Part shown: positions 1 to 64,000 of the stretch, in pieces | Numbering within the stretch: the first letter of the stretch is position 1 | How the letters are laid out: each line of letters opens with the position of its first letter | Virus record (IMG/VR): IMGVR_UViG_3300028025_000089 | Origin: a virus | Taxonomy: Duplodnaviria; Caudoviricetes | Direction: 5' to 3' (one strand) | Length of the DNA stretch: 64,000 nucleotides | The notes under the pieces: model-generated | What the model was told of the DNA's origin: nothing | The model's input: the letters and a program-made list of their open reading frames with translations, nothing else | Database searches by the model: none | Made by a program: the position numbers and the translations under genes

Positions 1-687
1 GCTGACACATCATTAGAAAGTGAATTGGCAACTACTGAGACATCTATCAACACTGCAATTTCTACTGAAACTTCTGCTAGAATTTCTGGTGATGCATCGT
101 TAAATTCTAAATTAGATCTTGAAGTTGCCGATTTAAATGATCAAGTTTCTACTGAAACTTCATTAAGAGAATCTGCTGATAATTCATTGTTTGTTAACTT
201 GAATGATAAAATCGTTGTTGAAACTTCTGAAAGAGTATCTGCCGATAATTCATTGTTTGTTAACTTGAATGATAAAATCAATACTCAAATTTCTACTGAA
301 GAGTCCTCAAGAATTTCAGGTGATGCGTCATTGGCTTCGTCTTTATCTTCGGCTGTTGAAACATTAGAAAATGCAGATTTGGCCGAAAAATCAAGCAGAG
401 AATCTGCTGACGCTTCATTAGCAGCTCAGATTTCCGCAATCAACGCTTCTGATTTTGGTAAAACTGCACCAGGTTCACAACCTAATGGAACAACAACAAA
501 CTTTAATATTAATCCACAACTTGTTAATAACACCGAGTTCGTATATCTTAACGGTCTACTTCAGGAAGCAGGTGAGGATTATACTACGTCTGTTGATTCA
601 CAAACAGGTAACATTGCAACAATCGTGTTCGCAAATGCACCTAAAGCGGGTTCTAAATTACAAGTTGCAGGTAACGTAGTTGCTTAA
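1..687 (+). CDS. C-terminal part of a long coiled-coil virion fibre/appendage protein (5'-truncated by window edge)
   Basis: Frame is open from base 1 (ADTSLESEL...), so the TTG at 25 is not the true start. Repeats of the type E-x-S-x-R-I-S-G-D-A-S-L with 11/22-aa period, then a small beta-rich C-terminal domain (VYLNGLLQEAGEDYT). Confidence 0.65.
   Translation, partial: ADTSLESELATTETSINTAISTETSARISGDASLNSKLDLEVADLNDQVSTETSLRESADNSLFVNLNDKIVVETSERVSADNSLFVNLNDKINTQISTEESSRISGDASLASSLSSAVETLENADLAEKSSRESADASLAAQISAINASDFGKTAPGSQPNGTTTNFNINPQLVNNTEFVYLNGLLQEAGEDYTTSVDSQTGNIATIVFANAPKAGSKLQVAGNVVA
172..279 (+). repeat. Near-exact direct repeat, 66-nt (22-aa) period, encoding SADNSLFVNLNDKI twice
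   Basis: gataattcattgtttgttaacttgaatgataaaatc occurs at 178-213 and 244-279. Confidence 0.9.
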
Positions 688-705
688 TAATTTGTAAATG
701 AATTC

Positions 706-739
706 AAAAAAAAAAAGAGTCCTTCGGGACTCTTTTTTT
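706..739. terminator. Bidirectional intrinsic terminator
   Basis: A-tract, GAGTCC-TTCG-GGACTC (cUUCGg loop), T-tract, between convergent genes. Confidence 0.9.
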
Positions 740-742
740 GTA

Positions 743-1945
743 TTATAGATTATCAAATAAATTTGTTTCGGGATTATAAATTAAATCTTTATTCCCACCA
801 TTAAATAAATTGTAAATAAGTTTGTCATAGGTTTCAACCAAAACTTCATTGTCCGCATGGTATCTTTGAAGAACCTTATCATTTCTTTCATGATACTCGA
901 TTAAATTATTATCGTGTTCTGATAATATGTAATCCAATTGTTTTGCTCCACCAACTGTGTCAGATCCTTCGTAATAATAACCAAGATCTTTACACAAAGG
1001 TGCGTTATGTAAAACAGGATAACCCAAAAACGCGGCATCCATATATAAATAATTCAACGGATTTAAAACTTGATGACAAACAAGAACATCCAAATGTTGA
1101 GTTAGAATAAATGCAGTTTGATATCTTGCTTCGCCCGAAACTCTTTTGTCTTTATATAAATCAAAAGTTTTTACAATCGCCATAAACTCATGATTAGTTT
1201 TTAATTTTTCAGCGTTTGTAATCATCAAACTATTTATTTTTTCTTTACCAATTTCACCTCTATAACATTCCTCAACCACCAAAGATGGTATAAGTGCATA
1301 TTTGACTATATTAATATTTGGTTCCATAATACCAATAGTCTTTCTTTCTTTATTAGGAACGTATTTATATCCTTTTTTGTATTTTCCTTCTAAGTGAGAT
1401 CTTTCAATTTCTTTTACACTTTCCAATAAAAATTTGTGGTGCCAAATAAAAGGGACCATTATTGCATCAGTTCTATACACCGTTTTGAAAAAACCAAAAT
1501 TTGTTTCGTGTTGTTGTGGAATATACCAAACCTCATCAAAAGTTGTTTCGTATTCAATATAATTTTTTTGATTTTCACCAAATAAAACTTTTTCAGTATT
1601 CAAAATGTAGTTATTACCACATTTGTATGCGACATATCTTTTATTAGGATCTTCTTTAAATTTTAATATTTTTGATTCGTGAATTTGTGCTCCCATCATA
1701 ATAATAAGATCCATCTCCATATATTTGTCGTCAAAGAAATATATGTCAAGATCTTCTAAATATTTTGCCTTTGTTAAATTATCACCCTCAACTTTAACAC
1801 TATTTAAAATACAAACTTCATAATTGTTTGTTGAGTTTTTTAAAAGATGCGACAACATTAAAACATTTTGTTTCATACCATTTGTCCATATTGACTCAGA
1901 GTAACTTTTAAGTGCTAATGTGATTCCAATTTTTAAATTTTTCAT
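743..1945 (-). CDS. DUF2827-like putative glycosyltransferase, paralogue A
   Basis: N-terminal KIGITL...SIWTNGMKQN and C-terminal NPLNYLYMDAAFLGYPVLHNAPLCKDLGYYY resemble DUF2827. Start moved to the ATG at 1945, one base after the upstream stop codon. Confidence 0.7.
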   Translation of the reverse strand: MKNLKIGITLALKSYSESIWTNGMKQNVLMLSHLLKNSTNNYEVCILNSVKVEGDNLTKAKYLEDLDIYFFDDKYMEMDLIIMMGAQIHESKILKFKEDPNKRYVAYKCGNNYILNTEKVLFGENQKNYIEYETTFDEVWYIPQQHETNFGFFKTVYRTDAIMVPFIWHHKFLLESVKEIERSHLEGKYKKGYKYVPNKERKTIGIMEPNINIVKYALIPSLVVEECYRGEIGKEKINSLMITNAEKLKTNHEFMAIVKTFDLYKDKRVSGEARYQTAFILTQHLDVLVCHQVLNPLNYLYMDAAFLGYPVLHNAPLCKDLGYYYEGSDTVGGAKQLDYILSEHDNNLIEYHERNDKVLQRYHADNEVLVETYDKLIYNLFNGGNKDLIYNPETNLFDNL

Positions 1946-1946
1946 A

Positions 1947-3095
1947 TCAATAAATTTTATTTTCTTCCCAATTATATTTTTTTCTTTCAAACTTATTATT
2001 TAAAACATTTTCAACAAGTTCTTTGTATTGGTCAACTAAAGTTTGATTTTCTTTAGTGTATCTTTTTATAATTTCTCTATTTTTGTTGATGTATTCTTTA
2101 TAATTGTCATTATGATTTTTAATAACATCGTCAATTCTATTTAAAGCCTCGTCTCCATTGAATCCTTCATAGTAATAACCAACGTCTTGACACATGGATC
2201 CATTATGGATAACAGGATACCCCATCCAAGCAACATCCAACCATAAATAATTTAAATTATTTTCCCATTGCCAACTAAAAACAAAATCGGTATGGTCAGG
2301 AACAATTTTGGCCGTAGGGTATCTATCCTCAACACTTACTATTTTACTTTTACCGATTTCGGTTGATAAAACAAAATCAATAAATGGTTTTGATGTTTTT
2401 ATAACATCGGCACCAAATAAATATATGTGACTCAGAGGATTTATTTTTTGATTTTTTTCTAATATTACTATCGGTAAAACAACATTTTTCATTACAGAAA
2501 TATTAGGTTCCATAACCGAACACCTTTCTATTTTTCTTGGTGCATATGTTTCTTTGTTTCTTAATTTAAACGTTTCTTCAATTACAAATGGATCCCAAAT
2601 AAATGGGACAACAGTTACTTTATCTTGACCTGTAATAAACTGATAAAAACTATAGTTGGTTTTTTCCATTTGAGGTATTGACCATACTTGATGTGGTTTT
2701 TGATCTAAATCATATCTATTTCTAAAATAAGTAGTATCTTCATTTTTTTTAAATAAAATATTTTCAGTTTTCATGAGGTAATGATTACCACATTCATATG
2801 CTACTATTTTTAGATCTTGATTTTTTATTTTCCATTTTTTGAAGTGTGTTTTTTGCACCGTAAATCCCAATTGAATAACCAAATTATATCTTATATTATA
2901 AGATTTTTCTAAACTAAAAATGTTTATTTCGTTTTCGTATTTTTTTATTTCTTCGATTGTGTTTTCATTACCACAAATTAAATCAACAATATATCCACAT
3001 TTTTTTAACACTCTCGCTAAATATATGGCGTTTTGATTAACTCCATTTGAAAATAAATTGCCTTTTATATTAATTGTTATTCCAATTCTTTTCAT
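1947..3095 (-). CDS. DUF2827-like putative glycosyltransferase, paralogue B
   Basis: RIGIT...LFSNGVNQN, MEPNISVMKN, NNLNYLWLDVAWMGYPVIHNGSMCQDVGYYY; co-linear with 743..1945. Confidence 0.7.
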   Translation of the reverse strand: MKRIGITINIKGNLFSNGVNQNAIYLARVLKKCGYIVDLICGNENTIEEIKKYENEINIFSLEKSYNIRYNLVIQLGFTVQKTHFKKWKIKNQDLKIVAYECGNHYLMKTENILFKKNEDTTYFRNRYDLDQKPHQVWSIPQMEKTNYSFYQFITGQDKVTVVPFIWDPFVIEETFKLRNKETYAPRKIERCSVMEPNISVMKNVVLPIVILEKNQKINPLSHIYLFGADVIKTSKPFIDFVLSTEIGKSKIVSVEDRYPTAKIVPDHTDFVFSWQWENNLNYLWLDVAWMGYPVIHNGSMCQDVGYYYEGFNGDEALNRIDDVIKNHNDNYKEYINKNREIIKRYTKENQTLVDQYKELVENVLNNKFERKKYNWEENKIY

Positions 3096-3098
3096 TTT

Positions 3099-3653
3099 TT
3101 ATTTTTTTATATGTTGATTTACAAACTGTAAAATAATTTGATTTTTTTCTTCATCTGTTTTTGCGTTAGCCCATAACCATAAAAAAGAAGTTTCAAGTGA
3201 TTTAAGTTCTTGTTTTTTTTCGTTCACAATTTTTTCTAAAAGAAAAATATTTGTTTCATCTAAATCTACCTCTATAGATAATTTTTGGGCTATTTTATAT
3301 AAAGTCAATAGATCATTTTTGTCATAAGCCCTTTGAGCATCAGTATACATTGTCACCAAATAAACATCTGTGGTTTTATCGGGATGACAAAATTTTGCAA
3401 TACTTCTAAAAACACTTTTTATTTTAAGTAATTCTTCGTCAGAAACCTCGTATTTTTTATCAACTTTTTTATTTTCGTTTTTAGTATCCCCAGATTGAAT
3501 TGGTATTTCTTCGCCAAGATCGTGAATTTCTTTCATGAATAATGGTCTGTAATGAGAATTAAACTCATCAACATATTCTTCTTCTGATTCTAATAGATTT
3601 AACTCCTTTATTAGAAGTCTTAACTTTAAGTTATTTAATTTTTTGTTTGACAT
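3099..3653 (-). CDS. J-domain (DnaJ-like, HPD motif) co-chaperone
   Basis: VFRSIAKFCHPDKT followed by AQRAYD, the helix II-HPD-helix III pattern, inside a helical protein. Confidence 0.7.
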   Translation of the reverse strand: MSNKKLNNLKLRLLIKELNLLESEEEYVDEFNSHYRPLFMKEIHDLGEEIPIQSGDTKNENKKVDKKYEVSDEELLKIKSVFRSIAKFCHPDKTTDVYLVTMYTDAQRAYDKNDLLTLYKIAQKLSIEVDLDETNIFLLEKIVNEKKQELKSLETSFLWLWANAKTDEEKNQIILQFVNQHIKK

Positions 3654-3741
3654 CTATTATAAATAGATTGAAATCTCTTTGAGTTTATATTTATAGATGT
3701 TAATGAATATTATTTCATATAACAGAAATATTTAAAATAAG

Positions 3742-6700
3742 ATGCCAATATATAATAGATTAACAGACCGTCAAAAAGTTTCAGCTGTAACTTTAAATGA
3801 TATATTTCACGTAGTAGTTACGGGAGACACAACACAGAGCCCTCAAGGATCATCTTATTATGCTCCTTTGAGTGATCTACAATCATTATTAAGTGGTTCT
3901 ACAGGTCCTGCAGGAACTTCAGGAACAAACGGAACAAGTGGAACAAACGGAACTTCAGGGACAAATGGTTCTAGTGGAATTAATGGAACATCAGGAACTA
4001 ACGGAAGTTCGGGGACAAATGGATCTAGCGGAACCAATGGAACATCAGGAACAAACGGAACTAATGGGACATCTGGAATTAGCGGATCTTCAGGGACTTC
4101 AGGTTCAAGTGGAAGTTCAGGTTCAAGTGGAAGTTCGGGAACTAATGGAACAAGTGGAACTAATGGTAGTTCAGGAACAAATGGATCTTCAGGGACTAAT
4201 GGGACATCAGGAACTAATGGAACTAGTGGGACAAACGGGACTAATGGAACATCGGGATCATCAGGCACGAGCGGATCAAGTGGGACATCAGGGACTAACG
4301 GAACTAGCGGAACAAACGGGTCATCAGGAACTAATGGAACTAGTGGTTCTTCAGGAGCCAATGGAACTTCAGGGACTAATGGAACTAGTGGTTCTTCAGG
4401 AACTAACGGAACTTCAGGGACTAATGGGTCTAGTGGTTCTTCAGGAACTAACGGAACAGACGGATCAAGTGGGAGTAGCGGCACTAACGGAACGTCAGGT
4501 GCTAATGGCTCAAGTGGGACTAATGGGACATCAGGAACTAACGGAACTGACGGATCAAGTGGAACAAATGGCACGTCAGGGTCTAGCGGCACAAATGGAA
4601 CTTCAGGAAGTAGCGGAACTTCTGGAACAGATGGTTTAACATGTATAAATTATACTTTATCAGCACCAGGACCGACCGACTCACAATTTACAGGAACAAC
4701 ATGCGATGGAGTTCAACAAACAGGTAATGTTGCATCTGGAACCTCATACAGTGATTGTTTTATTAGTGGTTCTGTAACTATGAATAATGGTGGTATAATA
4801 ACAAATAATGGAATTTGTGTTGGAACGTCAGGGACAAGCGGGACTAACGGAACTAATGGAACATCAGGAACGAATGGAAGTGATGGGACGAGCGGAACTA
4901 ATGGAACATCAGGAACTAATGGAACATCAGGGACGAATGGAACCGATGGTTCAAGTGGAATTAATGGTTCTTCGGGAACTAACGGGACTTCGGGAACTAA
5001 CGGAACAGATGGTACTAGTGGTCTAAATGGAACATCAGGAACGAATGGGACTTCAGGAACAGATGGTATAAGCGGAACAAATGGGACATCAGGAACTAAT
5101 GGTTCAAGTGGATCGTCAGGCACAAATGGAACAGATGGAACAAGTGGGACTAACGGGACATCAGGGTCTTCAGGAACAAATGGAACTGACGGAACTAGCG
5201 GTTCTTCAGGGACAAATGGAACTGACGGAACTAGTGGTTCTTCAGGGACAAATGGGGCCGATGGTTCAAGTGGAACAAATGGGACTTCAGGAACTAACGG
5301 GTCTAGTGGGACAAATGGAACCGATGGAACATCCGGAACTAATGGGACTGATGGTTCAAGTGGGTCTAGCGGAACTAATGGAACTAGCGGTAGTTCAGGA
5401 ACAAATGGTACAAATGGAACTGACGGAACTTCTGGTACTAATGGAACCGATGGAACATCAGGGACAAACGGGACTAGCGGTAGTTCAGGAACAAATGGAA
5501 CTGACGGAACTTCTGGTACTAATGGAACCGATGGGTCAAGTGGAACTAGCGGAACTAATGGAACATCAGGAACTAATGGAACCGATGGTTCAAGTGGAAC
5601 TAATGGTTCTTCAGGGACTAATGGAACTGACGGAACATCGGGAACGAATGGAACAAGCGGAACTGACGGAACATCAGGATCTAGCGGAACAAATGGTACA
5701 AGTGGGACTAACGGAACGTCAGGAACTAATGGGACCAATGGAACTTCAGGGACTAACGGTAGTTCAGGAACTAACGGAACCGACGGAACATCTGGAACTA
5801 ATGGAACGTCAGGATCTAGCGGAACTAATGGCACCGATGGGTCAAGTGGAACTAGCGGAACTAATGGAACATCAGGAACTAATGGAACCGATGGAACAAG
5901 CGGAACAGGATTTAACACAGTTCAAGATCCCGCATTAACAAGAGTATTAACTTCTGACGGCACTCCAAACGGAGCAATTGCTCAATCAGGTTTAACATAT
6001 AATGGAACACAATTAACGGTTACGGGTCTTACATATACTAGTGGTGTTACATCGACCTCTAAAATTACATTTCCACAAATAACAATCAATAGTAGTTATA
6101 CGGCAACTACAAATGATTACATGATAGATGTTACAGGAGGAACATTTACAGTTTCTTTACCAAGTGCTGTAGGTATTCAAGGAAGATTATTAGTTGTTAA
6201 AAATAATGGTGGGGGTGCAGTAACCGTAGATCCATATGGAAGTGAAACTATTGATGGAAAACCATTTGTTATTTTAGGCGAAACAAACTCAATACAATTA
6301 GCAAGTAATGGAAGTGAGTGGGTTGCATTAGGATATAATATATCAACCGTAAACTCTTCAACAGGTGTTTTTGAATTTACGGGACTAACAAAAGTATCAA
6401 ATACAACCTTTAATGTTGCACGTGTTAAAGGATGGATAGTTGATGATACAACTAACCCTTTAAGTCCCCAACTTTATTATGTAGATTTTAGTGGTGGAAC
6501 ATTTACCGATAATTATGTGACCACCGATTTTGAAACCTTTGTTTATTTAACAAGTGGTGGAACAATTGGTCAGCAACCAACAATCTTAACAGAACAACAA
6601 AGAAGACAAAATATCTTTTTAGGTAAAATAGGACACCCTGAAAAAACATCAATTAATTTAGTTTTTTCTCAACCTGATTTTGTCCAATCTCCATTATCAC

Positions 6701-9700
6701 AACTTCGTGATATGTTTGTTCCAATTAATTTAATTAATGGTGGGGTATATCCTTCACCTAATGGGGCAAATTTAAAAATTAATACAAGTGCGGGTTACAT
6801 ATATGGTTTGGGTATTAATTTCGCATCGAATACATTAGAACCAAATTCATTATCAATATCAGGAACTAGTCCTTGCACATTTCAATATAGAACTCAAACA
6901 GGTGGGACGGTTACAAATGTTACTGATATTGATCCACTTAACTATGATGTTGGTGGAGTTAAAACACCAATAACAGGAACTAAAACAACAAACCAAAGAA
7001 TTTTTTTATTACAAAATGGTTCGTTTAGAATTCAATACGGTCAAAACGTTTATACCACATTTGCAGAAGCGGTTGCATCATTACAAACCGAATCATTCAC
7101 GGAATTCCCTAATTTTATTAACAATGCCGTTCTTATTGGAATCTTAACGGTGACATCGACCGCAACTGATTTAACGGATCCTGCAAAGGCAAGATTTTTC
7201 TTCGCATCCAAATTTGGTGAAACTGTAGGTGCTGCGGGAGGAGTGTCAACAACAAACTTACAACAGGCATACAACAACTCATCTCAACCTGAAATCACAA
7301 CTAATTCAACATTAGGTGCTGTTTCAATTAAAAGAGGTAGTGCTTCTGACGCTGATCATGTATTTGAAATTCAAGATGGTGCTGGTGTTGATAGAATGTT
7401 AGTTAATGGTTCAGGTAGAACAACAACGACAGATTTAACAATTACAGGTCTTACAGTTAATTCAGGATTGACAAGATTTTTAGTTGTCGATACAAGTGGA
7501 AACACATATTACAGAACAAGTGGTGCCGATGGAACATCGGGAACTAACGGGACATCAGGGACTAATGGAACTAGTGGTAGTTCAGGAACTAATGGTACAA
7601 GTGGAACCAATGGAACTAGCGGTAGTTCAGGGACAAATGGAACATCCGGCACAAACGGGACTAGCGGTTCTTCAGGGACTAATGGGACAAACGGGACATC
7701 TGGAACGAATGGCACAAGTGGAACAAATGGAACTAGTGGTTCTTCAGGAACTAATGGAACAAACGGCACATCAGGGACTAATGGAACATCTGGCACAAAT
7801 GGTTCTTCGGGGACTAACGGTAGTTCAGGAACAAATGGAACATCTGGCACAAACGGGACTAGCGGTAGTTCAGGAACAAACGGGACTTCAGGAACTAATG
7901 GCACAAGTGGAACCAATGGAACTAGCGGTAGTTCAGGCACAAATGGAACATCCGGCACAAACGGGACTAGCGGTTCTTCTGGAACCAATGGAACAAGCGG
8001 TAGTTCAGGCACAAATGGAACATCAGGATCTAGCGGAACTAATGGAACATCAGGAACTAATGGAACTAGCGGTTCTTCAGGCACAAATGGAACAAGCGGA
8101 ACCAATGGGACTAGCGGTAGTTCAGGAACAAACGGAACAAATGGAACTTCAGGGTCTAGCGGAACTAATGGAACAAACGGTAGTTCAGGCACAAATGGAA
8201 CATCAGGATCTAGCGGAACTAATGGAACCAATGGAACATCGGGAACAAACGGAACTAGCGGTAGTTCAGGGACTAACGGCACATCAGGAACAAATGGGAC
8301 AAGTGGAACTTCACCAACAGTTCCAGGATCAAATGACCAAGTATTAACTTCAAACGGGTCAGGTGGAATAGTTGCAGAATCTTTATTAACATTTGATGGA
8401 ACTAAATTAAGTATGTTATACCAATCAGGTGATGAAGGTGGTGAATTATTCTTAAACAAGGCGGTTACCAATACAACATTAAGTGGTGGAATTACAATAG
8501 ATTCATACCAAAATAAATTAAGATTTTTTGAACAAGGTGGAACTGCGAGAGGTGCGTATATTGATTTAACAGCATGTGCTGCCGGTGTTGGCACAAATTT
8601 ATTAAGTGGTGGTGGAACGACTAGTGGAACAAATGGAACATCGGGAACCAATGGAACATCGGGAACTAATGGAACAAACGGAACATCCGGCACTAATGGC
8701 ACAAGTGGAACTTCAGGATCTAGCGGAACTAATGGAACATCGGGATCTAGCGGAACTAATGGAACATCGGGAACCAATGGGACTTCAGGGTCTAGCGGAA
8801 CTAACGGAACAAGCGGAACCAATGGGACTAACGGAACAAGCGGTTCTTCAGGCACTAATGGAACTAATGGAACAAGCGGAACGAATGGAACTAATGGTTC
8901 TTCAGGAACAAACGGCACATCAGGGACAAACGGGACATCTGGCACTAATGGAACAAGTGGTTCTTCAGGGACTAATGGAACTTCAGGGACTAATGGGACT
9001 AGCGGTTCTTCAGGGACAAATGGAACATCGGGAACCAATGGGACTTCAGGGTCTAGCGGAACTAATGGAACATCGGGGTCTAGCGGAACTAATGGAACGT
9101 CAGGAACTAATGGAACAAGTGGTTCTTCAGGAACTAATGGAACTTCAGGAACAAATGGAACTTCAGGAACAAATGGAACTAGTGGTTCTTCAGGGACAAA
9201 CGGGACAAGTGGTAGTTCAGGCACTAATGGAACTAATGGTACAAGTGGAACTAACGGTAGTTCTGGAACTGACGGAACAAGCGGAACAGGATTTTCATCA
9301 ATTTCACCAACTACAAATGATAACATATTAACAGCAAACGGAACTTCAAATTCTGCAGATTCAGAACCAAATTTAACATTTGACGGAATAAATAATATTC
9401 TGAATGTAACGGGTAGAACCAACATGACAGACTCAACTGCAGCACCAGCACCTTCGTTAAGTATTGTAAGTAACCCAACAGTACCGGTTAAAAGAACAAT
9501 ATCTGTTACTAATTCAGGTGACGGTATAAATACAAATGATCTATTTGGAGTTCAAACATTAGTGACAGGTGCGGTTAATAGTGCAATTGGATACTCTACT
9601 GACGTTTCAGATGCCGTAGGAGAAAATATTGGTGTTGATATTATCAATGCTTCAAGTCAGTCAGGATCAACTCAATGGGGGTCAAGAACAAACGTTGTGA

Positions 9701-10725
9701 GTGCTGGACCAGATATTAAATATGGTCACTACACTTTATTGGCCAACGGAGGTAAAGATAATTATGGTAATTATAATCAAGTTTCTGACGGGACAAATTC
9801 AAACACAGCTTACTATGGTAATGTAACGGGAATTGTAAATAAATTTGGTTACGTATTACAAGGAACAAACTCTTCAGCAAAACCATCAGGTAGTGATACA
9901 CAATATGGTGTGTCTCTTACCGTTAATGGTGCAGGTAACACATCAAGCACACAAAAATACGGAGGTTACTTTGATGTAAGTGGGGATGCTAAAGGACATA
10001 GTGGTATATATACTAAAGCCCAAAGTGCCACCGCAGCTAATTATGGTGTTGAGGCATATGCCTCGGGTATATATGGAAATAATTATGGTATTTACGCTTT
10101 AAATGATACAGTAGTTAGTGGAGGTTTAGACGTTCAACATGGTGGGTATTTTGAATCCACTGGTTTTGGTGATGTAACATCAACAATAAAATATGGTGTT
10201 TTTGCGTCGGCTTCAAACACGTCACTTGAAAACTATGGTTTATTTACTCAAGCAAATGGTGGTGATAAAAATTATTCATTATATGCTGCCGCTGGTAGAT
10301 GGACATTAAGACACGACCCGAATGTCGAATTAGGTATAAGTGACCCTGAAGGTTATGGTGACATTGTATATTTTGGTGGTGGAGGAAGTTCATTTGCAGC
10401 CGGTGATGTTGTTTATTTAAACGCAACAGGTGATTGGTCACCAACAGATGCTGGTAATTCTGGTAACTCAACAAATATGTTAGCATTAGCTCTTGGTAAC
10501 AATGTGTCAGATGGACTTTTGATTAGAGGTTACGCATATTCAAGTAGTTGGAGTTGGACCATTGGTGCACCTTTATATTTGGTTTCTGGAACTGCAGGGG
10601 CTATGACAAATACAGCACCATCAAGTGGAGGTGACGTTGTTAGAATAGTTGCTTATTCTATAGACTCGGCAACAGGAGGAAAAAAAATATATTTTAATCC
10701 TGATAATAGTTGGACAATAGCTTAA
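3742..10725 (+). CDS. Giant modular virion fibre with four Gly-X-Y (GTS/GTN/GSS/GTD) repeat blocks and intervening globular domains
   Basis: 2327-aa ORF; strict Gly every third residue over about 1100 aa; C-terminal beta-rich domains typical of phage fibre tips. Confidence 0.75.
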   Translation: MPIYNRLTDRQKVSAVTLNDIFHVVVTGDTTQSPQGSSYYAPLSDLQSLLSGSTGPAGTSGTNGTSGTNGTSGTNGSSGINGTSGTNGSSGTNGSSGTNGTSGTNGTNGTSGISGSSGTSGSSGSSGSSGSSGTNGTSGTNGSSGTNGSSGTNGTSGTNGTSGTNGTNGTSGSSGTSGSSGTSGTNGTSGTNGSSGTNGTSGSSGANGTSGTNGTSGSSGTNGTSGTNGSSGSSGTNGTDGSSGSSGTNGTSGANGSSGTNGTSGTNGTDGSSGTNGTSGSSGTNGTSGSSGTSGTDGLTCINYTLSAPGPTDSQFTGTTCDGVQQTGNVASGTSYSDCFISGSVTMNNGGIITNNGICVGTSGTSGTNGTNGTSGTNGSDGTSGTNGTSGTNGTSGTNGTDGSSGINGSSGTNGTSGTNGTDGTSGLNGTSGTNGTSGTDGISGTNGTSGTNGSSGSSGTNGTDGTSGTNGTSGSSGTNGTDGTSGSSGTNGTDGTSGSSGTNGADGSSGTNGTSGTNGSSGTNGTDGTSGTNGTDGSSGSSGTNGTSGSSGTNGTNGTDGTSGTNGTDGTSGTNGTSGSSGTNGTDGTSGTNGTDGSSGTSGTNGTSGTNGTDGSSGTNGSSGTNGTDGTSGTNGTSGTDGTSGSSGTNGTSGTNGTSGTNGTNGTSGTNGSSGTNGTDGTSGTNGTSGSSGTNGTDGSSGTSGTNGTSGTNGTDGTSGTGFNTVQDPALTRVLTSDGTPNGAIAQSGLTYNGTQLTVTGLTYTSGVTSTSKITFPQITINSSYTATTNDYMIDVTGGTFTVSLPSAVGIQGRLLVVKNNGGGAVTVDPYGSETIDGKPFVILGETNSIQLASNGSEWVALGYNISTVNSSTGVFEFTGLTKVSNTTFNVARVKGWIVDDTTNPLSPQLYYVDFSGGTFTDNYVTTDFETFVYLTSGGTIGQQPTILTEQQRRQNIFLGKIGHPEKTSINLVFSQPDFVQSPLSQLRDMFVPINLINGGVYPSPNGANLKINTSAGYIYGLGINFASNTLEPNSLSISGTSPCTFQYRTQTGGTVTNVTDIDPLNYDVGGVKTPITGTKTTNQRIFLLQNGSFRIQYGQNVYTTFAEAVASLQTESFTEFPNFINNAVLIGILTVTSTATDLTDPAKARFFFASKFGETVGAAGGVSTTNLQQAYNNSSQPEITTNSTLGAVSIKRGSASDADHVFEIQDGAGVDRMLVNGSGRTTTTDLTITGLTVNSGLTRFLVVDTSGNTYYRTSGADGTSGTNGTSGTNGTSGSSGTNGTSGTNGTSGSSGTNGTSGTNGTSGSSGTNGTNGTSGTNGTSGTNGTSGSSGTNGTNGTSGTNGTSGTNGSSGTNGSSGTNGTSGTNGTSGSSGTNGTSGTNGTSGTNGTSGSSGTNGTSGTNGTSGSSGTNGTSGSSGTNGTSGSSGTNGTSGTNGTSGSSGTNGTSGTNGTSGSSGTNGTNGTSGSSGTNGTNGSSGTNGTSGSSGTNGTNGTSGTNGTSGSSGTNGTSGTNGTSGTSPTVPGSNDQVLTSNGSGGIVAESLLTFDGTKLSMLYQSGDEGGELFLNKAVTNTTLSGGITIDSYQNKLRFFEQGGTARGAYIDLTACAAGVGTNLLSGGGTTSGTNGTSGTNGTSGTNGTNGTSGTNGTSGTSGSSGTNGTSGSSGTNGTSGTNGTSGSSGTNGTSGTNGTNGTSGSSGTNGTNGTSGTNGTNGSSGTNGTSGTNGTSGTNGTSGSSGTNGTSGTNGTSGSSGTNGTSGTNGTSGSSGTNGTSGSSGTNGTSGTNGTSGSSGTNGTSGTNGTSGTNGTSGSSGTNGTSGSSGTNGTNGTSGTNGSSGTDGTSGTGFSSISPTTNDNILTANGTSNSADSEPNLTFDGINNILNVTGRTNMTDSTAAPAPSLSIVSNPTVPVKRTISVTNSGDGINTNDLFGVQTLVTGAVNSAIGYSTDVSDAVGENIGVDIINASSQSGSTQWGSRTNVVSAGPDIKYGHYTLLANGGKDNYGNYNQVSDGTNSNTAYYGNVTGIVNKFGYVLQGTNSSAKPSGSDTQYGVSLTVNGAGNTSSTQKYGGYFDVSGDAKGHSGIYTKAQSATAANYGVEAYASGIYGNNYGIYALNDTVVSGGLDVQHGGYFESTGFGDVTSTIKYGVFASASNTSLENYGLFTQANGGDKNYSLYAAAGRWTLRHDPNVELGISDPEGYGDIVYFGGGGSSFAAGDVVYLNATGDWSPTDAGNSGNSTNMLALALGNNVSDGLLIRGYAYSSSWSWTIGAPLYLVSGTAGAMTNTAPSSGGDVVRIVAYSIDSATGGKKIYFNPDNSWTIA
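3901..4635 (+). repeat. Gly-X-Y repeat block 1
   Basis: 9-nt units such as ggaactaat, ggaacatca, ggttcaagt; boundaries approximate. Confidence 0.9.
4821..5910 (+). repeat. Gly-X-Y repeat block 2 (rich in GTD)
   Basis: Same units plus frequent GTD; contains an exact duplication of about 60 nt (about 5530-5588 and 5836-5894). Confidence 0.9.
7521..8310 (+). repeat. Gly-X-Y repeat block 3
   Basis: Almost pure GTN/GTS/GSS; boundaries approximate. Confidence 0.9.
8611..9290 (+). repeat. Gly-X-Y repeat block 4
   Basis: Almost pure GTN/GTS/GSS; boundaries approximate. Confidence 0.9.
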
Positions 10726-10727
10726 AT

Positions 10728-13658
10728 TTAAAACTGTCTATTATCAATGTAGATAATAACTTCATTGTAGTATTCTATAAAATGTTCGTTCCATAAATCC
10801 CACTTTATGTTTACACCATCAATAGAATACACTTCAAAGTTATTAAACATTTGTAAAATATTATCTCTAAACCATCTGAACTTACATTCATGAAAGTTTT
10901 CATCGTTACGTAAATGAAACTCGGTAACAATTTTTGGGATTGTTTTTAAAAATTCTATATTAGATGGTTGAAACACATCGTATTCTCCCCCTTCACAATC
11001 ACACTTAAGAAAATCAATTTTATCAATTCCATTCTCATCTAAAAATTCTCTGAATGTAAAAGTAGGAACACTTTCACTAATTCCATCCCATGTAATGTCA
11101 ATTCTTTTTTTGTCAGTAATTGCACCCTGAATTATTTTGACATTATTTTTTCCAACGTTCCTTTTTAAAACTTCTATTTGATATGATAATGGCTCAACAA
11201 CAAAACATTGTTTTGGATTGTTCGGTAAAATTGAATACGTGAATGGTCCTAATGATGCACCTAAATCAACAACAATATCACCCTCTTCTACGGTAAAACA
11301 TCTATCATATATGTTATGATCTTCAATTTCTTTAATTGCGGCCTCACTATACCAATTAGTTTTTCCTCCCCAATCAAAACCATCTAATTTATTTTTTTTC
11401 TCAATAACTTGTTCTTTATTCATAATCTTATTTATTTCTTTTATCACCATGTCTGATGTTATTTTTTTGGAACATTCAAATTGACGATCAGTTCCTTTAT
11501 GAAGTGGACACCAATTCCAATCACCAGCGTTTAATCTATCATTATTAAAACATCCATGACATACGTCTTCATTTATAACTCTATATGTGTCTAACTTTGT
11601 TTCTGCAAATTTTTCACTAAACCCTGAAATTAAAATGACGGGTAATTCACATGCCCAAGCCAACCAAGATAAGCCTGAACCTAACCCAATGAAAAACTCA
11701 CAAGTTGATAAATCATCAATTACTTCTTGTAAATTACCACCTTTATATATTGTAACTCCTTTTGGGTAAAAATTATTCATATACCCATCACCTTCTTTAG
11801 AATAGATCATACATTCATAACCTAATGCATCAAGATGATCTATAACGGACTGCCACCCATCAGGATTGTTCCAATACTTTGCCTGTGCGGTTGAATGAAA
11901 TCCAATACCAACTTTTTTCTTTTTTGGGGTGTTTGGTAATTTAAGTTTTGGTCTAATCTCTTTATATTCTAATCCCAAAATATCCGTTGCTGTTTTTTGT
12001 AATGGCTGTCTTTTAAAATCAAAAGGATGTTTATTAAAATCAAATTCCCCATTTTCGTTGTAATACCAACCAAGTTGATATTGAGCGATTATATTATATA
12101 CCGTTTCACCTGGATCAACAAATTCAATATTTGGGTATTCATTTTTAAATAATGAATTCATAAATGTGGATACGATCAACTCGCAATTGTGTTTTTTTCT
12201 AAACTCCTCACAATATGGAATCCAAGCCAACGTGTCACCAAGAGATTTTGAACCGAAAGAAATATAAACTCTTTTGTTTTCAAGATTCAAAACATTTGAA
12301 TAAATAACATTTTTGTTTTCTTTTATTTCGGTTTTCCATTTTGTGTAATATTGTCTATTAACTTTAACCCAAGAATTGATTTTAATATTATTGTTATAAA
12401 TAATATTTTCTTGTTCATCAAAAAAGGTAATCTCAAAGTTTGAATCGTCATCCCCTGTTATTTCAATAAAAGGATTTACAACAAAATGATTATTTATCTT
12501 GCATGATTTTGTTATTGGATTATTTATTGTTTTTGTTACATTTTTAACTTCTTTATAAAAATCTAATAACTCTTTTTTAAAATCCCTTTCATTATTTATT
12601 TCATAAGTTTCATTTGAATTTAATAACTCAAGTAAGGTATTTTTTATGTCGTTGTAATCGTTTGATTTGATTGGTGTAATATACTTGTCAAACATTCCAA
12701 CATATTGTGGTAGATTTCTTGTCATTATTTTCATTCCATAGTTAATAGATTCTCTAATAACCAAAGGATTACATTCCCAAGTTGAGTTAAACATTAAAAC
12801 ATCACAGGCTTTCATAAATGTATCAACATCATCTCTTTCACCCCACACCGTAACATTCTTTGGTAAATCATCCATTATTGGTTTCCAATAATTTTCAAAG
12901 TTTGACGCTTGGTTTCCAATAAAATGAAAATGTAAATCAGGGTGAGTATCTTGTAATAATCTTGCAACTTCAATACCCTCCTTTTGATTTTTACCTTCAG
13001 TCCAAAGACCGACATTTAAAATGTGTGTTTTTGTAATTGGGATGTTTAATTTTTCTCTTTCTGTTATTTTTTTTAATAATGGAACTCTATGTGATTGATC
13101 AACTATACTAAGGTCATTTAGTATATCACTTACCTTATCTTCCAATGGATATTCCCAAACTTTCTTTGGTGTATCAAGTTTGTTAAATTGACTTGTCAAA
13201 TGATAAGGGGTGACTAAAGAATAATAGTCAGGGTGTAGTTTTTTATTTGTATTTCCATTAAACCAAATGTTATGACAAGTCTCAACAATTCTCCACGTTC
13301 TATCATTATCATATAATTGGTTAAGTAGATCTAAAGGAATTTTATTAAAACTTTCAAACCCTTCCGGTATTTCTTCAATATGGACAATATCAATTTCATT
13401 TTCCTTTATAATATCAATTAGTTGATATTTTTTTTCAGGTTCTGTAAACCAACCTAATGTGAAAAAATGATTTGAATCAAGTAAGTCAATTATCTTATTT
13501 CTTTGAACTATGTATGTGTCACTAAACTGCGAATATTCTACAAGAAAAACTTCAATTTCATTTTTATATTCCAATAAAGATTCAATTCTCTTTAATACGA
13601 ATTGTGGCATCCCTCCTGTTGATAAATGGGGAACAACATACATTAATTTTATTTTCAT
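10728..13658 (-). CDS. Three-domain enzyme: GT4-like glycosyltransferase + Aah/TibC-like (autotransporter O-heptosyltransferase) domain + FkbM-type methyltransferase
   Basis: N-term VVPHLSTGGMPQ...NVGLWTEGKNQ...FNSTWECNPLVIRE (GT-B); middle KSLGDTLAWIPY, QPLQKTATDILGL, FFIGLGSGLSWLAWA and C-x2-C-x13-C-x11-C (VCHGCF...WCPLHKGTDRQFEC); C-term VVDLGASLGPF, VVEP, LKCDCEGGEY. Confidence 0.8.
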   Translation of the reverse strand: MKIKLMYVVPHLSTGGMPQFVLKRIESLLEYKNEIEVFLVEYSQFSDTYIVQRNKIIDLLDSNHFFTLGWFTEPEKKYQLIDIIKENEIDIVHIEEIPEGFESFNKIPLDLLNQLYDNDRTWRIVETCHNIWFNGNTNKKLHPDYYSLVTPYHLTSQFNKLDTPKKVWEYPLEDKVSDILNDLSIVDQSHRVPLLKKITEREKLNIPITKTHILNVGLWTEGKNQKEGIEVARLLQDTHPDLHFHFIGNQASNFENYWKPIMDDLPKNVTVWGERDDVDTFMKACDVLMFNSTWECNPLVIRESINYGMKIMTRNLPQYVGMFDKYITPIKSNDYNDIKNTLLELLNSNETYEINNERDFKKELLDFYKEVKNVTKTINNPITKSCKINNHFVVNPFIEITGDDDSNFEITFFDEQENIIYNNNIKINSWVKVNRQYYTKWKTEIKENKNVIYSNVLNLENKRVYISFGSKSLGDTLAWIPYCEEFRKKHNCELIVSTFMNSLFKNEYPNIEFVDPGETVYNIIAQYQLGWYYNENGEFDFNKHPFDFKRQPLQKTATDILGLEYKEIRPKLKLPNTPKKKKVGIGFHSTAQAKYWNNPDGWQSVIDHLDALGYECMIYSKEGDGYMNNFYPKGVTIYKGGNLQEVIDDLSTCEFFIGLGSGLSWLAWACELPVILISGFSEKFAETKLDTYRVINEDVCHGCFNNDRLNAGDWNWCPLHKGTDRQFECSKKITSDMVIKEINKIMNKEQVIEKKNKLDGFDWGGKTNWYSEAAIKEIEDHNIYDRCFTVEEGDIVVDLGASLGPFTYSILPNNPKQCFVVEPLSYQIEVLKRNVGKNNVKIIQGAITDKKRIDITWDGISESVPTFTFREFLDENGIDKIDFLKCDCEGGEYDVFQPSNIEFLKTIPKIVTEFHLRNDENFHECKFRWFRDNILQMFNNFEVYSIDGVNIKWDLWNEHFIEYYNEVIIYIDNRQF

Positions 13659-13711
13659 CTAAAAAAAAATAATTTATTCATATTATTTGTGTAGTATCTT
13701 ACTATTAGTTT

Positions 13712-14638
13712 GTGAAAGAAATTTGTTTAGACATATCAGATTGTAGAGCGTTAGGTGATACTTTATGTGCAACCCCAACGATTAGAAAACTATATCACTC
13801 TTATGGAAAAAAAATTTCTGTAATCACACATTATCCTGAATTGTTTTATAACAATCCATATGTTTTAGAAATTTTTGATAATTCAAAAAATAAAGAAGAA
13901 TTATCAGATCATGAAATTTTTTCAACTTTCGACATTTCATACAAAGAAAATGGTGTTTGTAATAAACATAACACAATTGATATTAGACAATTTCACGCAA
14001 TTAATCTTGGGTTTATGTTAACCAAAAATGAGATGACCTTAGATTATTTTCCAAATGATGTGTCATTACCTGATCTACCAAAAAAATATGTTTTAATTCA
14101 TCCCGTTCAAAATTGGGAATCAAGAACTTGGCCAATAAAAAATTGGCAAATGTTAACACAGTTGTTAAATGAAAAAGGGATTCATGTTATTTCTGTTGGT
14201 AAAGATTCTTCTGAATTGGGAGGGTCTAATGTTGATAAACCTGTTTTTGATTTTCCAATTAAGTTGGGATATAACTTAATGAATCAAACTTCAATAGATC
14301 AAACTTGGCATTTAATAAATAATAGTTCTTGTTTTGTGACTATGGATTCGGGTCTTTTACATTTAGCGGGAACAACAGATGCCGAAATAATACAATTAGG
14401 AAGTTCAATCGATCCTGAGTTTAGATCACCATATAGAAATGGTAGTCAAGAATATAAGTATCATTATGTTAGTGGTGGTTGTGGTTTACATTGTGCCTCA
14501 GATATGAAATATGGTGTTCGTGAGTGGGGATCAATACAAGGTATACCTTCTTTAGTAAAATGTTTAGAAAGAAAAGAAACTTTTGAATGTCACCCAAATA
14601 TCTTATCGGTATACAATAAAATTTTAGAAATAGTTTAA
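13712..14638 (+). CDS. GT9-like (heptosyltransferase family) glycosyltransferase with Cys cluster
   Basis: ALGDTLCATP, LIHP...WESRTWPIKNW, FVTMDSGLLHLAG, and C-x3-C-x22-C-x8-C near the C-terminus; GTG start. Confidence 0.8.
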   Translation: MKEICLDISDCRALGDTLCATPTIRKLYHSYGKKISVITHYPELFYNNPYVLEIFDNSKNKEELSDHEIFSTFDISYKENGVCNKHNTIDIRQFHAINLGFMLTKNEMTLDYFPNDVSLPDLPKKYVLIHPVQNWESRTWPIKNWQMLTQLLNEKGIHVISVGKDSSELGGSNVDKPVFDFPIKLGYNLMNQTSIDQTWHLINNSSCFVTMDSGLLHLAGTTDAEIIQLGSSIDPEFRSPYRNGSQEYKYHYVSGGCGLHCASDMKYGVREWGSIQGIPSLVKCLERKETFECHPNILSVYNKILEIV

Positions 14639-14655
14639 TTTGGTATTTATGTTAT

Positions 14656-14955
14656 ATGCCAAACATAGTTCAAATTAATTCTTTATCGGGAACGGCACCT
14701 TTTGATTTATATGTGTGTGATCAAACAATTTCATATTGTTTTTTTGTTGCGAGCATTTCAGGATCACCATATACATTTGATGTTCCACCCCCATTAGATT
14801 CAACAACACCAATTATATTAAAAGTTATTGATGCAAATAACTGTGAGGTAATATATCTATTATCTTGTGGTGAAATTTATATTAAAGAATTTGAAGGGTT
14901 TGAAGTGTTCTTATTTCAGGATGCAAATGTATTTATATTTGAAGGTCCACCTTAA
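14656..14955 (+). CDS. Small Cys-containing beta-rich protein, probable virion accessory
   Basis: 99 aa, beta-strand pattern, preceded by TATTTAT at 14644; function is inference. Confidence 0.4.
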   Translation: MPNIVQINSLSGTAPFDLYVCDQTISYCFFVASISGSPYTFDVPPPLDSTTPIILKVIDANNCEVIYLLSCGEIYIKEFEGFEVFLFQDANVFIFEGPP

Positions 14956-14992
14956 CAATTTACTATTGAGATGTCTATAATATTTTTGTTTT

Positions 14993-16237
14993 ATGAAAAT
15001 ATTTGTTCAAATCGCGTCGTATCGCGACCCTCAGCTTATACCAACAATAGAAAATATGTTGGAGAATGCCAAAAGACCAAAAAACATTGTAATTGGTGTG
15101 GCAAGACAATTTCATCCTGAAGATGGTTTTGATGATCTATCCAAGTATGAAAAAGATAAAAGATTTAGAATCCTAAATATTCCTTACACAGAATCAAAAG
15201 GAGTTTGTTGGGCAAGACATCAAGTTCAACAACTATATGGTGGTGAAGAATATACCCTTCAGATCGACTCTCACATGAGATTTGAAAAGAATTGGGATGA
15301 CGAAATGATTAAAATGATTAAACAACTTCAAAAGAAAGGTCATAAGAAACCTTTATTAACGGGGTATGTTTCATCTTTTGATCCTGAAAACGATCCTGCA
15401 GGTAGAGTTACTGAACCATGGAGAATGGTTTTTGATAGATTCACTCCTGAAGGTGTTGTATTCTTTTTACCTGAAACTATTCCAGGTTGGAAAGAAATGA
15501 AAGAACCAATTCCGGCAAGATTCTATTCTGCACATTATTGTTTTACGTTAGGTGAATTTTCAACCGAAGTTCAACATGATCCTGAATTTTATTTTCACGG
15601 AGAAGAAATTTCAATTTCAGTAAGAGCATATACTCACGGTTATGATTTATTCCACCCACATAAAGTTCTTGTATGGCACGAATATACAAGAAAAGGTAGA
15701 ACAAAACAATGGGACGATGATAAAGAATGGCATTTAAGAAATACCGCATGTCATATTAAAAACAGACAACTTTTAGGAGTTGATGGTGAAACGTTTAATG
15801 GTGATTACTCTGAATGGTTTGGAACTGAAAGAACCGTTCAAGATTACGAAAAATATGCTGGTATTCGTTTTGAAACAAGAGGGATTCAACAAGAAACAAT
15901 AGATAAAAAATATCCACCAAACACATATAATTTTGAAACCGAACAAGATTGGAAAAATTCATTCTCAACAATTTTCAAACATTGTATTGATATAAACTAT
16001 GTTAGTGTTCCTGAAAAAGATTATGAATATTGGGTAGTTGCTTTCCACGATGAAAATGACGAAACATTATATAGAAGAGATGCCGACATTAATGAAATCA
16101 ACGGATTCTTCAGAGACCCTGATGGGTATTGTAAAGTGTGGAGAGAATTCAACACAACTAAAAAACCTAAGTATTGGGTTGTATGGCCTTACTCAACTTC
16201 TAAAGGATGGTGTGATCGATTAACAGGAAATTTATAA
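14993..16237 (+). CDS. GT60/GlcNAc-family (Skp1 Gnt1-like, polypeptide GlcNAc-transferase-like) glycosyltransferase
   Basis: IFVQIASYRD, SKGVCWAR, LQIDSHMRFEKNWD, FHGEEIS, RAYTHGYDLFHP are hallmarks of this GT-A family. Confidence 0.8.
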   Translation: MKIFVQIASYRDPQLIPTIENMLENAKRPKNIVIGVARQFHPEDGFDDLSKYEKDKRFRILNIPYTESKGVCWARHQVQQLYGGEEYTLQIDSHMRFEKNWDDEMIKMIKQLQKKGHKKPLLTGYVSSFDPENDPAGRVTEPWRMVFDRFTPEGVVFFLPETIPGWKEMKEPIPARFYSAHYCFTLGEFSTEVQHDPEFYFHGEEISISVRAYTHGYDLFHPHKVLVWHEYTRKGRTKQWDDDKEWHLRNTACHIKNRQLLGVDGETFNGDYSEWFGTERTVQDYEKYAGIRFETRGIQQETIDKKYPPNTYNFETEQDWKNSFSTIFKHCIDINYVSVPEKDYEYWVVAFHDENDETLYRRDADINEINGFFRDPDGYCKVWREFNTTKKPKYWVVWPYSTSKGWCDRLTGNL

Positions 16238-16241
16238 TAAC

Positions 16242-17819
16242 ATGGCAAATATTTCGTTTTACGGTTCCCACAATGCCGCTGTAGTTGTGGAGGATCAAGG
16301 AAAAATTATTACAGTAATAGAGGTAGAAAGATTTTTAACTCAAAAAAATGCAGGTTATTCACAATATTTAGTATCATATTCAAGACCTTTTTTATTAAAA
16401 CATATTATACAATATATTAAAGATGAGTTTGGTATTTCTGAATTTGATAAATGTTATTACTTAAATTCTGATACGGTAGAAGGATCTGAAAAAGTTCATT
16501 ATCAAGAATTAATACCAGCAAAAGAATACATCAATTCATTACACCATTTAAGTCATGCTGCTTGCGGATTCTATCAAACGGATTATAATGAAGCGTTAAT
16601 CATTTCTTTTGATGGTGGAGGTAATGACGGGTTCTTCAATGTTTATCACGCTGAAGATAGAAATAACATAAATGTAGTTGAGAAATTCAATATTGATTTA
16701 GGATTTCCATATATGTCATTTGGTGATTACTTGGGTGACATTACAAAAGAACCGGCACTTAATATTGGTAATTTAGTTTATGCAGGAAAAATAATGGGTC
16801 TTTGTTCGTATGGAAATGTGAACGAAGAATGGTTACCACATTTTGAGGAATACTATAGAAGAAAACCAGATGGTTTAAATTACTTACAATACCTACAAGA
16901 ACTTAGTGAACAAACAGGTTTATCATTTGATATGGAAAATCGAATGTCAGGTCAGTTAGGGTGGGATGTTGCTAAGACATCACAAATTGCATTTGAGAAT
17001 GTTTTTATGGAATTGGCTCAACCGTTTTTAGATCAATTCCCTAATATTCCTTTGATTCTTGTTGGTGGATGTGCGTTAAATATCTTGTTAAACACAAAAT
17101 TACACCAAGAACTTAATAGACCTGTGTTTGTTCCACCAAATCCTAATGATTGTGGAATTGCAACAGGTATGATGTTAAATCACATTAAACCTGAAAAGGC
17201 AATTGATATTACTTATGCGGGTATTGGTATTTTAGACAAACACACATTAATGTCTCATGTAGAAGAACGACACGCTCTTCCTCTTAAAACTGAAATGTTA
17301 GTTGATGATTTAGTAGATGGTAGAATTGTTGGGGTTGTCAGAGGTAATGCCGAACATGGACCAAGAGCTTTAGGAAATAGAAGTATTATTTGTAATCCAG
17401 CCTACGAAAACATGAAAGACATTTTAAATGCAAAAGTAAAAAATAGAGAGTGGTATAGACCATTTGCGCCTGTTTGTAAATTAGAAGATGTATCTAAATA
17501 TTTTAATTTCGAAGGTGAGAGTAAATGGATGGGATTTTGCCCAACGGTAAAAGAAGAATGGAGAGAAAAATTAGTTTCAATTACACATGTTGACGGGACT
17601 GCGAGAGTTCAAACAGTTACAGAAGAACAAAATCCTTGGTTATATAATTTATTAACCGAATTTGAGAAAAAATCAGGAATTGGTGTTTTATTAAACACAT
17701 CTTTCAATGTAAACGGAAAACCAATTCTTTCTCGATATAGTGATGCGATTTGGGTTTATGATAAAACAGAAATGGATTGTCTTTTATTAGGTGATTATTA
17801 TTTTAGAAAAAGAGCATGA
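16242..17819 (+). CDS. O-carbamoyltransferase, NodU/CmcH/TobZ family
   Basis: SHNAAV, EVERF, HHLSHAACGF, DGGG, GGCALN, EHGPRALGNRSI, KNREWYRPFAP, HVDGTARVQTV, LLNTSFNVNGKPI. Confidence 0.92.
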   Translation: MANISFYGSHNAAVVVEDQGKIITVIEVERFLTQKNAGYSQYLVSYSRPFLLKHIIQYIKDEFGISEFDKCYYLNSDTVEGSEKVHYQELIPAKEYINSLHHLSHAACGFYQTDYNEALIISFDGGGNDGFFNVYHAEDRNNINVVEKFNIDLGFPYMSFGDYLGDITKEPALNIGNLVYAGKIMGLCSYGNVNEEWLPHFEEYYRRKPDGLNYLQYLQELSEQTGLSFDMENRMSGQLGWDVAKTSQIAFENVFMELAQPFLDQFPNIPLILVGGCALNILLNTKLHQELNRPVFVPPNPNDCGIATGMMLNHIKPEKAIDITYAGIGILDKHTLMSHVEERHALPLKTEMLVDDLVDGRIVGVVRGNAEHGPRALGNRSIICNPAYENMKDILNAKVKNREWYRPFAPVCKLEDVSKYFNFEGESKWMGFCPTVKEEWREKLVSITHVDGTARVQTVTEEQNPWLYNLLTEFEKKSGIGVLLNTSFNVNGKPILSRYSDAIWVYDKTEMDCLLLGDYYFRKRA

Positions 17820-18703
17820 AAACAAAATTAGTAACTGCGTTTTATACTGATATTATTGGGTTTCCTTTTTTTGGTCACGAGTCCTTTGCAAGACATGAAC
17901 GTTATTTACATTCATTAAGAACTTTAAACAATATGAATACAGAAATTGTTTGTTATTGTAATGACACTCAATATGATTTAATGACCAAATATTGTGAAGA
18001 ATTTAATTTGACTAATGTAACGATTAAGATTTCAAACCTTAGAGATTATCCAAAAACAAATAGAATGTTAGAATTAAAAAGATCTAACGATCAATTTAAT
18101 TTTTATCATGAAGTTGATTGGAATAAGTTATATCTTCTTTCTAAAGAGTATGATGAATTTTATGATTATATTTATTGGATTGACTGTGGTTTATCTCACC
18201 GTGGTTTATTCACTTTAAAATACAATCCACACTCCGATAAAATTACAGGTTTATCAAGAGATTGGGAAAACTATTCATTCACAAATATATTTTGTCCTGA
18301 ATTATTTCCAAAGATAAATAATTGGGTAGGTGATAAATTAATCAATTTGGCAAACACTATGTTTTCCCACAACCCAAACGAAATTAGATCTGTTTATAAA
18401 AATAACAACGATTACAAACACATGTCAGTTGGTGGTATTTTAGGGGGACACATTTCAAAATTAAATTGGTTCATAGAACAATTTGATAGAATAAGTGATA
18501 TAAGTTTAAATGAAAATTTTATATTAAATCACGAAGGTATGATAACAGATTTAGAGTTTGAAAATCCTGAAATGTTTAAAACTTATAGTTTTGACACTTG
18601 GTATCATGATGACTTTTGGCTTACAACACCGATTTTCGATAGAGAATCAATTAAAAATAAAACACACTTCGTTCATTTTTTTGAAAAGGAGTTAGGAATT
18701 TAA
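17816..18703 (+). CDS. HtrL/YibB (WlaTC)-like putative glycosyltransferase
   Basis: TKLVTAFY start, YIYWIDCG motif, VGGILGG; homologous to the middle domain of 18713..21091. Confidence 0.55.
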   Translation: MKTKLVTAFYTDIIGFPFFGHESFARHERYLHSLRTLNNMNTEIVCYCNDTQYDLMTKYCEEFNLTNVTIKISNLRDYPKTNRMLELKRSNDQFNFYHEVDWNKLYLLSKEYDEFYDYIYWIDCGLSHRGLFTLKYNPHSDKITGLSRDWENYSFTNIFCPELFPKINNWVGDKLINLANTMFSHNPNEIRSVYKNNNDYKHMSVGGILGGHISKLNWFIEQFDRISDISLNENFILNHEGMITDLEFENPEMFKTYSFDTWYHDDFWLTTPIFDRESIKNKTHFVHFFEKELGI

Positions 18704-18712
18704 AAATTAAAT

Positions 18713-21091
18713 ATGGAAGATTTTTTTGATAAGGTATTACACTATTATGGCAGAAAGGGCCAAAAACTATTTATGATCAACATTGGTGCCATGGACGGTG
18801 TTATGTTTGATAGTATGAGCGGTTATGCTCAAATATACAATTCAGATGTATTATATGTTGAACCAATGAAACCTCATTTTGAAAGATTGGTAGAACATAA
18901 AAGTAATAACCCTGGAAATAAATTTGAAAATTCGGCGATTAGCGATTTCAATGGGACTATTACTATGAAAACAATTCCAATTGAGGTTGTTGACGAAGGT
19001 TTAGTTCATCCTGCTTTTTATGGTATGAGTGTGATTGATCCTACTAAAAATGGTATGGGTAGTGAAGGTGACAGAGAGGTTGTTGAAAAATATGCCGTTG
19101 ATGTTGAGGTAAATTGCATCACATGGGATACTCTTGTTCAAAGACACAATATAGAACATTTTGATGTGTTGTCAGTGGATACTGAAGGACATGATTATAC
19201 AATTTTTAAACAAATTGATTTACAAAAATTTAGACCTAGTCTGATTAGATTAGAGTGGTGTAATATGACTGATGAAGAAAAAACTAACATTACAAATAAA
19301 TTTACAGATGCTGGATATGTTTATGAAATATTAGGTAATATGGATATTGATGCAATTAGAAAAGATGTTTACGATGAAATAGAATTATCTTTAAATCCTG
19401 TAAAACCAAAAGAAGAAAAATCAAAATCAAGACTTACCATTGTTACTGGTTTATGGAACATTAAAAGAGAAGAATTAAGTGAAGGTTGGTCAAGATCTTA
19501 TGAACACTACTTAGAAAAATTTTCACAGTTATTAGATACATCTTGTAATATGATAATTTTTGGTGATTCAGAATTAGAAAGTTTTGTTTTTTCTAAAAGA
19601 AGTCATGAAAACACACAATTTATTAATAGACCACAATCGTGGTTCAAAGGAGAATTCTATGATAAAATTCAAGAAATTAGAACAAATCCTGAATGGTATA
19701 ATTTGGCAGGTTGGTTAAAAGACTCCACACAGGCTAAATTAGAAATGTATAATCCGCTTGTAATGTCAAAAATGTTTTTATTACACGATGCGGTTATATT
19801 AGATAAATTTGATTCTCAAAAATTATTTTGGTTAGATGCTGGAATTACAAACACAGTGAATCCAGGTTATTTCACACATGATAAAGTTTTAGATAAGGTG
19901 GAAAATTTATTTGATCGTTTCACATTTGTTGCATTCCCTTACGAAGCAGACAAAGAGATTCATGGATTTGATATTGACGCAATGACCGAAATGGTTGGTC
20001 AAAGAGTTAATAAAGTTTGTCGTGGAGGTTTCTTTGGTGGATCTAAACCAATGATTAGAGAAATGAACACTCTATATTACGACTTAATGAAAACTACTTT
20101 AAGTAGAGGTCTTATGGGAACTGAAGAAAGTTTGTTTTCAATTATGACATATACAAACCCAAACAATATTGATTATGTAGAAATTGAGTCTAATGGGTTA
20201 TTATATAAGTTTTTTGAGGACGTTAAAAACAATAATGTAGAAATTAAAAGTTTTAGAAAGGGAACCCCAACCAAAGTTAGAAATGGAGATGTTGGTTTAT
20301 ATGTAATTACATTCAACAGTCCTAAACAATTTGAGACGTTAATTAATTCTATGTATGCTTATGATGAAGATTTTATTCATAAAACAAAGAAATTTTTATT
20401 AGACAACTCAACTGATTTATCTACCACACCAAAATATTTGGAACTGTGTGAAAAATATGGTTTTGAACACATCAAGAAAGATAATATAGGTATTACGGGA
20501 GGTCGTGTGTTTGTTGCCGAACATTTCCACGAATCAAATATGGATTACTATATGTTCTTCGAAGATGATATGTTTTTCTACAATGGACAAGATTTTACTT
20601 GTAAAAATGGGTTTATGAGAAAAACTAAAAATTTATACGAAAAAGTTTTACAAATTTCTAAAAAAGAAAATTTTGATTTCTTAAAATTTAACTTTACAGA
20701 ATTTTATGGTAGTCATGAAAAACAATGGGCGTGGTATAATGTTGATCAAGAGTATAGAAATACTATTTGGCCTGATAACCCAAAACTTCCTGTAAACGGT
20801 CAAGATCCAAATGCTCCTTATTTAGAATATAAAAATATTAAATCATATGAAGGGACACCTTACGCCACGGGTGAAGTTTATTTATCAAATTGGCCGATAA
20901 TTTTATCTAAAGAAGGAAACTACAAATGTTATATTGAAACTAAATACACCTATCCTTACGAACAAACTTTAATGTCACATTGTTATAAAGAAATGAAGAA
21001 AGGAAAAATACATGCGGGAGTTCTTCTTATGACACCAACCGAACACGATCGTTTCGAGTTTTATGAAGGTGGGTTAAGAAAAGAATTTTAA
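18713..21091 (+). CDS. Fusion: FkbM-type methyltransferase + HtrL/YibB-like domain + GT-A (GT2-like) domain
   Basis: INIGAMDG/VEP/VDTEGHD (FkbM); LTIVTGLWNIKR...FWLDAGI...GGFFGG (HtrL-like); LYVITFN...MFFEDDM (GT-A DxD). Confidence 0.7.
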   Translation: MEDFFDKVLHYYGRKGQKLFMINIGAMDGVMFDSMSGYAQIYNSDVLYVEPMKPHFERLVEHKSNNPGNKFENSAISDFNGTITMKTIPIEVVDEGLVHPAFYGMSVIDPTKNGMGSEGDREVVEKYAVDVEVNCITWDTLVQRHNIEHFDVLSVDTEGHDYTIFKQIDLQKFRPSLIRLEWCNMTDEEKTNITNKFTDAGYVYEILGNMDIDAIRKDVYDEIELSLNPVKPKEEKSKSRLTIVTGLWNIKREELSEGWSRSYEHYLEKFSQLLDTSCNMIIFGDSELESFVFSKRSHENTQFINRPQSWFKGEFYDKIQEIRTNPEWYNLAGWLKDSTQAKLEMYNPLVMSKMFLLHDAVILDKFDSQKLFWLDAGITNTVNPGYFTHDKVLDKVENLFDRFTFVAFPYEADKEIHGFDIDAMTEMVGQRVNKVCRGGFFGGSKPMIREMNTLYYDLMKTTLSRGLMGTEESLFSIMTYTNPNNIDYVEIESNGLLYKFFEDVKNNNVEIKSFRKGTPTKVRNGDVGLYVITFNSPKQFETLINSMYAYDEDFIHKTKKFLLDNSTDLSTTPKYLELCEKYGFEHIKKDNIGITGGRVFVAEHFHESNMDYYMFFEDDMFFYNGQDFTCKNGFMRKTKNLYEKVLQISKKENFDFLKFNFTEFYGSHEKQWAWYNVDQEYRNTIWPDNPKLPVNGQDPNAPYLEYKNIKSYEGTPYATGEVYLSNWPIILSKEGNYKCYIETKYTYPYEQTLMSHCYKEMKKGKIHAGVLLMTPTEHDRFEFYEGGLRKEF

Positions 21092-21117
21092 TTCAAGTAT
21101 TTATTGAAAAATGCTAA

Positions 21118-21624
21118 ATGGAATTTTTCATTAAGAAAGGTGCGACCCTTCCTGTTTTAAAAATCAACGTTATTAAAGACGGTAGATCTGACTATGATAG
21201 AACTATGCGGTATTTAGAAGAGACCGACATATTTTTTTCTATGGTCGATACTGAAACAGGTATACCAAAGTTTACATCAAGACCTGCGGGTGTGATGAAA
21301 AAAGAACAATTAAATACAAACCTTCAAACGGAGTATTATGTTTATTATCAATTCACACCTAACGACACAAAAAAAGTTGCAAGATACAAAGGTCAATTTC
21401 TTTTTAGAAATGAAACAGGTTATTTAATACTTCCTTTAAATCAAGAAATATATGTAAATGTTACTGATAGTTTTATAATAAATGATTTTGAATATCAAAG
21501 TTGTTATGTTGTAGATTTTCCTTGTTGTAAATCACAACCTGTTCCACCACCAATTCCTCCAATACCAACAACCACAACATCAACCATACCAACAACCACA
21601 ACATCAACCATAACCGGTTTATAA
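21118..21624 (+). CDS. Virion accessory protein (BppU-N-like beta domain) with Pro/Thr-rich tail, paralogue 1
   Basis: MEFFIKKGATLPVLK...YYVYYQF...YKGQF; tail PVPPPIPPIPTTTTSTIPTTTTST. Confidence 0.5.
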   Translation: MEFFIKKGATLPVLKINVIKDGRSDYDRTMRYLEETDIFFSMVDTETGIPKFTSRPAGVMKKEQLNTNLQTEYYVYYQFTPNDTKKVARYKGQFLFRNETGYLILPLNQEIYVNVTDSFIINDFEYQSCYVVDFPCCKSQPVPPPIPPIPTTTTSTIPTTTTSTITGL

Positions 21625-21664
21625 TACTAAATGGTCTTTTGTTGTATTTATAGAAAAAGATTAA

Positions 21665-22468
21665 ATGGAATTTACTATAGGTCAAAACTCTACGCTCCCT
21701 CTTTTAAAATTACAGGTTGTAAAGGATGGGATCAGTGATTACGAGTCCATGATGAATTTTATTGAAACCTCATCGATATTTTTTTCGATGACAAACATTG
21801 AGACTGGTGTTTTAAAAATAAATGCTAAGGCAGCAAGTTTTGTTGAAAAATTAGAGTTAAACCCAAATGCTAGTCCTGAGTATTACGTTTATTATAAATT
21901 CACACCTCAAGATACAAACAAAGTTGGAAGATATGAAGGTCAGTTTGTTTTTATAAATGAAACAGGAACATTAGTATTACCAATTAGAGAAAAGTTATAT
22001 ATTAATATACTTGAAAGTTATATGTCAAATGATTTGGTATATAATAATTGTTATGTTTTGGATTATAGATGTTGTGTAACACCTTTCCCAACAAACACAC
22101 CAAGTCAAACTCCATATCCTATTTTGAGTATGACCCCTACTCAAACACCTACTCAAACACCTACACCAACAGTAACACCTACAAACACATCCACACCTAC
22201 AGTAACACCTACAAACACATCCACACCTACTCAAACATTAACACCAACGGTAACACCAACAAATACATTTACGTCCACCCAAACGGTAACACCAACAAAT
22301 ACTCAAACAGTAACACCAACAAATACTCAAACAGTAACACCAACTCAAACACCTACCCCAACTCCAACACCAACTCAAACACCAGCGGTCGTTGTATTAA
22401 TCAATCCAATAATAACCGAAAATGATGAATATATTATCGTTGGTAATAATGAATATTTAAAATTTTAA
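21665..22468 (+). CDS. Virion accessory protein with mucin-like TPTQTPT stalk, paralogue 2
   Basis: [15 protein letters not shown]...YYVYYKF...YEGQF, clearly paralogous to 21118..21624; about 85 aa of T/P repeats. Confidence 0.5.
22130..22385 (+). repeat. Thr-Pro tandem repeats (30-nt and 24-nt units)
   Basis: acagtaacacctacaaacacatccacacct twice (22169-22228); gtaacaccaacaaatactcaaaca twice (about 22286-22333). Confidence 0.9.
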
Positions 22469-22491
22469 AACTATTTATAAAATAAAAAACT

Positions 22492-24348
22492 ATGGCACTA
22501 ACAGGTAAAACAATTGGAGAATTAGAATATCTACAATTCCCAACAAATGAAACTTTAATTCCAGTACAATATATTGGGGACACTTATCATATTACATTTT
22601 CTTCGATAACATATAACGAAGGGACATATGCACAGTTTGTTGCAGAAGCAGGAGCCGGTGTTCTTACACCAGGTAGATTTTATTTGATGACAGATTATCA
22701 GGCCATTTATGACCAACCTAACTATGATAATTTCAAAACTCCCATCTTTACAGGTAACAGTATGACAGGTATTACCGAACCATTATTATTACTTGCAATA
22801 TCAGAAACGCAGTTTTCACCTACGGTATATTCAACATTATATCCTCAAGATCAAATAACATATGATATAACTTGGAATACGACTGAAATCTCAAGCACAC
22901 CAGCAAAAGGTAGGATTACAGAAAGAATTGACATATACAACAACAGAACAGACTACGATCATAGAAATATTTTATTTAAAAGATATCGCGGGTATTCATA
23001 TGATCAAAATAATCCACTGAGTGGTCTTGTAGGGATAAGTGGTATAACAGGAAATACTGGTGTATTATATGGAAACACAGGAACAACATTTAATTCAAAC
23101 TTATTTGTTGGAAGTTATATTGCGGTGAGAAATTTAAATCCATATATTTTTGAAGTTATTTCAGTTGAGAGTGATTCTCTTGCTACAATATCAGGTGTAA
23201 CTATAAGTGAAACTAATGACTCATCTTATTATTACGGAAATGACGATGGGATAATGAGTTATTACCAAGCAAATGTAAGACAAGATTTAGTTTATGAATA
23301 CACAACATTTGGTGATGCCATTGATGATAATGGTGCTGTAAATAATTATGTTGGTAATTACTCAAATCTTTATTTATACGAAGGGGTTGGAAACTTTTTA
23401 TTGGCAAATAATGTATTCTTAGTGGGTGCTTACAGAAACAACACTATTGGTGACGGATCTCGTAATAATACATTTAACGATGATTGTTATGATAACCAAA
23501 TAGGGTCTAATTTTTATAACAACTCCACAAATGATGATTTTGATAGTAATATAATCGGTGATAATTTCCGTGACAATTTTATTACCGCTAATTTCCAACG
23601 AAACAGAATTGGTTATAATTTTTATGATAATATTTTAACAGGATCTGATTTTTACAGAAACAATATCGGAAATGATTTTAATGGAAATGTTTGTAATAAC
23701 AACGACTTTCAAAATAATGAGATAGGAAATCAATTTAACAATAATGAAATTTATAATAATTTTTATAAAAATGACATAGGTAATGGTTATAACGGTAACA
23801 ATATCTACAGTGATTTTTATGGTAATTTGATTGGGAACGGATATAATAATAATACTATTTATACGAGTTTTAGAGATAATGTAATTGGTGATTATTTTGA
23901 TAATAACACAATTGGTGACAATACAAACATCGGAGGATTTTCGTTTTATTTAAATAATATCGGGTATTACTTCCAAAGTAACATTATATTAGGAACCTTT
24001 GCCTATAATGAAATAGGTAGTAATTTCCAAAATAATAATATTGGTGACGGATTTGGGTTTGGGATTTCTACAAGTCAAGGAAATAAAATAGGAAATTATT
24101 TTTACAATAATATAATCGGTGAATATTTTTATAATAATGTGATTGCAGATGGATTTTATTTTAACACAGTAGTTGATTTTTTCCAATTAAATGATGTAAA
24201 ATTTTCATTATTTTCTACCGATTTTAGCACATCAACATATGTTTATGGTGACTATAATTGCACTTTATTTAAAAACTCGGTATTATCCCCAAGACTTTCT
24301 TACTTTGACGGGTCGGATACTTTGATGGTAGTTAATGTGACCGATTAA
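22492..24348 (+). CDS. Probable tail fibre/spike-like protein with Asn-rich 9-aa solenoid repeats
   Basis: Repeats of x-I-G-x-x-F-x-x-N (NQIGSNFYN, RIGYNFYDN, EIGNQFNNN, VIGDYFDNN) over about 23440-24170. Confidence 0.55.
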   Translation: MALTGKTIGELEYLQFPTNETLIPVQYIGDTYHITFSSITYNEGTYAQFVAEAGAGVLTPGRFYLMTDYQAIYDQPNYDNFKTPIFTGNSMTGITEPLLLLAISETQFSPTVYSTLYPQDQITYDITWNTTEISSTPAKGRITERIDIYNNRTDYDHRNILFKRYRGYSYDQNNPLSGLVGISGITGNTGVLYGNTGTTFNSNLFVGSYIAVRNLNPYIFEVISVESDSLATISGVTISETNDSSYYYGNDDGIMSYYQANVRQDLVYEYTTFGDAIDDNGAVNNYVGNYSNLYLYEGVGNFLLANNVFLVGAYRNNTIGDGSRNNTFNDDCYDNQIGSNFYNNSTNDDFDSNIIGDNFRDNFITANFQRNRIGYNFYDNILTGSDFYRNNIGNDFNGNVCNNNDFQNNEIGNQFNNNEIYNNFYKNDIGNGYNGNNIYSDFYGNLIGNGYNNNTIYTSFRDNVIGDYFDNNTIGDNTNIGGFSFYLNNIGYYFQSNIILGTFAYNEIGSNFQNNNIGDGFGFGISTSQGNKIGNYFYNNIIGEYFYNNVIADGFYFNTVVDFFQLNDVKFSLFSTDFSTSTYVYGDYNCTLFKNSVLSPRLSYFDGSDTLMVVNVTD

Positions 24349-24365
24349 AAATATTAAAATTTTAG

Positions 24366-24394
24366 TTGATAAGAGTATTTTTTACTCCTATATT
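24366..24394 (+). promoter_or_regulatory. Sigma70-like promoter upstream of DNA polymerase
   Basis: TTGATA-N17-TATATT, overlapping a TATTTAT motif at 24391. Confidence 0.5.
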
Positions 24395-24453
24395 TATTTA
24401 CGAAGGTAAATGCCGACCTAATTCGGTAGCTAATACACCAAAAGTAAATAACT

Positions 24454-27273
24454 ATGATATCACAAGAAGAAATTGAAAATTTCCTACAAGGAAACGACCC
24501 CGAACAATATATCGTGTCAGTAGAATACGATTATGTATCCGACAAAATTTTTAGAGTAAAAGAAGTTCCTGGTAAAGGAAAACAAATATCAAAAGACACC
24601 TTGATTTCATTTGCATGGGTTGGTGATCTACGAAGTCTTAACTTTTATTCAAAATCAAAAGCATTACAAAAAGAAGCCATGTCTAAACATGGTATTATTA
24701 TAGAAAAATTAAAAACCGAAGGTAATGATCGTTTAGAACGAGGACTTACCTTTATGGTTAAATCTATGAAAGGTTATAGAAATCTTATTCAGTTCTTTAG
24801 AGAAGGAGGTGTAGATCCGTGGGGTGAAAATGTAAGAGACCTCATCATGGTTTTACCCCCCGTTGAGCAATACCTCATCTCAAAAGAGAAACGACTATTC
24901 AAAGGATTCGAAGAATACAATGACATCACAAGGATGGTATTCGACTTGGAGACGACCTCACTTGAGCCCAAGGATGGTCGTATCTTCATGATCGGAATTA
25001 AAACAAACAAAGGATTCAAAAAAGTAATTGAATGTTCTAATGAAGATGAAGAAAGAAGAGGTATAACCGAATTCTTCAATATCATAGAAGAACAAAAACC
25101 TTCAATTCTTTCAGGATACAATTCATTCAACTTCGACTGGTATTGGATTTATGAAAGATGTAAAATGTTGAATCTTGATATCAAAAGAGTTGCTAAATCT
25201 CTGAACCCTGAAAAATCTATATCACAAAAAGAATCAATGTTAAAATTAGCAAACGAGGTTGAGAAATTTACTCAAACTCAAATGTGGGGTTATAACATTA
25301 TTGATATTCTACATTCAGTTCGTAGAGCTCAAGCAATCAACTCAAACATTAAAGAAGCTGGTTTGAAGTATATTACTAAATACATTGAGGCTGAGGCTCC
25401 TGATCGTGTCTATGTTGAACACAACAAGATCGGTTCTATGTATCGTGAAAAGGAAGAGTATTGGTTGAATATTGAAAATGGTAAATATAAAAAAGTGGGC
25501 GTTGATTCTAAGATCGATGAGGTTTGTGGAAGACATTCTAAAATTTATATTAAAACAACGGGGGACGATATTATTGAGCGTTATCTTGACGATGACTTAG
25601 AAGAAACTCTTTTGGTTGATGAAGAATTCAATCAAGGTTCATTTTTGTTGGCATCACTTCTTCCAACAACATATGAAAGAGTATCAACGATGGGAACGGC
25701 AACACTATGGAAAATGTTGATGTTGGCTTGGTCTTATAAACACGGACTTGCAATTCCTGCAAAAAATGATAAAGGGAACTTCGTAGGAGGACTTTCAAGG
25801 TTGATTCGAACAGGATACTCAAAGAACGTATTAAAACTCGACTACTCGTCTCTATATCCATCAATTCAGTTGGTTCACGATGTGTTTCCTGATTGTGATG
25901 TGACAGGTGCAATGAAAGGTTTATTATCATACTTTCGTAACACTCGTATCAAATACAAACAACTTGCTGAGGAATATGCAACGATTGATAAAAAGAAATC
26001 AACATCTTATGACCGTAAGCAATTACCAATTAAGATCTTCATTAACTCGATGTTCGGTGCCCTATCAGCCCCACAAGTATTTCATTGGGGTGATATGGAT
26101 AAAGGTGAAATGATTACTTGCACGGGTCGTCAGTATCTTCGAATGATGATTAACTTCTTTATGGATCGTGGATATACACCTCTTGTAATGGACACGGATG
26201 GTATTAACTTTTCTGTTCCTGAAGGTGTAGAAGAAAGACGTTATGTTGGTAAAGGTCTGAACTGGAAAGTAAAAGATGGTAAAGAATATGTTGGTGAAGA
26301 AGCGGATGTAATGGAGTTTAACGATCTTGCAATGAGAGGTGAGATGGCACTTGACACTGACGGACAATGGCCAGCGTGTATTAACTTGGCTCGTAAGAAT
26401 TACGCCTTGATTACAGCAAAAGGTAAAATCAAACTTACAGGTAATTCAATTAAGTCTAAGAAAATGCCGATCTATATTGAGAAGTTCTTAGATAAAGGAA
26501 TTAAATTACTTCTTGACGGTAAAGGACAAGAGTTTGTTGAGTGGTATTATGAATACGTCCAACAGATATTTGATCTTCAAATTCCTTTGATGGATATTGC
26601 AAACAAAGCAAAAGTAAAACAAACTATTGATGACTACATTATTCGTAGTAAACAAACAACAAAGGCGGGAAGTTTAATGTCTCGACAAGCACACATGGAA
26701 TTGGCGATCAAGGAGGGGTTAAATGTAAATCTTGGTGATGTAATATTTTATGTTAATAATGGATCTAAAGCATCACACGGAGATGTTCAAAAAGTTAATA
26801 AACCAAAGAAAGGTTGGTCAGAAGATCATATAAACACTTATGGGGGACCAATTCCTGATTCATTAGATTCGATAATCCAACTTAATTGTTATAGAATTGA
26901 TCCTTCAGATTTAGAAAATAACCCAACAATGAAAGGTCAATATAACATTCAAAGAGCAATTGCAACTTTCAATAAACGTGTTGAGCCATTACTTGTTGTT
27001 TTCAAACAAGAAGTAAGAAACGGATTGTTAGTTAAGAACCCAGAAGACAGACCATTCTTTACTAAAGATCAATGTGAGTTAATCAACGGACAACCATTTG
27101 ATGAAAGTGACCAAGATAAGTTAGAAGACGTTATGGAAATTTCAGACGAAGAAATGTTGTTTTGGAATCGTGTTAATGAAACTCCATATCACATGTATAA
27201 AGATGCGGATGAAGTCATGTGGAAATACGTGCCAAAAGATGAATTAATCAAGTTTGAGTCCATCGGAGGATAG
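24454..27273 (+). CDS. polB: Family B DNA polymerase
   Basis: ExoI VFDLET, ExoII GYNSFNFDW, motif A LDYSSLYPS, motif B KIFINSMFG, motif C MDTDG. Confidence 0.95.
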   Translation: MISQEEIENFLQGNDPEQYIVSVEYDYVSDKIFRVKEVPGKGKQISKDTLISFAWVGDLRSLNFYSKSKALQKEAMSKHGIIIEKLKTEGNDRLERGLTFMVKSMKGYRNLIQFFREGGVDPWGENVRDLIMVLPPVEQYLISKEKRLFKGFEEYNDITRMVFDLETTSLEPKDGRIFMIGIKTNKGFKKVIECSNEDEERRGITEFFNIIEEQKPSILSGYNSFNFDWYWIYERCKMLNLDIKRVAKSLNPEKSISQKESMLKLANEVEKFTQTQMWGYNIIDILHSVRRAQAINSNIKEAGLKYITKYIEAEAPDRVYVEHNKIGSMYREKEEYWLNIENGKYKKVGVDSKIDEVCGRHSKIYIKTTGDDIIERYLDDDLEETLLVDEEFNQGSFLLASLLPTTYERVSTMGTATLWKMLMLAWSYKHGLAIPAKNDKGNFVGGLSRLIRTGYSKNVLKLDYSSLYPSIQLVHDVFPDCDVTGAMKGLLSYFRNTRIKYKQLAEEYATIDKKKSTSYDRKQLPIKIFINSMFGALSAPQVFHWGDMDKGEMITCTGRQYLRMMINFFMDRGYTPLVMDTDGINFSVPEGVEERRYVGKGLNWKVKDGKEYVGEEADVMEFNDLAMRGEMALDTDGQWPACINLARKNYALITAKGKIKLTGNSIKSKKMPIYIEKFLDKGIKLLLDGKGQEFVEWYYEYVQQIFDLQIPLMDIANKAKVKQTIDDYIIRSKQTTKAGSLMSRQAHMELAIKEGLNVNLGDVIFYVNNGSKASHGDVQKVNKPKKGWSEDHINTYGGPIPDSLDSIIQLNCYRIDPSDLENNPTMKGQYNIQRAIATFNKRVEPLLVVFKQEVRNGLLVKNPEDRPFFTKDQCELINGQPFDESDQDKLEDVMEISDEEMLFWNRVNETPYHMYKDADEVMWKYVPKDELIKFESIGG

Positions 27274-27591
27274 TATATACCATACTCCCTGAATGTTTTG
27301 TAATTCTATACAAGCACCTCTACCGATGTGAATTTCATCCCAATCTTCGTCAATTCTACCCATGTCAGGCATTATAGTGCAATTGGTTAATGACTTAATT
27401 GTAATCTTATCTGTAGTTGTTGAGTCTAATTTTAATTTACAATTACTAACATCTTTGATTAATAAAAGATATTCACCCTTTGTTGAGTAAATTTCTTCAC
27501 TAATAACAACAGTTTCAAATGTATCCAAACTTATAGAACGACCTCCTCTAAATACTGTTTTTCTAACGGGTTTTTCTCTATATATTGCCAT
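27244..27591 (-). CDS. Hypothetical beta-rich protein, likely structural
   Basis: 115-aa ORF directly downstream of the neck gene; overlaps the polymerase 3' end by 30 nt. Confidence 0.5.
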   Translation of the reverse strand: MAIYREKPVRKTVFRGGRSISLDTFETVVISEEIYSTKGEYLLLIKDVSNCKLKLDSTTTDKITIKSLTNCTIMPDMGRIDEDWDEIHIGRGACIELQNIQGVWYILSSDGLKLD

Positions 27592-27594
27592 AAC

Positions 27595-28722
27595 TTAAAT
27601 AACGTATATTTGACGAGGCATTGCTCTAAACTTTAATTGTTTGTTAAGATTTTCTGCTAATAGTGCTTCACGCTCCATTACTTTTTCAGGACGAAGTCTT
27701 GTTAATCTTCCTTCTGCACCAATTAACTCTTCCAGAAGTTTAGCCTTTTCGTCTTTTCCTTCGGTCGCCATTGTAGTATAATCCATTGTAAGATCACCAT
27801 CAGGAGTTTTTAGGTTTCCACTAAACTTACCTCTAACACGAGCTAATGTTTCTTTACAATAAGCAACAAACCATTTTCTAACCCAAATTTGTGCGGGATT
27901 GTTTAATTTTTCCCAAGACATTTTATTAAAAGGAACATCTGAAGGTAATAAAATAATATCAGGATTATCCGCTAAACACTTATCTCTATCTCCTTGTGAC
28001 GTATCATAATACCAATACCAAACTTGACCTTGGGCCAATTCCGAATTTCCGAAATCAAACTTACCTCCAGGGGTATTTAAAAGGTGTAACGCTTTTTTAC
28101 CACCAGGAAGTGCTGTGATATAATATGTTAATTCACCCGCAAATATTCTTCTTTGTATGTTAACTTCTTGCATTCTTAATAATGTATCAAATACTGGTGT
28201 TAAATAATAACTTCCTGCCATGTTACCAATTTGAGCAAGACCTCCACCACCACCTAAACCAGTTCCATTACCAACTCCGGCAAAACCACCTAAACCAAAC
28301 AATAAATTATTAAGGGTTGTTGGGGTGAACCATAAAACTTCATTAATTTCACGACCTGCCGGTATTTCGTAAATTTGTTGATTAGGAACTAATTGTATGT
28401 AATCTTTTTTAATTTCCCAATCACCTCCGGCTTGTAGACCAACTATTTTAGAATATGCATAAGTATAACGAGTTTCAAAATCTAAACTTTTGGTTATGAA
28501 AGCTCGAGATAAAGATTGAGTATCAAGATTTAAGTTATACAATGATGTCCATTGTGATTCTATTAACCAATCCTGAACATATTGAGAATAATCATCAATA
28601 GAATATTCAAGTAAAGTATCCATCATTTCATCCTCTAATTCTACAGATCTTAAAGGTGCTCCAAGTAAATGTCTAACTTTTTGATAGAACTGACTTCTTT
28701 CCGGTTCGCTAATTATTGCCAT
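27595..28722 (-). CDS. Neck/head-completion protein (T4 gp13-like)
   Basis: N-terminal KVRHLLGAPLRSVELEDE and C-terminal WVRKWFVAYCKETLARVRGKFSG resemble myovirus neck proteins. Confidence 0.65.
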   Translation of the reverse strand: MAIISEPERSQFYQKVRHLLGAPLRSVELEDEMMDTLLEYSIDDYSQYVQDWLIESQWTSLYNLNLDTQSLSRAFITKSLDFETRYTYAYSKIVGLQAGGDWEIKKDYIQLVPNQQIYEIPAGREINEVLWFTPTTLNNLLFGLGGFAGVGNGTGLGGGGGLAQIGNMAGSYYLTPVFDTLLRMQEVNIQRRIFAGELTYYITALPGGKKALHLLNTPGGKFDFGNSELAQGQVWYWYYDTSQGDRDKCLADNPDIILLPSDVPFNKMSWEKLNNPAQIWVRKWFVAYCKETLARVRGKFSGNLKTPDGDLTMDYTTMATEGKDEKAKLLEELIGAEGRLTRLRPEKVMEREALLAENLNKQLKFRAMPRQIYVI

Positions 28723-28751
28723 AAGAGTTTTTTTATATAAATATCTTTTAG

Positions 28752-30896
28752 TTAGATAATTATTTTGTTTAACTCTTTTTTATAGAAATTTATCATCTCA
28801 GAAATTTCAATATTTTCACCACCCAATTCTTTTATTTTATCTGTAAAATATTTAATTCTATCTCTATAAAATTCAATTTGTTTATTAACATCTTTTGATA
28901 TGAATTGTTTTACAGGTGCTTTTTGTGTTTCTTTTTGTAATGGAACTTTAAAGTTACTTTGAAGTGGCATTTCATAATAATATATATAATATGGTGGATT
29001 TCTTCTTGAGGTGCTTACCGTTAAAATTTTACTATAATCGTTTCTAAACATGATGTATTTTTGTTCTGCTCTATCAACATACAAAATTATATCAACATTT
29101 TCTTCTTTATATTTTTTGTTTGTGTGCCAAGATTCCACCTTAAAATAATATCCCCTATCTCCACCATCAAAAAATTCAATATGATTAAGGCTATTTGTAA
29201 AAGGTTTGACTTGGAAATAAATTGTGTCTCCTCCTTTAATTTTTAAAACTATATCTTGACCTTTTTTTCTATCATTAATATCTCCCGAACAATGTTCATA
29301 CAACTCATAAGTCATACCTTCTTCATCAGGATTTAATTTATATATTTGTCGAATAATACTTGTTGCATAATTTTCATTCTCTTTACCAACTTCTATTGTC
29401 CCAACGTTTATTTCCGCCAAACGATCTAAATACATTCCTTCATTTGCGAAAAGGTCATAAGCATGTTCTTTAATCCATGTTTTAAAATCTGTTAACCCTT
29501 CAGTTTCTTCTAACCAAATGTTATATATTTCTTTTTTAACTTTACTATTGGTATCAAAACGATTGACGATAGACCATTGACTTGTTCCTCCGTGTTTTTT
29601 TTCTGCATAATCACCACCTAAAATACCAACATCTGTGGTGCATTTTTTTGTTTGGATTCTACCTATACAACCATTTTTATATTGTTTACCAAGACAACCT
29701 ACATATTGTGAATTAATTAAATCTCTTAATTGTTTTGGTGTGTATGGAAATGCGAAAGTTGTGCTAATTTCATTTATAATTTCTTTAGACTCAACACTCT
29801 CTTTAATATTTTCTTTTTTTGTCTTTGACAAATATAAATCGTTTACAAACTCCCAATTAACAACATCCCAAAATTTTGAAATGTATTCATCTCTTTTGTT
29901 TTGATATTTTAAATAATATGCATGTTCCCAAACATCAAGACCCAACAATGGAAATCCACCTTTTTTAACAACATTCATAAGTGGGTTGTCCTGATTTGGA
30001 GTTGACATTATTTTTAATTTTCCATCTTTTGATAGATACAACCACGCCCATCCTGAACCAAAACGATCTTTCGCCGCTTGATTAAATTCGTCTTTTAGTT
30101 TTTTTATGTTACCAAAATCTTTTTTAATCTTTTCATATATTTCACCATGAGGTCGTTGTTTTTTTGGGGACAACATTTTCCAAAATAATGCGTGGTTAAA
30201 AGCTCCTCCAGCATTGTTTCTAACTTTATTATCGTATTTACTGATTGTTTTAATAATATCTTCTAACTCTAAATCACCTTTTTTATCTTTCAATGCATCA
30301 TTCAATTTATCAACATAACCTTTGTAGTGTTTGTTGTAGTGAACGTTCATTGTTTTGGAATCAATAAACCGAGATAAAGAAGAATATGAATAAGGTAATT
30401 TTTCAATACCTATTTTTTTCATTTCAACCAACAAATTATTTTTGGTTTCAATTTTTTGTTCTAATAAAATTTGAGTTTCTAAAATTAAAAGTTTGTTATT
30501 AATTTTTTTATGTTCATACATTAATTGTTCCATTTCAGGATTTTCTTTTTCAAACATTTTAATAAGTCGTCCTGCAAAAGCATTTGCTTCATCTTCATTT
30601 TTACCACCGATGTCTGGACCTTTTTTTCTTTTTAAAACATCCATTTGGTGTTCATGAACCCATTCATGTGCTAAGGTTCTCATAATATCTCTATTCATAC
30701 GATCACCAACCAAGACTTTAATTGTGTTATCAGACCTCCTACTACCTGTAGACATTTCACCTTTTTGTTGATTTAAAAAAAATACTTTAACATCGTTTTT
30801 CAAAGGAAATTCACGTTGCAGAAGTTCAGTAAACTTTGTAATAAAGTCGGTATATTTTTTAAAATCTTTATTTTCTATGGTTAGTTTTACGTTCAT
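28752..30896 (-). CDS. Fusion: HExxH metallopeptidase-like domain + Fe/Mn superoxide dismutase + unknown C-terminal domain
   Basis: TLAHEWVHEHQ...EDEANAFAG; SOD ligands and motifs VHYNKHYKGY, GGAFNHALFW, FGSGWAWL, NQDNP, LDVWEHAYY. Start moved to the ATG at 30896, one base after the upstream stop. Confidence 0.85.
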   Translation of the reverse strand: MNVKLTIENKDFKKYTDFITKFTELLQREFPLKNDVKVFFLNQQKGEMSTGSRRSDNTIKVLVGDRMNRDIMRTLAHEWVHEHQMDVLKRKKGPDIGGKNEDEANAFAGRLIKMFEKENPEMEQLMYEHKKINNKLLILETQILLEQKIETKNNLLVEMKKIGIEKLPYSYSSLSRFIDSKTMNVHYNKHYKGYVDKLNDALKDKKGDLELEDIIKTISKYDNKVRNNAGGAFNHALFWKMLSPKKQRPHGEIYEKIKKDFGNIKKLKDEFNQAAKDRFGSGWAWLYLSKDGKLKIMSTPNQDNPLMNVVKKGGFPLLGLDVWEHAYYLKYQNKRDEYISKFWDVVNWEFVNDLYLSKTKKENIKESVESKEIINEISTTFAFPYTPKQLRDLINSQYVGCLGKQYKNGCIGRIQTKKCTTDVGILGGDYAEKKHGGTSQWSIVNRFDTNSKVKKEIYNIWLEETEGLTDFKTWIKEHAYDLFANEGMYLDRLAEINVGTIEVGKENENYATSIIRQIYKLNPDEEGMTYELYEHCSGDINDRKKGQDIVLKIKGGDTIYFQVKPFTNSLNHIEFFDGGDRGYYFKVESWHTNKKYKEENVDIILYVDRAEQKYIMFRNDYSKILTVSTSRRNPPYYIYYYEMPLQSNFKVPLQKETQKAPVKQFISKDVNKQIEFYRDRIKYFTDKIKELGGENIEISEMINFYKKELNKIII

Positions 30897-30897
30897 T

Positions 30898-31326
30898 CTA
30901 TTTTGACATTTCAAACATAATTATATCTGATTCTTTATAGTATGGACCTATGTTTGTTTGATAAGTAACGGTTGCTTTGTATTCACCCGATTCTAACGGT
31001 CTATAAATATTTGAGTTTGAGTCCGCAATTGGTTCATTATTTAATAACCAAACCCATGTTAATGATGTTACGGTTATTGGAAATTGCGTTGGGGACATAA
31101 CAATTAAATCGGAACCATCAATCATAACATCTAATCTGTTACCAAACACTAAAGATAATAAAGCATTTTTAAGTCCATCTATTTGTTCTTGTAATGTTAC
31201 ATCTACCTGATCGTTTATTGAATCTTCAGTAGATATTTTAGTTTCTAATGATTCGTCAATAGAATCTAATGAACTAAGATCTTCACTTAATCCATCAATT
31301 TGACTTTGATCTAATTTTGTTGGCAT
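30898..31326 (-). CDS. Small virion accessory protein: short coiled coil + Ig-like domain
   Basis: WVWLLNNEPIADSNSNIYRPLESGEYKATVTY resembles an Ig-like strand pattern; TATTTAT upstream. Confidence 0.5.
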   Translation of the reverse strand: MPTKLDQSQIDGLSEDLSSLDSIDESLETKISTEDSINDQVDVTLQEQIDGLKNALLSLVFGNRLDVMIDGSDLIVMSPTQFPITVTSLTWVWLLNNEPIADSNSNIYRPLESGEYKATVTYQTNIGPYYKESDIIMFEMSK

Positions 31327-31347
31327 AATTTATTTTTATAATAAATA

Positions 31348-33108
31348 TCACCGTTTGTTAATTAGATTTAATATTTCTTCAGCAACATCACCAACATTTT
31401 CAGGTGTTTGATCACCCATTACGGTTCTAATAATTTCTTTTTTCTTGTTAAGTATGTCATAAATAGCACCTTCTATAGTATTTTCAAATAAAGGATAATA
31501 AACCAATACGTTTGATTTTTGTCCGTAACGATATGCTCTATCTTCTGCCTGTGCGTGTTCTGCAGGAACAAATGATAAGTCGTTCATAATTACAACCTCA
31601 GCGGAAGTTAATGTTAAACCAACCCCTGCAGCTTTTAAATTACCAACAAAAACTCTAATTTTTTCATCATTTTGAAATGAATCCACAGCTTGTTGACGAA
31701 CAGAGTTAGAACAACTACCATCAAGGTATACCGCCTGTTTTCCAAAATGATGGTATATTGTTTGAAGTGTATCTGTAAAGTTTGTGAAAATAATAACTTT
31801 TTTTCCTTGTTCTAAAATGTTTTCCGCAAACTCAATAGTTTGTTTTGTTTTTTCGTTTGCAATTACTTTTCGAACTTTCATCAGTTTTGAAAACTGAACT
31901 GTGAGTGATGAAGACTCTTCAGGGTTTTTATCATACCAATCGTAATATTCGCCCATAAGATTTTCATATTCAGAAGATTTTAATCTCAAATAAACTGGTG
32001 TAATAATTTTGTCGGGTAAATCTAAAACTTCTTCTTTTAATCTTCTTAGAATTTGTTTTGATGTTCTATCTCTTAATTCTTCTAAATTGGATGCTCCTGA
32101 AACATTCCAAACTTTTCTTTTACCAGCATTAAATTGATAACCCTGACAATAACGAATCGCATAAGCCATCCAATTTTGAGCGACAGGACTTTCGATGATA
32201 CTTAAAAGATTATAATAATTCATAGGTCGAGATGTCATCGGTGTTCCTGTTAATAACCAAACCTTATCAATGTTTTTAACATAACTATTAATTATCTTTG
32301 TCCTTTGAGCTTGAGCGTTTGATATCATATGTGCTTCATCCAAAATCACAAGATCAAAATTAGATTTTTCTAATAATGAATTTTCTTTATCTTTTGGATC
32401 GTGGAAGTTTTTTAATATATCATAATTTACAATAACAAAATCGTGATCCGTTGAAAACTTTTTTCCTTCGGCAATAAAAGTTGGTCGATCAGAATAGTTT
32501 TCAATTTCTCTTTGCCAATTTATTTTTAAAGATGCTGGACAAATTATTAAAATCTTTTTTGCACCTGTCTCAAGTGCAGCAATAATTGTTGATGTAGTTT
32601 TACCAAGTCCCATGTCATCAGCCAAAATAAATCTTTTTGATCCTGCCAATTTTTCAATTGCAACTTTCTGATGATTTAAAGGTGGTCTATGTGAATATTT
32701 AGAATAATCAATATCAACACTTTTTACATTATGTGTTTTAATTAAAGCTGATTTTGGAACCCAAAATTCAGATAGTTTATCTTTTTCAAAAAACTTACCC
32801 CAAACATGATAAGATTTTTCCTTTTCAACTAATAGTTTTTCAACATAGATTTCTTTTGGTGTTTCTATCAAATATCTTTCTTCTGCAAACTTTTTAGCAA
32901 AATAAGTGTCTAACTCAACCCATTTTCTTGCAACTTTTGGTTTTGTTTCAAAATAAGATAAAATATAATCGGCTTGAGTTCGTGTTGGGAAAAACTTTTT
33001 TGATGATTCTTTTTTTTCTTTTAGATATAATATATAGTTGTTGGCACCACTATAGGTGTCAAGAACATCAAGTGCTTTATGTTCGATAAGAGTTTTTAAA
33101 TCTCCCAA
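31348..33108 (-). CDS. SNF2-family helicase (SMARCAL1/HARP-like)
   Basis: ILADDMGLGKT, DEAH, LTGTP, QAEDRAYRYGQ; TTG start. Confidence 0.92.
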   Translation of the reverse strand: MGDLKTLIEHKALDVLDTYSGANNYILYLKEKKESSKKFFPTRTQADYILSYFETKPKVARKWVELDTYFAKKFAEERYLIETPKEIYVEKLLVEKEKSYHVWGKFFEKDKLSEFWVPKSALIKTHNVKSVDIDYSKYSHRPPLNHQKVAIEKLAGSKRFILADDMGLGKTTSTIIAALETGAKKILIICPASLKINWQREIENYSDRPTFIAEGKKFSTDHDFVIVNYDILKNFHDPKDKENSLLEKSNFDLVILDEAHMISNAQAQRTKIINSYVKNIDKVWLLTGTPMTSRPMNYYNLLSIIESPVAQNWMAYAIRYCQGYQFNAGKRKVWNVSGASNLEELRDRTSKQILRRLKEEVLDLPDKIITPVYLRLKSSEYENLMGEYYDWYDKNPEESSSLTVQFSKLMKVRKVIANEKTKQTIEFAENILEQGKKVIIFTNFTDTLQTIYHHFGKQAVYLDGSCSNSVRQQAVDSFQNDEKIRVFVGNLKAAGVGLTLTSAEVVIMNDLSFVPAEHAQAEDRAYRYGQKSNVLVYYPLFENTIEGAIYDILNKKKEIIRTVMGDQTPENVGDVAEEILNLINKR

Positions 33109-33136
33109 AATCTTTTTTATTAAAAATAATCATAAA

Positions 33137-33148
33137 ATAAATATTTAT
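33137..33148. promoter_or_regulatory. Palindromic ATAAATATTTAT giving TATTTAT on both strands between divergent genes
   Basis: Perfect 12-bp palindrome in the 55-nt gap between the SNF2 gene (-) and the gp14-like gene (+). Confidence 0.5.
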
Positions 33149-33163
33149 CAATAAAACAGCCTA

Positions 33164-33676
33164 ATGAAAAGTAATGTTCCTATAACAAGACTCGGTAAAT
33201 TTTTTGGGGATCGTGATTTTGAACTTGAAATCGGTATGGGTCAAGAATGGTTAATTGGTGATATGAACTATACTTGTGTTCTTTATAGAATTGATAGAAA
33301 CAAAATTAAAACTGATGATGTTTACGGTGAAGTGGTTGAAGACGGTATTAAGTTTTTACCTCCTGTCGAATTCAATGCGTATGTTGCAATTGCCGCCCCC
33401 ACCAACAAAATGGTTGGATCAACAAGAATGGATCAAGTTGAGCCAGGTAATATTACAATGTCCGTTTATTTAAAAACACTTAATGATTTAAATATTGACA
33501 TAGATTTTGGAGACTATGTTGGTTATTACGATTCGGAAAATTTTGTTAGATATTATAGTGTTGTAAATGACGGTCGTGTTGTTTCAGACATAAAACATAC
33601 ATATAAGGGGTATAAACCTTTTTATCGCACCATAATCGCGGCTCCTGTCGGACCAAATGAATTTAGAGGATTATAA
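33164..33676 (+). CDS. Head-closure/neck protein (T4 gp14-like)
   Basis: Size, position before the tail terminator and sheath, and DDVYGE...PPVEF...GDYVGY pattern. Confidence 0.55.
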   Translation: MKSNVPITRLGKFFGDRDFELEIGMGQEWLIGDMNYTCVLYRIDRNKIKTDDVYGEVVEDGIKFLPPVEFNAYVAIAAPTNKMVGSTRMDQVEPGNITMSVYLKTLNDLNIDIDFGDYVGYYDSENFVRYYSVVNDGRVVSDIKHTYKGYKPFYRTIIAAPVGPNEFRGL

Positions 33677-34713
33677 TGGCATTACCAAAAAGAGGACCAG
33701 TAAAACCAACAATACCACTTAACTATCCTAAAACTCTTTTACCAAGAAGGGAAGAGATTAAGGATATGATTACAAAAGATGGAACTTATTTACCTAAGTC
33801 ACTTTTACATGCTGATTTAGATAGGGGGTTTTTAGATTTTGTAAAAGAAAAAATTCAATTTACAAGTGAAGGAAAAAAAATACCTGTTGTTGATGTTTTG
33901 ATAACAACACAAAATTGGTCACAATTTGTTCAAACTTGGGATTTTCAAAATATAGATAAAAATTTGGAACCTCCATTTTTAACGATCATTAGAAATCCTG
34001 ATGTTAAATTGAACGATAAAAGAAGATATAATATCCCAAATAACAGGATGTATTATTATATGGAAGTTCCAACATGGGATGGAAATAGAAAAGGTGTTAA
34101 CATATATAAAATTCCACAACCAATTCCTGTTGATATAAAATATACGGTTGCTTTAGTTTGTAATAGAATGCGTGAAGTTAATAAAATGAATGAAACAATT
34201 ATGAATTTATTTGCTTCATATAATGCATATCAAATTATAAATGGACATTATATTCCGATTATTAATGAATCATTCACCGACGAATCTGTTATGGATTTAG
34301 AAAGTAGAAAGTATTATATAAATAAATACGAATTTACACTCAATGGATTTTTAATAGATGAAGAACAATTTGAAGTATACCCCGCTTTAAATAGAACAAT
34401 TCAAATGTTTGAAGTTGATAGTCGACCTGTTAAAAGACCGCAAAAAAAACAACAACCACCAGAATTAGAATCAATAACTTTTACGTATGAAAATAGTTTA
34501 ACAACATTAGAAAGATCTTTCTTCTACACTTGTAATTTACTTTTTCAAAATACGGTTAATGTATCATCATTTTCGGTATACATAAATAATCAATATGTTG
34601 GTGATGATGTAGATCTAATTCAAATCAATAATGGTGACGAATTAAAGATTGATATTATTATGGGATCAACAGGTCAAGTTCCTCAAGTAATATTTACACA
34701 AAAGTTAATTTAG
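33676..34713 (+). CDS. Tail terminator/completion protein (T4 gp15-like)
   Basis: PIPVDIKYTVALV...YEFTLNGFL; synteny upstream of the sheath. Confidence 0.55.
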   Translation: MALPKRGPVKPTIPLNYPKTLLPRREEIKDMITKDGTYLPKSLLHADLDRGFLDFVKEKIQFTSEGKKIPVVDVLITTQNWSQFVQTWDFQNIDKNLEPPFLTIIRNPDVKLNDKRRYNIPNNRMYYYMEVPTWDGNRKGVNIYKIPQPIPVDIKYTVALVCNRMREVNKMNETIMNLFASYNAYQIINGHYIPIINESFTDESVMDLESRKYYINKYEFTLNGFLIDEEQFEVYPALNRTIQMFEVDSRPVKRPQKKQQPPELESITFTYENSLTTLERSFFYTCNLLFQNTVNVSSFSVYINNQYVGDDVDLIQINNGDELKIDIIMGSTGQVPQVIFTQKLI

Positions 34714-34874
34714 TTTTCACCATAGATGTCTTTTTTTTCTTGACACTTTTCCATAATTAAGTTTTCTAAAAACTTATACATTTTGATTCCACGTTTATCA
34801 CAATACTTTTTCAAAACATTGTGAACATCAACGTCTATTTTTAAATTTTTTATTTTTTTTTCTTGTTTATCCAT
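34710..34874 (-). CDS. 54-aa ribbon-helix-helix (CopG/Arc-like) DNA-binding protein, absent from ORF track
   Basis: Hand translation: MDKQEKKIKNLKIDVDVHNVLKKYCDKRGIKMYKFLENLIMEKCQEKKDIYGEN; strand KNLKID, helix A, G-turn, helix B. Confidence 0.75.
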   Translation of the reverse strand: MDKQEKKIKNLKIDVDVHNVLKKYCDKRGIKMYKFLENLIMEKCQEKKDIYGEN

Positions 34875-34995
34875 AGGTAGAAAAAAGGCAGAAAAAAATC
34901 ATACCAACTTATAAATACTTTTATAAATGTAAAGTTTTTGGTGTTTTTCATAGTATTTATAGTAAAAATAAATTTTATAAAAAGTATTTTACAAT

Positions 34996-37900
34996 ATGGC
35001 AACTAACAGTAAAGTTTTCGTTTCACCCGGTGTGTATACTTCTGAAGTCGACCTTAGCTTTGTAGCACAAAGTGTGGGTGTAACTACATTAGGTATTGTC
35101 GGTGAAACTTTAATAGGTCCAGCATTCGAACCTATCTTCATCACAAATTTCGATGAATTCCAAACCGTATTCGGCGGAACATCACCTGAAAAATTTGTAA
35201 ACACACAAATTCCAAAATACGAGGCATCATATATTGCTAAGGCATATCTTCAACAATCAAACCAATTATTTGTAACGAGAATTTTAGGTTTATCAGGTTA
35301 TGACGCAGGTCCATCTTGGTCAATAGCCACCGTTGCAAACGTCGATCCTTCAACGATTGGTGTTTGGTGTTTAAGTTCAGTTACTGATGTATACACTTGT
35401 GAAACTATTTGTGCAATTCCTAACGAAGTAACATACTTAGTAAGTTTTACTGGATGTAACAATAGCACTTCATCAATAACATATACTTCATTATTTCCTG
35501 ACGATATTCAAAACATTATAAATGATCAATTTGAACAATTCAATGGAAATGTTTCAACATTAGATGCACAAATTAAAAACTTAATTTTTGACGTTATTAC
35601 AGATTCAGATCCGTTTACAGCAGAAGATGAATTCATTTCTTACTTTGGTTCAGTAAGTAGTAATGATTACAACGCTTTAACAAATGCTGGATGGACGGCA
35701 GCAACAAATGTGTTTAATGTTCCTTCGGTTTCTTTAGATGATACGAATTTGTTGTCTCCATTGAATGATCCATGGTATTATGCATTATTTACTAACACAG
35801 GAAATACAAACTATAGTGGTTTTTCATTCTATACTTTCGTTTCAGGTTTAACTTTAAACCCTGTAACAACTACAACAACAATTCACACATCAACAACGAC
35901 CACCACAACTAACCCTTGTGCAACTCCAGTACCAAATCCATCTACAACAACGACAACAACATTACCTCTTAATTGTTATACAGGTCAATTAGTTGTTAAA
36001 TTATTCTACTATACGGGAACATCATTTAGTGATTATGATAATGTAGTAGTGGGATCTTTAAGATCGAGAGGTGTCTCAACATATACAACATCCACTAATC
36101 CTACTTATTCAGTTACTGGAACATCAGATGTAACATTAAACATGTCGGGTCAATATTCATCAGTTCTTAAAAATCCATACGCAACGTTTGGTGTAAATGT
36201 TACTGATAAATTTGGAACTAACTATACCTTTGAAACTTCATTTACACAAAATGATCCTGAATATTGGACAAAGGTGTTTGGTGTAACTAATTTCCAAAAA
36301 CCAAGAATTGAAGTTCCTGTATTTGCAGAAGAAAACTTCCAATCATGGTTGAACTTCGCTTGGAGAAAAGGATATATTAGAGGTCTTAACCCTAATTTAA
36401 TTGCACTTGAATCGGCTCAAAGTGGTGATCCAAACTCAATTGGTTGGTATTTAGATAGATGGCAAACACCATCATCACCATTTGTTGTTTCAGAATTAAG
36501 AGGTAATAAAGTTTATGACTTATTTAGATTCTACACAATTTCTGACGGTGACGGAGCTAACACGTTAATAAAAATTTCAATTGTAAATCAAACTTATAAT
36601 AATTTAACTTTTGACGTATTAATTCGTGATTATTTTGATACAGATGCAAATCCTGTTGTTCTTGAGAAATTTACAAACTGTACAATGGACCCAGGACAAA
36701 ACAACTATATTGGAAATAAAATCGGAACATTAGATGGTGAATACTTATTGAATTCTAAATATGTTATGGTTGAGATGTCTGAAGACGCTCCGATTGACGC
36801 ACTTCCTTGTGGATTTAACGGATTCAACTTTAGAAATTATGCAGGTGCACAATCTCCGTTCCCAATTATTAAAGGTAAATACGATTTCCCTGGTGAAGTT
36901 ATTTATAACCCACCATTTGGTTTATCAACAGGTAATGACGACGCATTAGTTAGTCCGGGAGATAATGTTAGAAGAACTTATTTGGGTATTTCTAACTCTT
37001 ACGGATGGGACCCTGCATATTTTGAATACATCGGGAAAAGAAATCCTGTAAATTCTTGTGATATAGATGGATTACCATTCAATTACAGATCTGCTGGTTT
37101 CCACATGGATGTAAACGCAAGTGGTTTAACAATCGGACCTGAGTTCTCAACGGCCGGTGACCAAAGATTTATCTGTGGTAATTCACCATTTATTACAGAA
37201 CCTGAATTACCAACAAACGCTTACTATAGATTGTTCGCTCGTAAATTTACTTTATTAGTTCAAGGTGGATTTGACGGATGGGACATTTATAGAGAATACA
37301 GAACCATCGGTGATGAATTCCAAATCGGTAGACGTGGATACTTAAACGGAGCTTGTCCTTCAACAAGATACCCACAAGCAACGGGTTGGGGAGCATTTAA
37401 AGAAATTTCTTTAGGTGACGGAACTCAAAACTTTGCAAATACTGACTACTACGCATATCTATTAGGTCAACAAACATTTGCAAACCCTGAAGCGACAAAT
37501 ATTAACGTATTTGTTACACCGGGTATTGATTATGTTAATAATAGTAACTTAGTGGAGGCTGCGGTTGAAATGATCGAATTCAATAGAGCTGACTCATTAT
37601 ATGTTTGTACAACACCTGATATTGATTTGTTTACACCATCTTCAAGTGGAATTGATTTGTTTATCTACCCAACTGAAGCAGTAAATAACTTAGAAGATAC
37701 AGGAATTGACTCTAACTATACCGCAACTTACTATCCGTGGGTATTAACAAGAGATAGTGTGAACAACACACAAATCTATATTCCACCGACAGCTGAGGTT
37801 ACAAGAAACTTAGCGTTGACAGATAACATCGCGTTCCCTTGGTTCGCAGCGGCGGGTTACACTCGTGGTATTGTTAACTGTATCAAAGCTCGTAAGAAGT

Positions 37901-45600: not shown

Positions 45601-47737
45601 AACAAATGATATAAGTGTATCAAACGCTCAAGGTGGTGATGTTTTATCTGCAAGTATCAATTGTAATGTTGATTCATTTGCTGTAACGCAAAATGGAACT
45701 AAAATACCTGATCAAACTTTTCCTAATGAGGCTCAATGGTATAGTATACCAGCTATGGCTTGTAGAAGGGTTGCGATTCAAAAAATTACGGCCGTTATTC
45801 AACCACAAGTACCGAAAATAGAAAACACAACAACAACTACGACTAATAACCCTCAGAACATTTTAACTGGTATAACTCAAAGTATTAAACCAGAACCTAA
45901 AATAACTATTGAACAAAAGTTAAAAGAAGGTATTTCTAAAAAGATTTTAAGGAATTTATTTTCAGAATGTGACTATTTTGAAGTGATAAAACAGACAGAT
46001 CCTATGATGTATGACAGCATCAAAGAACAGATCAAATATTTTAGTCCGGCATTTCACTCCATGACACCTGAAGGATTGAATAGTAGACTTACATTCTTAA
46101 ATCAATGTTCAAGACCTGGACAAACTATTCCTGTTATAGGTCCTGATGGAAGACCAAAATACAATGACGCACTAAACACTTCATTTGGTGCACCACCGAT
46201 ACTTGTAATTAGAGTTGGTGACTTTTATCATTGTAAAGCAGTTCCAACGACAATTTCATTAACTAATAAAACACCAATATTTGATATTAATCCAGAAGGT
46301 ATTGGATTACAACCAATGATGGTAGATGTTCAAATTGACTTTAATATAATTGGTGGTATGGGATTAAAAGGTCCTGTTGATGAAATACAAACGGCACTTT
46401 CTTTTAATTATTACGCAAACACTGAGATATATGACGAAAGAGCAACTGCAACAGATATTGAAAGCACAGAAAAAAATGACAAATATGTTATAGAACAAAT
46501 AAATGGTGGAGTTCCACCTGTTAGTCAACAACAACAAGCTCAAATTAATAGTGTTCAACCAAAAAAGGGAGGATCTACAGTGGGTCAAATACTAAGTGAT
46601 ACTGAAATAGATTATACCGGAATTTACGATTCCCTTCAATCTAAAACACAAGAGTATTTTAAAACTTACTTTGAAGCACTTCAAAAATTAAATGACAATT
46701 ATTCTTATGGTGCCGTTCAGTTGGGTATTAAGGATAGAAGTTATGTAAAAGGTAAAATAAGTGAATATACGAATGAAAAGAAAGATTTAGACTTATTTGG
46801 TAAAAGTAATACATATCAAGAATTAGTTGAAACACTTAAAGGTAGGATAAACAAAGATATAACCGAAGAAAAAGATCCAATCTATGACGGTTTACCAGGA
46901 GATGTTAAAAGTTCAATTACGGGAAAACAAAAAAGAGAATTTCAGGAAAGATTACAAACTTTAGTCAATAATCAACAGACAAAAATGTTAGACATTATTA
47001 ATAACAACATGTCAAACATTGTAAAAATTGAAGATGAGTTAAATTATATTTTTAGACAATTAGATGTGGTAGCATCTAAACTTGATGGAGAATTATTACA
47101 AAGTAATGAACCTAAACTATATGATTTAAGTGGAGATTCTTTTTTTAATATCACAACTAATTCTGGTTCGATATATAGTGTATATACAGAAAGTTTAAAA
47201 AACATTATTGATAGTTATAATTCATTACTATTAGAATTTAACATAACTAAAGATTTTTACAACAAATCTGAGTCAGTAATTAGTGACCAAAATAATTGTT
47301 CTTTTCAAATCATTGATGCAGGTAATAATTATTGGGTCAAATGTCCAAATAATAGATTTGGTATTTATATGACTCCAGAGTTTTTAAATCCAGATAGTTT
47401 TACAAAACTACAAAACTTTTTAACTGAAGGACCTGAAATTAAAACAAACCCAATAGTCGTAGAAGGTATAAAAAAATCTTGTGAAAAGTTTAAAGTGGAA
47501 TGTGTTAATTTTCAAGATTTAACTAAACAAAATTATTTTGATAAAGTTGTTGGTGATCAAAGATATGTTAGTGCAACTACTTGGAAGTTACCCGATAATA
47601 CAATTAAAAAATGTAATTACACAACAAACGTTACACAAGACGTTCAAACAAAAACTAAAAGAATTAAAGACTTATATTCAAATATAAACCTTAATAGTGA
47701 CAATAACACTTTTAATGGAAAAGTAACACTCAATTAA
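42656..47737 (+). CDS. Large baseplate/tail protein with OmpA-C-like domain
   Basis: IEMIGSAS...YNKKLSERRNDSV...RRVAI (OmpA-like); tail-module synteny. Confidence 0.6.
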   Translation: MSESFLSFGNSELFRKQLLVRNLPPYNVPGAYTSPENPVNYETNLSVYNVVDSPNNFVSTNLFANDLYPLNEYGPEGGFTGPIGVNVTPVLNPNQGPYYPNSGTILDVVNEFYIESAYITNKWGPAGGFKDLVIITDLSSVQGIYQPYWDPGYFNFSSYPTFNIVFQDDPNGSNGLLSQDSYLAQIGATQLKFAFNERVAQEINQATIGSINLDTITDPFSASLLATGQQPFFIRDWRITVPENPALAAVSLANRLTGTYFPVSFIPGDYFDENTPYTNPQQTSNAVNTINNLTGGLLSPILNKTRNPSEIFVANTGNGTRSVLFATLNYNQYRPSYNIGLVQGLSAIANAIVDQDSPASGTYYVGSPNAEPSLIDSPPNQVPVNDFGEQQATIVYGPQELGVLYEGNIEQIKFGLAGKSYSDGGGTSGQLVWTSPKYKPNAGFKATPGGGSGSLDDDFNQISADYLQYQSTDIDFKPGSILDQTQQLVNSGDLVQGQARLKHVGNAINQVSKVFNDGYKELTKGSRVLSYVNQTDGTEAGIEYCRVFQKDTPYYTYNDLQKTDGITTSGRRMEYSVFDNTYNLNIAPIRNPGSTNIVDGRVKKYMLSIENLAWRTSDRPGFTYDELPVCEKGPNGGRIMWFPPYNLTYTDKPAVTFNSTDFLGRPEPIYTYKNSSRSGSIGFTIIVDHPSAMNTIIEKQLQGVQKERIQSIVDSFYAGCVKYDLYELAAKFNTIPTKDLYTYQEILNNPRLTQEEQLQVFESIPADQTVTNQGQTPAADPLPNSTAAGTQTAENPPPDFNWSQYEGLGFYFENDVPGGPNGTKPGENKQGGTSASSFDVYYNQYIGLKPVYNEKAPKYVNSDGKIFESAGIPNFFSQVVEGNFNTIQTELIKQIDDVLVKYEKSDITIEMIGSASAPQEESYNKKLSERRNDSVKKWFSNVTLSNGKKISEYGERFKLILVPQGEVTVIPQTKAIASGTPETNDISVSNAQGGDVLSASINCNVDSFAVTQNGTKIPDQTFPNEAQWYSIPAMACRRVAIQKITAVIQPQVPKIENTTTTTTNNPQNILTGITQSIKPEPKITIEQKLKEGISKKILRNLFSECDYFEVIKQTDPMMYDSIKEQIKYFSPAFHSMTPEGLNSRLTFLNQCSRPGQTIPVIGPDGRPKYNDALNTSFGAPPILVIRVGDFYHCKAVPTTISLTNKTPIFDINPEGIGLQPMMVDVQIDFNIIGGMGLKGPVDEIQTALSFNYYANTEIYDERATATDIESTEKNDKYVIEQINGGVPPVSQQQQAQINSVQPKKGGSTVGQILSDTEIDYTGIYDSLQSKTQEYFKTYFEALQKLNDNYSYGAVQLGIKDRSYVKGKISEYTNEKKDLDLFGKSNTYQELVETLKGRINKDITEEKDPIYDGLPGDVKSSITGKQKREFQERLQTLVNNQQTKMLDIINNNMSNIVKIEDELNYIFRQLDVVASKLDGELLQSNEPKLYDLSGDSFFNITTNSGSIYSVYTESLKNIIDSYNSLLLEFNITKDFYNKSESVISDQNNCSFQIIDAGNNYWVKCPNNRFGIYMTPEFLNPDSFTKLQNFLTEGPEIKTNPIVVEGIKKSCEKFKVECVNFQDLTKQNYFDKVVGDQRYVSATTWKLPDNTIKKCNYTTNVTQDVQTKTKRIKDLYSNINLNSDNNTFNGKVTLN

Positions 47738-47738
47738 A

Positions 47739-48062
47739 ATGGCACAACAATATTGGAATAGATATACCGATTTTTTATTAAATGGACAACAGACAGTTGT
47801 TCCGTATATTCAGTTACCATCTAAGACAACAGATAAAAATTATATTTATAAAGTTGCCCAATCAAGACTTGATAAAATATCACAACAATTTTATGGAACA
47901 CCATACTTTGGTTGGTTAATACAGGTGGCAAACCCACAGTATTCAGGTAGTGAATTTTCAATACCTGACGGTGCAGTATTGACTATTCCATTTCCTTTAA
48001 TAGCTTCATTACAAGACTATAAAAACTCTTACGAAAATTACTTCTTTTATTATGGTAGGTAA
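47739..48062 (+). CDS. Baseplate wedge protein, LysM/gp53/P2 gpX-like
   Basis: RLDKISQQFYGTPYFGWLIQVANP...GAVLTIP. Confidence 0.75.
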   Translation: MAQQYWNRYTDFLLNGQQTVVPYIQLPSKTTDKNYIYKVAQSRLDKISQQFYGTPYFGWLIQVANPQYSGSEFSIPDGAVLTIPFPLIASLQDYKNSYENYFFYYGR

Positions 48063-51000
48063 CCAAGAAAATATACTTGTAGAATTTGATTATGATAACA
48101 TTACTTTAATAGATCCAAACAGTGTTGTAGACGAACAAGGAAACGTTAAAGAAAGAACAGTCAAACAAGAAGACTTGGTAATGTATGCCAATTTGGAATG
48201 TAACGTTTTACCTAGAACCAAATTAGCCGTTGGTTCGGCAATGAATGACTCTCAAAGAACAATATCAGTTGGAAAAATTAATTTTTTAAATCCTGGAAAC
48301 AAACAATTTTTAGACACAAAATGGACTGATGAATTAACAGGAAAAGATACACTAACAGGTAAAGGTGTAAATCAACCTAAATTAACTGCGGTTAAAAACC
48401 CTAACTTACCTGATGATTATTATTTAACACAAAACATATTATCAAATGGAAATCCTGGGGCGGTTGATAATGGTTTATTGGGTATTAAACATATTAGTGT
48501 AAGTTATAATACAACATTTGTCCCCGAAATAAACATAACACTTGAAGATGTTAAAGGGAGGGCTTTGTTTGAATCGGGAAATAATTCACCATATGCTGCA
48601 TTTTTTCAACTACCATACCCACAATTTACATTAACTCTCAAAGGTTATTATGGAAAGGCAATTAAATTACCAATTATGCTTCAAAATTTCAATTCGAGAT
48701 TTGAACCAACAACAGGTAATTTTACAATAACTTTAAAATTTTTAGGATATAAATACACCCTTCTTTCATATGTTAATTTTGCTAACTTAATGGCAGTTCC
48801 ACATATGTATAACAATGTTGTATCTCAAACAACGGTTTCAACAGAACAAGGAACCAATACAAACGAAAACGTTTTACAAAGCCCAACTATTGTTAGTAAG
48901 GGTTATCAAAAAATGAAAGAAATATATTCAATATATAAATCAAAAGGATTAATTGCTGATGATTTTCCCGAAATAACATTGAATCAATTAAAGTATAGAT
49001 TACAAGTTTTTATTAAAGATGTCTTAGACAGTTATGCTAAAGAAAATTTAGGGGCGTTGACAACTATGACAGAATATACAAACAACTTGTTGGATTATCA
49101 AAAAAATGTGTTTACAGGAAATAACTCATGGTTTAATAAGTATTTGGATATAAAAAATCCTATAGTTTTAAAAAGTGGTCAAAATGTTTATGGGTTTAAA
49201 AAAACATTAAACGAACCACAAAAAAAACAAGATTTAGCAACAGAGTTAGATGGTATTATAAAAAATTATAACACCAAGTTAAATCAAAATGGTATATACG
49301 GAATAAATGGAAGTTATACCGTAGGTAACAAAACTATTAAAACACAAATACCGGTTAATATTAATTTGGCGACTTGTCAGGTATCTGGTATAACATTAAA
49401 TGACATTGATATTAGAAAAACATTTGCGGCATCAGAAACGGCACCAAAAGGTGAATTATCACCATTTAATACTCCACCATCCGCATTTACAAAAACTGAC
49501 TTAGCCTTTCTTACCTTTACAAATAATTTTATAAAAGAATCTAACCCAACTGGTGAATCGTATTATTTCTTTGAAGGGAAAACTTCATTTATGAGTATTA
49601 CGGATCAAATTGGAAAAGATGCATCCAAACTTCGAACACAAGTAGAACAACAAATAACAGAAAACTTGGCCGTCAAATTTAGTCAGAAAGGTGACAAAGG
49701 ATTAGGATTTACACCATCTATTAGAAATATTTTAGCAATATTTTATTGTCAGGGTGAAGCATTTTTAAGATTGATGGATGAGGTTCATAAGAAAGCTTGG
49801 GATCAAAGAGAAAATCCATTTAGACGTGCTGCTATTTTCGGAAACGCATCAACAGCACCAAGTGTTGATTTAACAACATCAACACAAAATAATGAACCAA
49901 TATATCCATGGCCACAGATTATAAAAGAATCTACGGGTGAAGACGGTAAAGAAAAATTTGAAACAATATATCCGGGAGCTCAAAATGTTGCCGGAATCTA
50001 CAGATCATACAATACTGAAATATGGCCTGAGGTAGAATTTGTTGAACAATTCATAAAAGGGTTTACACAAAGACAAAATGATGCCAACAAACGAGGTGCC
50101 GAATTTGATGAATCAGATCAACAACCACAAAGAATTTCATTAAACGCAATTGATTTCCCTGTTTCAAATGACGTGCTTCAAAACAAAGAAGAATCAAAAT
50201 ACTTTTTTGAAATATATGAAAGATTAATATTAAATTCATACTATAGCCTTTTCAACAGACAATCTGGTTATAACTCGGCTATATATGAAGTTGAGGCGGA
50301 CAATGAAGGAACAAACATATTAAAAAGTTTAGGAACAGATAATCCGTATTTATCAAAAACGATAAAAGAATATCTTTTAGATGGAACAAATTACTTACCA
50401 TTTTTAAGACATATATCTAACGAAGGTCAAGGTGAAAGTTGGCAATCTTTTATTAGAGGTGAATTTGTTACATCATATATTAAAAACGATGTCAATAATT
50501 CTGCGGTATTATATAACGGAGATATTTTTAGTTCTACTAAATCACAACCTAGTGTCTCTTTGGTTAACGCTAAAGATCTTACAAACTTAGAAAACTATAT
50601 AACACAAACATCGACTAATAATGAATATGTTTTTGGCGACACATATCCAATTATCAATCTAAATTGGGATCAAAATAATTTGGCAAACGGAAAAAGTTTA
50701 AATAATGCTAATGAAGCGTTTGACACCAAATTAGTTTTAGAATATAATGATATTCACAAAACAATTACAAATTTTGATATAGATGATACAACAACAACCA
50801 AAAGGCCTGTAACATATTTTAATTATGAAAATTTAAACGTCACATTGGATACGAATGATCTGAAAAACTTTTATGAAAATAGAAAACTAACAGATCAACT
50901 AATAACAGAAGGTAATTTAGAATACGATAATTATTCGAACTATCTAACTGACATGCAATCAACATCAATGTTAAATACACCATATTTTATAAATGCAATA

Positions 51001-54000
51001 CAAAAAGGGGTATTTAACTTTAGATACGAACAAAGAGACCAATACCCATATAAGTTAGCTGCATATTTGTTTTTGAATAGTTTACCATTAGCAACATTAA
51101 GAGAAAAATATGTTTCCAAAAATGGAAACTCAACTACGGATTTAAATTATATTTTATCAACTTTTAAAAAGTTTGGTGCTGTTCATAAATTACCATATGC
51201 TTGGATTTTAAAATATGGATCAATTTGGCATCGTTATAAAATATACAAAGAAACAGGACAAGACATTTTAGATGAGGTTTGGACTGACTTTAATTATAAA
51301 GAAAATTGGGATCCCGTTAATTCAGCAACTACATTAAATTATAATTTAGTTATTGATGGAACACAAAGAGATTTAGTTCTAGACACAACAAGTGGAACTC
51401 CATCTTTCACAGATATTAATACAGGATTTTACCCACAATTAGTTGATGACTTTAGTGTCTTCATCCAGGGGTTAAAAATATTTAGTGGTCAGACACAAGT
51501 TAGTGGAACGTGTGTTAGTCAACAAATTACTGGAACATGTAATACCTATGAAGTTACGGGAACTTGTTCTACAACAGGAACAGGTATTACAATTAATTCT
51601 ATTTCAAAGAATTACATAACAACACCACACACTATTTTTGTTCCACAACTTAATGCAACAATACAATTAGTTTCACAAGTAAGCGGAATATCGGGAGGAA
51701 CAGGTTATTATACAACACCACTAAACTTTAACGCTGCGTTTAGTAATCTTAATTTTGTCTTGGGATCATTTGCCGACATTACTAACACCACACAATACCC
51801 AAATCAAGTGGGTCAAATTTTAAGTGGTAGTTCTTCTGTTTCGGCAATTACAATTCAAAGTGTTTATAGTGCGTCAACGGGAACTACATCAATCTATGAA
51901 GTAAGTAAAATATCTGCAGAAACATTTAATTATACGGTATTAAATCCACCACTACAAATCGTGGCAATAAGTTCAAACGTAATATCAGGAGGAACAATAC
52001 TTAATGGACCAAATTTGAACGGTAATATAAAAATAGCATCTCAAATATCAGGAACAACAGGAGGTATTGGTTTATATAATATTACAAATATACAACCACC
52101 AACATCATCACCATTTGTTGTTCAAGGGGCATTCGTTCAAGGAATCGGATCACAACAAATTCAAAATTTGATTAATAATGGTAAATTGGTTTTGATGAAT
52201 ACCACCAATTCAACAATATTTGAAACATCTGGTTTTGATCCTAACAACTCTCAAAGATCGATGAGGGTTAGTCCGTGGTCTGTTGTATTAAGACAAATTA
52301 CTGATGCTAATACTTATTTTGTTGTCCCATCTTTTGGTGCGAATTTAAATCAGGCTAAGTTTGAAGCATTTAAAAATGGTAATATGAAAGTTGAACTTTC
52401 AAATAATCCCGCAATGTTTAATGGAAGTGTTAGATTGTTTTGGAATTTACCACAATATGGTTGGTTTGACAATACAAAAGTTGTTAAAAACAATCCTGAA
52501 ACTTATTTGAAAAAAATAATTAATGATCAAAAAGACCAACAAAACTTTTTAATTACAGGAAAAAATACTGACTATACTGATTTTGAAGAATTGTTTACAA
52601 CATTCGATACTAAAATTTTAGATTATTTTGAATCAGAGTTTTTAAATTACAGTAGATCCGTTTACGACTATGTTGATACATTACCTGAAAATAAGACATA
52701 CGAATTAGAAACAACAACAAATGAAAGTAATCCTGACGGAACAATAAGTTTAGAATCTGACAAAGGGTTTAAAAACTTCCATTACTTTATGAGAGAACTT
52801 TTAAAAGTAACAGTTCCTGTGGGGAGTTCACCAGAAACAAAATTATCAAGTATTATAGAAAGTCAAAATCAAACATTCCAAAAGTTATTAAGTTCATTTA
52901 TGAACTATGATGTAGCTTTTAAATATGGAAATCCGTCTAACTTTGATAGAAGATTATTTTTGACATTTTCTACAAGATTTATACAAGACCCAATAATATA
53001 TTCACCATATAACTTTGGAAATTTACCACCACAAGTTACGCTACAACAATCAAAACAACAAAACCCTAAAACATGGGAAGCTTTGGAATATTATGTTGGT
53101 AAATCTTCTATTCCACAATTAGAATACAAAAATAGTGGATCATATATAACGGACTTTTTTATTGACATGAATGTTCAGTTTAATGAAAAAAATGTTAAAG
53201 ACTTTGCACCGATTATAAAAATATATGCATCTGAAAAATTAAAAGATAATAACTTAAATCTAACTAAGTTTTATTCTTTGATGGACGATTATTTTATACA
53301 ATCTGACAATTATATAAACAATGTAATAAATACAATGTTACCTTATGTTAGAAAACAATTACCAAATGTTATTATTAATGCCGATGAAAGTGATACGAGA
53401 GCTCCTTTGGAGGCTGGTTATACCGAACAAACAAGAACAGAACTTTGGGACACATTTAAAAGTTTAAATGACACATGGATTGCAGGATTTGATTTTCAAA
53501 ACAAAACATTATTTGAAGATGTGATGTTGGTAGATAGGGCGAGTAGAGATCTTGGAGATAAAATTTTAGTTGATATATTTGAAGTTCAAGACCTTGTTGA
53601 AAATGGAAACTACAAGGCGACTTTGTTAGATATGATTACTACAATATTGGTTCAAAATAATTTCCAACACTTTATGTTACCCGCATTTGTTAATTTTTAT
53701 AACGTTCAAGATGTTCAAAAAAATCCAACACCAAGAACTGAAGGAACTTTAGACTTTGCAAATACTTTATTTGGAACTTATTTGAATGTTGATTACAGAG
53801 AAAGTTCACCAAAATTTTTATGTTATTATACAAGTGTTCCAAGTCAACACTTACAAATGAAAGAAAATGTGGATTACAAATATAGAGATGATGCTTTTGA
53901 TTTAAGACGGGCGAGTGATAACCCGTTAACTGAAAACCAAGCAAACAAAACAGATTGGGACAAATCTAATAAAGTGGTTGGATTTAATGTGGACTTTGGT

Positions 54001-55125
54001 AGACAAAATCAACAAACATTTAAAAATTTTAATCTTGGACAAGATATAGGTAAACCAACTTCAGAATCATTAGAAGTTTTAAATCAAATGGCAAACGTCC
54101 AAAGAAACAGAAGAACCACAACACAATCGGTTTCATTGTATAATTTATATAAAAATAGAAGTTATAAATGTACTGTTGAAATGATGGGATGTGCCTTGAT
54201 ACAACCTATGATGTATTTTAATTTAAGAAATGTTCCGATGTTTTCAGGACCTTATATGATTACAGGAGTTCAACACAACATATCACCAGGAGAATTTTCA
54301 ACAACTTTTGAAGGAACAAGACAACCTTTTTATAGTTTACCAAAAATTGATAATTTTTTACAATCATTAAATATTAAAATATTATCAACAATAGAAGAAA
54401 AATATCGACAAGTTGAAAAACAAAACAGAGAAAAATCAGAAAATGTAAAATCACAACAGGATAATGTTTTGGCGAACATAAAATCCCAAGAAACTTTAAC
54501 CAAAAATCAAGATTGCCAAGAAAATATTAATGCTAGATATTTCAGATACACACCTGTTGATACCCCAAGACAAACATCTTTAACAACTAAACAATTGTTT
54601 GAGGAAATTAAACAAGAGTTAATATCTCAAGGTTATAGTGAAACAGGTCAAACCACACCAATTATGACATCAATAATCTTCTCGTTTATTTATGTTGACT
54701 CTGGAAATGGAACTGGAATTTCAGGTTATGAAAATAACTATAGCACAATAAACTTACAAGAGATATATGGGGACGCTTTTACAAACTATATAAACAAAAG
54801 TTATTTTTGTGTTTCTCGAGGGACCAAATTCAACTTACCTGTTGCAAGTTTTATATCAACTAAAGACTTTATTAAGTTTGTTATAAGTAAAACTTCACAA
54901 ATGCCTAATTTAATAGTGGCTGATGCAACAACAAATAATTTAGATTTGGCCAACCCACAAGATCAAGCAACCGCTTATGCTAAACAATATGTTCTTAATT
55001 TCCCAATAAACCAACCTGAGAATGTTTATACTACAATGTCCGAACAAGATAAACTTACTTTAAGACAAGAATTTGAACTTGCGTGGAATAAATACCAAGA
55101 AGTCCAAACTTTCACAATTAGTTGA
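48052..55125 (+). CDS. Very large baseplate hub-like protein (gp27/gpD-like termini with large insertions)
   Basis: CTVEMMGCALIQPMMYFNLRNVPMFSGPYMITGVQHNI...STTFEGTRQ is a typical hub C-terminal pattern; follows the LysM-like wedge gene. Confidence 0.6.
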   Translation: MVGNQENILVEFDYDNITLIDPNSVVDEQGNVKERTVKQEDLVMYANLECNVLPRTKLAVGSAMNDSQRTISVGKINFLNPGNKQFLDTKWTDELTGKDTLTGKGVNQPKLTAVKNPNLPDDYYLTQNILSNGNPGAVDNGLLGIKHISVSYNTTFVPEINITLEDVKGRALFESGNNSPYAAFFQLPYPQFTLTLKGYYGKAIKLPIMLQNFNSRFEPTTGNFTITLKFLGYKYTLLSYVNFANLMAVPHMYNNVVSQTTVSTEQGTNTNENVLQSPTIVSKGYQKMKEIYSIYKSKGLIADDFPEITLNQLKYRLQVFIKDVLDSYAKENLGALTTMTEYTNNLLDYQKNVFTGNNSWFNKYLDIKNPIVLKSGQNVYGFKKTLNEPQKKQDLATELDGIIKNYNTKLNQNGIYGINGSYTVGNKTIKTQIPVNINLATCQVSGITLNDIDIRKTFAASETAPKGELSPFNTPPSAFTKTDLAFLTFTNNFIKESNPTGESYYFFEGKTSFMSITDQIGKDASKLRTQVEQQITENLAVKFSQKGDKGLGFTPSIRNILAIFYCQGEAFLRLMDEVHKKAWDQRENPFRRAAIFGNASTAPSVDLTTSTQNNEPIYPWPQIIKESTGEDGKEKFETIYPGAQNVAGIYRSYNTEIWPEVEFVEQFIKGFTQRQNDANKRGAEFDESDQQPQRISLNAIDFPVSNDVLQNKEESKYFFEIYERLILNSYYSLFNRQSGYNSAIYEVEADNEGTNILKSLGTDNPYLSKTIKEYLLDGTNYLPFLRHISNEGQGESWQSFIRGEFVTSYIKNDVNNSAVLYNGDIFSSTKSQPSVSLVNAKDLTNLENYITQTSTNNEYVFGDTYPIINLNWDQNNLANGKSLNNANEAFDTKLVLEYNDIHKTITNFDIDDTTTTKRPVTYFNYENLNVTLDTNDLKNFYENRKLTDQLITEGNLEYDNYSNYLTDMQSTSMLNTPYFINAIQKGVFNFRYEQRDQYPYKLAAYLFLNSLPLATLREKYVSKNGNSTTDLNYILSTFKKFGAVHKLPYAWILKYGSIWHRYKIYKETGQDILDEVWTDFNYKENWDPVNSATTLNYNLVIDGTQRDLVLDTTSGTPSFTDINTGFYPQLVDDFSVFIQGLKIFSGQTQVSGTCVSQQITGTCNTYEVTGTCSTTGTGITINSISKNYITTPHTIFVPQLNATIQLVSQVSGISGGTGYYTTPLNFNAAFSNLNFVLGSFADITNTTQYPNQVGQILSGSSSVSAITIQSVYSASTGTTSIYEVSKISAETFNYTVLNPPLQIVAISSNVISGGTILNGPNLNGNIKIASQISGTTGGIGLYNITNIQPPTSSPFVVQGAFVQGIGSQQIQNLINNGKLVLMNTTNSTIFETSGFDPNNSQRSMRVSPWSVVLRQITDANTYFVVPSFGANLNQAKFEAFKNGNMKVELSNNPAMFNGSVRLFWNLPQYGWFDNTKVVKNNPETYLKKIINDQKDQQNFLITGKNTDYTDFEELFTTFDTKILDYFESEFLNYSRSVYDYVDTLPENKTYELETTTNESNPDGTISLESDKGFKNFHYFMRELLKVTVPVGSSPETKLSSIIESQNQTFQKLLSSFMNYDVAFKYGNPSNFDRRLFLTFSTRFIQDPIIYSPYNFGNLPPQVTLQQSKQQNPKTWEALEYYVGKSSIPQLEYKNSGSYITDFFIDMNVQFNEKNVKDFAPIIKIYASEKLKDNNLNLTKFYSLMDDYFIQSDNYINNVINTMLPYVRKQLPNVIINADESDTRAPLEAGYTEQTRTELWDTFKSLNDTWIAGFDFQNKTLFEDVMLVDRASRDLGDKILVDIFEVQDLVENGNYKATLLDMITTILVQNNFQHFMLPAFVNFYNVQDVQKNPTPRTEGTLDFANTLFGTYLNVDYRESSPKFLCYYTSVPSQHLQMKENVDYKYRDDAFDLRRASDNPLTENQANKTDWDKSNKVVGFNVDFGRQNQQTFKNFNLGQDIGKPTSESLEVLNQMANVQRNRRTTTQSVSLYNLYKNRSYKCTVEMMGCALIQPMMYFNLRNVPMFSGPYMITGVQHNISPGEFSTTFEGTRQPFYSLPKIDNFLQSLNIKILSTIEEKYRQVEKQNREKSENVKSQQDNVLANIKSQETLTKNQDCQENINARYFRYTPVDTPRQTSLTTKQLFEEIKQELISQGYSETGQTTPIMTSIIFSFIYVDSGNGTGISGYENNYSTINLQEIYGDAFTNYINKSYFCVSRGTKFNLPVASFISTKDFIKFVISKTSQMPNLIVADATTNNLDLANPQDQATAYAKQYVLNFPINQPENVYTTMSEQDKLTLRQEFELAWNKYQEVQTFTIS

Positions 55126-55146
55126 TATTTATAAATAAAATAAAAT

Positions 55147-55371
55147 ATGAACACAAAAATATTATTAGATAACTACTTGGGTAAAAACACAAGAGTTTCA
55201 GAGAAAGATAATGGTGACGGAACTAAACAAGTTTGTGATTTAGACACCGGTGACTGCTACACGTTAAGAATGAAAGATGGTCTTATTGAAAGAGTAGACA
55301 ATACCATGAAACAATTTAGAAAAATACAAGTTGAAACCAAAAGTGGTATAAAAACATTATTAAACGGATAA
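55147..55371 (+). CDS. Hypothetical protein
   Basis: 74-aa ORF preceded by TATTTATAAATA; abuts the next gene. Confidence 0.6.
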   Translation: MNTKILLDNYLGKNTRVSEKDNGDGTKQVCDLDTGDCYTLRMKDGLIERVDNTMKQFRKIQVETKSGIKTLLNG

Positions 55372-55372
55372 G

Positions 55373-56053
55373 ATGAAAATAGACGAAAAAATATTAAATG
55401 AAATTGAAAGATATAGAAGTATCAACAACTATATAATGGAACAAGACGCACCACCACCGCCAGCTGATCCTGCGGCAGGAGGAGAAGTTCCACCACCACC
55501 TGCAGATCCTGCGGCAGAAGGAGGCGCACCGGCACCTGAAGCAGGTGCAGCACCAGCTCCACCAGCAGCACCTGAAGGAGAACCGATTGATGTTGCGGCA
55601 GATCCTGATGTTGAAGAAGTTGGAAAAGAAGGTGAAGGAGAAACTGAAGAGTTGGACATTACAGATTTAGTTGACTCTCAAAAAACTATGGCGGACAAAC
55701 AAGAAGAATACTTTAACAACTTGTTTGGTCAAATCCAAAAAATGGAAGAAAAATTGGCCGAAATGGATAATTTAGTTTCTAAAATCGATTCTTTAGATGC
55801 TAAAGTAGAAAAATATAGACCAAGAACGGCACAAGAAAAATTACAATTACGATCTTTAGATTCAGGACCATTCAAACAAAACTTGGCAGACTTCTTTAAA
55901 GACAAAGAAGAAGAAATGGAAAAAACAGGTAAAAACGAATATGTCCTAACACAAGACGAAGTTGAAAACTTTAGTCCTTCTGACATTGAACAATCATTTA
56001 ATGAACCAATGGAAGATGAAGACGATATTTTATTAAACAGATTTAATTCATAA
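55373..56053 (+). CDS. Acidic Pro/Ala-rich coiled-coil protein, possible scaffold/internal head protein
   Basis: ILNEIER...IMEQ N-terminus, PPPPADPAA repeats, acidic coiled coil; function is inference. Confidence 0.4.
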   Translation: MKIDEKILNEIERYRSINNYIMEQDAPPPPADPAAGGEVPPPPADPAAEGGAPAPEAGAAPAPPAAPEGEPIDVAADPDVEEVGKEGEGETEELDITDLVDSQKTMADKQEEYFNNLFGQIQKMEEKLAEMDNLVSKIDSLDAKVEKYRPRTAQEKLQLRSLDSGPFKQNLADFFKDKEEEMEKTGKNEYVLTQDEVENFSPSDIEQSFNEPMEDEDDILLNRFNS

Positions 56054-56057
56054 TTAT

Positions 56058-56089
56058 AAGGTCACAGAAATGTGACCTTTATTTTTTTT
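56058..56089 (+). terminator. Intrinsic terminator ending the tail operon
   Basis: AAGGTCACA-GAAA-TGTGACCTT (GNRA loop) followed by a T run. Confidence 0.9.
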
Positions 56090-56100
56090 GGCGACACTAT

Positions 56101-56129
56101 TTGACTATAACTTTTTATACACTTATAAT
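56101..56129 (+). promoter_or_regulatory. Consensus sigma70-type promoter for the replication operon
   Basis: TTGACT-N17-TATAAT, immediately after a terminator and 30 nt before the SSB start. Confidence 0.8.
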
Positions 56130-56159
56130 TTACACATAAACCTTTAATTTTTTTTACAC

Positions 56160-64000: not shown

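Follow-up and report, generated by a model that had tools for sequence, protein, structure and literature searches.

The analysed stretch of DNA (64,000 nucleotides, hereafter the window) stems from a very large (~245-kb) uncultured lake-type T4-like myophage and carries, between positions 743 and 24348, an island of three modules of enzymes and proposed substrates, each of which is distributed independently of the others across 10 large records of related phages. We favour, with somewhat better than even confidence, the reading that this island is a phage-encoded cytoplasmic system that glycosylates fibre and tail proteins of the phage itself. Since three kinds of protein-glycosylating enzymes adjoin three kinds of the phage's own fibre or tail proteins, the phage probably coats its own particle with sugar. 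The enzymes comprise two DUF2827 proteins, a fusion of GT4, BAHT (Aah/TibC-type) and FkbM, a GT9, a GT60, a NodU-type carbamoyltransferase, an HtrL-like protein and a fusion of FkbM, HtrL and a GT-A-like domain (Table 1), i.e., about nine transferase domains across the three modules, and no TM segment was found in any island protein.

The original prediction had described this cluster of glycosyltransferase, FkbM and carbamoyltransferase genes together with fibre and Pro/Thr-rich proteins, and it was confirmed when the domains were checked singly: the two DUF2827-like, the GT4-like, the Aah/TibC-like, the GT9-like, the GT60-like, the two HtrL-like and the two FkbM domains as well as both carbamoyltransferase domains were recovered, while the GT-A domain stands as an Atlas lead (GT-A/GT2-like) in the last third of the 792-aa protein. 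The island had also been taken for one single system, which the assortment among the 10 large records replaces with three separable modules.

Table 1. Features of the island and its flank in the window
Feature	Position	Strand	Evidence or remark
fib818-family Ser-rich, Pro-poor coiled-coil-type fibre, C-terminal 228 aa	1..687	+	translations; proposed DUF2827 substrate
DUF2827a, GT-B fold putative protein glycosyltransferase, 400 aa	743..1945	-	Pfam PF10933 3e-95
DUF2827b, paralogue of DUF2827a (~30% identical)	1947..3095	-	Pfam 9e-74
p184, 184 aa, J-domain-like HPD motif, first gene of DUF2827 operon	3099..3653	-	sequence; weak DnaJ match (E 0.016, below Pfam cut-off)
Divergent promoter-like region, TATTTATA on each strand	3658..3695	.	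would serve p184 operon and fibre gene
Collagen-like fibre, 2327 aa	3742..10725	+	Pfam Collagen 3.5e-147; proposed BAHT fusion substrate
GT4 + BAHT (Aah/TibC-type protein O-glycosyltransferase) + FkbM methyltransferase fusion, 976 aa	10728..13658	-	GT4 residues 198-353, BAHT 407-745, FkbM 785-922
GT9-like glycosyltransferase, 308 aa	13712..14638	+	Pfam 6e-17
Cys-containing small domain protein, 99 aa	14656..14955	+	same domain with Thr/Pro tail in L040 and L043
GT60-family putative polypeptide O-GlcNAc-type transferase	14993..16237	+	Pfam PF11397 8e-71; no TM segment
NodU/TobZ-type carbamoyltransferase	16242..17819	+	N domain 1e-21, C domain 1e-62
HtrL/YibB-like putative glycosyltransferase, 295 aa	17816..18703	+	hhalign probability 96.2%, E 2.5e-9 vs HtrL domain; Atlas lead
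FkbM methyltransferase + HtrL + GT-A/GT2-like C-terminal domain fusion, 792 aa	18713..21091	+	FkbM and HtrL by Pfam
PT168, 168 aa, BppU-N-like Ig domain and Pro/Thr tail	21118..21624	+	proposed GT60 acceptor
PT267, 267-aa PT168 paralogue, ~90-residue (T-P-T-x) tail	21665..22468	+	TATTTATA motif 20 nt upstream
Nrep618, 618 aa, Asn-rich 9/18-residue repeats	22492..24348	+	late-type upstream motif; system membership uncertain

Module A: DUF2827 enzymes and a coiled-coil fibre

The proposed substrate of module A, which has one or two DUF2827 enzymes of GT-B fold and a J-domain-like protein, is the Ser-rich coiled-coil fibre whose gene lies immediately upstream. The AF2 model of DUF2827a (pLDDT 85), whose start was corrected from 1990 to 1945, has a GT-B/GT4-like fold with BshA as best Foldseek match (E 3e-11) and further matches to MshA and WaaG. 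The fibre homologue measures 714 aa in the near-identical contig L107, and a fib818 homologue adjoins DUF2827 in every DUF2827-anchored locus reaching that far. Likewise, in nearly all related loci that extend far enough, DUF2827 is preceded by a homologue of p184, a putative co-chaperone (L090 is truncated at its edge).

In bacteria, DUF2827 genes were found 0.4-6.5 kb from a YadA-anchor trimeric autotransporter adhesin (2120-3472 aa) in 5/5 genomes belonging to 5 genera, in agreement with a report of this neighbourhood in Burkholderiales (bioRxiv 10.64898/2026.01.22.700529), where the bacterial relatives are concentrated. Like the Burkholderiales ones, the phage proteins match the family over their full length, occur in one or two tandem copies, are soluble, have the GT-B fold and sit beside a long trimeric-type fibre gene; however, their partner is a Ser-rich coiled-coil fibre without a YadA anchor, and a J-domain-like gene comes before them. 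A demonstrated activity is not known for any member of the family.

Module B: the BAHT fusion and a collagen-like fibre

For module B, we propose that the BAHT domain attaches an initial sugar to Ser/Thr residues in the giant proline-free collagen-like fibre, that the chain is lengthened by the fused GT4 and the adjacent GT9, and that the fused FkbM methylates it. The BAHT part is a true family member, as it matches the TIGR04414 equivalog above its cut-off (1.9e-86, 290 bits; cut-off 200) and TibC (PDB 4rap) at 4e-63. The alignment covers TibC residues 49-387 and shows conservation of the catalytic Asp110, Thr226, Lys230 and Trp305 and the four iron-finger Cys, but the equivalents of the adenine-contact residue Arg286 and the stereoselectivity residue Pro300 are Val and Gly, respectively. 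The Arg286 position, which contacts adenine N1 in TibC, is non-Arg in nearly all phage clades, and the R286A exchange abolished or strongly reduced TibC activity (PMC4358343). In addition, GmhA and cytidylyl/adenylyltransferase genes, and with them ADP-heptose genes, are absent from the nearest near-complete relative (G002, 272 kb). Because of the Val at this position and the lack of GmhA and adenylyltransferase in G002, heptose is doubtful as the transferred sugar. All NCBIfam heptosyltransferase models scored below cut-off against the GT9 protein, which is likely a chain-extending enzyme of this module, being fused to GT4-BAHT in a single ORF in L053 and L059.

The Ser/Thr/Asn-saturated fibre noticed originally proved to be a collagen-repeat protein with 366 G-X-Y triplets (Gly-[Thr/Ser]-[Ser/Asn/Asp]) in four blocks (aa 52-300, 361-723, 1261-1524, and 1629-1850), in which X is Thr (77%) or Ser (20%) and Y is Ser (52%), Asn (39%) or Asp (7%). 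It has almost no Pro or Lys (one Pro lies within the triplet blocks), its blocks alternate with globular parts, and a ~14-residue YG repeat occupies part of the C-terminal region. No other collagen-like ORF occurs in the window, and this one has glycosyltransferase genes on both flanks (the DUF2827 operon and the BAHT fusion), while its counterpart in the 272-kb relative, again the only collagen-like ORF, abuts the BAHT gene.

As with the bacterial autotransporter heptosyltransferases (BAHT) in TibC/TibA and Aah/AIDA-I (TIGR04414; PDB 4RAP/4RB4; PMC4358343), the gene of a cytoplasmic enzyme stands beside that of a repetitive fibrous surface protein, which is hyperglycosylated there and proposed to be so here. 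The phage case differs in that the BAHT domain sits between GT4 and FkbM domains, in the missing ADP-heptose genes of the nearest relative, in having no secretion step, and in the neighbour, a collagen-like triple-helix fibre instead of a beta-helical autotransporter. Collagen-like filaments with O-linked sugars, which are only proposed for the phage, are also found on the surface of Bacillus spores (BclA) and of Mimivirus, where the sugars are believed to help keep the hydroxyproline-free helix hydrated and stable (PMC8968730). In contrast to the Gly-Pro-Thr repeats of BclA and the glycosylated hydroxylysine of Mimivirus collagen, the phage fibre is nearly devoid of Pro and Lys and has Thr in the X position, and the enzymes of both systems are unrelated to those of the island. 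If the phage coat exists, it could stabilise the Pro-free triple helix, shield linkers from proteases, or shape adsorption.

Module C: GT60, putative tailoring enzymes and Pro/Thr-rich proteins

In module C, GT60 is the candidate for attaching the initial HexNAc-type sugar to the Thr/Pro tails carried by small, putative tail proteins of BppU-N-like type; the chain would be lengthened by the HtrL-like and GT-A-like enzymes and tailored by FkbM and the carbamoyltransferase. Known GT60 polypeptide O-GlcNAc transferases are the Trypanosoma cruzi mucin Thr-GlcNAc transferase and Dictyostelium Gnt1, acting on Skp1 hydroxyproline. The proposed phage acceptors resemble the T. cruzi mucins in their Thr/Pro-rich mucin-like tails, and the phage enzyme is soluble like Gnt1; it differs from both in its phage context and in that its acceptor and donor are putative. 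No solved relative was detectable by sequence for the phage GT60.

The Pro/Thr mucin-like proteins are real paralogues, and their claimed virion status is suggested by a single feature, the BppU-N-like fold of the PT168 N-domain with its similarity to minor tail and baseplate proteins; presence in the virion is likewise presumed for every other proposed acceptor. Profile searches with Nrep618 gave no family match. The carbamoyltransferase gene is absent from G002 and many relatives and, where present, always nested in the glycosyltransferase operon, so that it appears to be an accessory tailoring enzyme. The FkbM part of the 792-aa protein is also missing (G002, L003, and L005); FkbM and carbamoyltransferase modules, lacking in close relatives, are accessory.

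Co-inheritance and a shared upstream motif

In all three modules, transferases co-occurred with fibre or tail genes among related contigs, with counts that are not independent events because all come from related uncultured phages: fib818 was present in 3/3 large records with DUF2827 (accompanied by a J-domain-like protein) and 0/7 without, PT168 in 3/3 with GT60 (3-4 kb apart) and 0/7 without, and in DUF2827-anchored loci BAHT and the collagen-like fibre were both present in 6/6 and both absent in 4/4. The GT60-PT168 trio of records differs from the DUF2827-fib818 trio, and one complete genome (G062) has neither BAHT nor a collagen-like fibre. Among records chosen only for GTS/GTN repeats, 21/49 hold BAHT, including 6/6 of those at least 90% complete. 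A collagen-like ORF lies within 5 kb of most BAHT loci down to 54% identity; G068 (85% complete) has BAHT without the collagen ORF, and in G005, G046 and several clades at 36-41% identity no collagen-like ORF lies near the BAHT gene. Our literature search gave no published description of the BAHT-collagen pairing.

The octamer TATTTATA occurs 24 times (10.9 ± 3.2 expected) and is found in sense orientation upstream of p184, the collagen-like fibre, GT60, PT267 and Nrep618, as well as of the sheath, tube, p1693 and p375 genes. The motif does not stand before gp32, recA, exo, RNR or PolB; it does precede dnaB, SNF2 and p170, and is lacking at the BAHT fusion and GT9 genes. Its presence at both enzyme and structural genes hints that the enzymes may be expressed late, together with the fibres.

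Possible targets of the enzymes

The original prediction, at whose core protein-directed glycosyltransferases modify fibre and tail proteins of the phage itself, is partly supported. In favour of this core idea are the true BAHT member, the link of DUF2827 to trimeric adhesins in bacteria, the co-occurrence of each of the three families with an adjacent partner, the soluble enzymes, the lack of lipid-linked pathway genes and the octamer that enzyme and fibre genes have in common with sheath, tube and tail genes. The branched, methylated and carbamoylated glycan that the prediction envisaged is hypothetical, and the FkbM and carbamoyltransferase genes are only accessory.

The strongest competing explanation, although unlikely, is that the host cell surface (LPS core, O-antigen, or capsule) is what the enzymes alter during infection, for instance to block superinfection or adsorption of progeny to lysed cells, with fibre adjacency reflecting a shared hypervariable host-range island. 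GT9 and HtrL/YibB are classically LPS-core-associated, and G002 has a second, O-antigen-like cluster with GT11, GT2, GT4, GT92-like and Gmd genes, the last (GDP-mannose 4,6-dehydratase) amending the original statement that no nucleotide-sugar synthesis genes are visible in the window by one outside it. The island is also mosaic: contig L012 is 98% identical in the flanks, yet has a 77% BAHT allele and neither GT9 nor DUF2827b. However, a generic variable island does not predict that each of three enzyme families tracks its own structural gene across 10 records; moreover, BAHT is the equivalog of a protein-specific enzyme, in 5/5 bacteria tested DUF2827 accompanies adhesins and not LPS loci, and flippase-type, Wzy/WaaL and priming transferase genes are not carried by the phages (neither Bac_transf nor Wzy_C was found in the five near-complete BAHT phages searched).

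We regard it as still less probable that host proteins (autotransporter or trimeric adhesins, pili, flagellin) are modified, altering receptor availability. Bacterial BAHT and DUF2827 do act on, or adjoin, host adhesins, and the bacterial DUF2827 relatives cluster mainly in Burkholderiales, but the phage enzymes adjoin and co-vary with phage fibre genes, the motif common with structural genes suggests late co-expression with them, and phage and bacterial DUF2827 are only 32-35% identical, thus not a recent capture. Hypermodification of phage DNA (glycosylated/carbamoylated hydroxymethyl-pyrimidines) is highly improbable, because, although phage DNA glycosyltransferases and carbamoyl-type base modifications are known and the island has a carbamoyltransferase gene, this gene is accessory and nested within the glycosyltransferase operon, BAHT, DUF2827 and GT60 have no known activity on DNA, and the sole ThyA-family gene in G002 scores as a canonical thymidylate synthase (TIGR03284, 295 bits) and is located 125 kb away.

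Modification of the phage's own virion, the reading we prefer, has parallels. In mycobacteriophages, one or two enzymes act on the C-termini of capsid and tail-tube proteins (Freeman et al. 2023, as cited in PMC12619734), and together with the glycoproteins of jumbo phage XacN1 (PMC5852040) these accounts describe phage-encoded glycosyltransferases whose action on structural proteins in the phage's own virion is proposed or demonstrated. The enzyme families that they name are not those of the island, where about nine transferase domains, grouped into three modules, have fibres and tail appendages as their partners.

The phage and its glycosyltransferase island

The window has a GC content of about 30% and comes from a large T4-like myophage, encoding a tail sheath, a gp19-like tube protein, a T4 baseplate protein, gp32, RecA-like and DnaB-like proteins, a family B polymerase and a ribonucleotide reductase; at 31% identity, an uncultured phage of 484 kb gives the sheath its best match among GenBank phages. 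Two references were used: L107, an ENA contig of 244,736 bp (97.5% identical across window 1-12071), and G002, a collinear IMG/VR relative of 272.6 kb (93% complete) that was used over its whole sequence. The original prediction had read the island as one glycosyltransferase (GT) block acting on virion proteins. Every enzyme domain that it had listed was recovered (Pfam, NCBIfam, PDB and profile-profile comparisons), the GT-A part as an Atlas lead only, while the single block resolves into three separately assorting modules. No TM-strength hydrophobic segment was found in any island protein. The coordinates of the features are collected in the table.

Features of the window and of related records
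Feature	Record	Coordinates	Strand	Description
Island	window	743-24348
Ser-rich coiled-coil fibre	window	1..687	+	fib818 family
DUF2827a	window	743..1945	-
DUF2827b	window	1947..3095	-
p184	window	3099..3653	-	J-domain-like protein
Collagen-like fibre	window	3742..10725	+	2327 aa
Fibre/BAHT fusion convergence	window	10725-10728
GT4-BAHT-FkbM fusion	window	10728..13658	-	976 aa
p99	window	14656..14955
PT168	window	21118..21624		Pro/Thr tail, paralogue of PT267
PT267	window	21665..22468		Pro/Thr tail, paralogue of PT168
Nrep618	window	22492-24348	+	618 aa
Superoxide dismutase protein	window	28752-30914	-	720 aa
Sheath insertion	window	34996-38331		TPTPTQ-like tracts
Thr/Pro-rich protein	L107	16188-17717	-	509 aa
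Second glycan cluster	G002	152551-173806
Extended GT4-BAHT-FkbM	L016, L017	8375-12958		1519-1527 aa

In related loci, taken with the BAHT fusion (79 loci) or DUF2827 (12 loci) as anchor, the island is a mosaic. Accessory tailoring varies even among close relatives (G002 lacks the FkbM domains, and the carbamoyltransferase is often missing), a variation that resembles serotype-type diversification. One locus, L012 (IMGVR_UViG_3300042884_000572), is 98% identical to the window over 9.7 kb (14636-24366), yet identity falls to 77% in the BAHT gene, GT9 and DUF2827b are missing and its fibre has 1713 aa instead of 2327 aa; the comparison indicates allele and gene swapping within the island of near-identical phages.

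The BAHT fusion and the collagen-like fibre

Aah/TibC-type BAHTs use ADP-heptose as donor, O-glycosylate Ser residues of a repetitive beta-helical autotransporter and form a dodecameric ring. The fusion protein of the window is laid out as GT4 (residues 198-353), BAHT (407-745) and FkbM (785-922), and its BAHT domain matches the equivalog TIGR04414 over residues 407-745 with 290.4 bits (cut-off 200, E 1.9e-86) and TibC (PDB 4rap) with an E-value of 4e-63. In the alignment with TibC, the catalytic base Asp110 is conserved as D475 in SLGD, the beta-phosphate contacts Thr226 and Lys230 lie within HSTAQAKYW, the sugar contact Trp305 lies within GLSW, and all four cysteines of the iron finger (339, 342, 358 and 370) are kept, with CHGC, WCP and FEC aligned to CYGC, WCP and FEC. 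By contrast with TibC and Aah, whose partner is an autotransporter, the window BAHT adjoins the gene of a collagen-like fibre. Two residues differ: Arg286, which in TibC hydrogen-bonds adenine N1 and accounts for ADP specificity (PMC4358343), is replaced by Val at identical spacing to the FFIGL-SGLSW motif, and Pro300, the heptose stereoselectivity residue (PMC4358343), by Gly. The Arg286 position is non-Arg in nearly all phage clades, Arg being retained in the more bacterial-like L065. Neither GmhA nor a cytidylyl/adenylyltransferase (CTP_transf_like) was detected in G002, and a GmhA-like gene is present in G003, a more distant relative. Because of both replacements and the lack of these enzymes in G002, the domain is treated as a BAHT-family protein O-glycosyltransferase for which heptose is doubtful as the sugar. 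GT9 (Pfam match 6e-17) is joined to GT4-BAHT as one ORF in L053 and L059, and was therefore assigned to the BAHT pathway.

The fibre matches the Pfam Collagen profile in 19 stretches (3.5e-147), and its 366 Gly-X-Y triplets run uninterrupted within four blocks of 83, 121, 88 and 74. Position X is occupied by Thr (77%) or Ser (20%) and position Y by Ser (52%), Asn (39%) or Asp (7%), and the stabilising residues expected there (Pro/Hyp or charged pairs) are lacking, with one Pro in 366 triplets. Sugars have been argued to supply hydration and stability in the collagen-like filament of BclA (PMC8968730) and, by analogy, sugar-bearing Thr/Ser could replace the hydration that Pro/Hyp provides in other collagens. 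The N-terminal 50 residues (80-100% identical in most relatives retaining the fibre) and the C-terminal ~270 residues are conserved. Many PHROG tail-fibre families are matched, but via the collagen repeats, and the globular parts received no Pfam, NCBIfam or PDB assignment apart from a mere lead, the weak match (E 0.0024) between residues 2254-2302 and 8keg, a phage neck fibre. A YG repeat with a period of ~14 residues lies in the C-terminal part. The repeats of AIDA-type substrates have about 19 residues, and on account of this difference in period the fibre repeat is unlike a classical BAHT substrate. The fibre also holds 149 NG[ST] sequons, most simply explained as a by-product of the GTN-GTS repeat; N-glycosylation of these sequons by an HMW1C/NGT-type (GT41) enzyme was rejected, since GT41 (PF13844) had no match in six large relatives.

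The fibre and BAHT fusion genes are convergent, and only 2 nt separate their stop codons, with no space for a terminator. In G002, the one collagen-like ORF within 272 kb abuts the BAHT gene. In a clade of 59-61% identity (L016 and L017), the fusion carries an extra N-terminal region of ~550 aa and its gene adjoins a collagen-like ORF of 3153 aa. Our literature search found no description of a phage BAHT or of a glycosylated phage collagen fibre.

DUF2827 and the Ser-rich coiled-coil fibre

Both DUF2827 proteins are full-length matches to PF10933 (DUF2827a, 3e-95, profile positions 1-362; DUF2827b, 9e-74, positions 1-361). The AF2 model of DUF2827a (pLDDT 85, pTM 0.84) has a GT-B fold, is nearest to the GT4 enzymes BshA, MshA and WaaG, and its top 50 PDB matches are mostly GT-B/GT4-type glycosyltransferases (best E 3e-11, TM about 0.6). 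In bacteria, DUF2827 genes are reported to adjoin trimeric autotransporter adhesins and frequently to be duplicated or triplicated (bioRxiv 10.64898/2026.01.22.700529); in our set of Burkholderia, Paraburkholderia, Variovorax, Ralstonia and Ottowia, with 1-7 YadA anchors per genome, a YadA-anchor ORF of 2120-3472 aa was located at 0.4-6.5 kb in 5/5 genomes. The phage p184-DUF2827 genes adjoin the Ser-rich coiled-coil fibre in all loci that extend that far. BAHT and DUF2827 are both families previously known from bacterial adhesin loci.

GT60 and the Thr/Pro-tailed proteins

GT60 was identified by PF11397 (8e-71, 239.7 bits, cut-off 21), and a search by sequence against the PDB gave no match. 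Members of this family are polypeptide O-GlcNAc transferases, which add GlcNAc to Thr or Hyp, and the phage protein is a putative enzyme of this type. The model of the N-domain of PT168/PT267 (pLDDT 72.6) is an Ig-like sandwich, whose matches among predicted viral structures include the BppU N-terminal domain, minor tail and baseplate proteins; against the PDB, the PT168 fold gave generic Ig matches only. The enzyme and the PT168/PT267 family lie 3-4 kb apart in G002, G005 and G049. The remaining enzymes are a two-domain NodU-type carbamoyltransferase, a 792-aa protein with FkbM and HtrL domains (its last third GT-A/GT2-like by the Atlas lead only), and a 295-aa protein with no Pfam match that aligns to the HtrL domain in profile-profile comparison (probability 96%, E 2.5e-9). 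Next to PT267, Nrep618 consists of a strict Asn-rich 9/18-residue repeat (F-x-x-N-x-I-G-x-x) and belongs to phage-only families; Pfam and other profile searches gave it no fold or family assignment.

Co-inheritance of enzymes and structural partners

The phages behind all co-occurrence counts are related, and the counts do not amount to independent events. Among ten large records, DUF2827 is present in three (G002, G046 and G062) and in none of the seven others; exactly these three also encode a Ser-rich fibre homologue, which is adjacent in each. GT60 is likewise confined to three of the ten (G002, G005 and G049), the same three that encode the PT168/PT267 family. BAHT was found in nine; the complete genome G062 has neither BAHT nor a collagen ORF, and G068 (85% complete) has BAHT with the collagen ORF absent. 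For the converse, 49 viral records were picked solely for DNA encoding two GT[ST]-GTN repeats: BAHT scored above cut-off in 21, including all six records at least 90% complete. In the DUF2827-anchored loci, which were selected independently of BAHT, BAHT and the fibre family are both present in six and both absent in four (L081, L082, L083 and L084), where the p184-DUF2827 pair directly abuts GT60, PolB or other genes. The GT60/PT168 or DUF2827/fibre pairs of G005 and G046 sit tens to hundreds of kb from BAHT, and thus each enzyme moves with its own structural partner. These patterns indicate that there are three modules, each an enzyme family with its own partner, which assort independently.

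A candidate late promoter

The octamer TATTTATA, to which the T4 late consensus TATAAATA is the reverse complement, occurs 24 times vs. 10.9 +/- 3.2 expected, on both strands (e.g., at 3658, 3688, 14930, 21645, 22472, 28736, 34954, 39302 and 42637), and lies in sense orientation 12-60 nt 5' of structural, fibre and glycosyltransferase genes. Of the 57 occurrences of its 7-mer core TATTTAT, 17 are in sense orientation and at most 60 nt upstream of a start codon; zones of this kind cover only 1.8% of the sequence space. The octamer or the core precedes the sheath, tube, p1693, p375, p184, fibre, GT60, p99, PT168, PT267 and Nrep618 genes, and both are absent upstream of gp32, recA, exo, RNR and PolB. 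The octamer is a candidate late promoter for this phage group, and its distribution would fit late co-expression of the enzymes with the structural genes.

Virion proteins or other targets

The reading that we favour, and consider reasonably probable, is that the phage glycosylates its own fibre and tail proteins in the cytoplasm. The main rival is remodelling of the host surface by the same enzymes: GT9 and HtrL belong to families linked to LPS, and 10-30 kb away G002 has a second cluster, which contains Gmd, GT11, GT2, GT4 and GT92-like genes. However, a generic variable island would not give three distinct and exact enzyme-partner phyletic patterns, and the priming transferase and a Wzy/WaaL-type protein are absent in five near-complete BAHT phages (in a search that covered priming transferases with Bac_transf and polymerases or ligases with Wzy_C). 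A lipid-linked (Und-P) glycan pathway was rejected, as neither profile had a match in these five phages and the island proteins lack TM helices. The second cluster of G002 matches DNA upstream of the window and encodes a GDP-mannose 4,6-dehydratase and a GT11 of the fucosyltransferase type beside the GT2, GT4 and GT92-like enzymes. Modification of host adhesins, the bacterial context of these families, is less probable and would leave the adjacency to phage fibres unexplained. DNA hypermodification is unlikely: G002 has a single ThyA-family gene, whose product is by score a canonical thymidylate synthase, and the gene of the carbamoyltransferase is accessory and lies inside a glycosyltransferase operon.

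If the phage glycosylates its own virion proteins, it would do so in the cytoplasm during late infection. BAHT would add the first sugar to Ser/Thr of the collagen-like fibre, GT4 and GT9 would lengthen the glycan and FkbM would methylate it; DUF2827, together with the J-domain-like co-chaperone, would decorate the Ser-rich coiled-coil fibre; and GT60 would initiate chains on the Thr/Pro tails, which the HtrL-like and GT-A-like enzymes would lengthen and FkbM and the carbamoyltransferase would tailor. Only a few cases of glycosylated phage structural proteins are on record; virion glycosylation is known in mycobacteriophages (Freeman et al. 2023, cited in PMC12619734), and glycoproteins have been observed in the jumbo phage XacN1 (PMC5852040). 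To these, the window adds the DUF2827/coiled-coil-fibre module, the GT60/Thr-Pro-tail module, their independent assortment and the loss of the adenine-contact Arg. A more far-reaching version, which we regard as speculative and rather improbable, is that these huge phages of fresh water operate a modular 'glyco-factory' of three unrelated adhesin-type GT families with cognate fibres, in which Thr/Ser O-glycans replace hydroxyproline in a proline-free collagen helix, the donor is other than ADP-heptose (since the adenine-contact Arg is lost), and module swaps generate virion 'serotypes'. If the favoured reading holds, an abundant group of uncultured aquatic huge phages would spend more than 15 kb on coating their fibres, DUF2827 would gain its first functional context, collagen-like fibres of viruses would join bacterial adhesins as partners of the BAHT family, and the fibre would offer a natural test of O-glycan stabilisation of a proline-free collagen helix. 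It would also suggest that near-identical phages differ in virion glycan type, a point relevant to their adsorption and host range and to the survival of particles.

Other observations near the island

The superoxide dismutase protein contains a complete Fe/Mn enzyme (N and C domains, residues 171-359) within a longer protein, whose N- and C-terminal regions are without assignment and which is 82% conserved in G002. In L107, ~5 kb upstream of the position of the window start, a protein rich in Thr (25%) and Pro (15%) with two long TPTPTQ-like tracts is located among probable tail/baseplate genes, and similar tracts are found within the sheath insertion of the window.

Follow-up and report, generated by a model that had tools for sequence, protein, structure and literature searches.

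A TibC/Aah-like glycosyltransferase domain fused to GT4 and FkbM modules in a jumbo myovirus probably acts on the adjacent collagen-like tail fibre

The 64-kb stretch of DNA analyzed here (hereafter, the window) belongs to a jumbo myovirus found in freshwater and subsurface metagenomes, and family scans detected in it phage genes for the tail sheath, tube, baseplate hub, DNA polymerase and helicases. An unbroken 976-aa reading frame at positions 10728-13658 on the minus strand, taken from the ORF list and its translation, encodes a fusion protein (P0001) in which family matches and an AlphaFold2 model (mean pLDDT 90.9) place an N-terminal GT4 glycosyltransferase, a middle domain resembling the bacterial enzymes TibC and Aah (BAHT domain) and a C-terminal FkbM methyltransferase. 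This plan, proposed in the initial annotation, was borne out by sequence, key residues and fold alike, and all three domains are real, with matches far beyond chance. The stop codon of the fusion gene lies 2 nt from that of the convergent gene at 3742-10725 (plus strand), which encodes a 2327-aa collagen-like tail fibre (P0002). Promoter and terminator scans of positions 3000-15000 yielded sites no more numerous than in shuffled sequence.

The GT4 domain (residues 1-372; 12543-13658, minus strand), of the retaining type, was recognized by the Pfam models PF00534 (Glycos_transf_1; E 2.3e-14, 53.7 bits, cut-off 26.4, residues 198-353) and PF13692. It combines this score above the family cut-off with the E-x7-E motif (E295-x7-E303) and the GT-B fold, and its Foldseek matches comprise BshA, PimB', MshA, WaaG and PimA. 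At the other end of the protein, a SAM-dependent methyltransferase of the FkbM family (residues 766-976 by the limits of the model; 10731-11363, minus strand) scored above the cut-offs of both family models (TIGR01444, 54.1 bits against 37.7; PF05050, 42.2 bits against 22.7) and possesses the SAM-binding motif I, VVDLGASLG, at residues 796-804.

In the AlphaFold2 model the BAHT domain spans residues 386-748, in agreement with the middle domain previously placed at nucleotides 11420-12500 (residues 387-747). It comprises a beta-barrel (residues 386-456; 12291-12503, minus strand) followed by the catalytic domain (residues 463-748; 11415-12272, minus strand). The closest characterized enzymes are the BAHT autotransporter heptosyltransferases TibC of enterotoxigenic Escherichia coli (ETEC) H10407 and Aah of E. 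coli 2787 (PDB 4RAP, 4RB4; PMC4358343); the background given for them in the initial annotation, namely ADP-heptose as donor, O-linkage to Ser and an iron site of four Cys, agrees with that source. The initial annotation had named a TIGRFAM comparison with the TibC family as a check, and the domain scored 290.4 bits on TIGR04414 (hepto_Aah_TibC; E 1.9e-86, residues 407-745, profile positions 28-374 of 374), well above the curated equivalog cut-off of 200 bits. Sequence comparison matched it to the TibC structure 4RAP with an E-value of 4.2e-63, the identity to TibC and Aah is 34-40% across about 350 residues, and Foldseek superimposed the model on TibC with TM scores of 0.83-0.87 at 34% identity (380-399 alignment columns over TibC chains of 381-390 residues). 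Grouping with the lipopolysaccharide (LPS) heptosyltransferases, the outcome that would have spoken against the assignment, was not seen: TIGR02193 gave 14.3 bits against a cut-off of 185.3, and TIGR02195 and TIGR02201 were not listed at E-values up to 1. WaaC, WaaF and WaaQ belong to the same GT9 superfamily, whose model PF01075 the phage domain matches with 22.9 bits, barely above the cut-off, but these enzymes, which act on the lipid A-core, have neither the beta-barrel nor the Cys4 finger, and the phage domain scores far below membership in their families. Within the GT9-fold enzymes, the middle module genuinely belongs to the TibC/Aah (BAHT) branch.

The protomer architecture of TibC, including a flattened N-terminal barrel that packs on the catalytic domain, has been described (PMC4358343), and the phage domain shares its plan: the barrel, corresponding to TibC residues 1-97 and modelled and matched by Foldseek with seven strands mostly above pLDDT 90, the two-lobed GT-B-like catalytic domain and the Cys4 finger. 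Both motifs noted initially are in place, LGDTLAW at residues 473-479 and GLGSGLSWLAWA at 658-669, and the C-x2-C-x13-C-x11-C spacing is exact. The four Cys (700, 703, 717 and 729; 11472-11561, minus strand) align with TibC Cys 339, 342, 358 and 370, and across a sample of 204 non-identical homologous BAHT domains each is retained in 97-98%; iron binding by this finger-like motif is putative. In the same sample D475, within LGDTLAW, is invariant (204/204) and corresponds to the catalytic base D110 of TibC, which was located via superposition with WaaC (PMC4358343). T590 and K594, conserved in 94% and 99% of the domains, are the counterparts of TibC Thr-226 and Lys-230 that hold the beta-phosphate, and W665, present in 100%, is that of Trp-305 that contacts the heptose O4 (PMC4358343). 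The thumb of TibC, a beta-hairpin in an enzyme that forms a ring-shaped dodecamer (PMC4358343), has a counterpart in the phage domain, but the segment is 3 residues shorter, has Y-M in place of F265-V266 at its tip and does not take a hairpin shape in the model.

Two specificity positions differ from those of the characterized enzymes. G660 occupies the stereoselectivity position where TibC has Pro-300 and AAH has Ser-294, and V646 replaces Arg-286 of TibC, which contacts adenine N1 and is the basis of ADP specificity; the R286A substitution abolishes or strongly reduces TibC activity (PMC4358343). In the phage-type family this column is variable (V 65, R 49, T 34, L 23, others), whereas all three bacterial autotransporter-linked enzymes possess Arg. 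The caution expressed earlier, that the donor may differ from heptose if the host lacks ADP-heptose, was justified: in addition to the lost Arg, the heptose pathway is absent from the closest near-complete relatives (no GmhA or RfaE homologues in G002, G021 and G031), although it is present in a lineage with a 57%-identical fusion. The latter is represented by G005, a complete 373-kb phage that encodes GmhA-like (188 bits), RfaE-I-like (301 bits) and RfaE-II-like (107 bits) proteins and whose enzyme likewise has Val and Gly at these positions. Because G005 pairs this Val with an ADP-heptose-type pathway, we rejected the replacement of Arg-286 as proof of a non-ADP donor. ADP-heptose would be the leading candidate.

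The neighbouring fibre, noticed initially as a Ser-rich convergent gene product, is indeed rich in Ser and Thr, which make up 35.7% of the protein, 831 residues in total. The Pfam Collagen model matched it in 19 stretches (E 3.5e-147), and triplet statistics delineated four G-X-Y tracts (residues 52-300, 361-723, 1261-1524 and 1629-1850) with 366 triplets altogether. The triplets are proline-free and follow the pattern G-T/S-S/N/D, with Thr (77%) or Ser (20%) at X and Ser (52%), Asn (39%) or Asp (7%) at Y. The central domain (residues 724-1260) matches PHROG tail fibre families (3e-23 and 3e-15). A homologue search with the C-terminal region (residues 1851-2327) returned nothing, and its AlphaFold2 model, built from a 7-row alignment, was unusable (mean pLDDT 41.6); one idea is that the YG repeats in this region would form a beta-solenoid mimicking an autotransporter passenger. 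Like tibC and aah, the phage gene adjoins a gene for a large, repetitive, Ser-rich surface protein; unlike them, it is phage-encoded, embeds the BAHT domain between GT4 and FkbM in a 976-aa chain and has a collagen-like tail fibre as neighbour in place of a beta-helical passenger, family scans of the 64-kb window having detected no autotransporter.

Given that a TibC/Aah-type fusion adjoins a collagen-like fibre, the phage probably glycosylates its own fibre. On balance, we consider it probable, by no means certain, that P0001 is a cytoplasmic three-module glycan-building enzyme of the jumbo myovirus whose most likely acceptor is this Ser/Thr-rich protein. The BAHT module would attach a sugar to the fibre, as characterized members transfer heptose from ADP-heptose to Ser, the GT4 module most likely would extend it by a second sugar, and O-methylation of the glycan would fall to the FkbM module; this order of action is our conjecture. 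The modification would take place in the host cytoplasm, ahead of virion assembly, with the adjacent 2327-aa fibre as the acceptor above all others. A point against the fibre is that the acceptors known for BAHT enzymes are beta-helical passengers of autotransporters rather than collagen-like repeats (PMC4358343).

Comparison with related phages speaks to this question. An exhaustive homologue search recovered 775 clusters (50% identity) at E ≤ 1e-30; the best 150 of the 775 all scored above 305 bits, compared with about 217 bits for TibC, and most of these relatives are multi-domain proteins. Homologues turned up in 79 viral loci of IMG/VR, and uncultured phages commonly carry the fusion and its variants. 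In the loci L001 and L002, with enzymes 72% and 96% identical to P0001, a collagen-like fibre gene is likewise downstream and convergent, and collagen-like ORFs occur within 10 kb of the enzyme in most IMG/VR homologues of at least 54% identity and in some at 35-48%. In a clade of 47% identity, giant Pro/Thr mucin-like neighbours replace the collagen-like ones, and the distant homologues L053-L058 and L060-L061 are without a Ser/Thr-rich neighbour. In a paired control of 15 phage records, each enzyme locus being compared with a control region of the same record, collagen-like tracts were present at 9/15 enzyme loci and 0/15 control regions and Ser+Thr-rich stretches at 11/15 and 2/15, respectively. 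Synteny among related phages is in part shared descent. Fibre glycosylation is favoured because the enzyme stays beside collagen- or mucin-like fibres in diverged phages and because BAHT domains are recurrently fused to glycan-tailoring domains: nearly all fusion partners build or tailor glycans (GT4, FkbM, other O-methyltransferases, GT2, PIG-L and one PLOD collagen-GT). A 'Rosetta stone' search found no collagen-like or Ser/Thr-rich segment joined to the enzyme in any of about 280 homologues.

The mucin-like neighbours of the 47% clade suggest loose acceptor requirements, and the enzyme might instead glycosylate other phage or host proteins, for example, other Ser/Thr/Pro-rich virion proteins, its adjacency to the fibre having no one-to-one meaning. 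A precedent is virion glycosylation in mycobacteriophages (Freeman et al. 2023, cited in PMC12619734), whose glycosyltransferases are described there as decorating the phages' own structural proteins, capsid and tail-tube C-termini, in the host cytoplasm; that system involves other enzyme families, and the account given in PMC12619734 mentions no BAHT-type domain, collagen-like acceptor or multi-enzyme fusion. We regard an acceptor other than the fibre as rather unlikely, considering that the 2-nt convergent junction, with the same layout in L001, L002 and many IMG/VR loci, points to the fibre first and that, with 831 Ser and Thr, this protein far exceeds any other nearby source of acceptor residues.

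The fusion gene and the fibre gene are surrounded by further genes for glycan enzymes. Divergent from the fusion gene is a gene for a 308-aa GT9-fold glycosyltransferase (13712-14638, plus strand; PF01075, E 6e-17) that gives weak, sub-threshold matches to the LPS heptosyltransferase I, II and III models and is retained beside the fusion in L001, L002, L018, L023 and L042-L052. It is followed on the plus strand by a GT60-type 'GlcNAc' glycosyltransferase (14993-16237; PF11397, E 8.2e-71; phrog_24687, E 1.2e-168), a NodU/NolO-type carbamoyltransferase (16242-17819; PF16861, PF02543, phrog_1601; 165 bits on the NodU model, under its cut-off) and a 792-aa protein combining an FkbM methyltransferase with an HtrL/YibB-like part (18713-21091; PF05050, E 3e-14; PF09612, E 1.7e-11; also TIGR01444 and TIGR02192). 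Upstream of the fibre gene, two tandem DUF2827 proteins of 415 and 382 aa are encoded on the minus strand (743-3095; PF10933, E 3e-95 and 8.9e-74). Sequence searches of the PDB found no relatives of the DUF2827 proteins or of the PF11397 enzyme. A scan of genome contigs yielded matches in only two MAG contigs, one of 'Ca. Muiribacterium' and one of a Bacteroidetes MAG, evidence too weak for naming a host.

Glycosyltransferases encoded among tail fibre genes of aquatic myophages are usually thought to remodel the host surface (PMC7029224). Accordingly, the enzyme and its island might modify LPS core, O-chain or capsule, for instance, blocking superinfection, and neighbour the fibre only via a shared variable host-recognition region; both GT4 and GT9 count among the classic families of LPS and polysaccharide enzymes, the 308-aa GT9 protein weakly resembles LPS heptosyltransferases, and the co-location with fibre genes, which is all that the paired control shows, is predicted here too. 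Nevertheless, the preference of the BAHT domain for the model of the protein-acting TibC/Aah enzymes over that of LPS heptosyltransferase I makes such remodelling unlikely, as does its retention of the beta-barrel and Cys4 finger, which in TibC serve protein-substrate contact and oligomer building (PMC4358343). Moreover, Ser and Thr consistently account for a large part of the neighbouring proteins across diverged lineages, and the presence of a GT60-type enzyme in the same island likewise favours the fibre as acceptor.

Phage glycosyltransferases and NodU-type carbamoyltransferases are also known from DNA hypermodification pathways, and a carbamoyltransferase gene lies 2.6 kb from the fusion gene. 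The island would then decorate a modified base with sugar, carbamoyl and methyl groups, with the BAHT-like domain recruited to a nucleic-acid acceptor. This we deem highly improbable: no characterized BAHT or GT9 enzyme is known to act on DNA, family scans of the window detected no hydroxymethylase-type gene, and the fusion partners in the family are sugar O-methyltransferases and polysaccharide-type glycosyltransferases.

If the fibre is the acceptor, as we favour, decoration might bear on its folding. Collagen-like surface fibres that carry O-linked sugars added by dedicated enzymes are known from Bacillus anthracis, where Thr in the GPT repeats of BclA is O-glycosylated by a rhamnose/anthrose pathway, and from Mimivirus, whose collagen is glycosylated via the PLOD-like L230 (hydroxylysine glucosylation). 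Their repeats include Pro or Lys, unlike the 366 proline-free triplets here, and the enzymes are unrelated. One BAHT-family fusion protein bears a PLOD-type GT domain, recalling L230. A tentative idea, which we hold possible if doubtful, is that the phage makes a 'glyco-collagen': the proline-free triple helix would form or stay stable only via dense O-glycosylation of Thr and Ser, the iron-finger BAHT enzyme would thread the chain processively to build a methylated disaccharide within a single polypeptide, and the enterobacterial autotransporter heptosyltransferases would be a small offshoot of a mostly phage-borne, multi-domain family that glycosylates fibres. In a tree, the three bacterial autotransporter-linked enzymes form a clade separate from the phage sequences, and bacterial BAHT members adjoin AIDA-I genes.

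To our knowledge, work on BAHT enzymes has treated protein O-heptosylation solely as a virulence property of autotransporter adhesins in proteobacteria, and literature searches returned no paper on BAHT enzymes of phages. An enzyme type known so far only from bacterial adhesins probably sugar-coats a phage's own fibre, and the family is far larger than its proteobacterial autotransporter members. The locus offers a concrete, testable candidate for tail-fibre decoration in large aquatic phages, with a bearing on host recognition, fibre stability and folding of the proline-free collagen-like repeat, and natural one-chain enzymes that 'attach, extend, methylate' would be of interest for glycoengineering. 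Annotation pipelines label such proteins 'autotransporter strand-loop-strand O-heptosyltransferase', a misleading name in a phage.

The only relative found in a cultured phage is WWT39291.1 (1226 aa) of the Microcystis phage Mel-JY01, on which literature searches returned no paper. Its BAHT domain is 47% identical to that of P0001 and scores 317 bits on TIGR04414, a GT4 domain is present in the same polypeptide, and its gene adjoins that of a 'structural protein', as the fusion gene adjoins the fibre gene; it differs in domain order, with GT4 first and BAHT last, and the host is a cyanobacterium. The protein is deposited as 'methyltransferase FkbM', a name from which the glycosyltransferase domains are missing.

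Translation of positions 10728-13658 on the minus strand gave an intact open reading frame of 976 residues, and the three domains that the initial annotation had assigned to it, of the GT4, TibC/Aah and FkbM types, were all detected with Pfam and NCBIfam models. The GT4 domain is matched by Pfam Glycos_transf_1 (residues 198-353, E 2.3e-14), the FkbM domain by TIGR01444 (54.1 bits; cut-off 37.7) and also by PF05050, and the middle domain by the NCBIfam equivalog TIGR04414, the model of the bacterial autotransporter heptosyltransferase (BAHT) family of TibC and Aah, over residues 407-745 with 290.4 bits (E 1.9e-86; curated cut-off 200 bits). The motifs noticed earlier lie where they had been placed: LGDTLAW at residues 473-479, GLGSGLSWLAWA at 658-669 and the C-x2-C-x13-C-x11-C pattern at Cys 700, 703, 717 and 729. 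Grouping with LPS heptosyltransferases, which the initial annotation had named as the finding that would speak against its assignment, was not borne out because the sole strong sequence match among solved structures is TibC of ETEC (4RAP, E 4.2e-63; residues 415-746 of the fusion aligned with TibC 49-387) and the LPS heptosyltransferase I model yields just 14 bits.

The AlphaFold2 model of the fusion (mean pLDDT 90.9; 38-row alignment) consists of a GT-B GT4 domain (residues 1-372), a beta-barrel (386-456), the BAHT catalytic domain (463-748), a low-confidence linker (749-765) and the FkbM domain (766-976). The top Foldseek structure is TibC (TibC-normalised TM 0.83-0.87, 380-399 columns, 34% identity), followed, for the N-terminal domain, by the retaining GT4 enzymes BshA, PimB', MshA, WaaG and PimA. 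The defining residues were taken from the TibC structure paper (PMC4358343) and their counterparts from a HMMER alignment. The catalytic base Asp-110 corresponds to D475, Thr-226 and Lys-230, which hold the beta-phosphate, to T590 and K594, Trp-305, which contacts heptose O4, to W665, and the iron-binding Cys 339/342/358/370 to C700/703/717/729. Arg-286, which contacts adenine N1 and whose replacement in the R286A mutant removes most or all activity, is aligned with V646, and Pro-300 (Ser-294 of AAH), the stereoselectivity position, with G660. Compared with TibC, the thumb segment is short by 3 residues, and the model does not show it as a hairpin. The flanking modules carry an E-x7-E motif (295-303, GT4) and an intact motif I (796-804, FkbM). 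By its sequence, its key residues and its modelled fold, the middle domain is a BAHT family member. Unlike the described members of the family, this enzyme is encoded by a phage, differs at the Arg-286 position, has fused partner domains, lacks any autotransporter and adjoins a collagen-like rather than a beta-helical protein. Literature searches did not bring up any publication on BAHT enzymes of phages; a 2025 study of large aquatic 'moraphages' with predicted Bacteroidota hosts lists glycosyltransferases among the core genes and leaves the BAHT family unmentioned (PMC12619734).

The fusion is widespread. A word-indexed search of metagenomes retrieved the full fusion in at least 120 clusters, with 70-96% identity and contigs of up to 259 kb among the matches listed, and many of the listed clusters carry the automatic name 'autotransporter strand-loop-strand O-heptosyltransferase'. 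IMG/VR contains 79 distinct loci (37-83% identity, contigs up to 373 kb). With only the BAHT domain as query, an exhaustive search returned 1487 cluster representatives at E <= 1e-3 and 775 at E <= 1e-30; the best 150 of the 1487 all score above 305 bits, against 217 for TibC. In 82 of these 150, most of which are far longer than the BAHT domain, neither a GT4 nor an FkbM-like partner was detected, and the others include GT4-BAHT (24), MT-BAHT (11), BAHT-MT (8) and GT4-BAHT-MT (4) architectures as well as tandem BAHT doublets and triplets, such as the 924-aa protein P0133 with domains at 21-296, 314-622 and 620-922. A Pfam scan of 48 long members identified GT4 (32), FkbM (10), Methyltransf_24 (9) and CmcI-type rhamnosyl O-methyltransferase (4) partners, together with GT2, PIG-L deacetylase and, in one of the 48, a PLOD-type collagen glycosyltransferase domain (PF25342, E 5e-45). 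All these partners are glycan-building or tailoring modules, which fits the earlier idea of an assembly line. PHROGs contain no family covering the BAHT domain, and the only cultured-phage relative found is Microcystis phage Mel-JY01, whose 1226-aa protein combines GT4 and BAHT domains (TIGR04414, 317 bits). The deposited name of this protein, 'methyltransferase FkbM' (L090, PP395634.1, 4750-8430), conceals both domains; a 639-aa 'cytidylyltransferase like protein' without an NCBIfam match is encoded 3 kb downstream. In a FastTree phylogeny of 176 domains, three bacterial enzymes adjoining AIDA-I-type genes form one clade (100% local support) and the window's domain falls within an IMG/VR clade.

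Candidate genes for donor synthesis were found in one lineage. A 57%-identical fusion occurs in the complete 373-kb genome G005, which has direct terminal repeats, and in the near-copies G016-G018. These genomes also encode a GmhA-like gene (188 bits, cut-off 209; G005:C1 118794-119264, L082) as well as RfaE-domain-I-like (301 bits, cut-off 345; 39139-40074, L084) and RfaE-domain-II-like (107 bits; 317253-317645, L083) genes, scattered over the genome. In these genomes there is no GmhB and no clear HldD. At both specificity positions the BAHT domain of this lineage shares the Val and Gly of the window's enzyme; hence, ADP-heptose is compatible with a Val at position 286. GmhA- and RfaE-like genes are absent from G002, the closest near-complete relative (93% complete), and from two further ones, G021 and G031, so that heptose is the leading but only putative donor for the window's enzyme.

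The candidate acceptor is the 2327-residue collagen-like tail fibre encoded at 3742-10725 on the plus strand. As stated in the initial annotation, the two genes are convergent; their stop codons were found to be 2 nt apart. The fibre matches Pfam Collagen (E 3.5e-147) and contains 366 G-X-Y triplets in four tracts, with Thr (77%) or Ser (20%) at X, Ser (52%), Asn (39%) or Asp (7%) at Y and Pro in a single triplet of the 366. Because GTN triplets precede G-T/S, N-G-S/T sequons are abundant (149 of 173 N-x-S/T sequons), and a cytoplasmic N-glycosyltransferase would therefore also find an ideal substrate in the repeat. The central domain resembles PHROG tail fibre families (3e-23); the C-terminal region produced an unusable AlphaFold2 model (pLDDT 41.6) and zero matches in a homologue search. 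Long ORFs overlapping the fibre gene on both strands (3858-9425), for instance 7509-9425 (-, 638 aa) and 4713-5918 (-, 401 aa), were rejected as shadow frames of the G-X-Y repeat; such frames are present in the related locus L001 too.

L001 (enzyme 72% identical, 259-kb contig) and L002 (96%) both retain the convergent arrangement with a collagen-like fibre. A collagen-like ORF lies within 10 kb of the enzyme in most IMG/VR loci with at least 54% identity and also in some 35-48% loci with other architectures (L059, L063, L071/L074, L076/L077). When one 17-kb region far from the enzyme gene was taken as a control in each of 15 phage records, which represent related rather than independent lineages, collagen-like tracts were found in 9 of the 15 enzyme loci and none of the control regions, and 100-residue stretches with at least 45% Ser+Thr in 11 and 2, respectively. 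The paired control shows that the enzyme is co-located with fibre genes, which is not proof of catalysis; no enzyme-substrate fusions were found among about 280 homologues. In the 47% clade (L042-L052), giant Pro/Thr mucin-like proteins adjoin the enzyme instead of collagen-like ones, and in L018 Ser/Thr/Gly-rich paralogues lie nearby; a rival reading is that the acceptors are other Ser/Thr/Pro-rich virion proteins. A small Cys-containing protein is encoded between the fibre and enzyme genes in L001 (12923-13741, -; 272 aa with three internal repeats) and L002 (12411-12752, -; 113 aa) and is missing from the window.

The two genes belong to a glycan island that also includes two DUF2827 genes (743-3095), a 308-aa GT9-fold gene divergent to the fusion (13712-14638), a PF11397/GT60-type transferase (14993-16237), a NodU-type carbamoyltransferase (16242-17819) and an FkbM plus HtrL-like protein (18713-21091). 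Between the GT9 and PF11397 genes, a 99-aa ORF without a family match (14656-14955, +) recurs in L002 (8184-8483) with unchanged position and length. For glycosyltransferase genes among the tail fibre genes of aquatic myophages, the customary interpretation is remodelling of host LPS or capsule (PMC7029224). That explanation is weakened here by the BAHT domain, which has the beta-barrel, the Cys4 finger and the scores (290 versus 14 bits) of the protein-acting family, and by the neighbouring PF11397 enzyme. DNA hypermodification is a further rival. On balance, we lean slightly towards glycosylation of the fibre: in the cytoplasm of the infected cell, the BAHT module would O-glycosylate Ser/Thr of the freshly made fibre, the GT4 module would lengthen the glycan and the FkbM module would methylate it, with the remaining island enzymes possibly adding further decoration.

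The window derives from a contractile-tailed phage encoding a tail sheath, tube and baseplate hub, along with a DNA polymerase, helicases including a DnaB-like one, SSB and a UvsX-like recombinase; no tRNA genes were detected within it. CheckV estimates for related IMG/VR records (22% completeness for a 63-kb fragment, 93% for a 272-kb record) imply a genome near 270-300 kb. Metagenomes of nine studies, sampled from the subsurface and from freshwater, contain DNA near-identical to the window, and the host clues amount to two MAG matches, both weak. Promoter and terminator scans of positions 3000-15000 returned sites at chance level. Downstream of the baseplate hub, two giant plus-strand ORFs (42656-47737, 1693 aa; 48052-55125, 2357 aa) have essentially zero PHROG matches. 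The 1111-aa tail sheath protein (34996-38331, +) matches sheath proteins only over residues 857-1109, leaving about 850 N-terminal residues outside the match. Finally, residues 171-359 of a 720-aa ORF (28752-30914, -) make up a complete superoxide dismutase of the Fe/Mn type (PF00081, E 1e-20; PF02777, E 8e-41), whereas the roughly 170 residues before it and 360 after it have no family match; this is an unusual superoxide dismutase fusion for a phage.

Follow-up and report, generated by a model that had tools for sequence, protein, structure and literature searches.

A GT60-family glycosyltransferase in a tailed phage and its association with Thr/Pro-tract proteins

A 414-aa protein encoded in a 64,000-nucleotide stretch of DNA from a large uncultured phage (IMG/VR record IMGVR_UViG_3300028025_000089, Caudoviricetes; hereafter referred to as the window) is a genuine member of glycosyltransferase family GT60, with an extra domain typical of the phage enzymes, and across several lineages GT60 genes show a significant association with proteins that carry Thr/Pro tracts. 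On balance, I consider it probable that this enzyme initiates O-HexNAc glycans on the Thr/Pro tracts of the phage's own proteins. In functional terms, GT60 is known from protist enzymes alone, and none of its bacterial or viral members is known to have an assigned acceptor, a demonstrated transfer or a demonstrated donor; phage virion glycosylation is known to have been demonstrated essentially in mycobacteriophages only.

The reading frame of the GT60 gene is open over its full span and encodes 414 residues. The protein matches PF11397 ('GlcNAc', CAZy GT60), a Pfam family built around the GT60 enzyme Gnt1, over residues ∼2–294 (E-value 8.2e-71, 239.7 bits against a cut-off of 21), and the PHROGs family phrog_24687 ('glycosyltransferase') over its full length (E-value 1e-168). 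An earlier note, made from the letters of the DNA, had proposed a GT60-like polypeptide transferase on the basis of the motifs IFVQIASYRD and QIDSHMRF, and had suggested a Pfam GlcNAc match as a check. Both motifs are present, at residues 3–12 and 90–97 respectively, the Pfam match was obtained, and the assignment is borne out by the family match, by the fold (Gnt1 first, then only polypeptide GalNAc-transferases) and by the DxH hallmark.

This hallmark is found at D92-S93-H94. In an alignment of 45 two-domain homologues, with 34–48% identity to the window's protein, D92, H94 and H229 are invariant, as are E204, E205, R75, R211 and a few more residues. Only GT27 and GT60 have DxH in place of DxD, and the two families share a mode of polypeptide Ser/Thr glycosylation (PMC7185993). 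D92-S93-H94 and H229 provide the DxH and the downstream His (for Mn2+) expected of a GT60 enzyme, and in the structural alignment of the predicted model D92, H94 and H229 fall where the metal ligands of GalNAc-T2 are located, judging by offset. No TM segment, hydrophobic segment or signal peptide was identified in the protein, and it should therefore act in the host cytoplasm.

Sequence searches of the PDB, with the single protein or with a 45-sequence profile, gave no match, and I therefore turned to fold comparison. The AlphaFold model obtained from the 45-sequence alignment (pLDDT 95.7, pTM 0.90) has a predicted GT-A fold that is closest to a characterised GT60 member: the best match among Swiss-Prot models is Dictyostelium Gnt1 (E-value 2.4e-24, TM 0.65, 24% identity, over residues 2–311), which leads the next fold match by 13 orders of magnitude, and the other Swiss-Prot matches, among those listed, are all polypeptide GalNAc-transferases. 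Against the PDB, the best 33 Foldseek matches are all GT27 polypeptide GalNAc-transferases, and no solved GT60 chain was found among the structure matches. VIA-align placed 29 polypeptide GalNAc-transferase entries at Z 19.6–22.6, with ∼275 residues aligned, while generic GT-A enzymes (chondroitin and heparosan synthases, SpsA, TarP) reached a Z of at most 18, with ∼220 residues aligned. The earlier note had held that a best structural match to a non-protein glycosyltransferase would speak against its proposal; what was found is Gnt1, followed by the polypeptide GalNAc-transferases. Membership of GT27 itself was considered and rejected: identity to these enzymes is 11–15%, Pfam reports only PF11397, and the protein has neither the GT27 sequence signature nor a ricin-type beta-trefoil lectin domain, its second domain being FN3-like.

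This second domain had been noticed from the sequence as an extra C-terminal domain, and it is real, because residues ∼312–414, which neither the Pfam match nor the Gnt1 fold match covers, fold confidently alone (36 homologues, pLDDT 93.4) into a predicted seven-strand beta-sandwich. The best matches among 48,161 chains are FN3 domains (Z 7.5, rmsd 2.7, 78 residues aligned), which for this model indicates a fold class and not homology; with only fold-class matches, the function of the domain cannot be read from its fold. A ricin lectin domain of the GT27 type was rejected for this region in favor of the small FN3-like beta-sandwich. The domain is kept in more than 35 homologues at 20–38% identity. 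The phage homologues that have it include those of the Xanthomonas jumbo phage XacN1 and the Stenotrophomonas jumbo phage RAS14, and it may help to hold or dock a protein acceptor.

The GT60 gene is the first of a tight co-directional run that continues through the genes labeled P0001 and P0002 and a 618-aa ORF to a DNA polymerase (Table 1). Its stop codon is separated from the carbamoyltransferase gene by 4 nt. No Pfam or PHROG match was found for the 295-aa ORF that follows, and the FkbM-HtrL/YibB fusion is, from its domain matches, a candidate glycan-tailoring enzyme. The promoter candidate in front of the GT60 gene is the best match in the region, and is a lead, since the total number of matches is not above that in shuffled sequences; this applies to both the sigma-70 promoter and the terminator scans. 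Upstream of these genes, the T4 late motif TATAAATA is not in use. A TATTTAT motif is found upstream of 16 of 39 genes, against ∼1 expected, including the sheath, tube and neck genes, and it is located 20 nt upstream of P0001 and likewise 20 nt upstream of P0002.

Table 1. Location of the GT60 gene, its neighbours and the candidate acceptors in the window.
Feature	Position	Strand	Details
Collagen-like giant, 2327 aa	3742–10725		Gly-Thr/Ser-X, Pro-free; upstream of GT60
GT4-GT9-FkbM methyltransferase triple fusion, 976 aa	10728..13658	-	Pfam
GT9 (heptosyltransferase-like) glycosyltransferase	13712..14638	+	Glyco_transf_9 E 6e-17
Sigma-70-like promoter candidate	14952..14981	+	TTAACA-18-TATAAT, 11/12, just 5′ of GT60 start
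GT60-family glycosyltransferase, 414 aa	14993..16237	+	GT-A domain residues 1–∼311, then FN3-like C-terminal beta-sandwich
C-terminal domain of the GT60 protein	15914..16237	+	Residues 308–414, predicted seven-strand beta-sandwich
NodU/TobZ-type carbamoyltransferase	16242..17819	+	Carbam_trans_C E 1e-62, Carbam_trans_N E 1e-21
295-aa ORF, no family	17816..18703	+	4-nt overlap with the carbamoyltransferase stop
FkbM methyltransferase-HtrL/YibB fusion, 792 aa	18713..21091	+	Methyltransf_21 E 3e-14, HtrL_YibB E 2e-11
P0001, 168 aa, candidate acceptor	21118..21624	+	N-domain ending CC, then PPPIPPIP(TTTTST)2 tail
P0002, 267 aa, P0001 paralogue, candidate acceptor	21665..22468	+	(TPTx)n stalk, residues 154–242
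Tail sheath, 1111 aa, candidate acceptor	34996..38331	+	phrog_23 E 1e-51; poly-Thr insert, residues 286–322

These surroundings raise the possibility that the GT60 enzyme acts on a sugar- or lipid-linked acceptor, as a single step in the making or alteration of a polysaccharide, for example to modify the LPS or capsule of the host, and that its link to Thr/Pro tracts, described below, only reflects the common descent of a group of large phages. GT9 and HtrL proteins are known above all for their part in LPS core synthesis, and neighbours of the heptosyltransferase-like GT9, HtrL/YibB, GT4 and FkbM types are typical of LPS and O-antigen loci; in addition, prokaryotic GT60 proteins have no known acceptor. 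I nonetheless regard such an acceptor as unlikely, if deserving serious attention, as all of the nearest folds belong to polypeptide transferases and are clearly separated from the polysaccharide GT-A enzymes, the protein has no membrane segment, and no flippase, polymerase or undecaprenyl-type enzyme is found among the annotated neighbours.

The carbamoyltransferase suggests another possibility, that the two enzymes hypermodify phage DNA, yielding glycosylated or carbamoylated hydroxymethylated pyrimidines. Phage carbamoyltransferases can yield 5-carbamoyloxymethylcytosine (PMC8670742), phage GT-A enzymes can glycosylate DNA (bioRxiv 10.1101/2023.12.21.572611), and the module is near a DNA polymerase gene. 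Several observations make this very improbable. The DNA-modifying carbamoyltransferases identified by MetaGPA adjoin thymidylate-synthase homologues with Asp177, and carbamoyltransferases with flanking glycosyltransferases came from unmodified contigs (PMC8670742). In G002, a relative of 272 kb (91% complete), the only thymidylate-synthase homologue is ∼170 kb from the module and appears to be of the His147/Asn177 type, judging from its conserved CH and PFNIASY motifs with no formal alignment. DNA-glycosylating GT-A enzymes resemble the base-J glucosyltransferase or TarP, carry R..DDD..EDY/F and not DxH, and are encoded next to a C5-MT/5mYOX or hydroxymethylase gene (bioRxiv 10.1101/2023.12.21.572611). 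The window's GT60 carries DxH, and TarP ranks only 50th among its VIA-align matches (Z 16.1). A Tet_JBP search gave no match, but gave none in any control either.

The module is well kept in relatives. Metagenomic contigs of up to 299 kb encode an 88% identical GT60, in the order GT60, carbamoyltransferase, HtrL, P0001, P0002 and polymerase, with a 553-aa HtrL_YibB protein where the window has the FkbM-HtrL/YibB fusion. The small ORF adjoining GT60 in these relatives, a homologue of window positions 14656–14955, has a long TPT tail. The GT9 and GT4-GT9-FkbM genes are missing at this place in four relatives (L001–L004), and the collagen-like giant is absent beside GT60 in the relatives that keep the module. 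The GT60-carbamoyltransferase pair is also kept in XacN1 (46% identity) and RAS14 (43%); in XacN1, the module consists of ORF334, a two-domain GT60, then ORF333, the carbamoyltransferase, and further ORFs without a family and a GT9 come next. In G002, the GT60 gene begins 60 bp after that of a TPT-linked 880-aa protein. In the nearest record, G001, which is only a 35 kb fragment, GT60 was not found.

The earlier note had inferred that the enzyme modifies the TPT and poly-Thr tracts of virion proteins. The tracts are all confirmed, with the P0001 tail spanning residues 141–168 (translation and tract scan) and the sheath insert encoded by nucleotides 35851–35961. The virion location holds for the tail sheath, whose identity is also established by tblastn to annotated sheaths, whereas P0001 and P0002 are candidate virion proteins, as suggested by the upstream motif in common with structural genes and, weakly, by an Atlas lead to BppU_N. 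Neither protein has a TM segment or signal peptide. The P0001/P0002 family is modular, with tails that vary across 43 related loci: the conserved N-domain and CC are followed by nothing, by a Thr-rich tail, or by a Thr/Pro linker to further domains. Many homologues in GT60-positive relatives stop at CC, without a Thr tail, and these tails are thus not a fixed partner of the GT60 enzyme. No counterpart of the N-domain is present in XacN1 or RAS14, so the candidate acceptors differ between lineages. In G002, the tract proteins are mostly of a multi-domain DUF285 (BspA-like repeat) type that contains TPT linkers, and in XacN1 three tract ORFs are located in the tail module, beside sheath genes.

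The association between enzyme and tracts was examined in both directions. In the reverse direction, IMG/VR was scanned for DNA encoding TPTxTPTxTPT, and the parent records were searched for PF11397, with 78 viral records drawn by arbitrary 14-mer as controls. PF11397 was present in 17/76 TPT-pattern records and 0/78 random records (Fisher p 2e-6, uncorrected for kinship); reckoned per base, 8.9 positives would be expected among the controls. Twelve of the positives belong to the window's clade (60–78% identity) and five are distant (27–38%); with this clade collapsed to one, the counts are 6/65 and 0/78 (p 0.008). For contigs of at least 40 kb they are 15/39 and 0/20 (p 0.001), and for those of at least 100 kb 10/16 and 0/5 (p 0.035). 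These statistics are inflated by shared ancestry, which is not fully removable. In the forward direction, the TPT pattern was found in 45 of 50 GT60-selected records, which form one clade and are therefore not independent, and in none of 50 random records; a reversed control pattern had no match in the GT60-selected set.

At the protein level, tract ORFs number 11 in G002, 15 in XacN1 and 10 in RAS14 (260–490 tract residues per 100 kb), and none was found in five random GT60-negative viral contigs (115–169 kb, GC 28–61%, 700 kb in total), which places the window's tracts far beyond chance. The exact DNA pattern is found zero times in RAS14 despite its tract ORFs, and the pattern thus undercounts. 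Among near-complete (at least 90%) tract-bearing records, 3/9 have GT60 and 6/9 do not, so that tracts do not need the enzyme; the latter six also speak for the sugar- or lipid-linked acceptor considered above. Against it, the tract link is seen again in GT60 lineages that are only 27–46% identical.

The fold indicates a protein acceptor, but does not say which. The GT60 enzyme could glycosylate a different protein, such as the capsid, the collagen-like giant or a host takeover target: Gnt1 acts on just one residue of one protein, the FN3-like domain offers a possible docking site for a folded partner, and the window encodes the 2327-aa Gly-Thr/Ser-X giant. I find this slightly less likely still than a sugar- or lipid-linked acceptor, given that the giant is not kept beside GT60, that tailoring enzymes conserved in this way point to an elaborate glycan of a structural kind rather than to a regulatory switch, and that the genome-wide tract association would be left unexplained.

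The nearest reviewed relative, Gnt1, is a hydroxyproline GlcNAc-transferase, and the tracts are Pro-rich. The phage enzyme might accordingly act on hydroxyproline made in these tracts by a prolyl 4-hydroxylase, but this is very improbable, because a search for the prolyl hydroxylase family PF13640, the partner enzyme of a Skp1-type pathway, found none in G002, XacN1 or RAS14, and matched in three control genomes. Moreover, prolines are few in the poly-Thr tracts of P0001 and of the sheath.

O-HexNAc initiation on the TPT and poly-Thr tracts, the function I favor, has real comparative support, and a precedent in the glycoproteins of XacN1. Purified XacN1 virions show at least two Schiff-stained glycoprotein bands, not matched to ORFs, which the authors ascribed to two glycosyltransferases, ORF328 (GT9) and ORF334 (PMC5852040). 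ORF334 is the homologue of the window's GT60. XacN1 is among the closest known systems, with its 46% identical two-domain GT60, its carbamoyltransferase and its tract ORFs, although it is GC-rich and belongs to another host and lineage.

In the proposed mechanism, the enzyme would be a soluble, cytoplasmic, Mn2+-dependent retaining GT-A transferase. During infection, it would transfer HexNAc, probably GlcNAc from the host UDP-GlcNAc pool, to Thr (or Ser) hydroxyls in the extended Thr/Pro-rich linkers and tails of phage proteins, before or during assembly, possibly holding the acceptor with its FN3-like domain. The targets would be the P0001 and P0002 tails and the sheath poly-Thr insert in the window, and many DUF285 fibre-like proteins in relatives. 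The carbamoyltransferase, the FkbM-HtrL fusion and, here, the GT9 and GT4 enzymes may then extend, methylate and carbamoylate the sugar. More tentatively, and with somewhat less confidence than for the initiation step, several large-phage lineages may run their own complete cytoplasmic mucin-type O-glycosylation, in which the soluble GT60, with its FN3-like docking domain, starts HexNAc on Thr in the Thr/Pro linkers of fibre, sheath and decoration proteins, and a carbamoylated, methylated glycan, made by the conserved partner enzymes, forms a bottle-brush glycocalyx on the virion.

Each of the characterised systems resembles this scheme in part. Gnt1 of Dictyostelium discoideum (Q8T1C6) is like the phage enzyme in its Pfam family, its soluble cytoplasmic nature and its DxH motif. 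It is a Skp1-hydroxyproline alpha-GlcNAc-transferase, acting on one Hyp of one protein and needing a prolyl hydroxylase, which the PF13640 search did not find in the phage lineage, and has no match to the FN3-like domain. TcOGNT2 of Trypanosoma cruzi and Gnt2 of Dictyostelium, likened here to the phage enzyme by family and description, also belong to GT60, and initiate mucin-type O-glycans at the Thr residues of Thr-rich repeats. A T. cruzi GT60 enzyme is Mn2+-dependent and was assayed on KPPTTTTTTTTKPP (PMC3769586), an acceptor that resembles the phage tracts and tails. TcOGNT2 and Gnt2 are membrane-bound Golgi enzymes of protists, whereas the phage enzyme is soluble, expected in the bacterial cytoplasm, and extended by a beta-sandwich domain. 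The GT27 polypeptide GalNAc-transferases of animals and Toxoplasma, the best solved-structure matches, have the DxH...H metal site and the two-domain layout in common with it, and differ in sequence and in their lectin domain. Finally, in the accounts of Freeman et al. (2023) given in PMC11256854 and PMC12582341, the capsid-protein glycans of cluster F1 mycobacteriophages are made by phage enzymes; in Che8 and its relatives, phage glycosyltransferases decorate the phage's own structural proteins with a glycan shield. As described there, that system differs in hosts, phage types and modified protein (the major capsid protein).

If the proposed function is correct, mucin-type protein O-glycosylation would be a widespread phage trait, explaining the many Thr/Pro stalks of large phages from water and soil, and a first function would be assigned to GT60 on the prokaryote side. 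It would also have a bearing on phage stability, adhesion and immune recognition, and bacterial glycoengineering in the cytoplasm could gain a simple, soluble enzyme. XacN1 is a cultured phage, in which the hypothesis is open to direct test.

Finding GT60 in a virus is in itself nothing new, since automatic annotation has already assigned PF11397-type enzymes to uncultured tailed phages, Megaviridae and Pandoravirus. The family is large: metagenomes hold more than 7,400 close relatives, clustering at 50% identity gives 4,592 clusters, and some of its proteins carry up to four GT60 domains.

In the window, 16 of 39 genes have a TATTTAT motif, often as GTATTTAT, 11–54 nt upstream, where motif density alone would predict roughly one. 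The genes preceded by it include those for the sheath, the tube, the neck, the collagen-like giant protein, and the paralogous candidate acceptors P0001 and P0002. In the same upstream scan of 39 genes, no TATTTAT was found ahead of the GT60 gene (14993–16237), and the T4 late motif TATAAATA was found to be unused. TATTTAT may serve as a promoter element for late or structural genes.

The collagen-like protein (2,327 amino acids, Gly-X-Y, Pro-free) belongs to a block that is missing at the same site in relatives having both flanks in common with the window, namely the DUF2827 pair on one side and GT60 on the other. A small window ORF (14656–14955) is on the opposite strand relative to its position in the relatives, and its TPT tail is gone. 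The block looks like an insertion or rearrangement. The DUF2827 pair, adjoining the glycosylation module, is kept in all relatives.

The P0001/P0002 family was compared across the window locus (21118–22468) and 43 related loci. The N-domain spans ∼135 amino acids and ends with a CC motif in every case, followed by anything from nothing to 650 amino acids of extra domains, often reached via poly-Thr or TPT linkers. The Atlas clusters are viral only, with BppU_N as a weak lead. Most of the Thr/Pro-tract proteins in the 272-kb relative G002 contain multi-copy DUF285 (BspA-like leucine-rich repeats) joined by TPT linkers.

Features and their coordinates; L088, L090 and L093 are stretches of G002.
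Feature	Location	Strand	Remarks
Two tandem DUF2827 proteins	window 743–3095	-	E 3e-95 and 9e-74
Block absent in relatives	window 3742–14638		collagen-like protein, GT4-GT9-FkbM fusion, GT9 enzyme
TATTTAT-preceded genes (examples)	window 21118, 21665, 22492, 34996, 39345, 42656, 3742		motif 11–54 nt upstream
Homologue of SOD-domain fusion protein	window 28752–30914	-	homology to 733-aa protein in relatives
Thr/Pro-tract proteins	L090:13829–19432, L093:1216–7134, L093:12774–15416		mostly DUF285
Thymidylate-synthase homologue	L088:1486–2757 (G002 253–254 kb)		423 aa
Proteins with tandem GT60 domains	P0126, P0127, P0129, P0134, P0136		

Some metagenomic proteins of 1,600–2,460 amino acids carry up to four tandem GT60 domains. 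The G002 thymidylate-synthase homologue has large insertions and retains CH and PFNIASY motifs, which are read from the sequence as His147 and Asn177; it may be either a plain ThyA or a dUMP hydroxymethylase. The 733-residue protein of the relatives, homologous to a window ORF, contains Fe/Mn superoxide dismutase domains (PF00081, PF02777) within a larger fusion.
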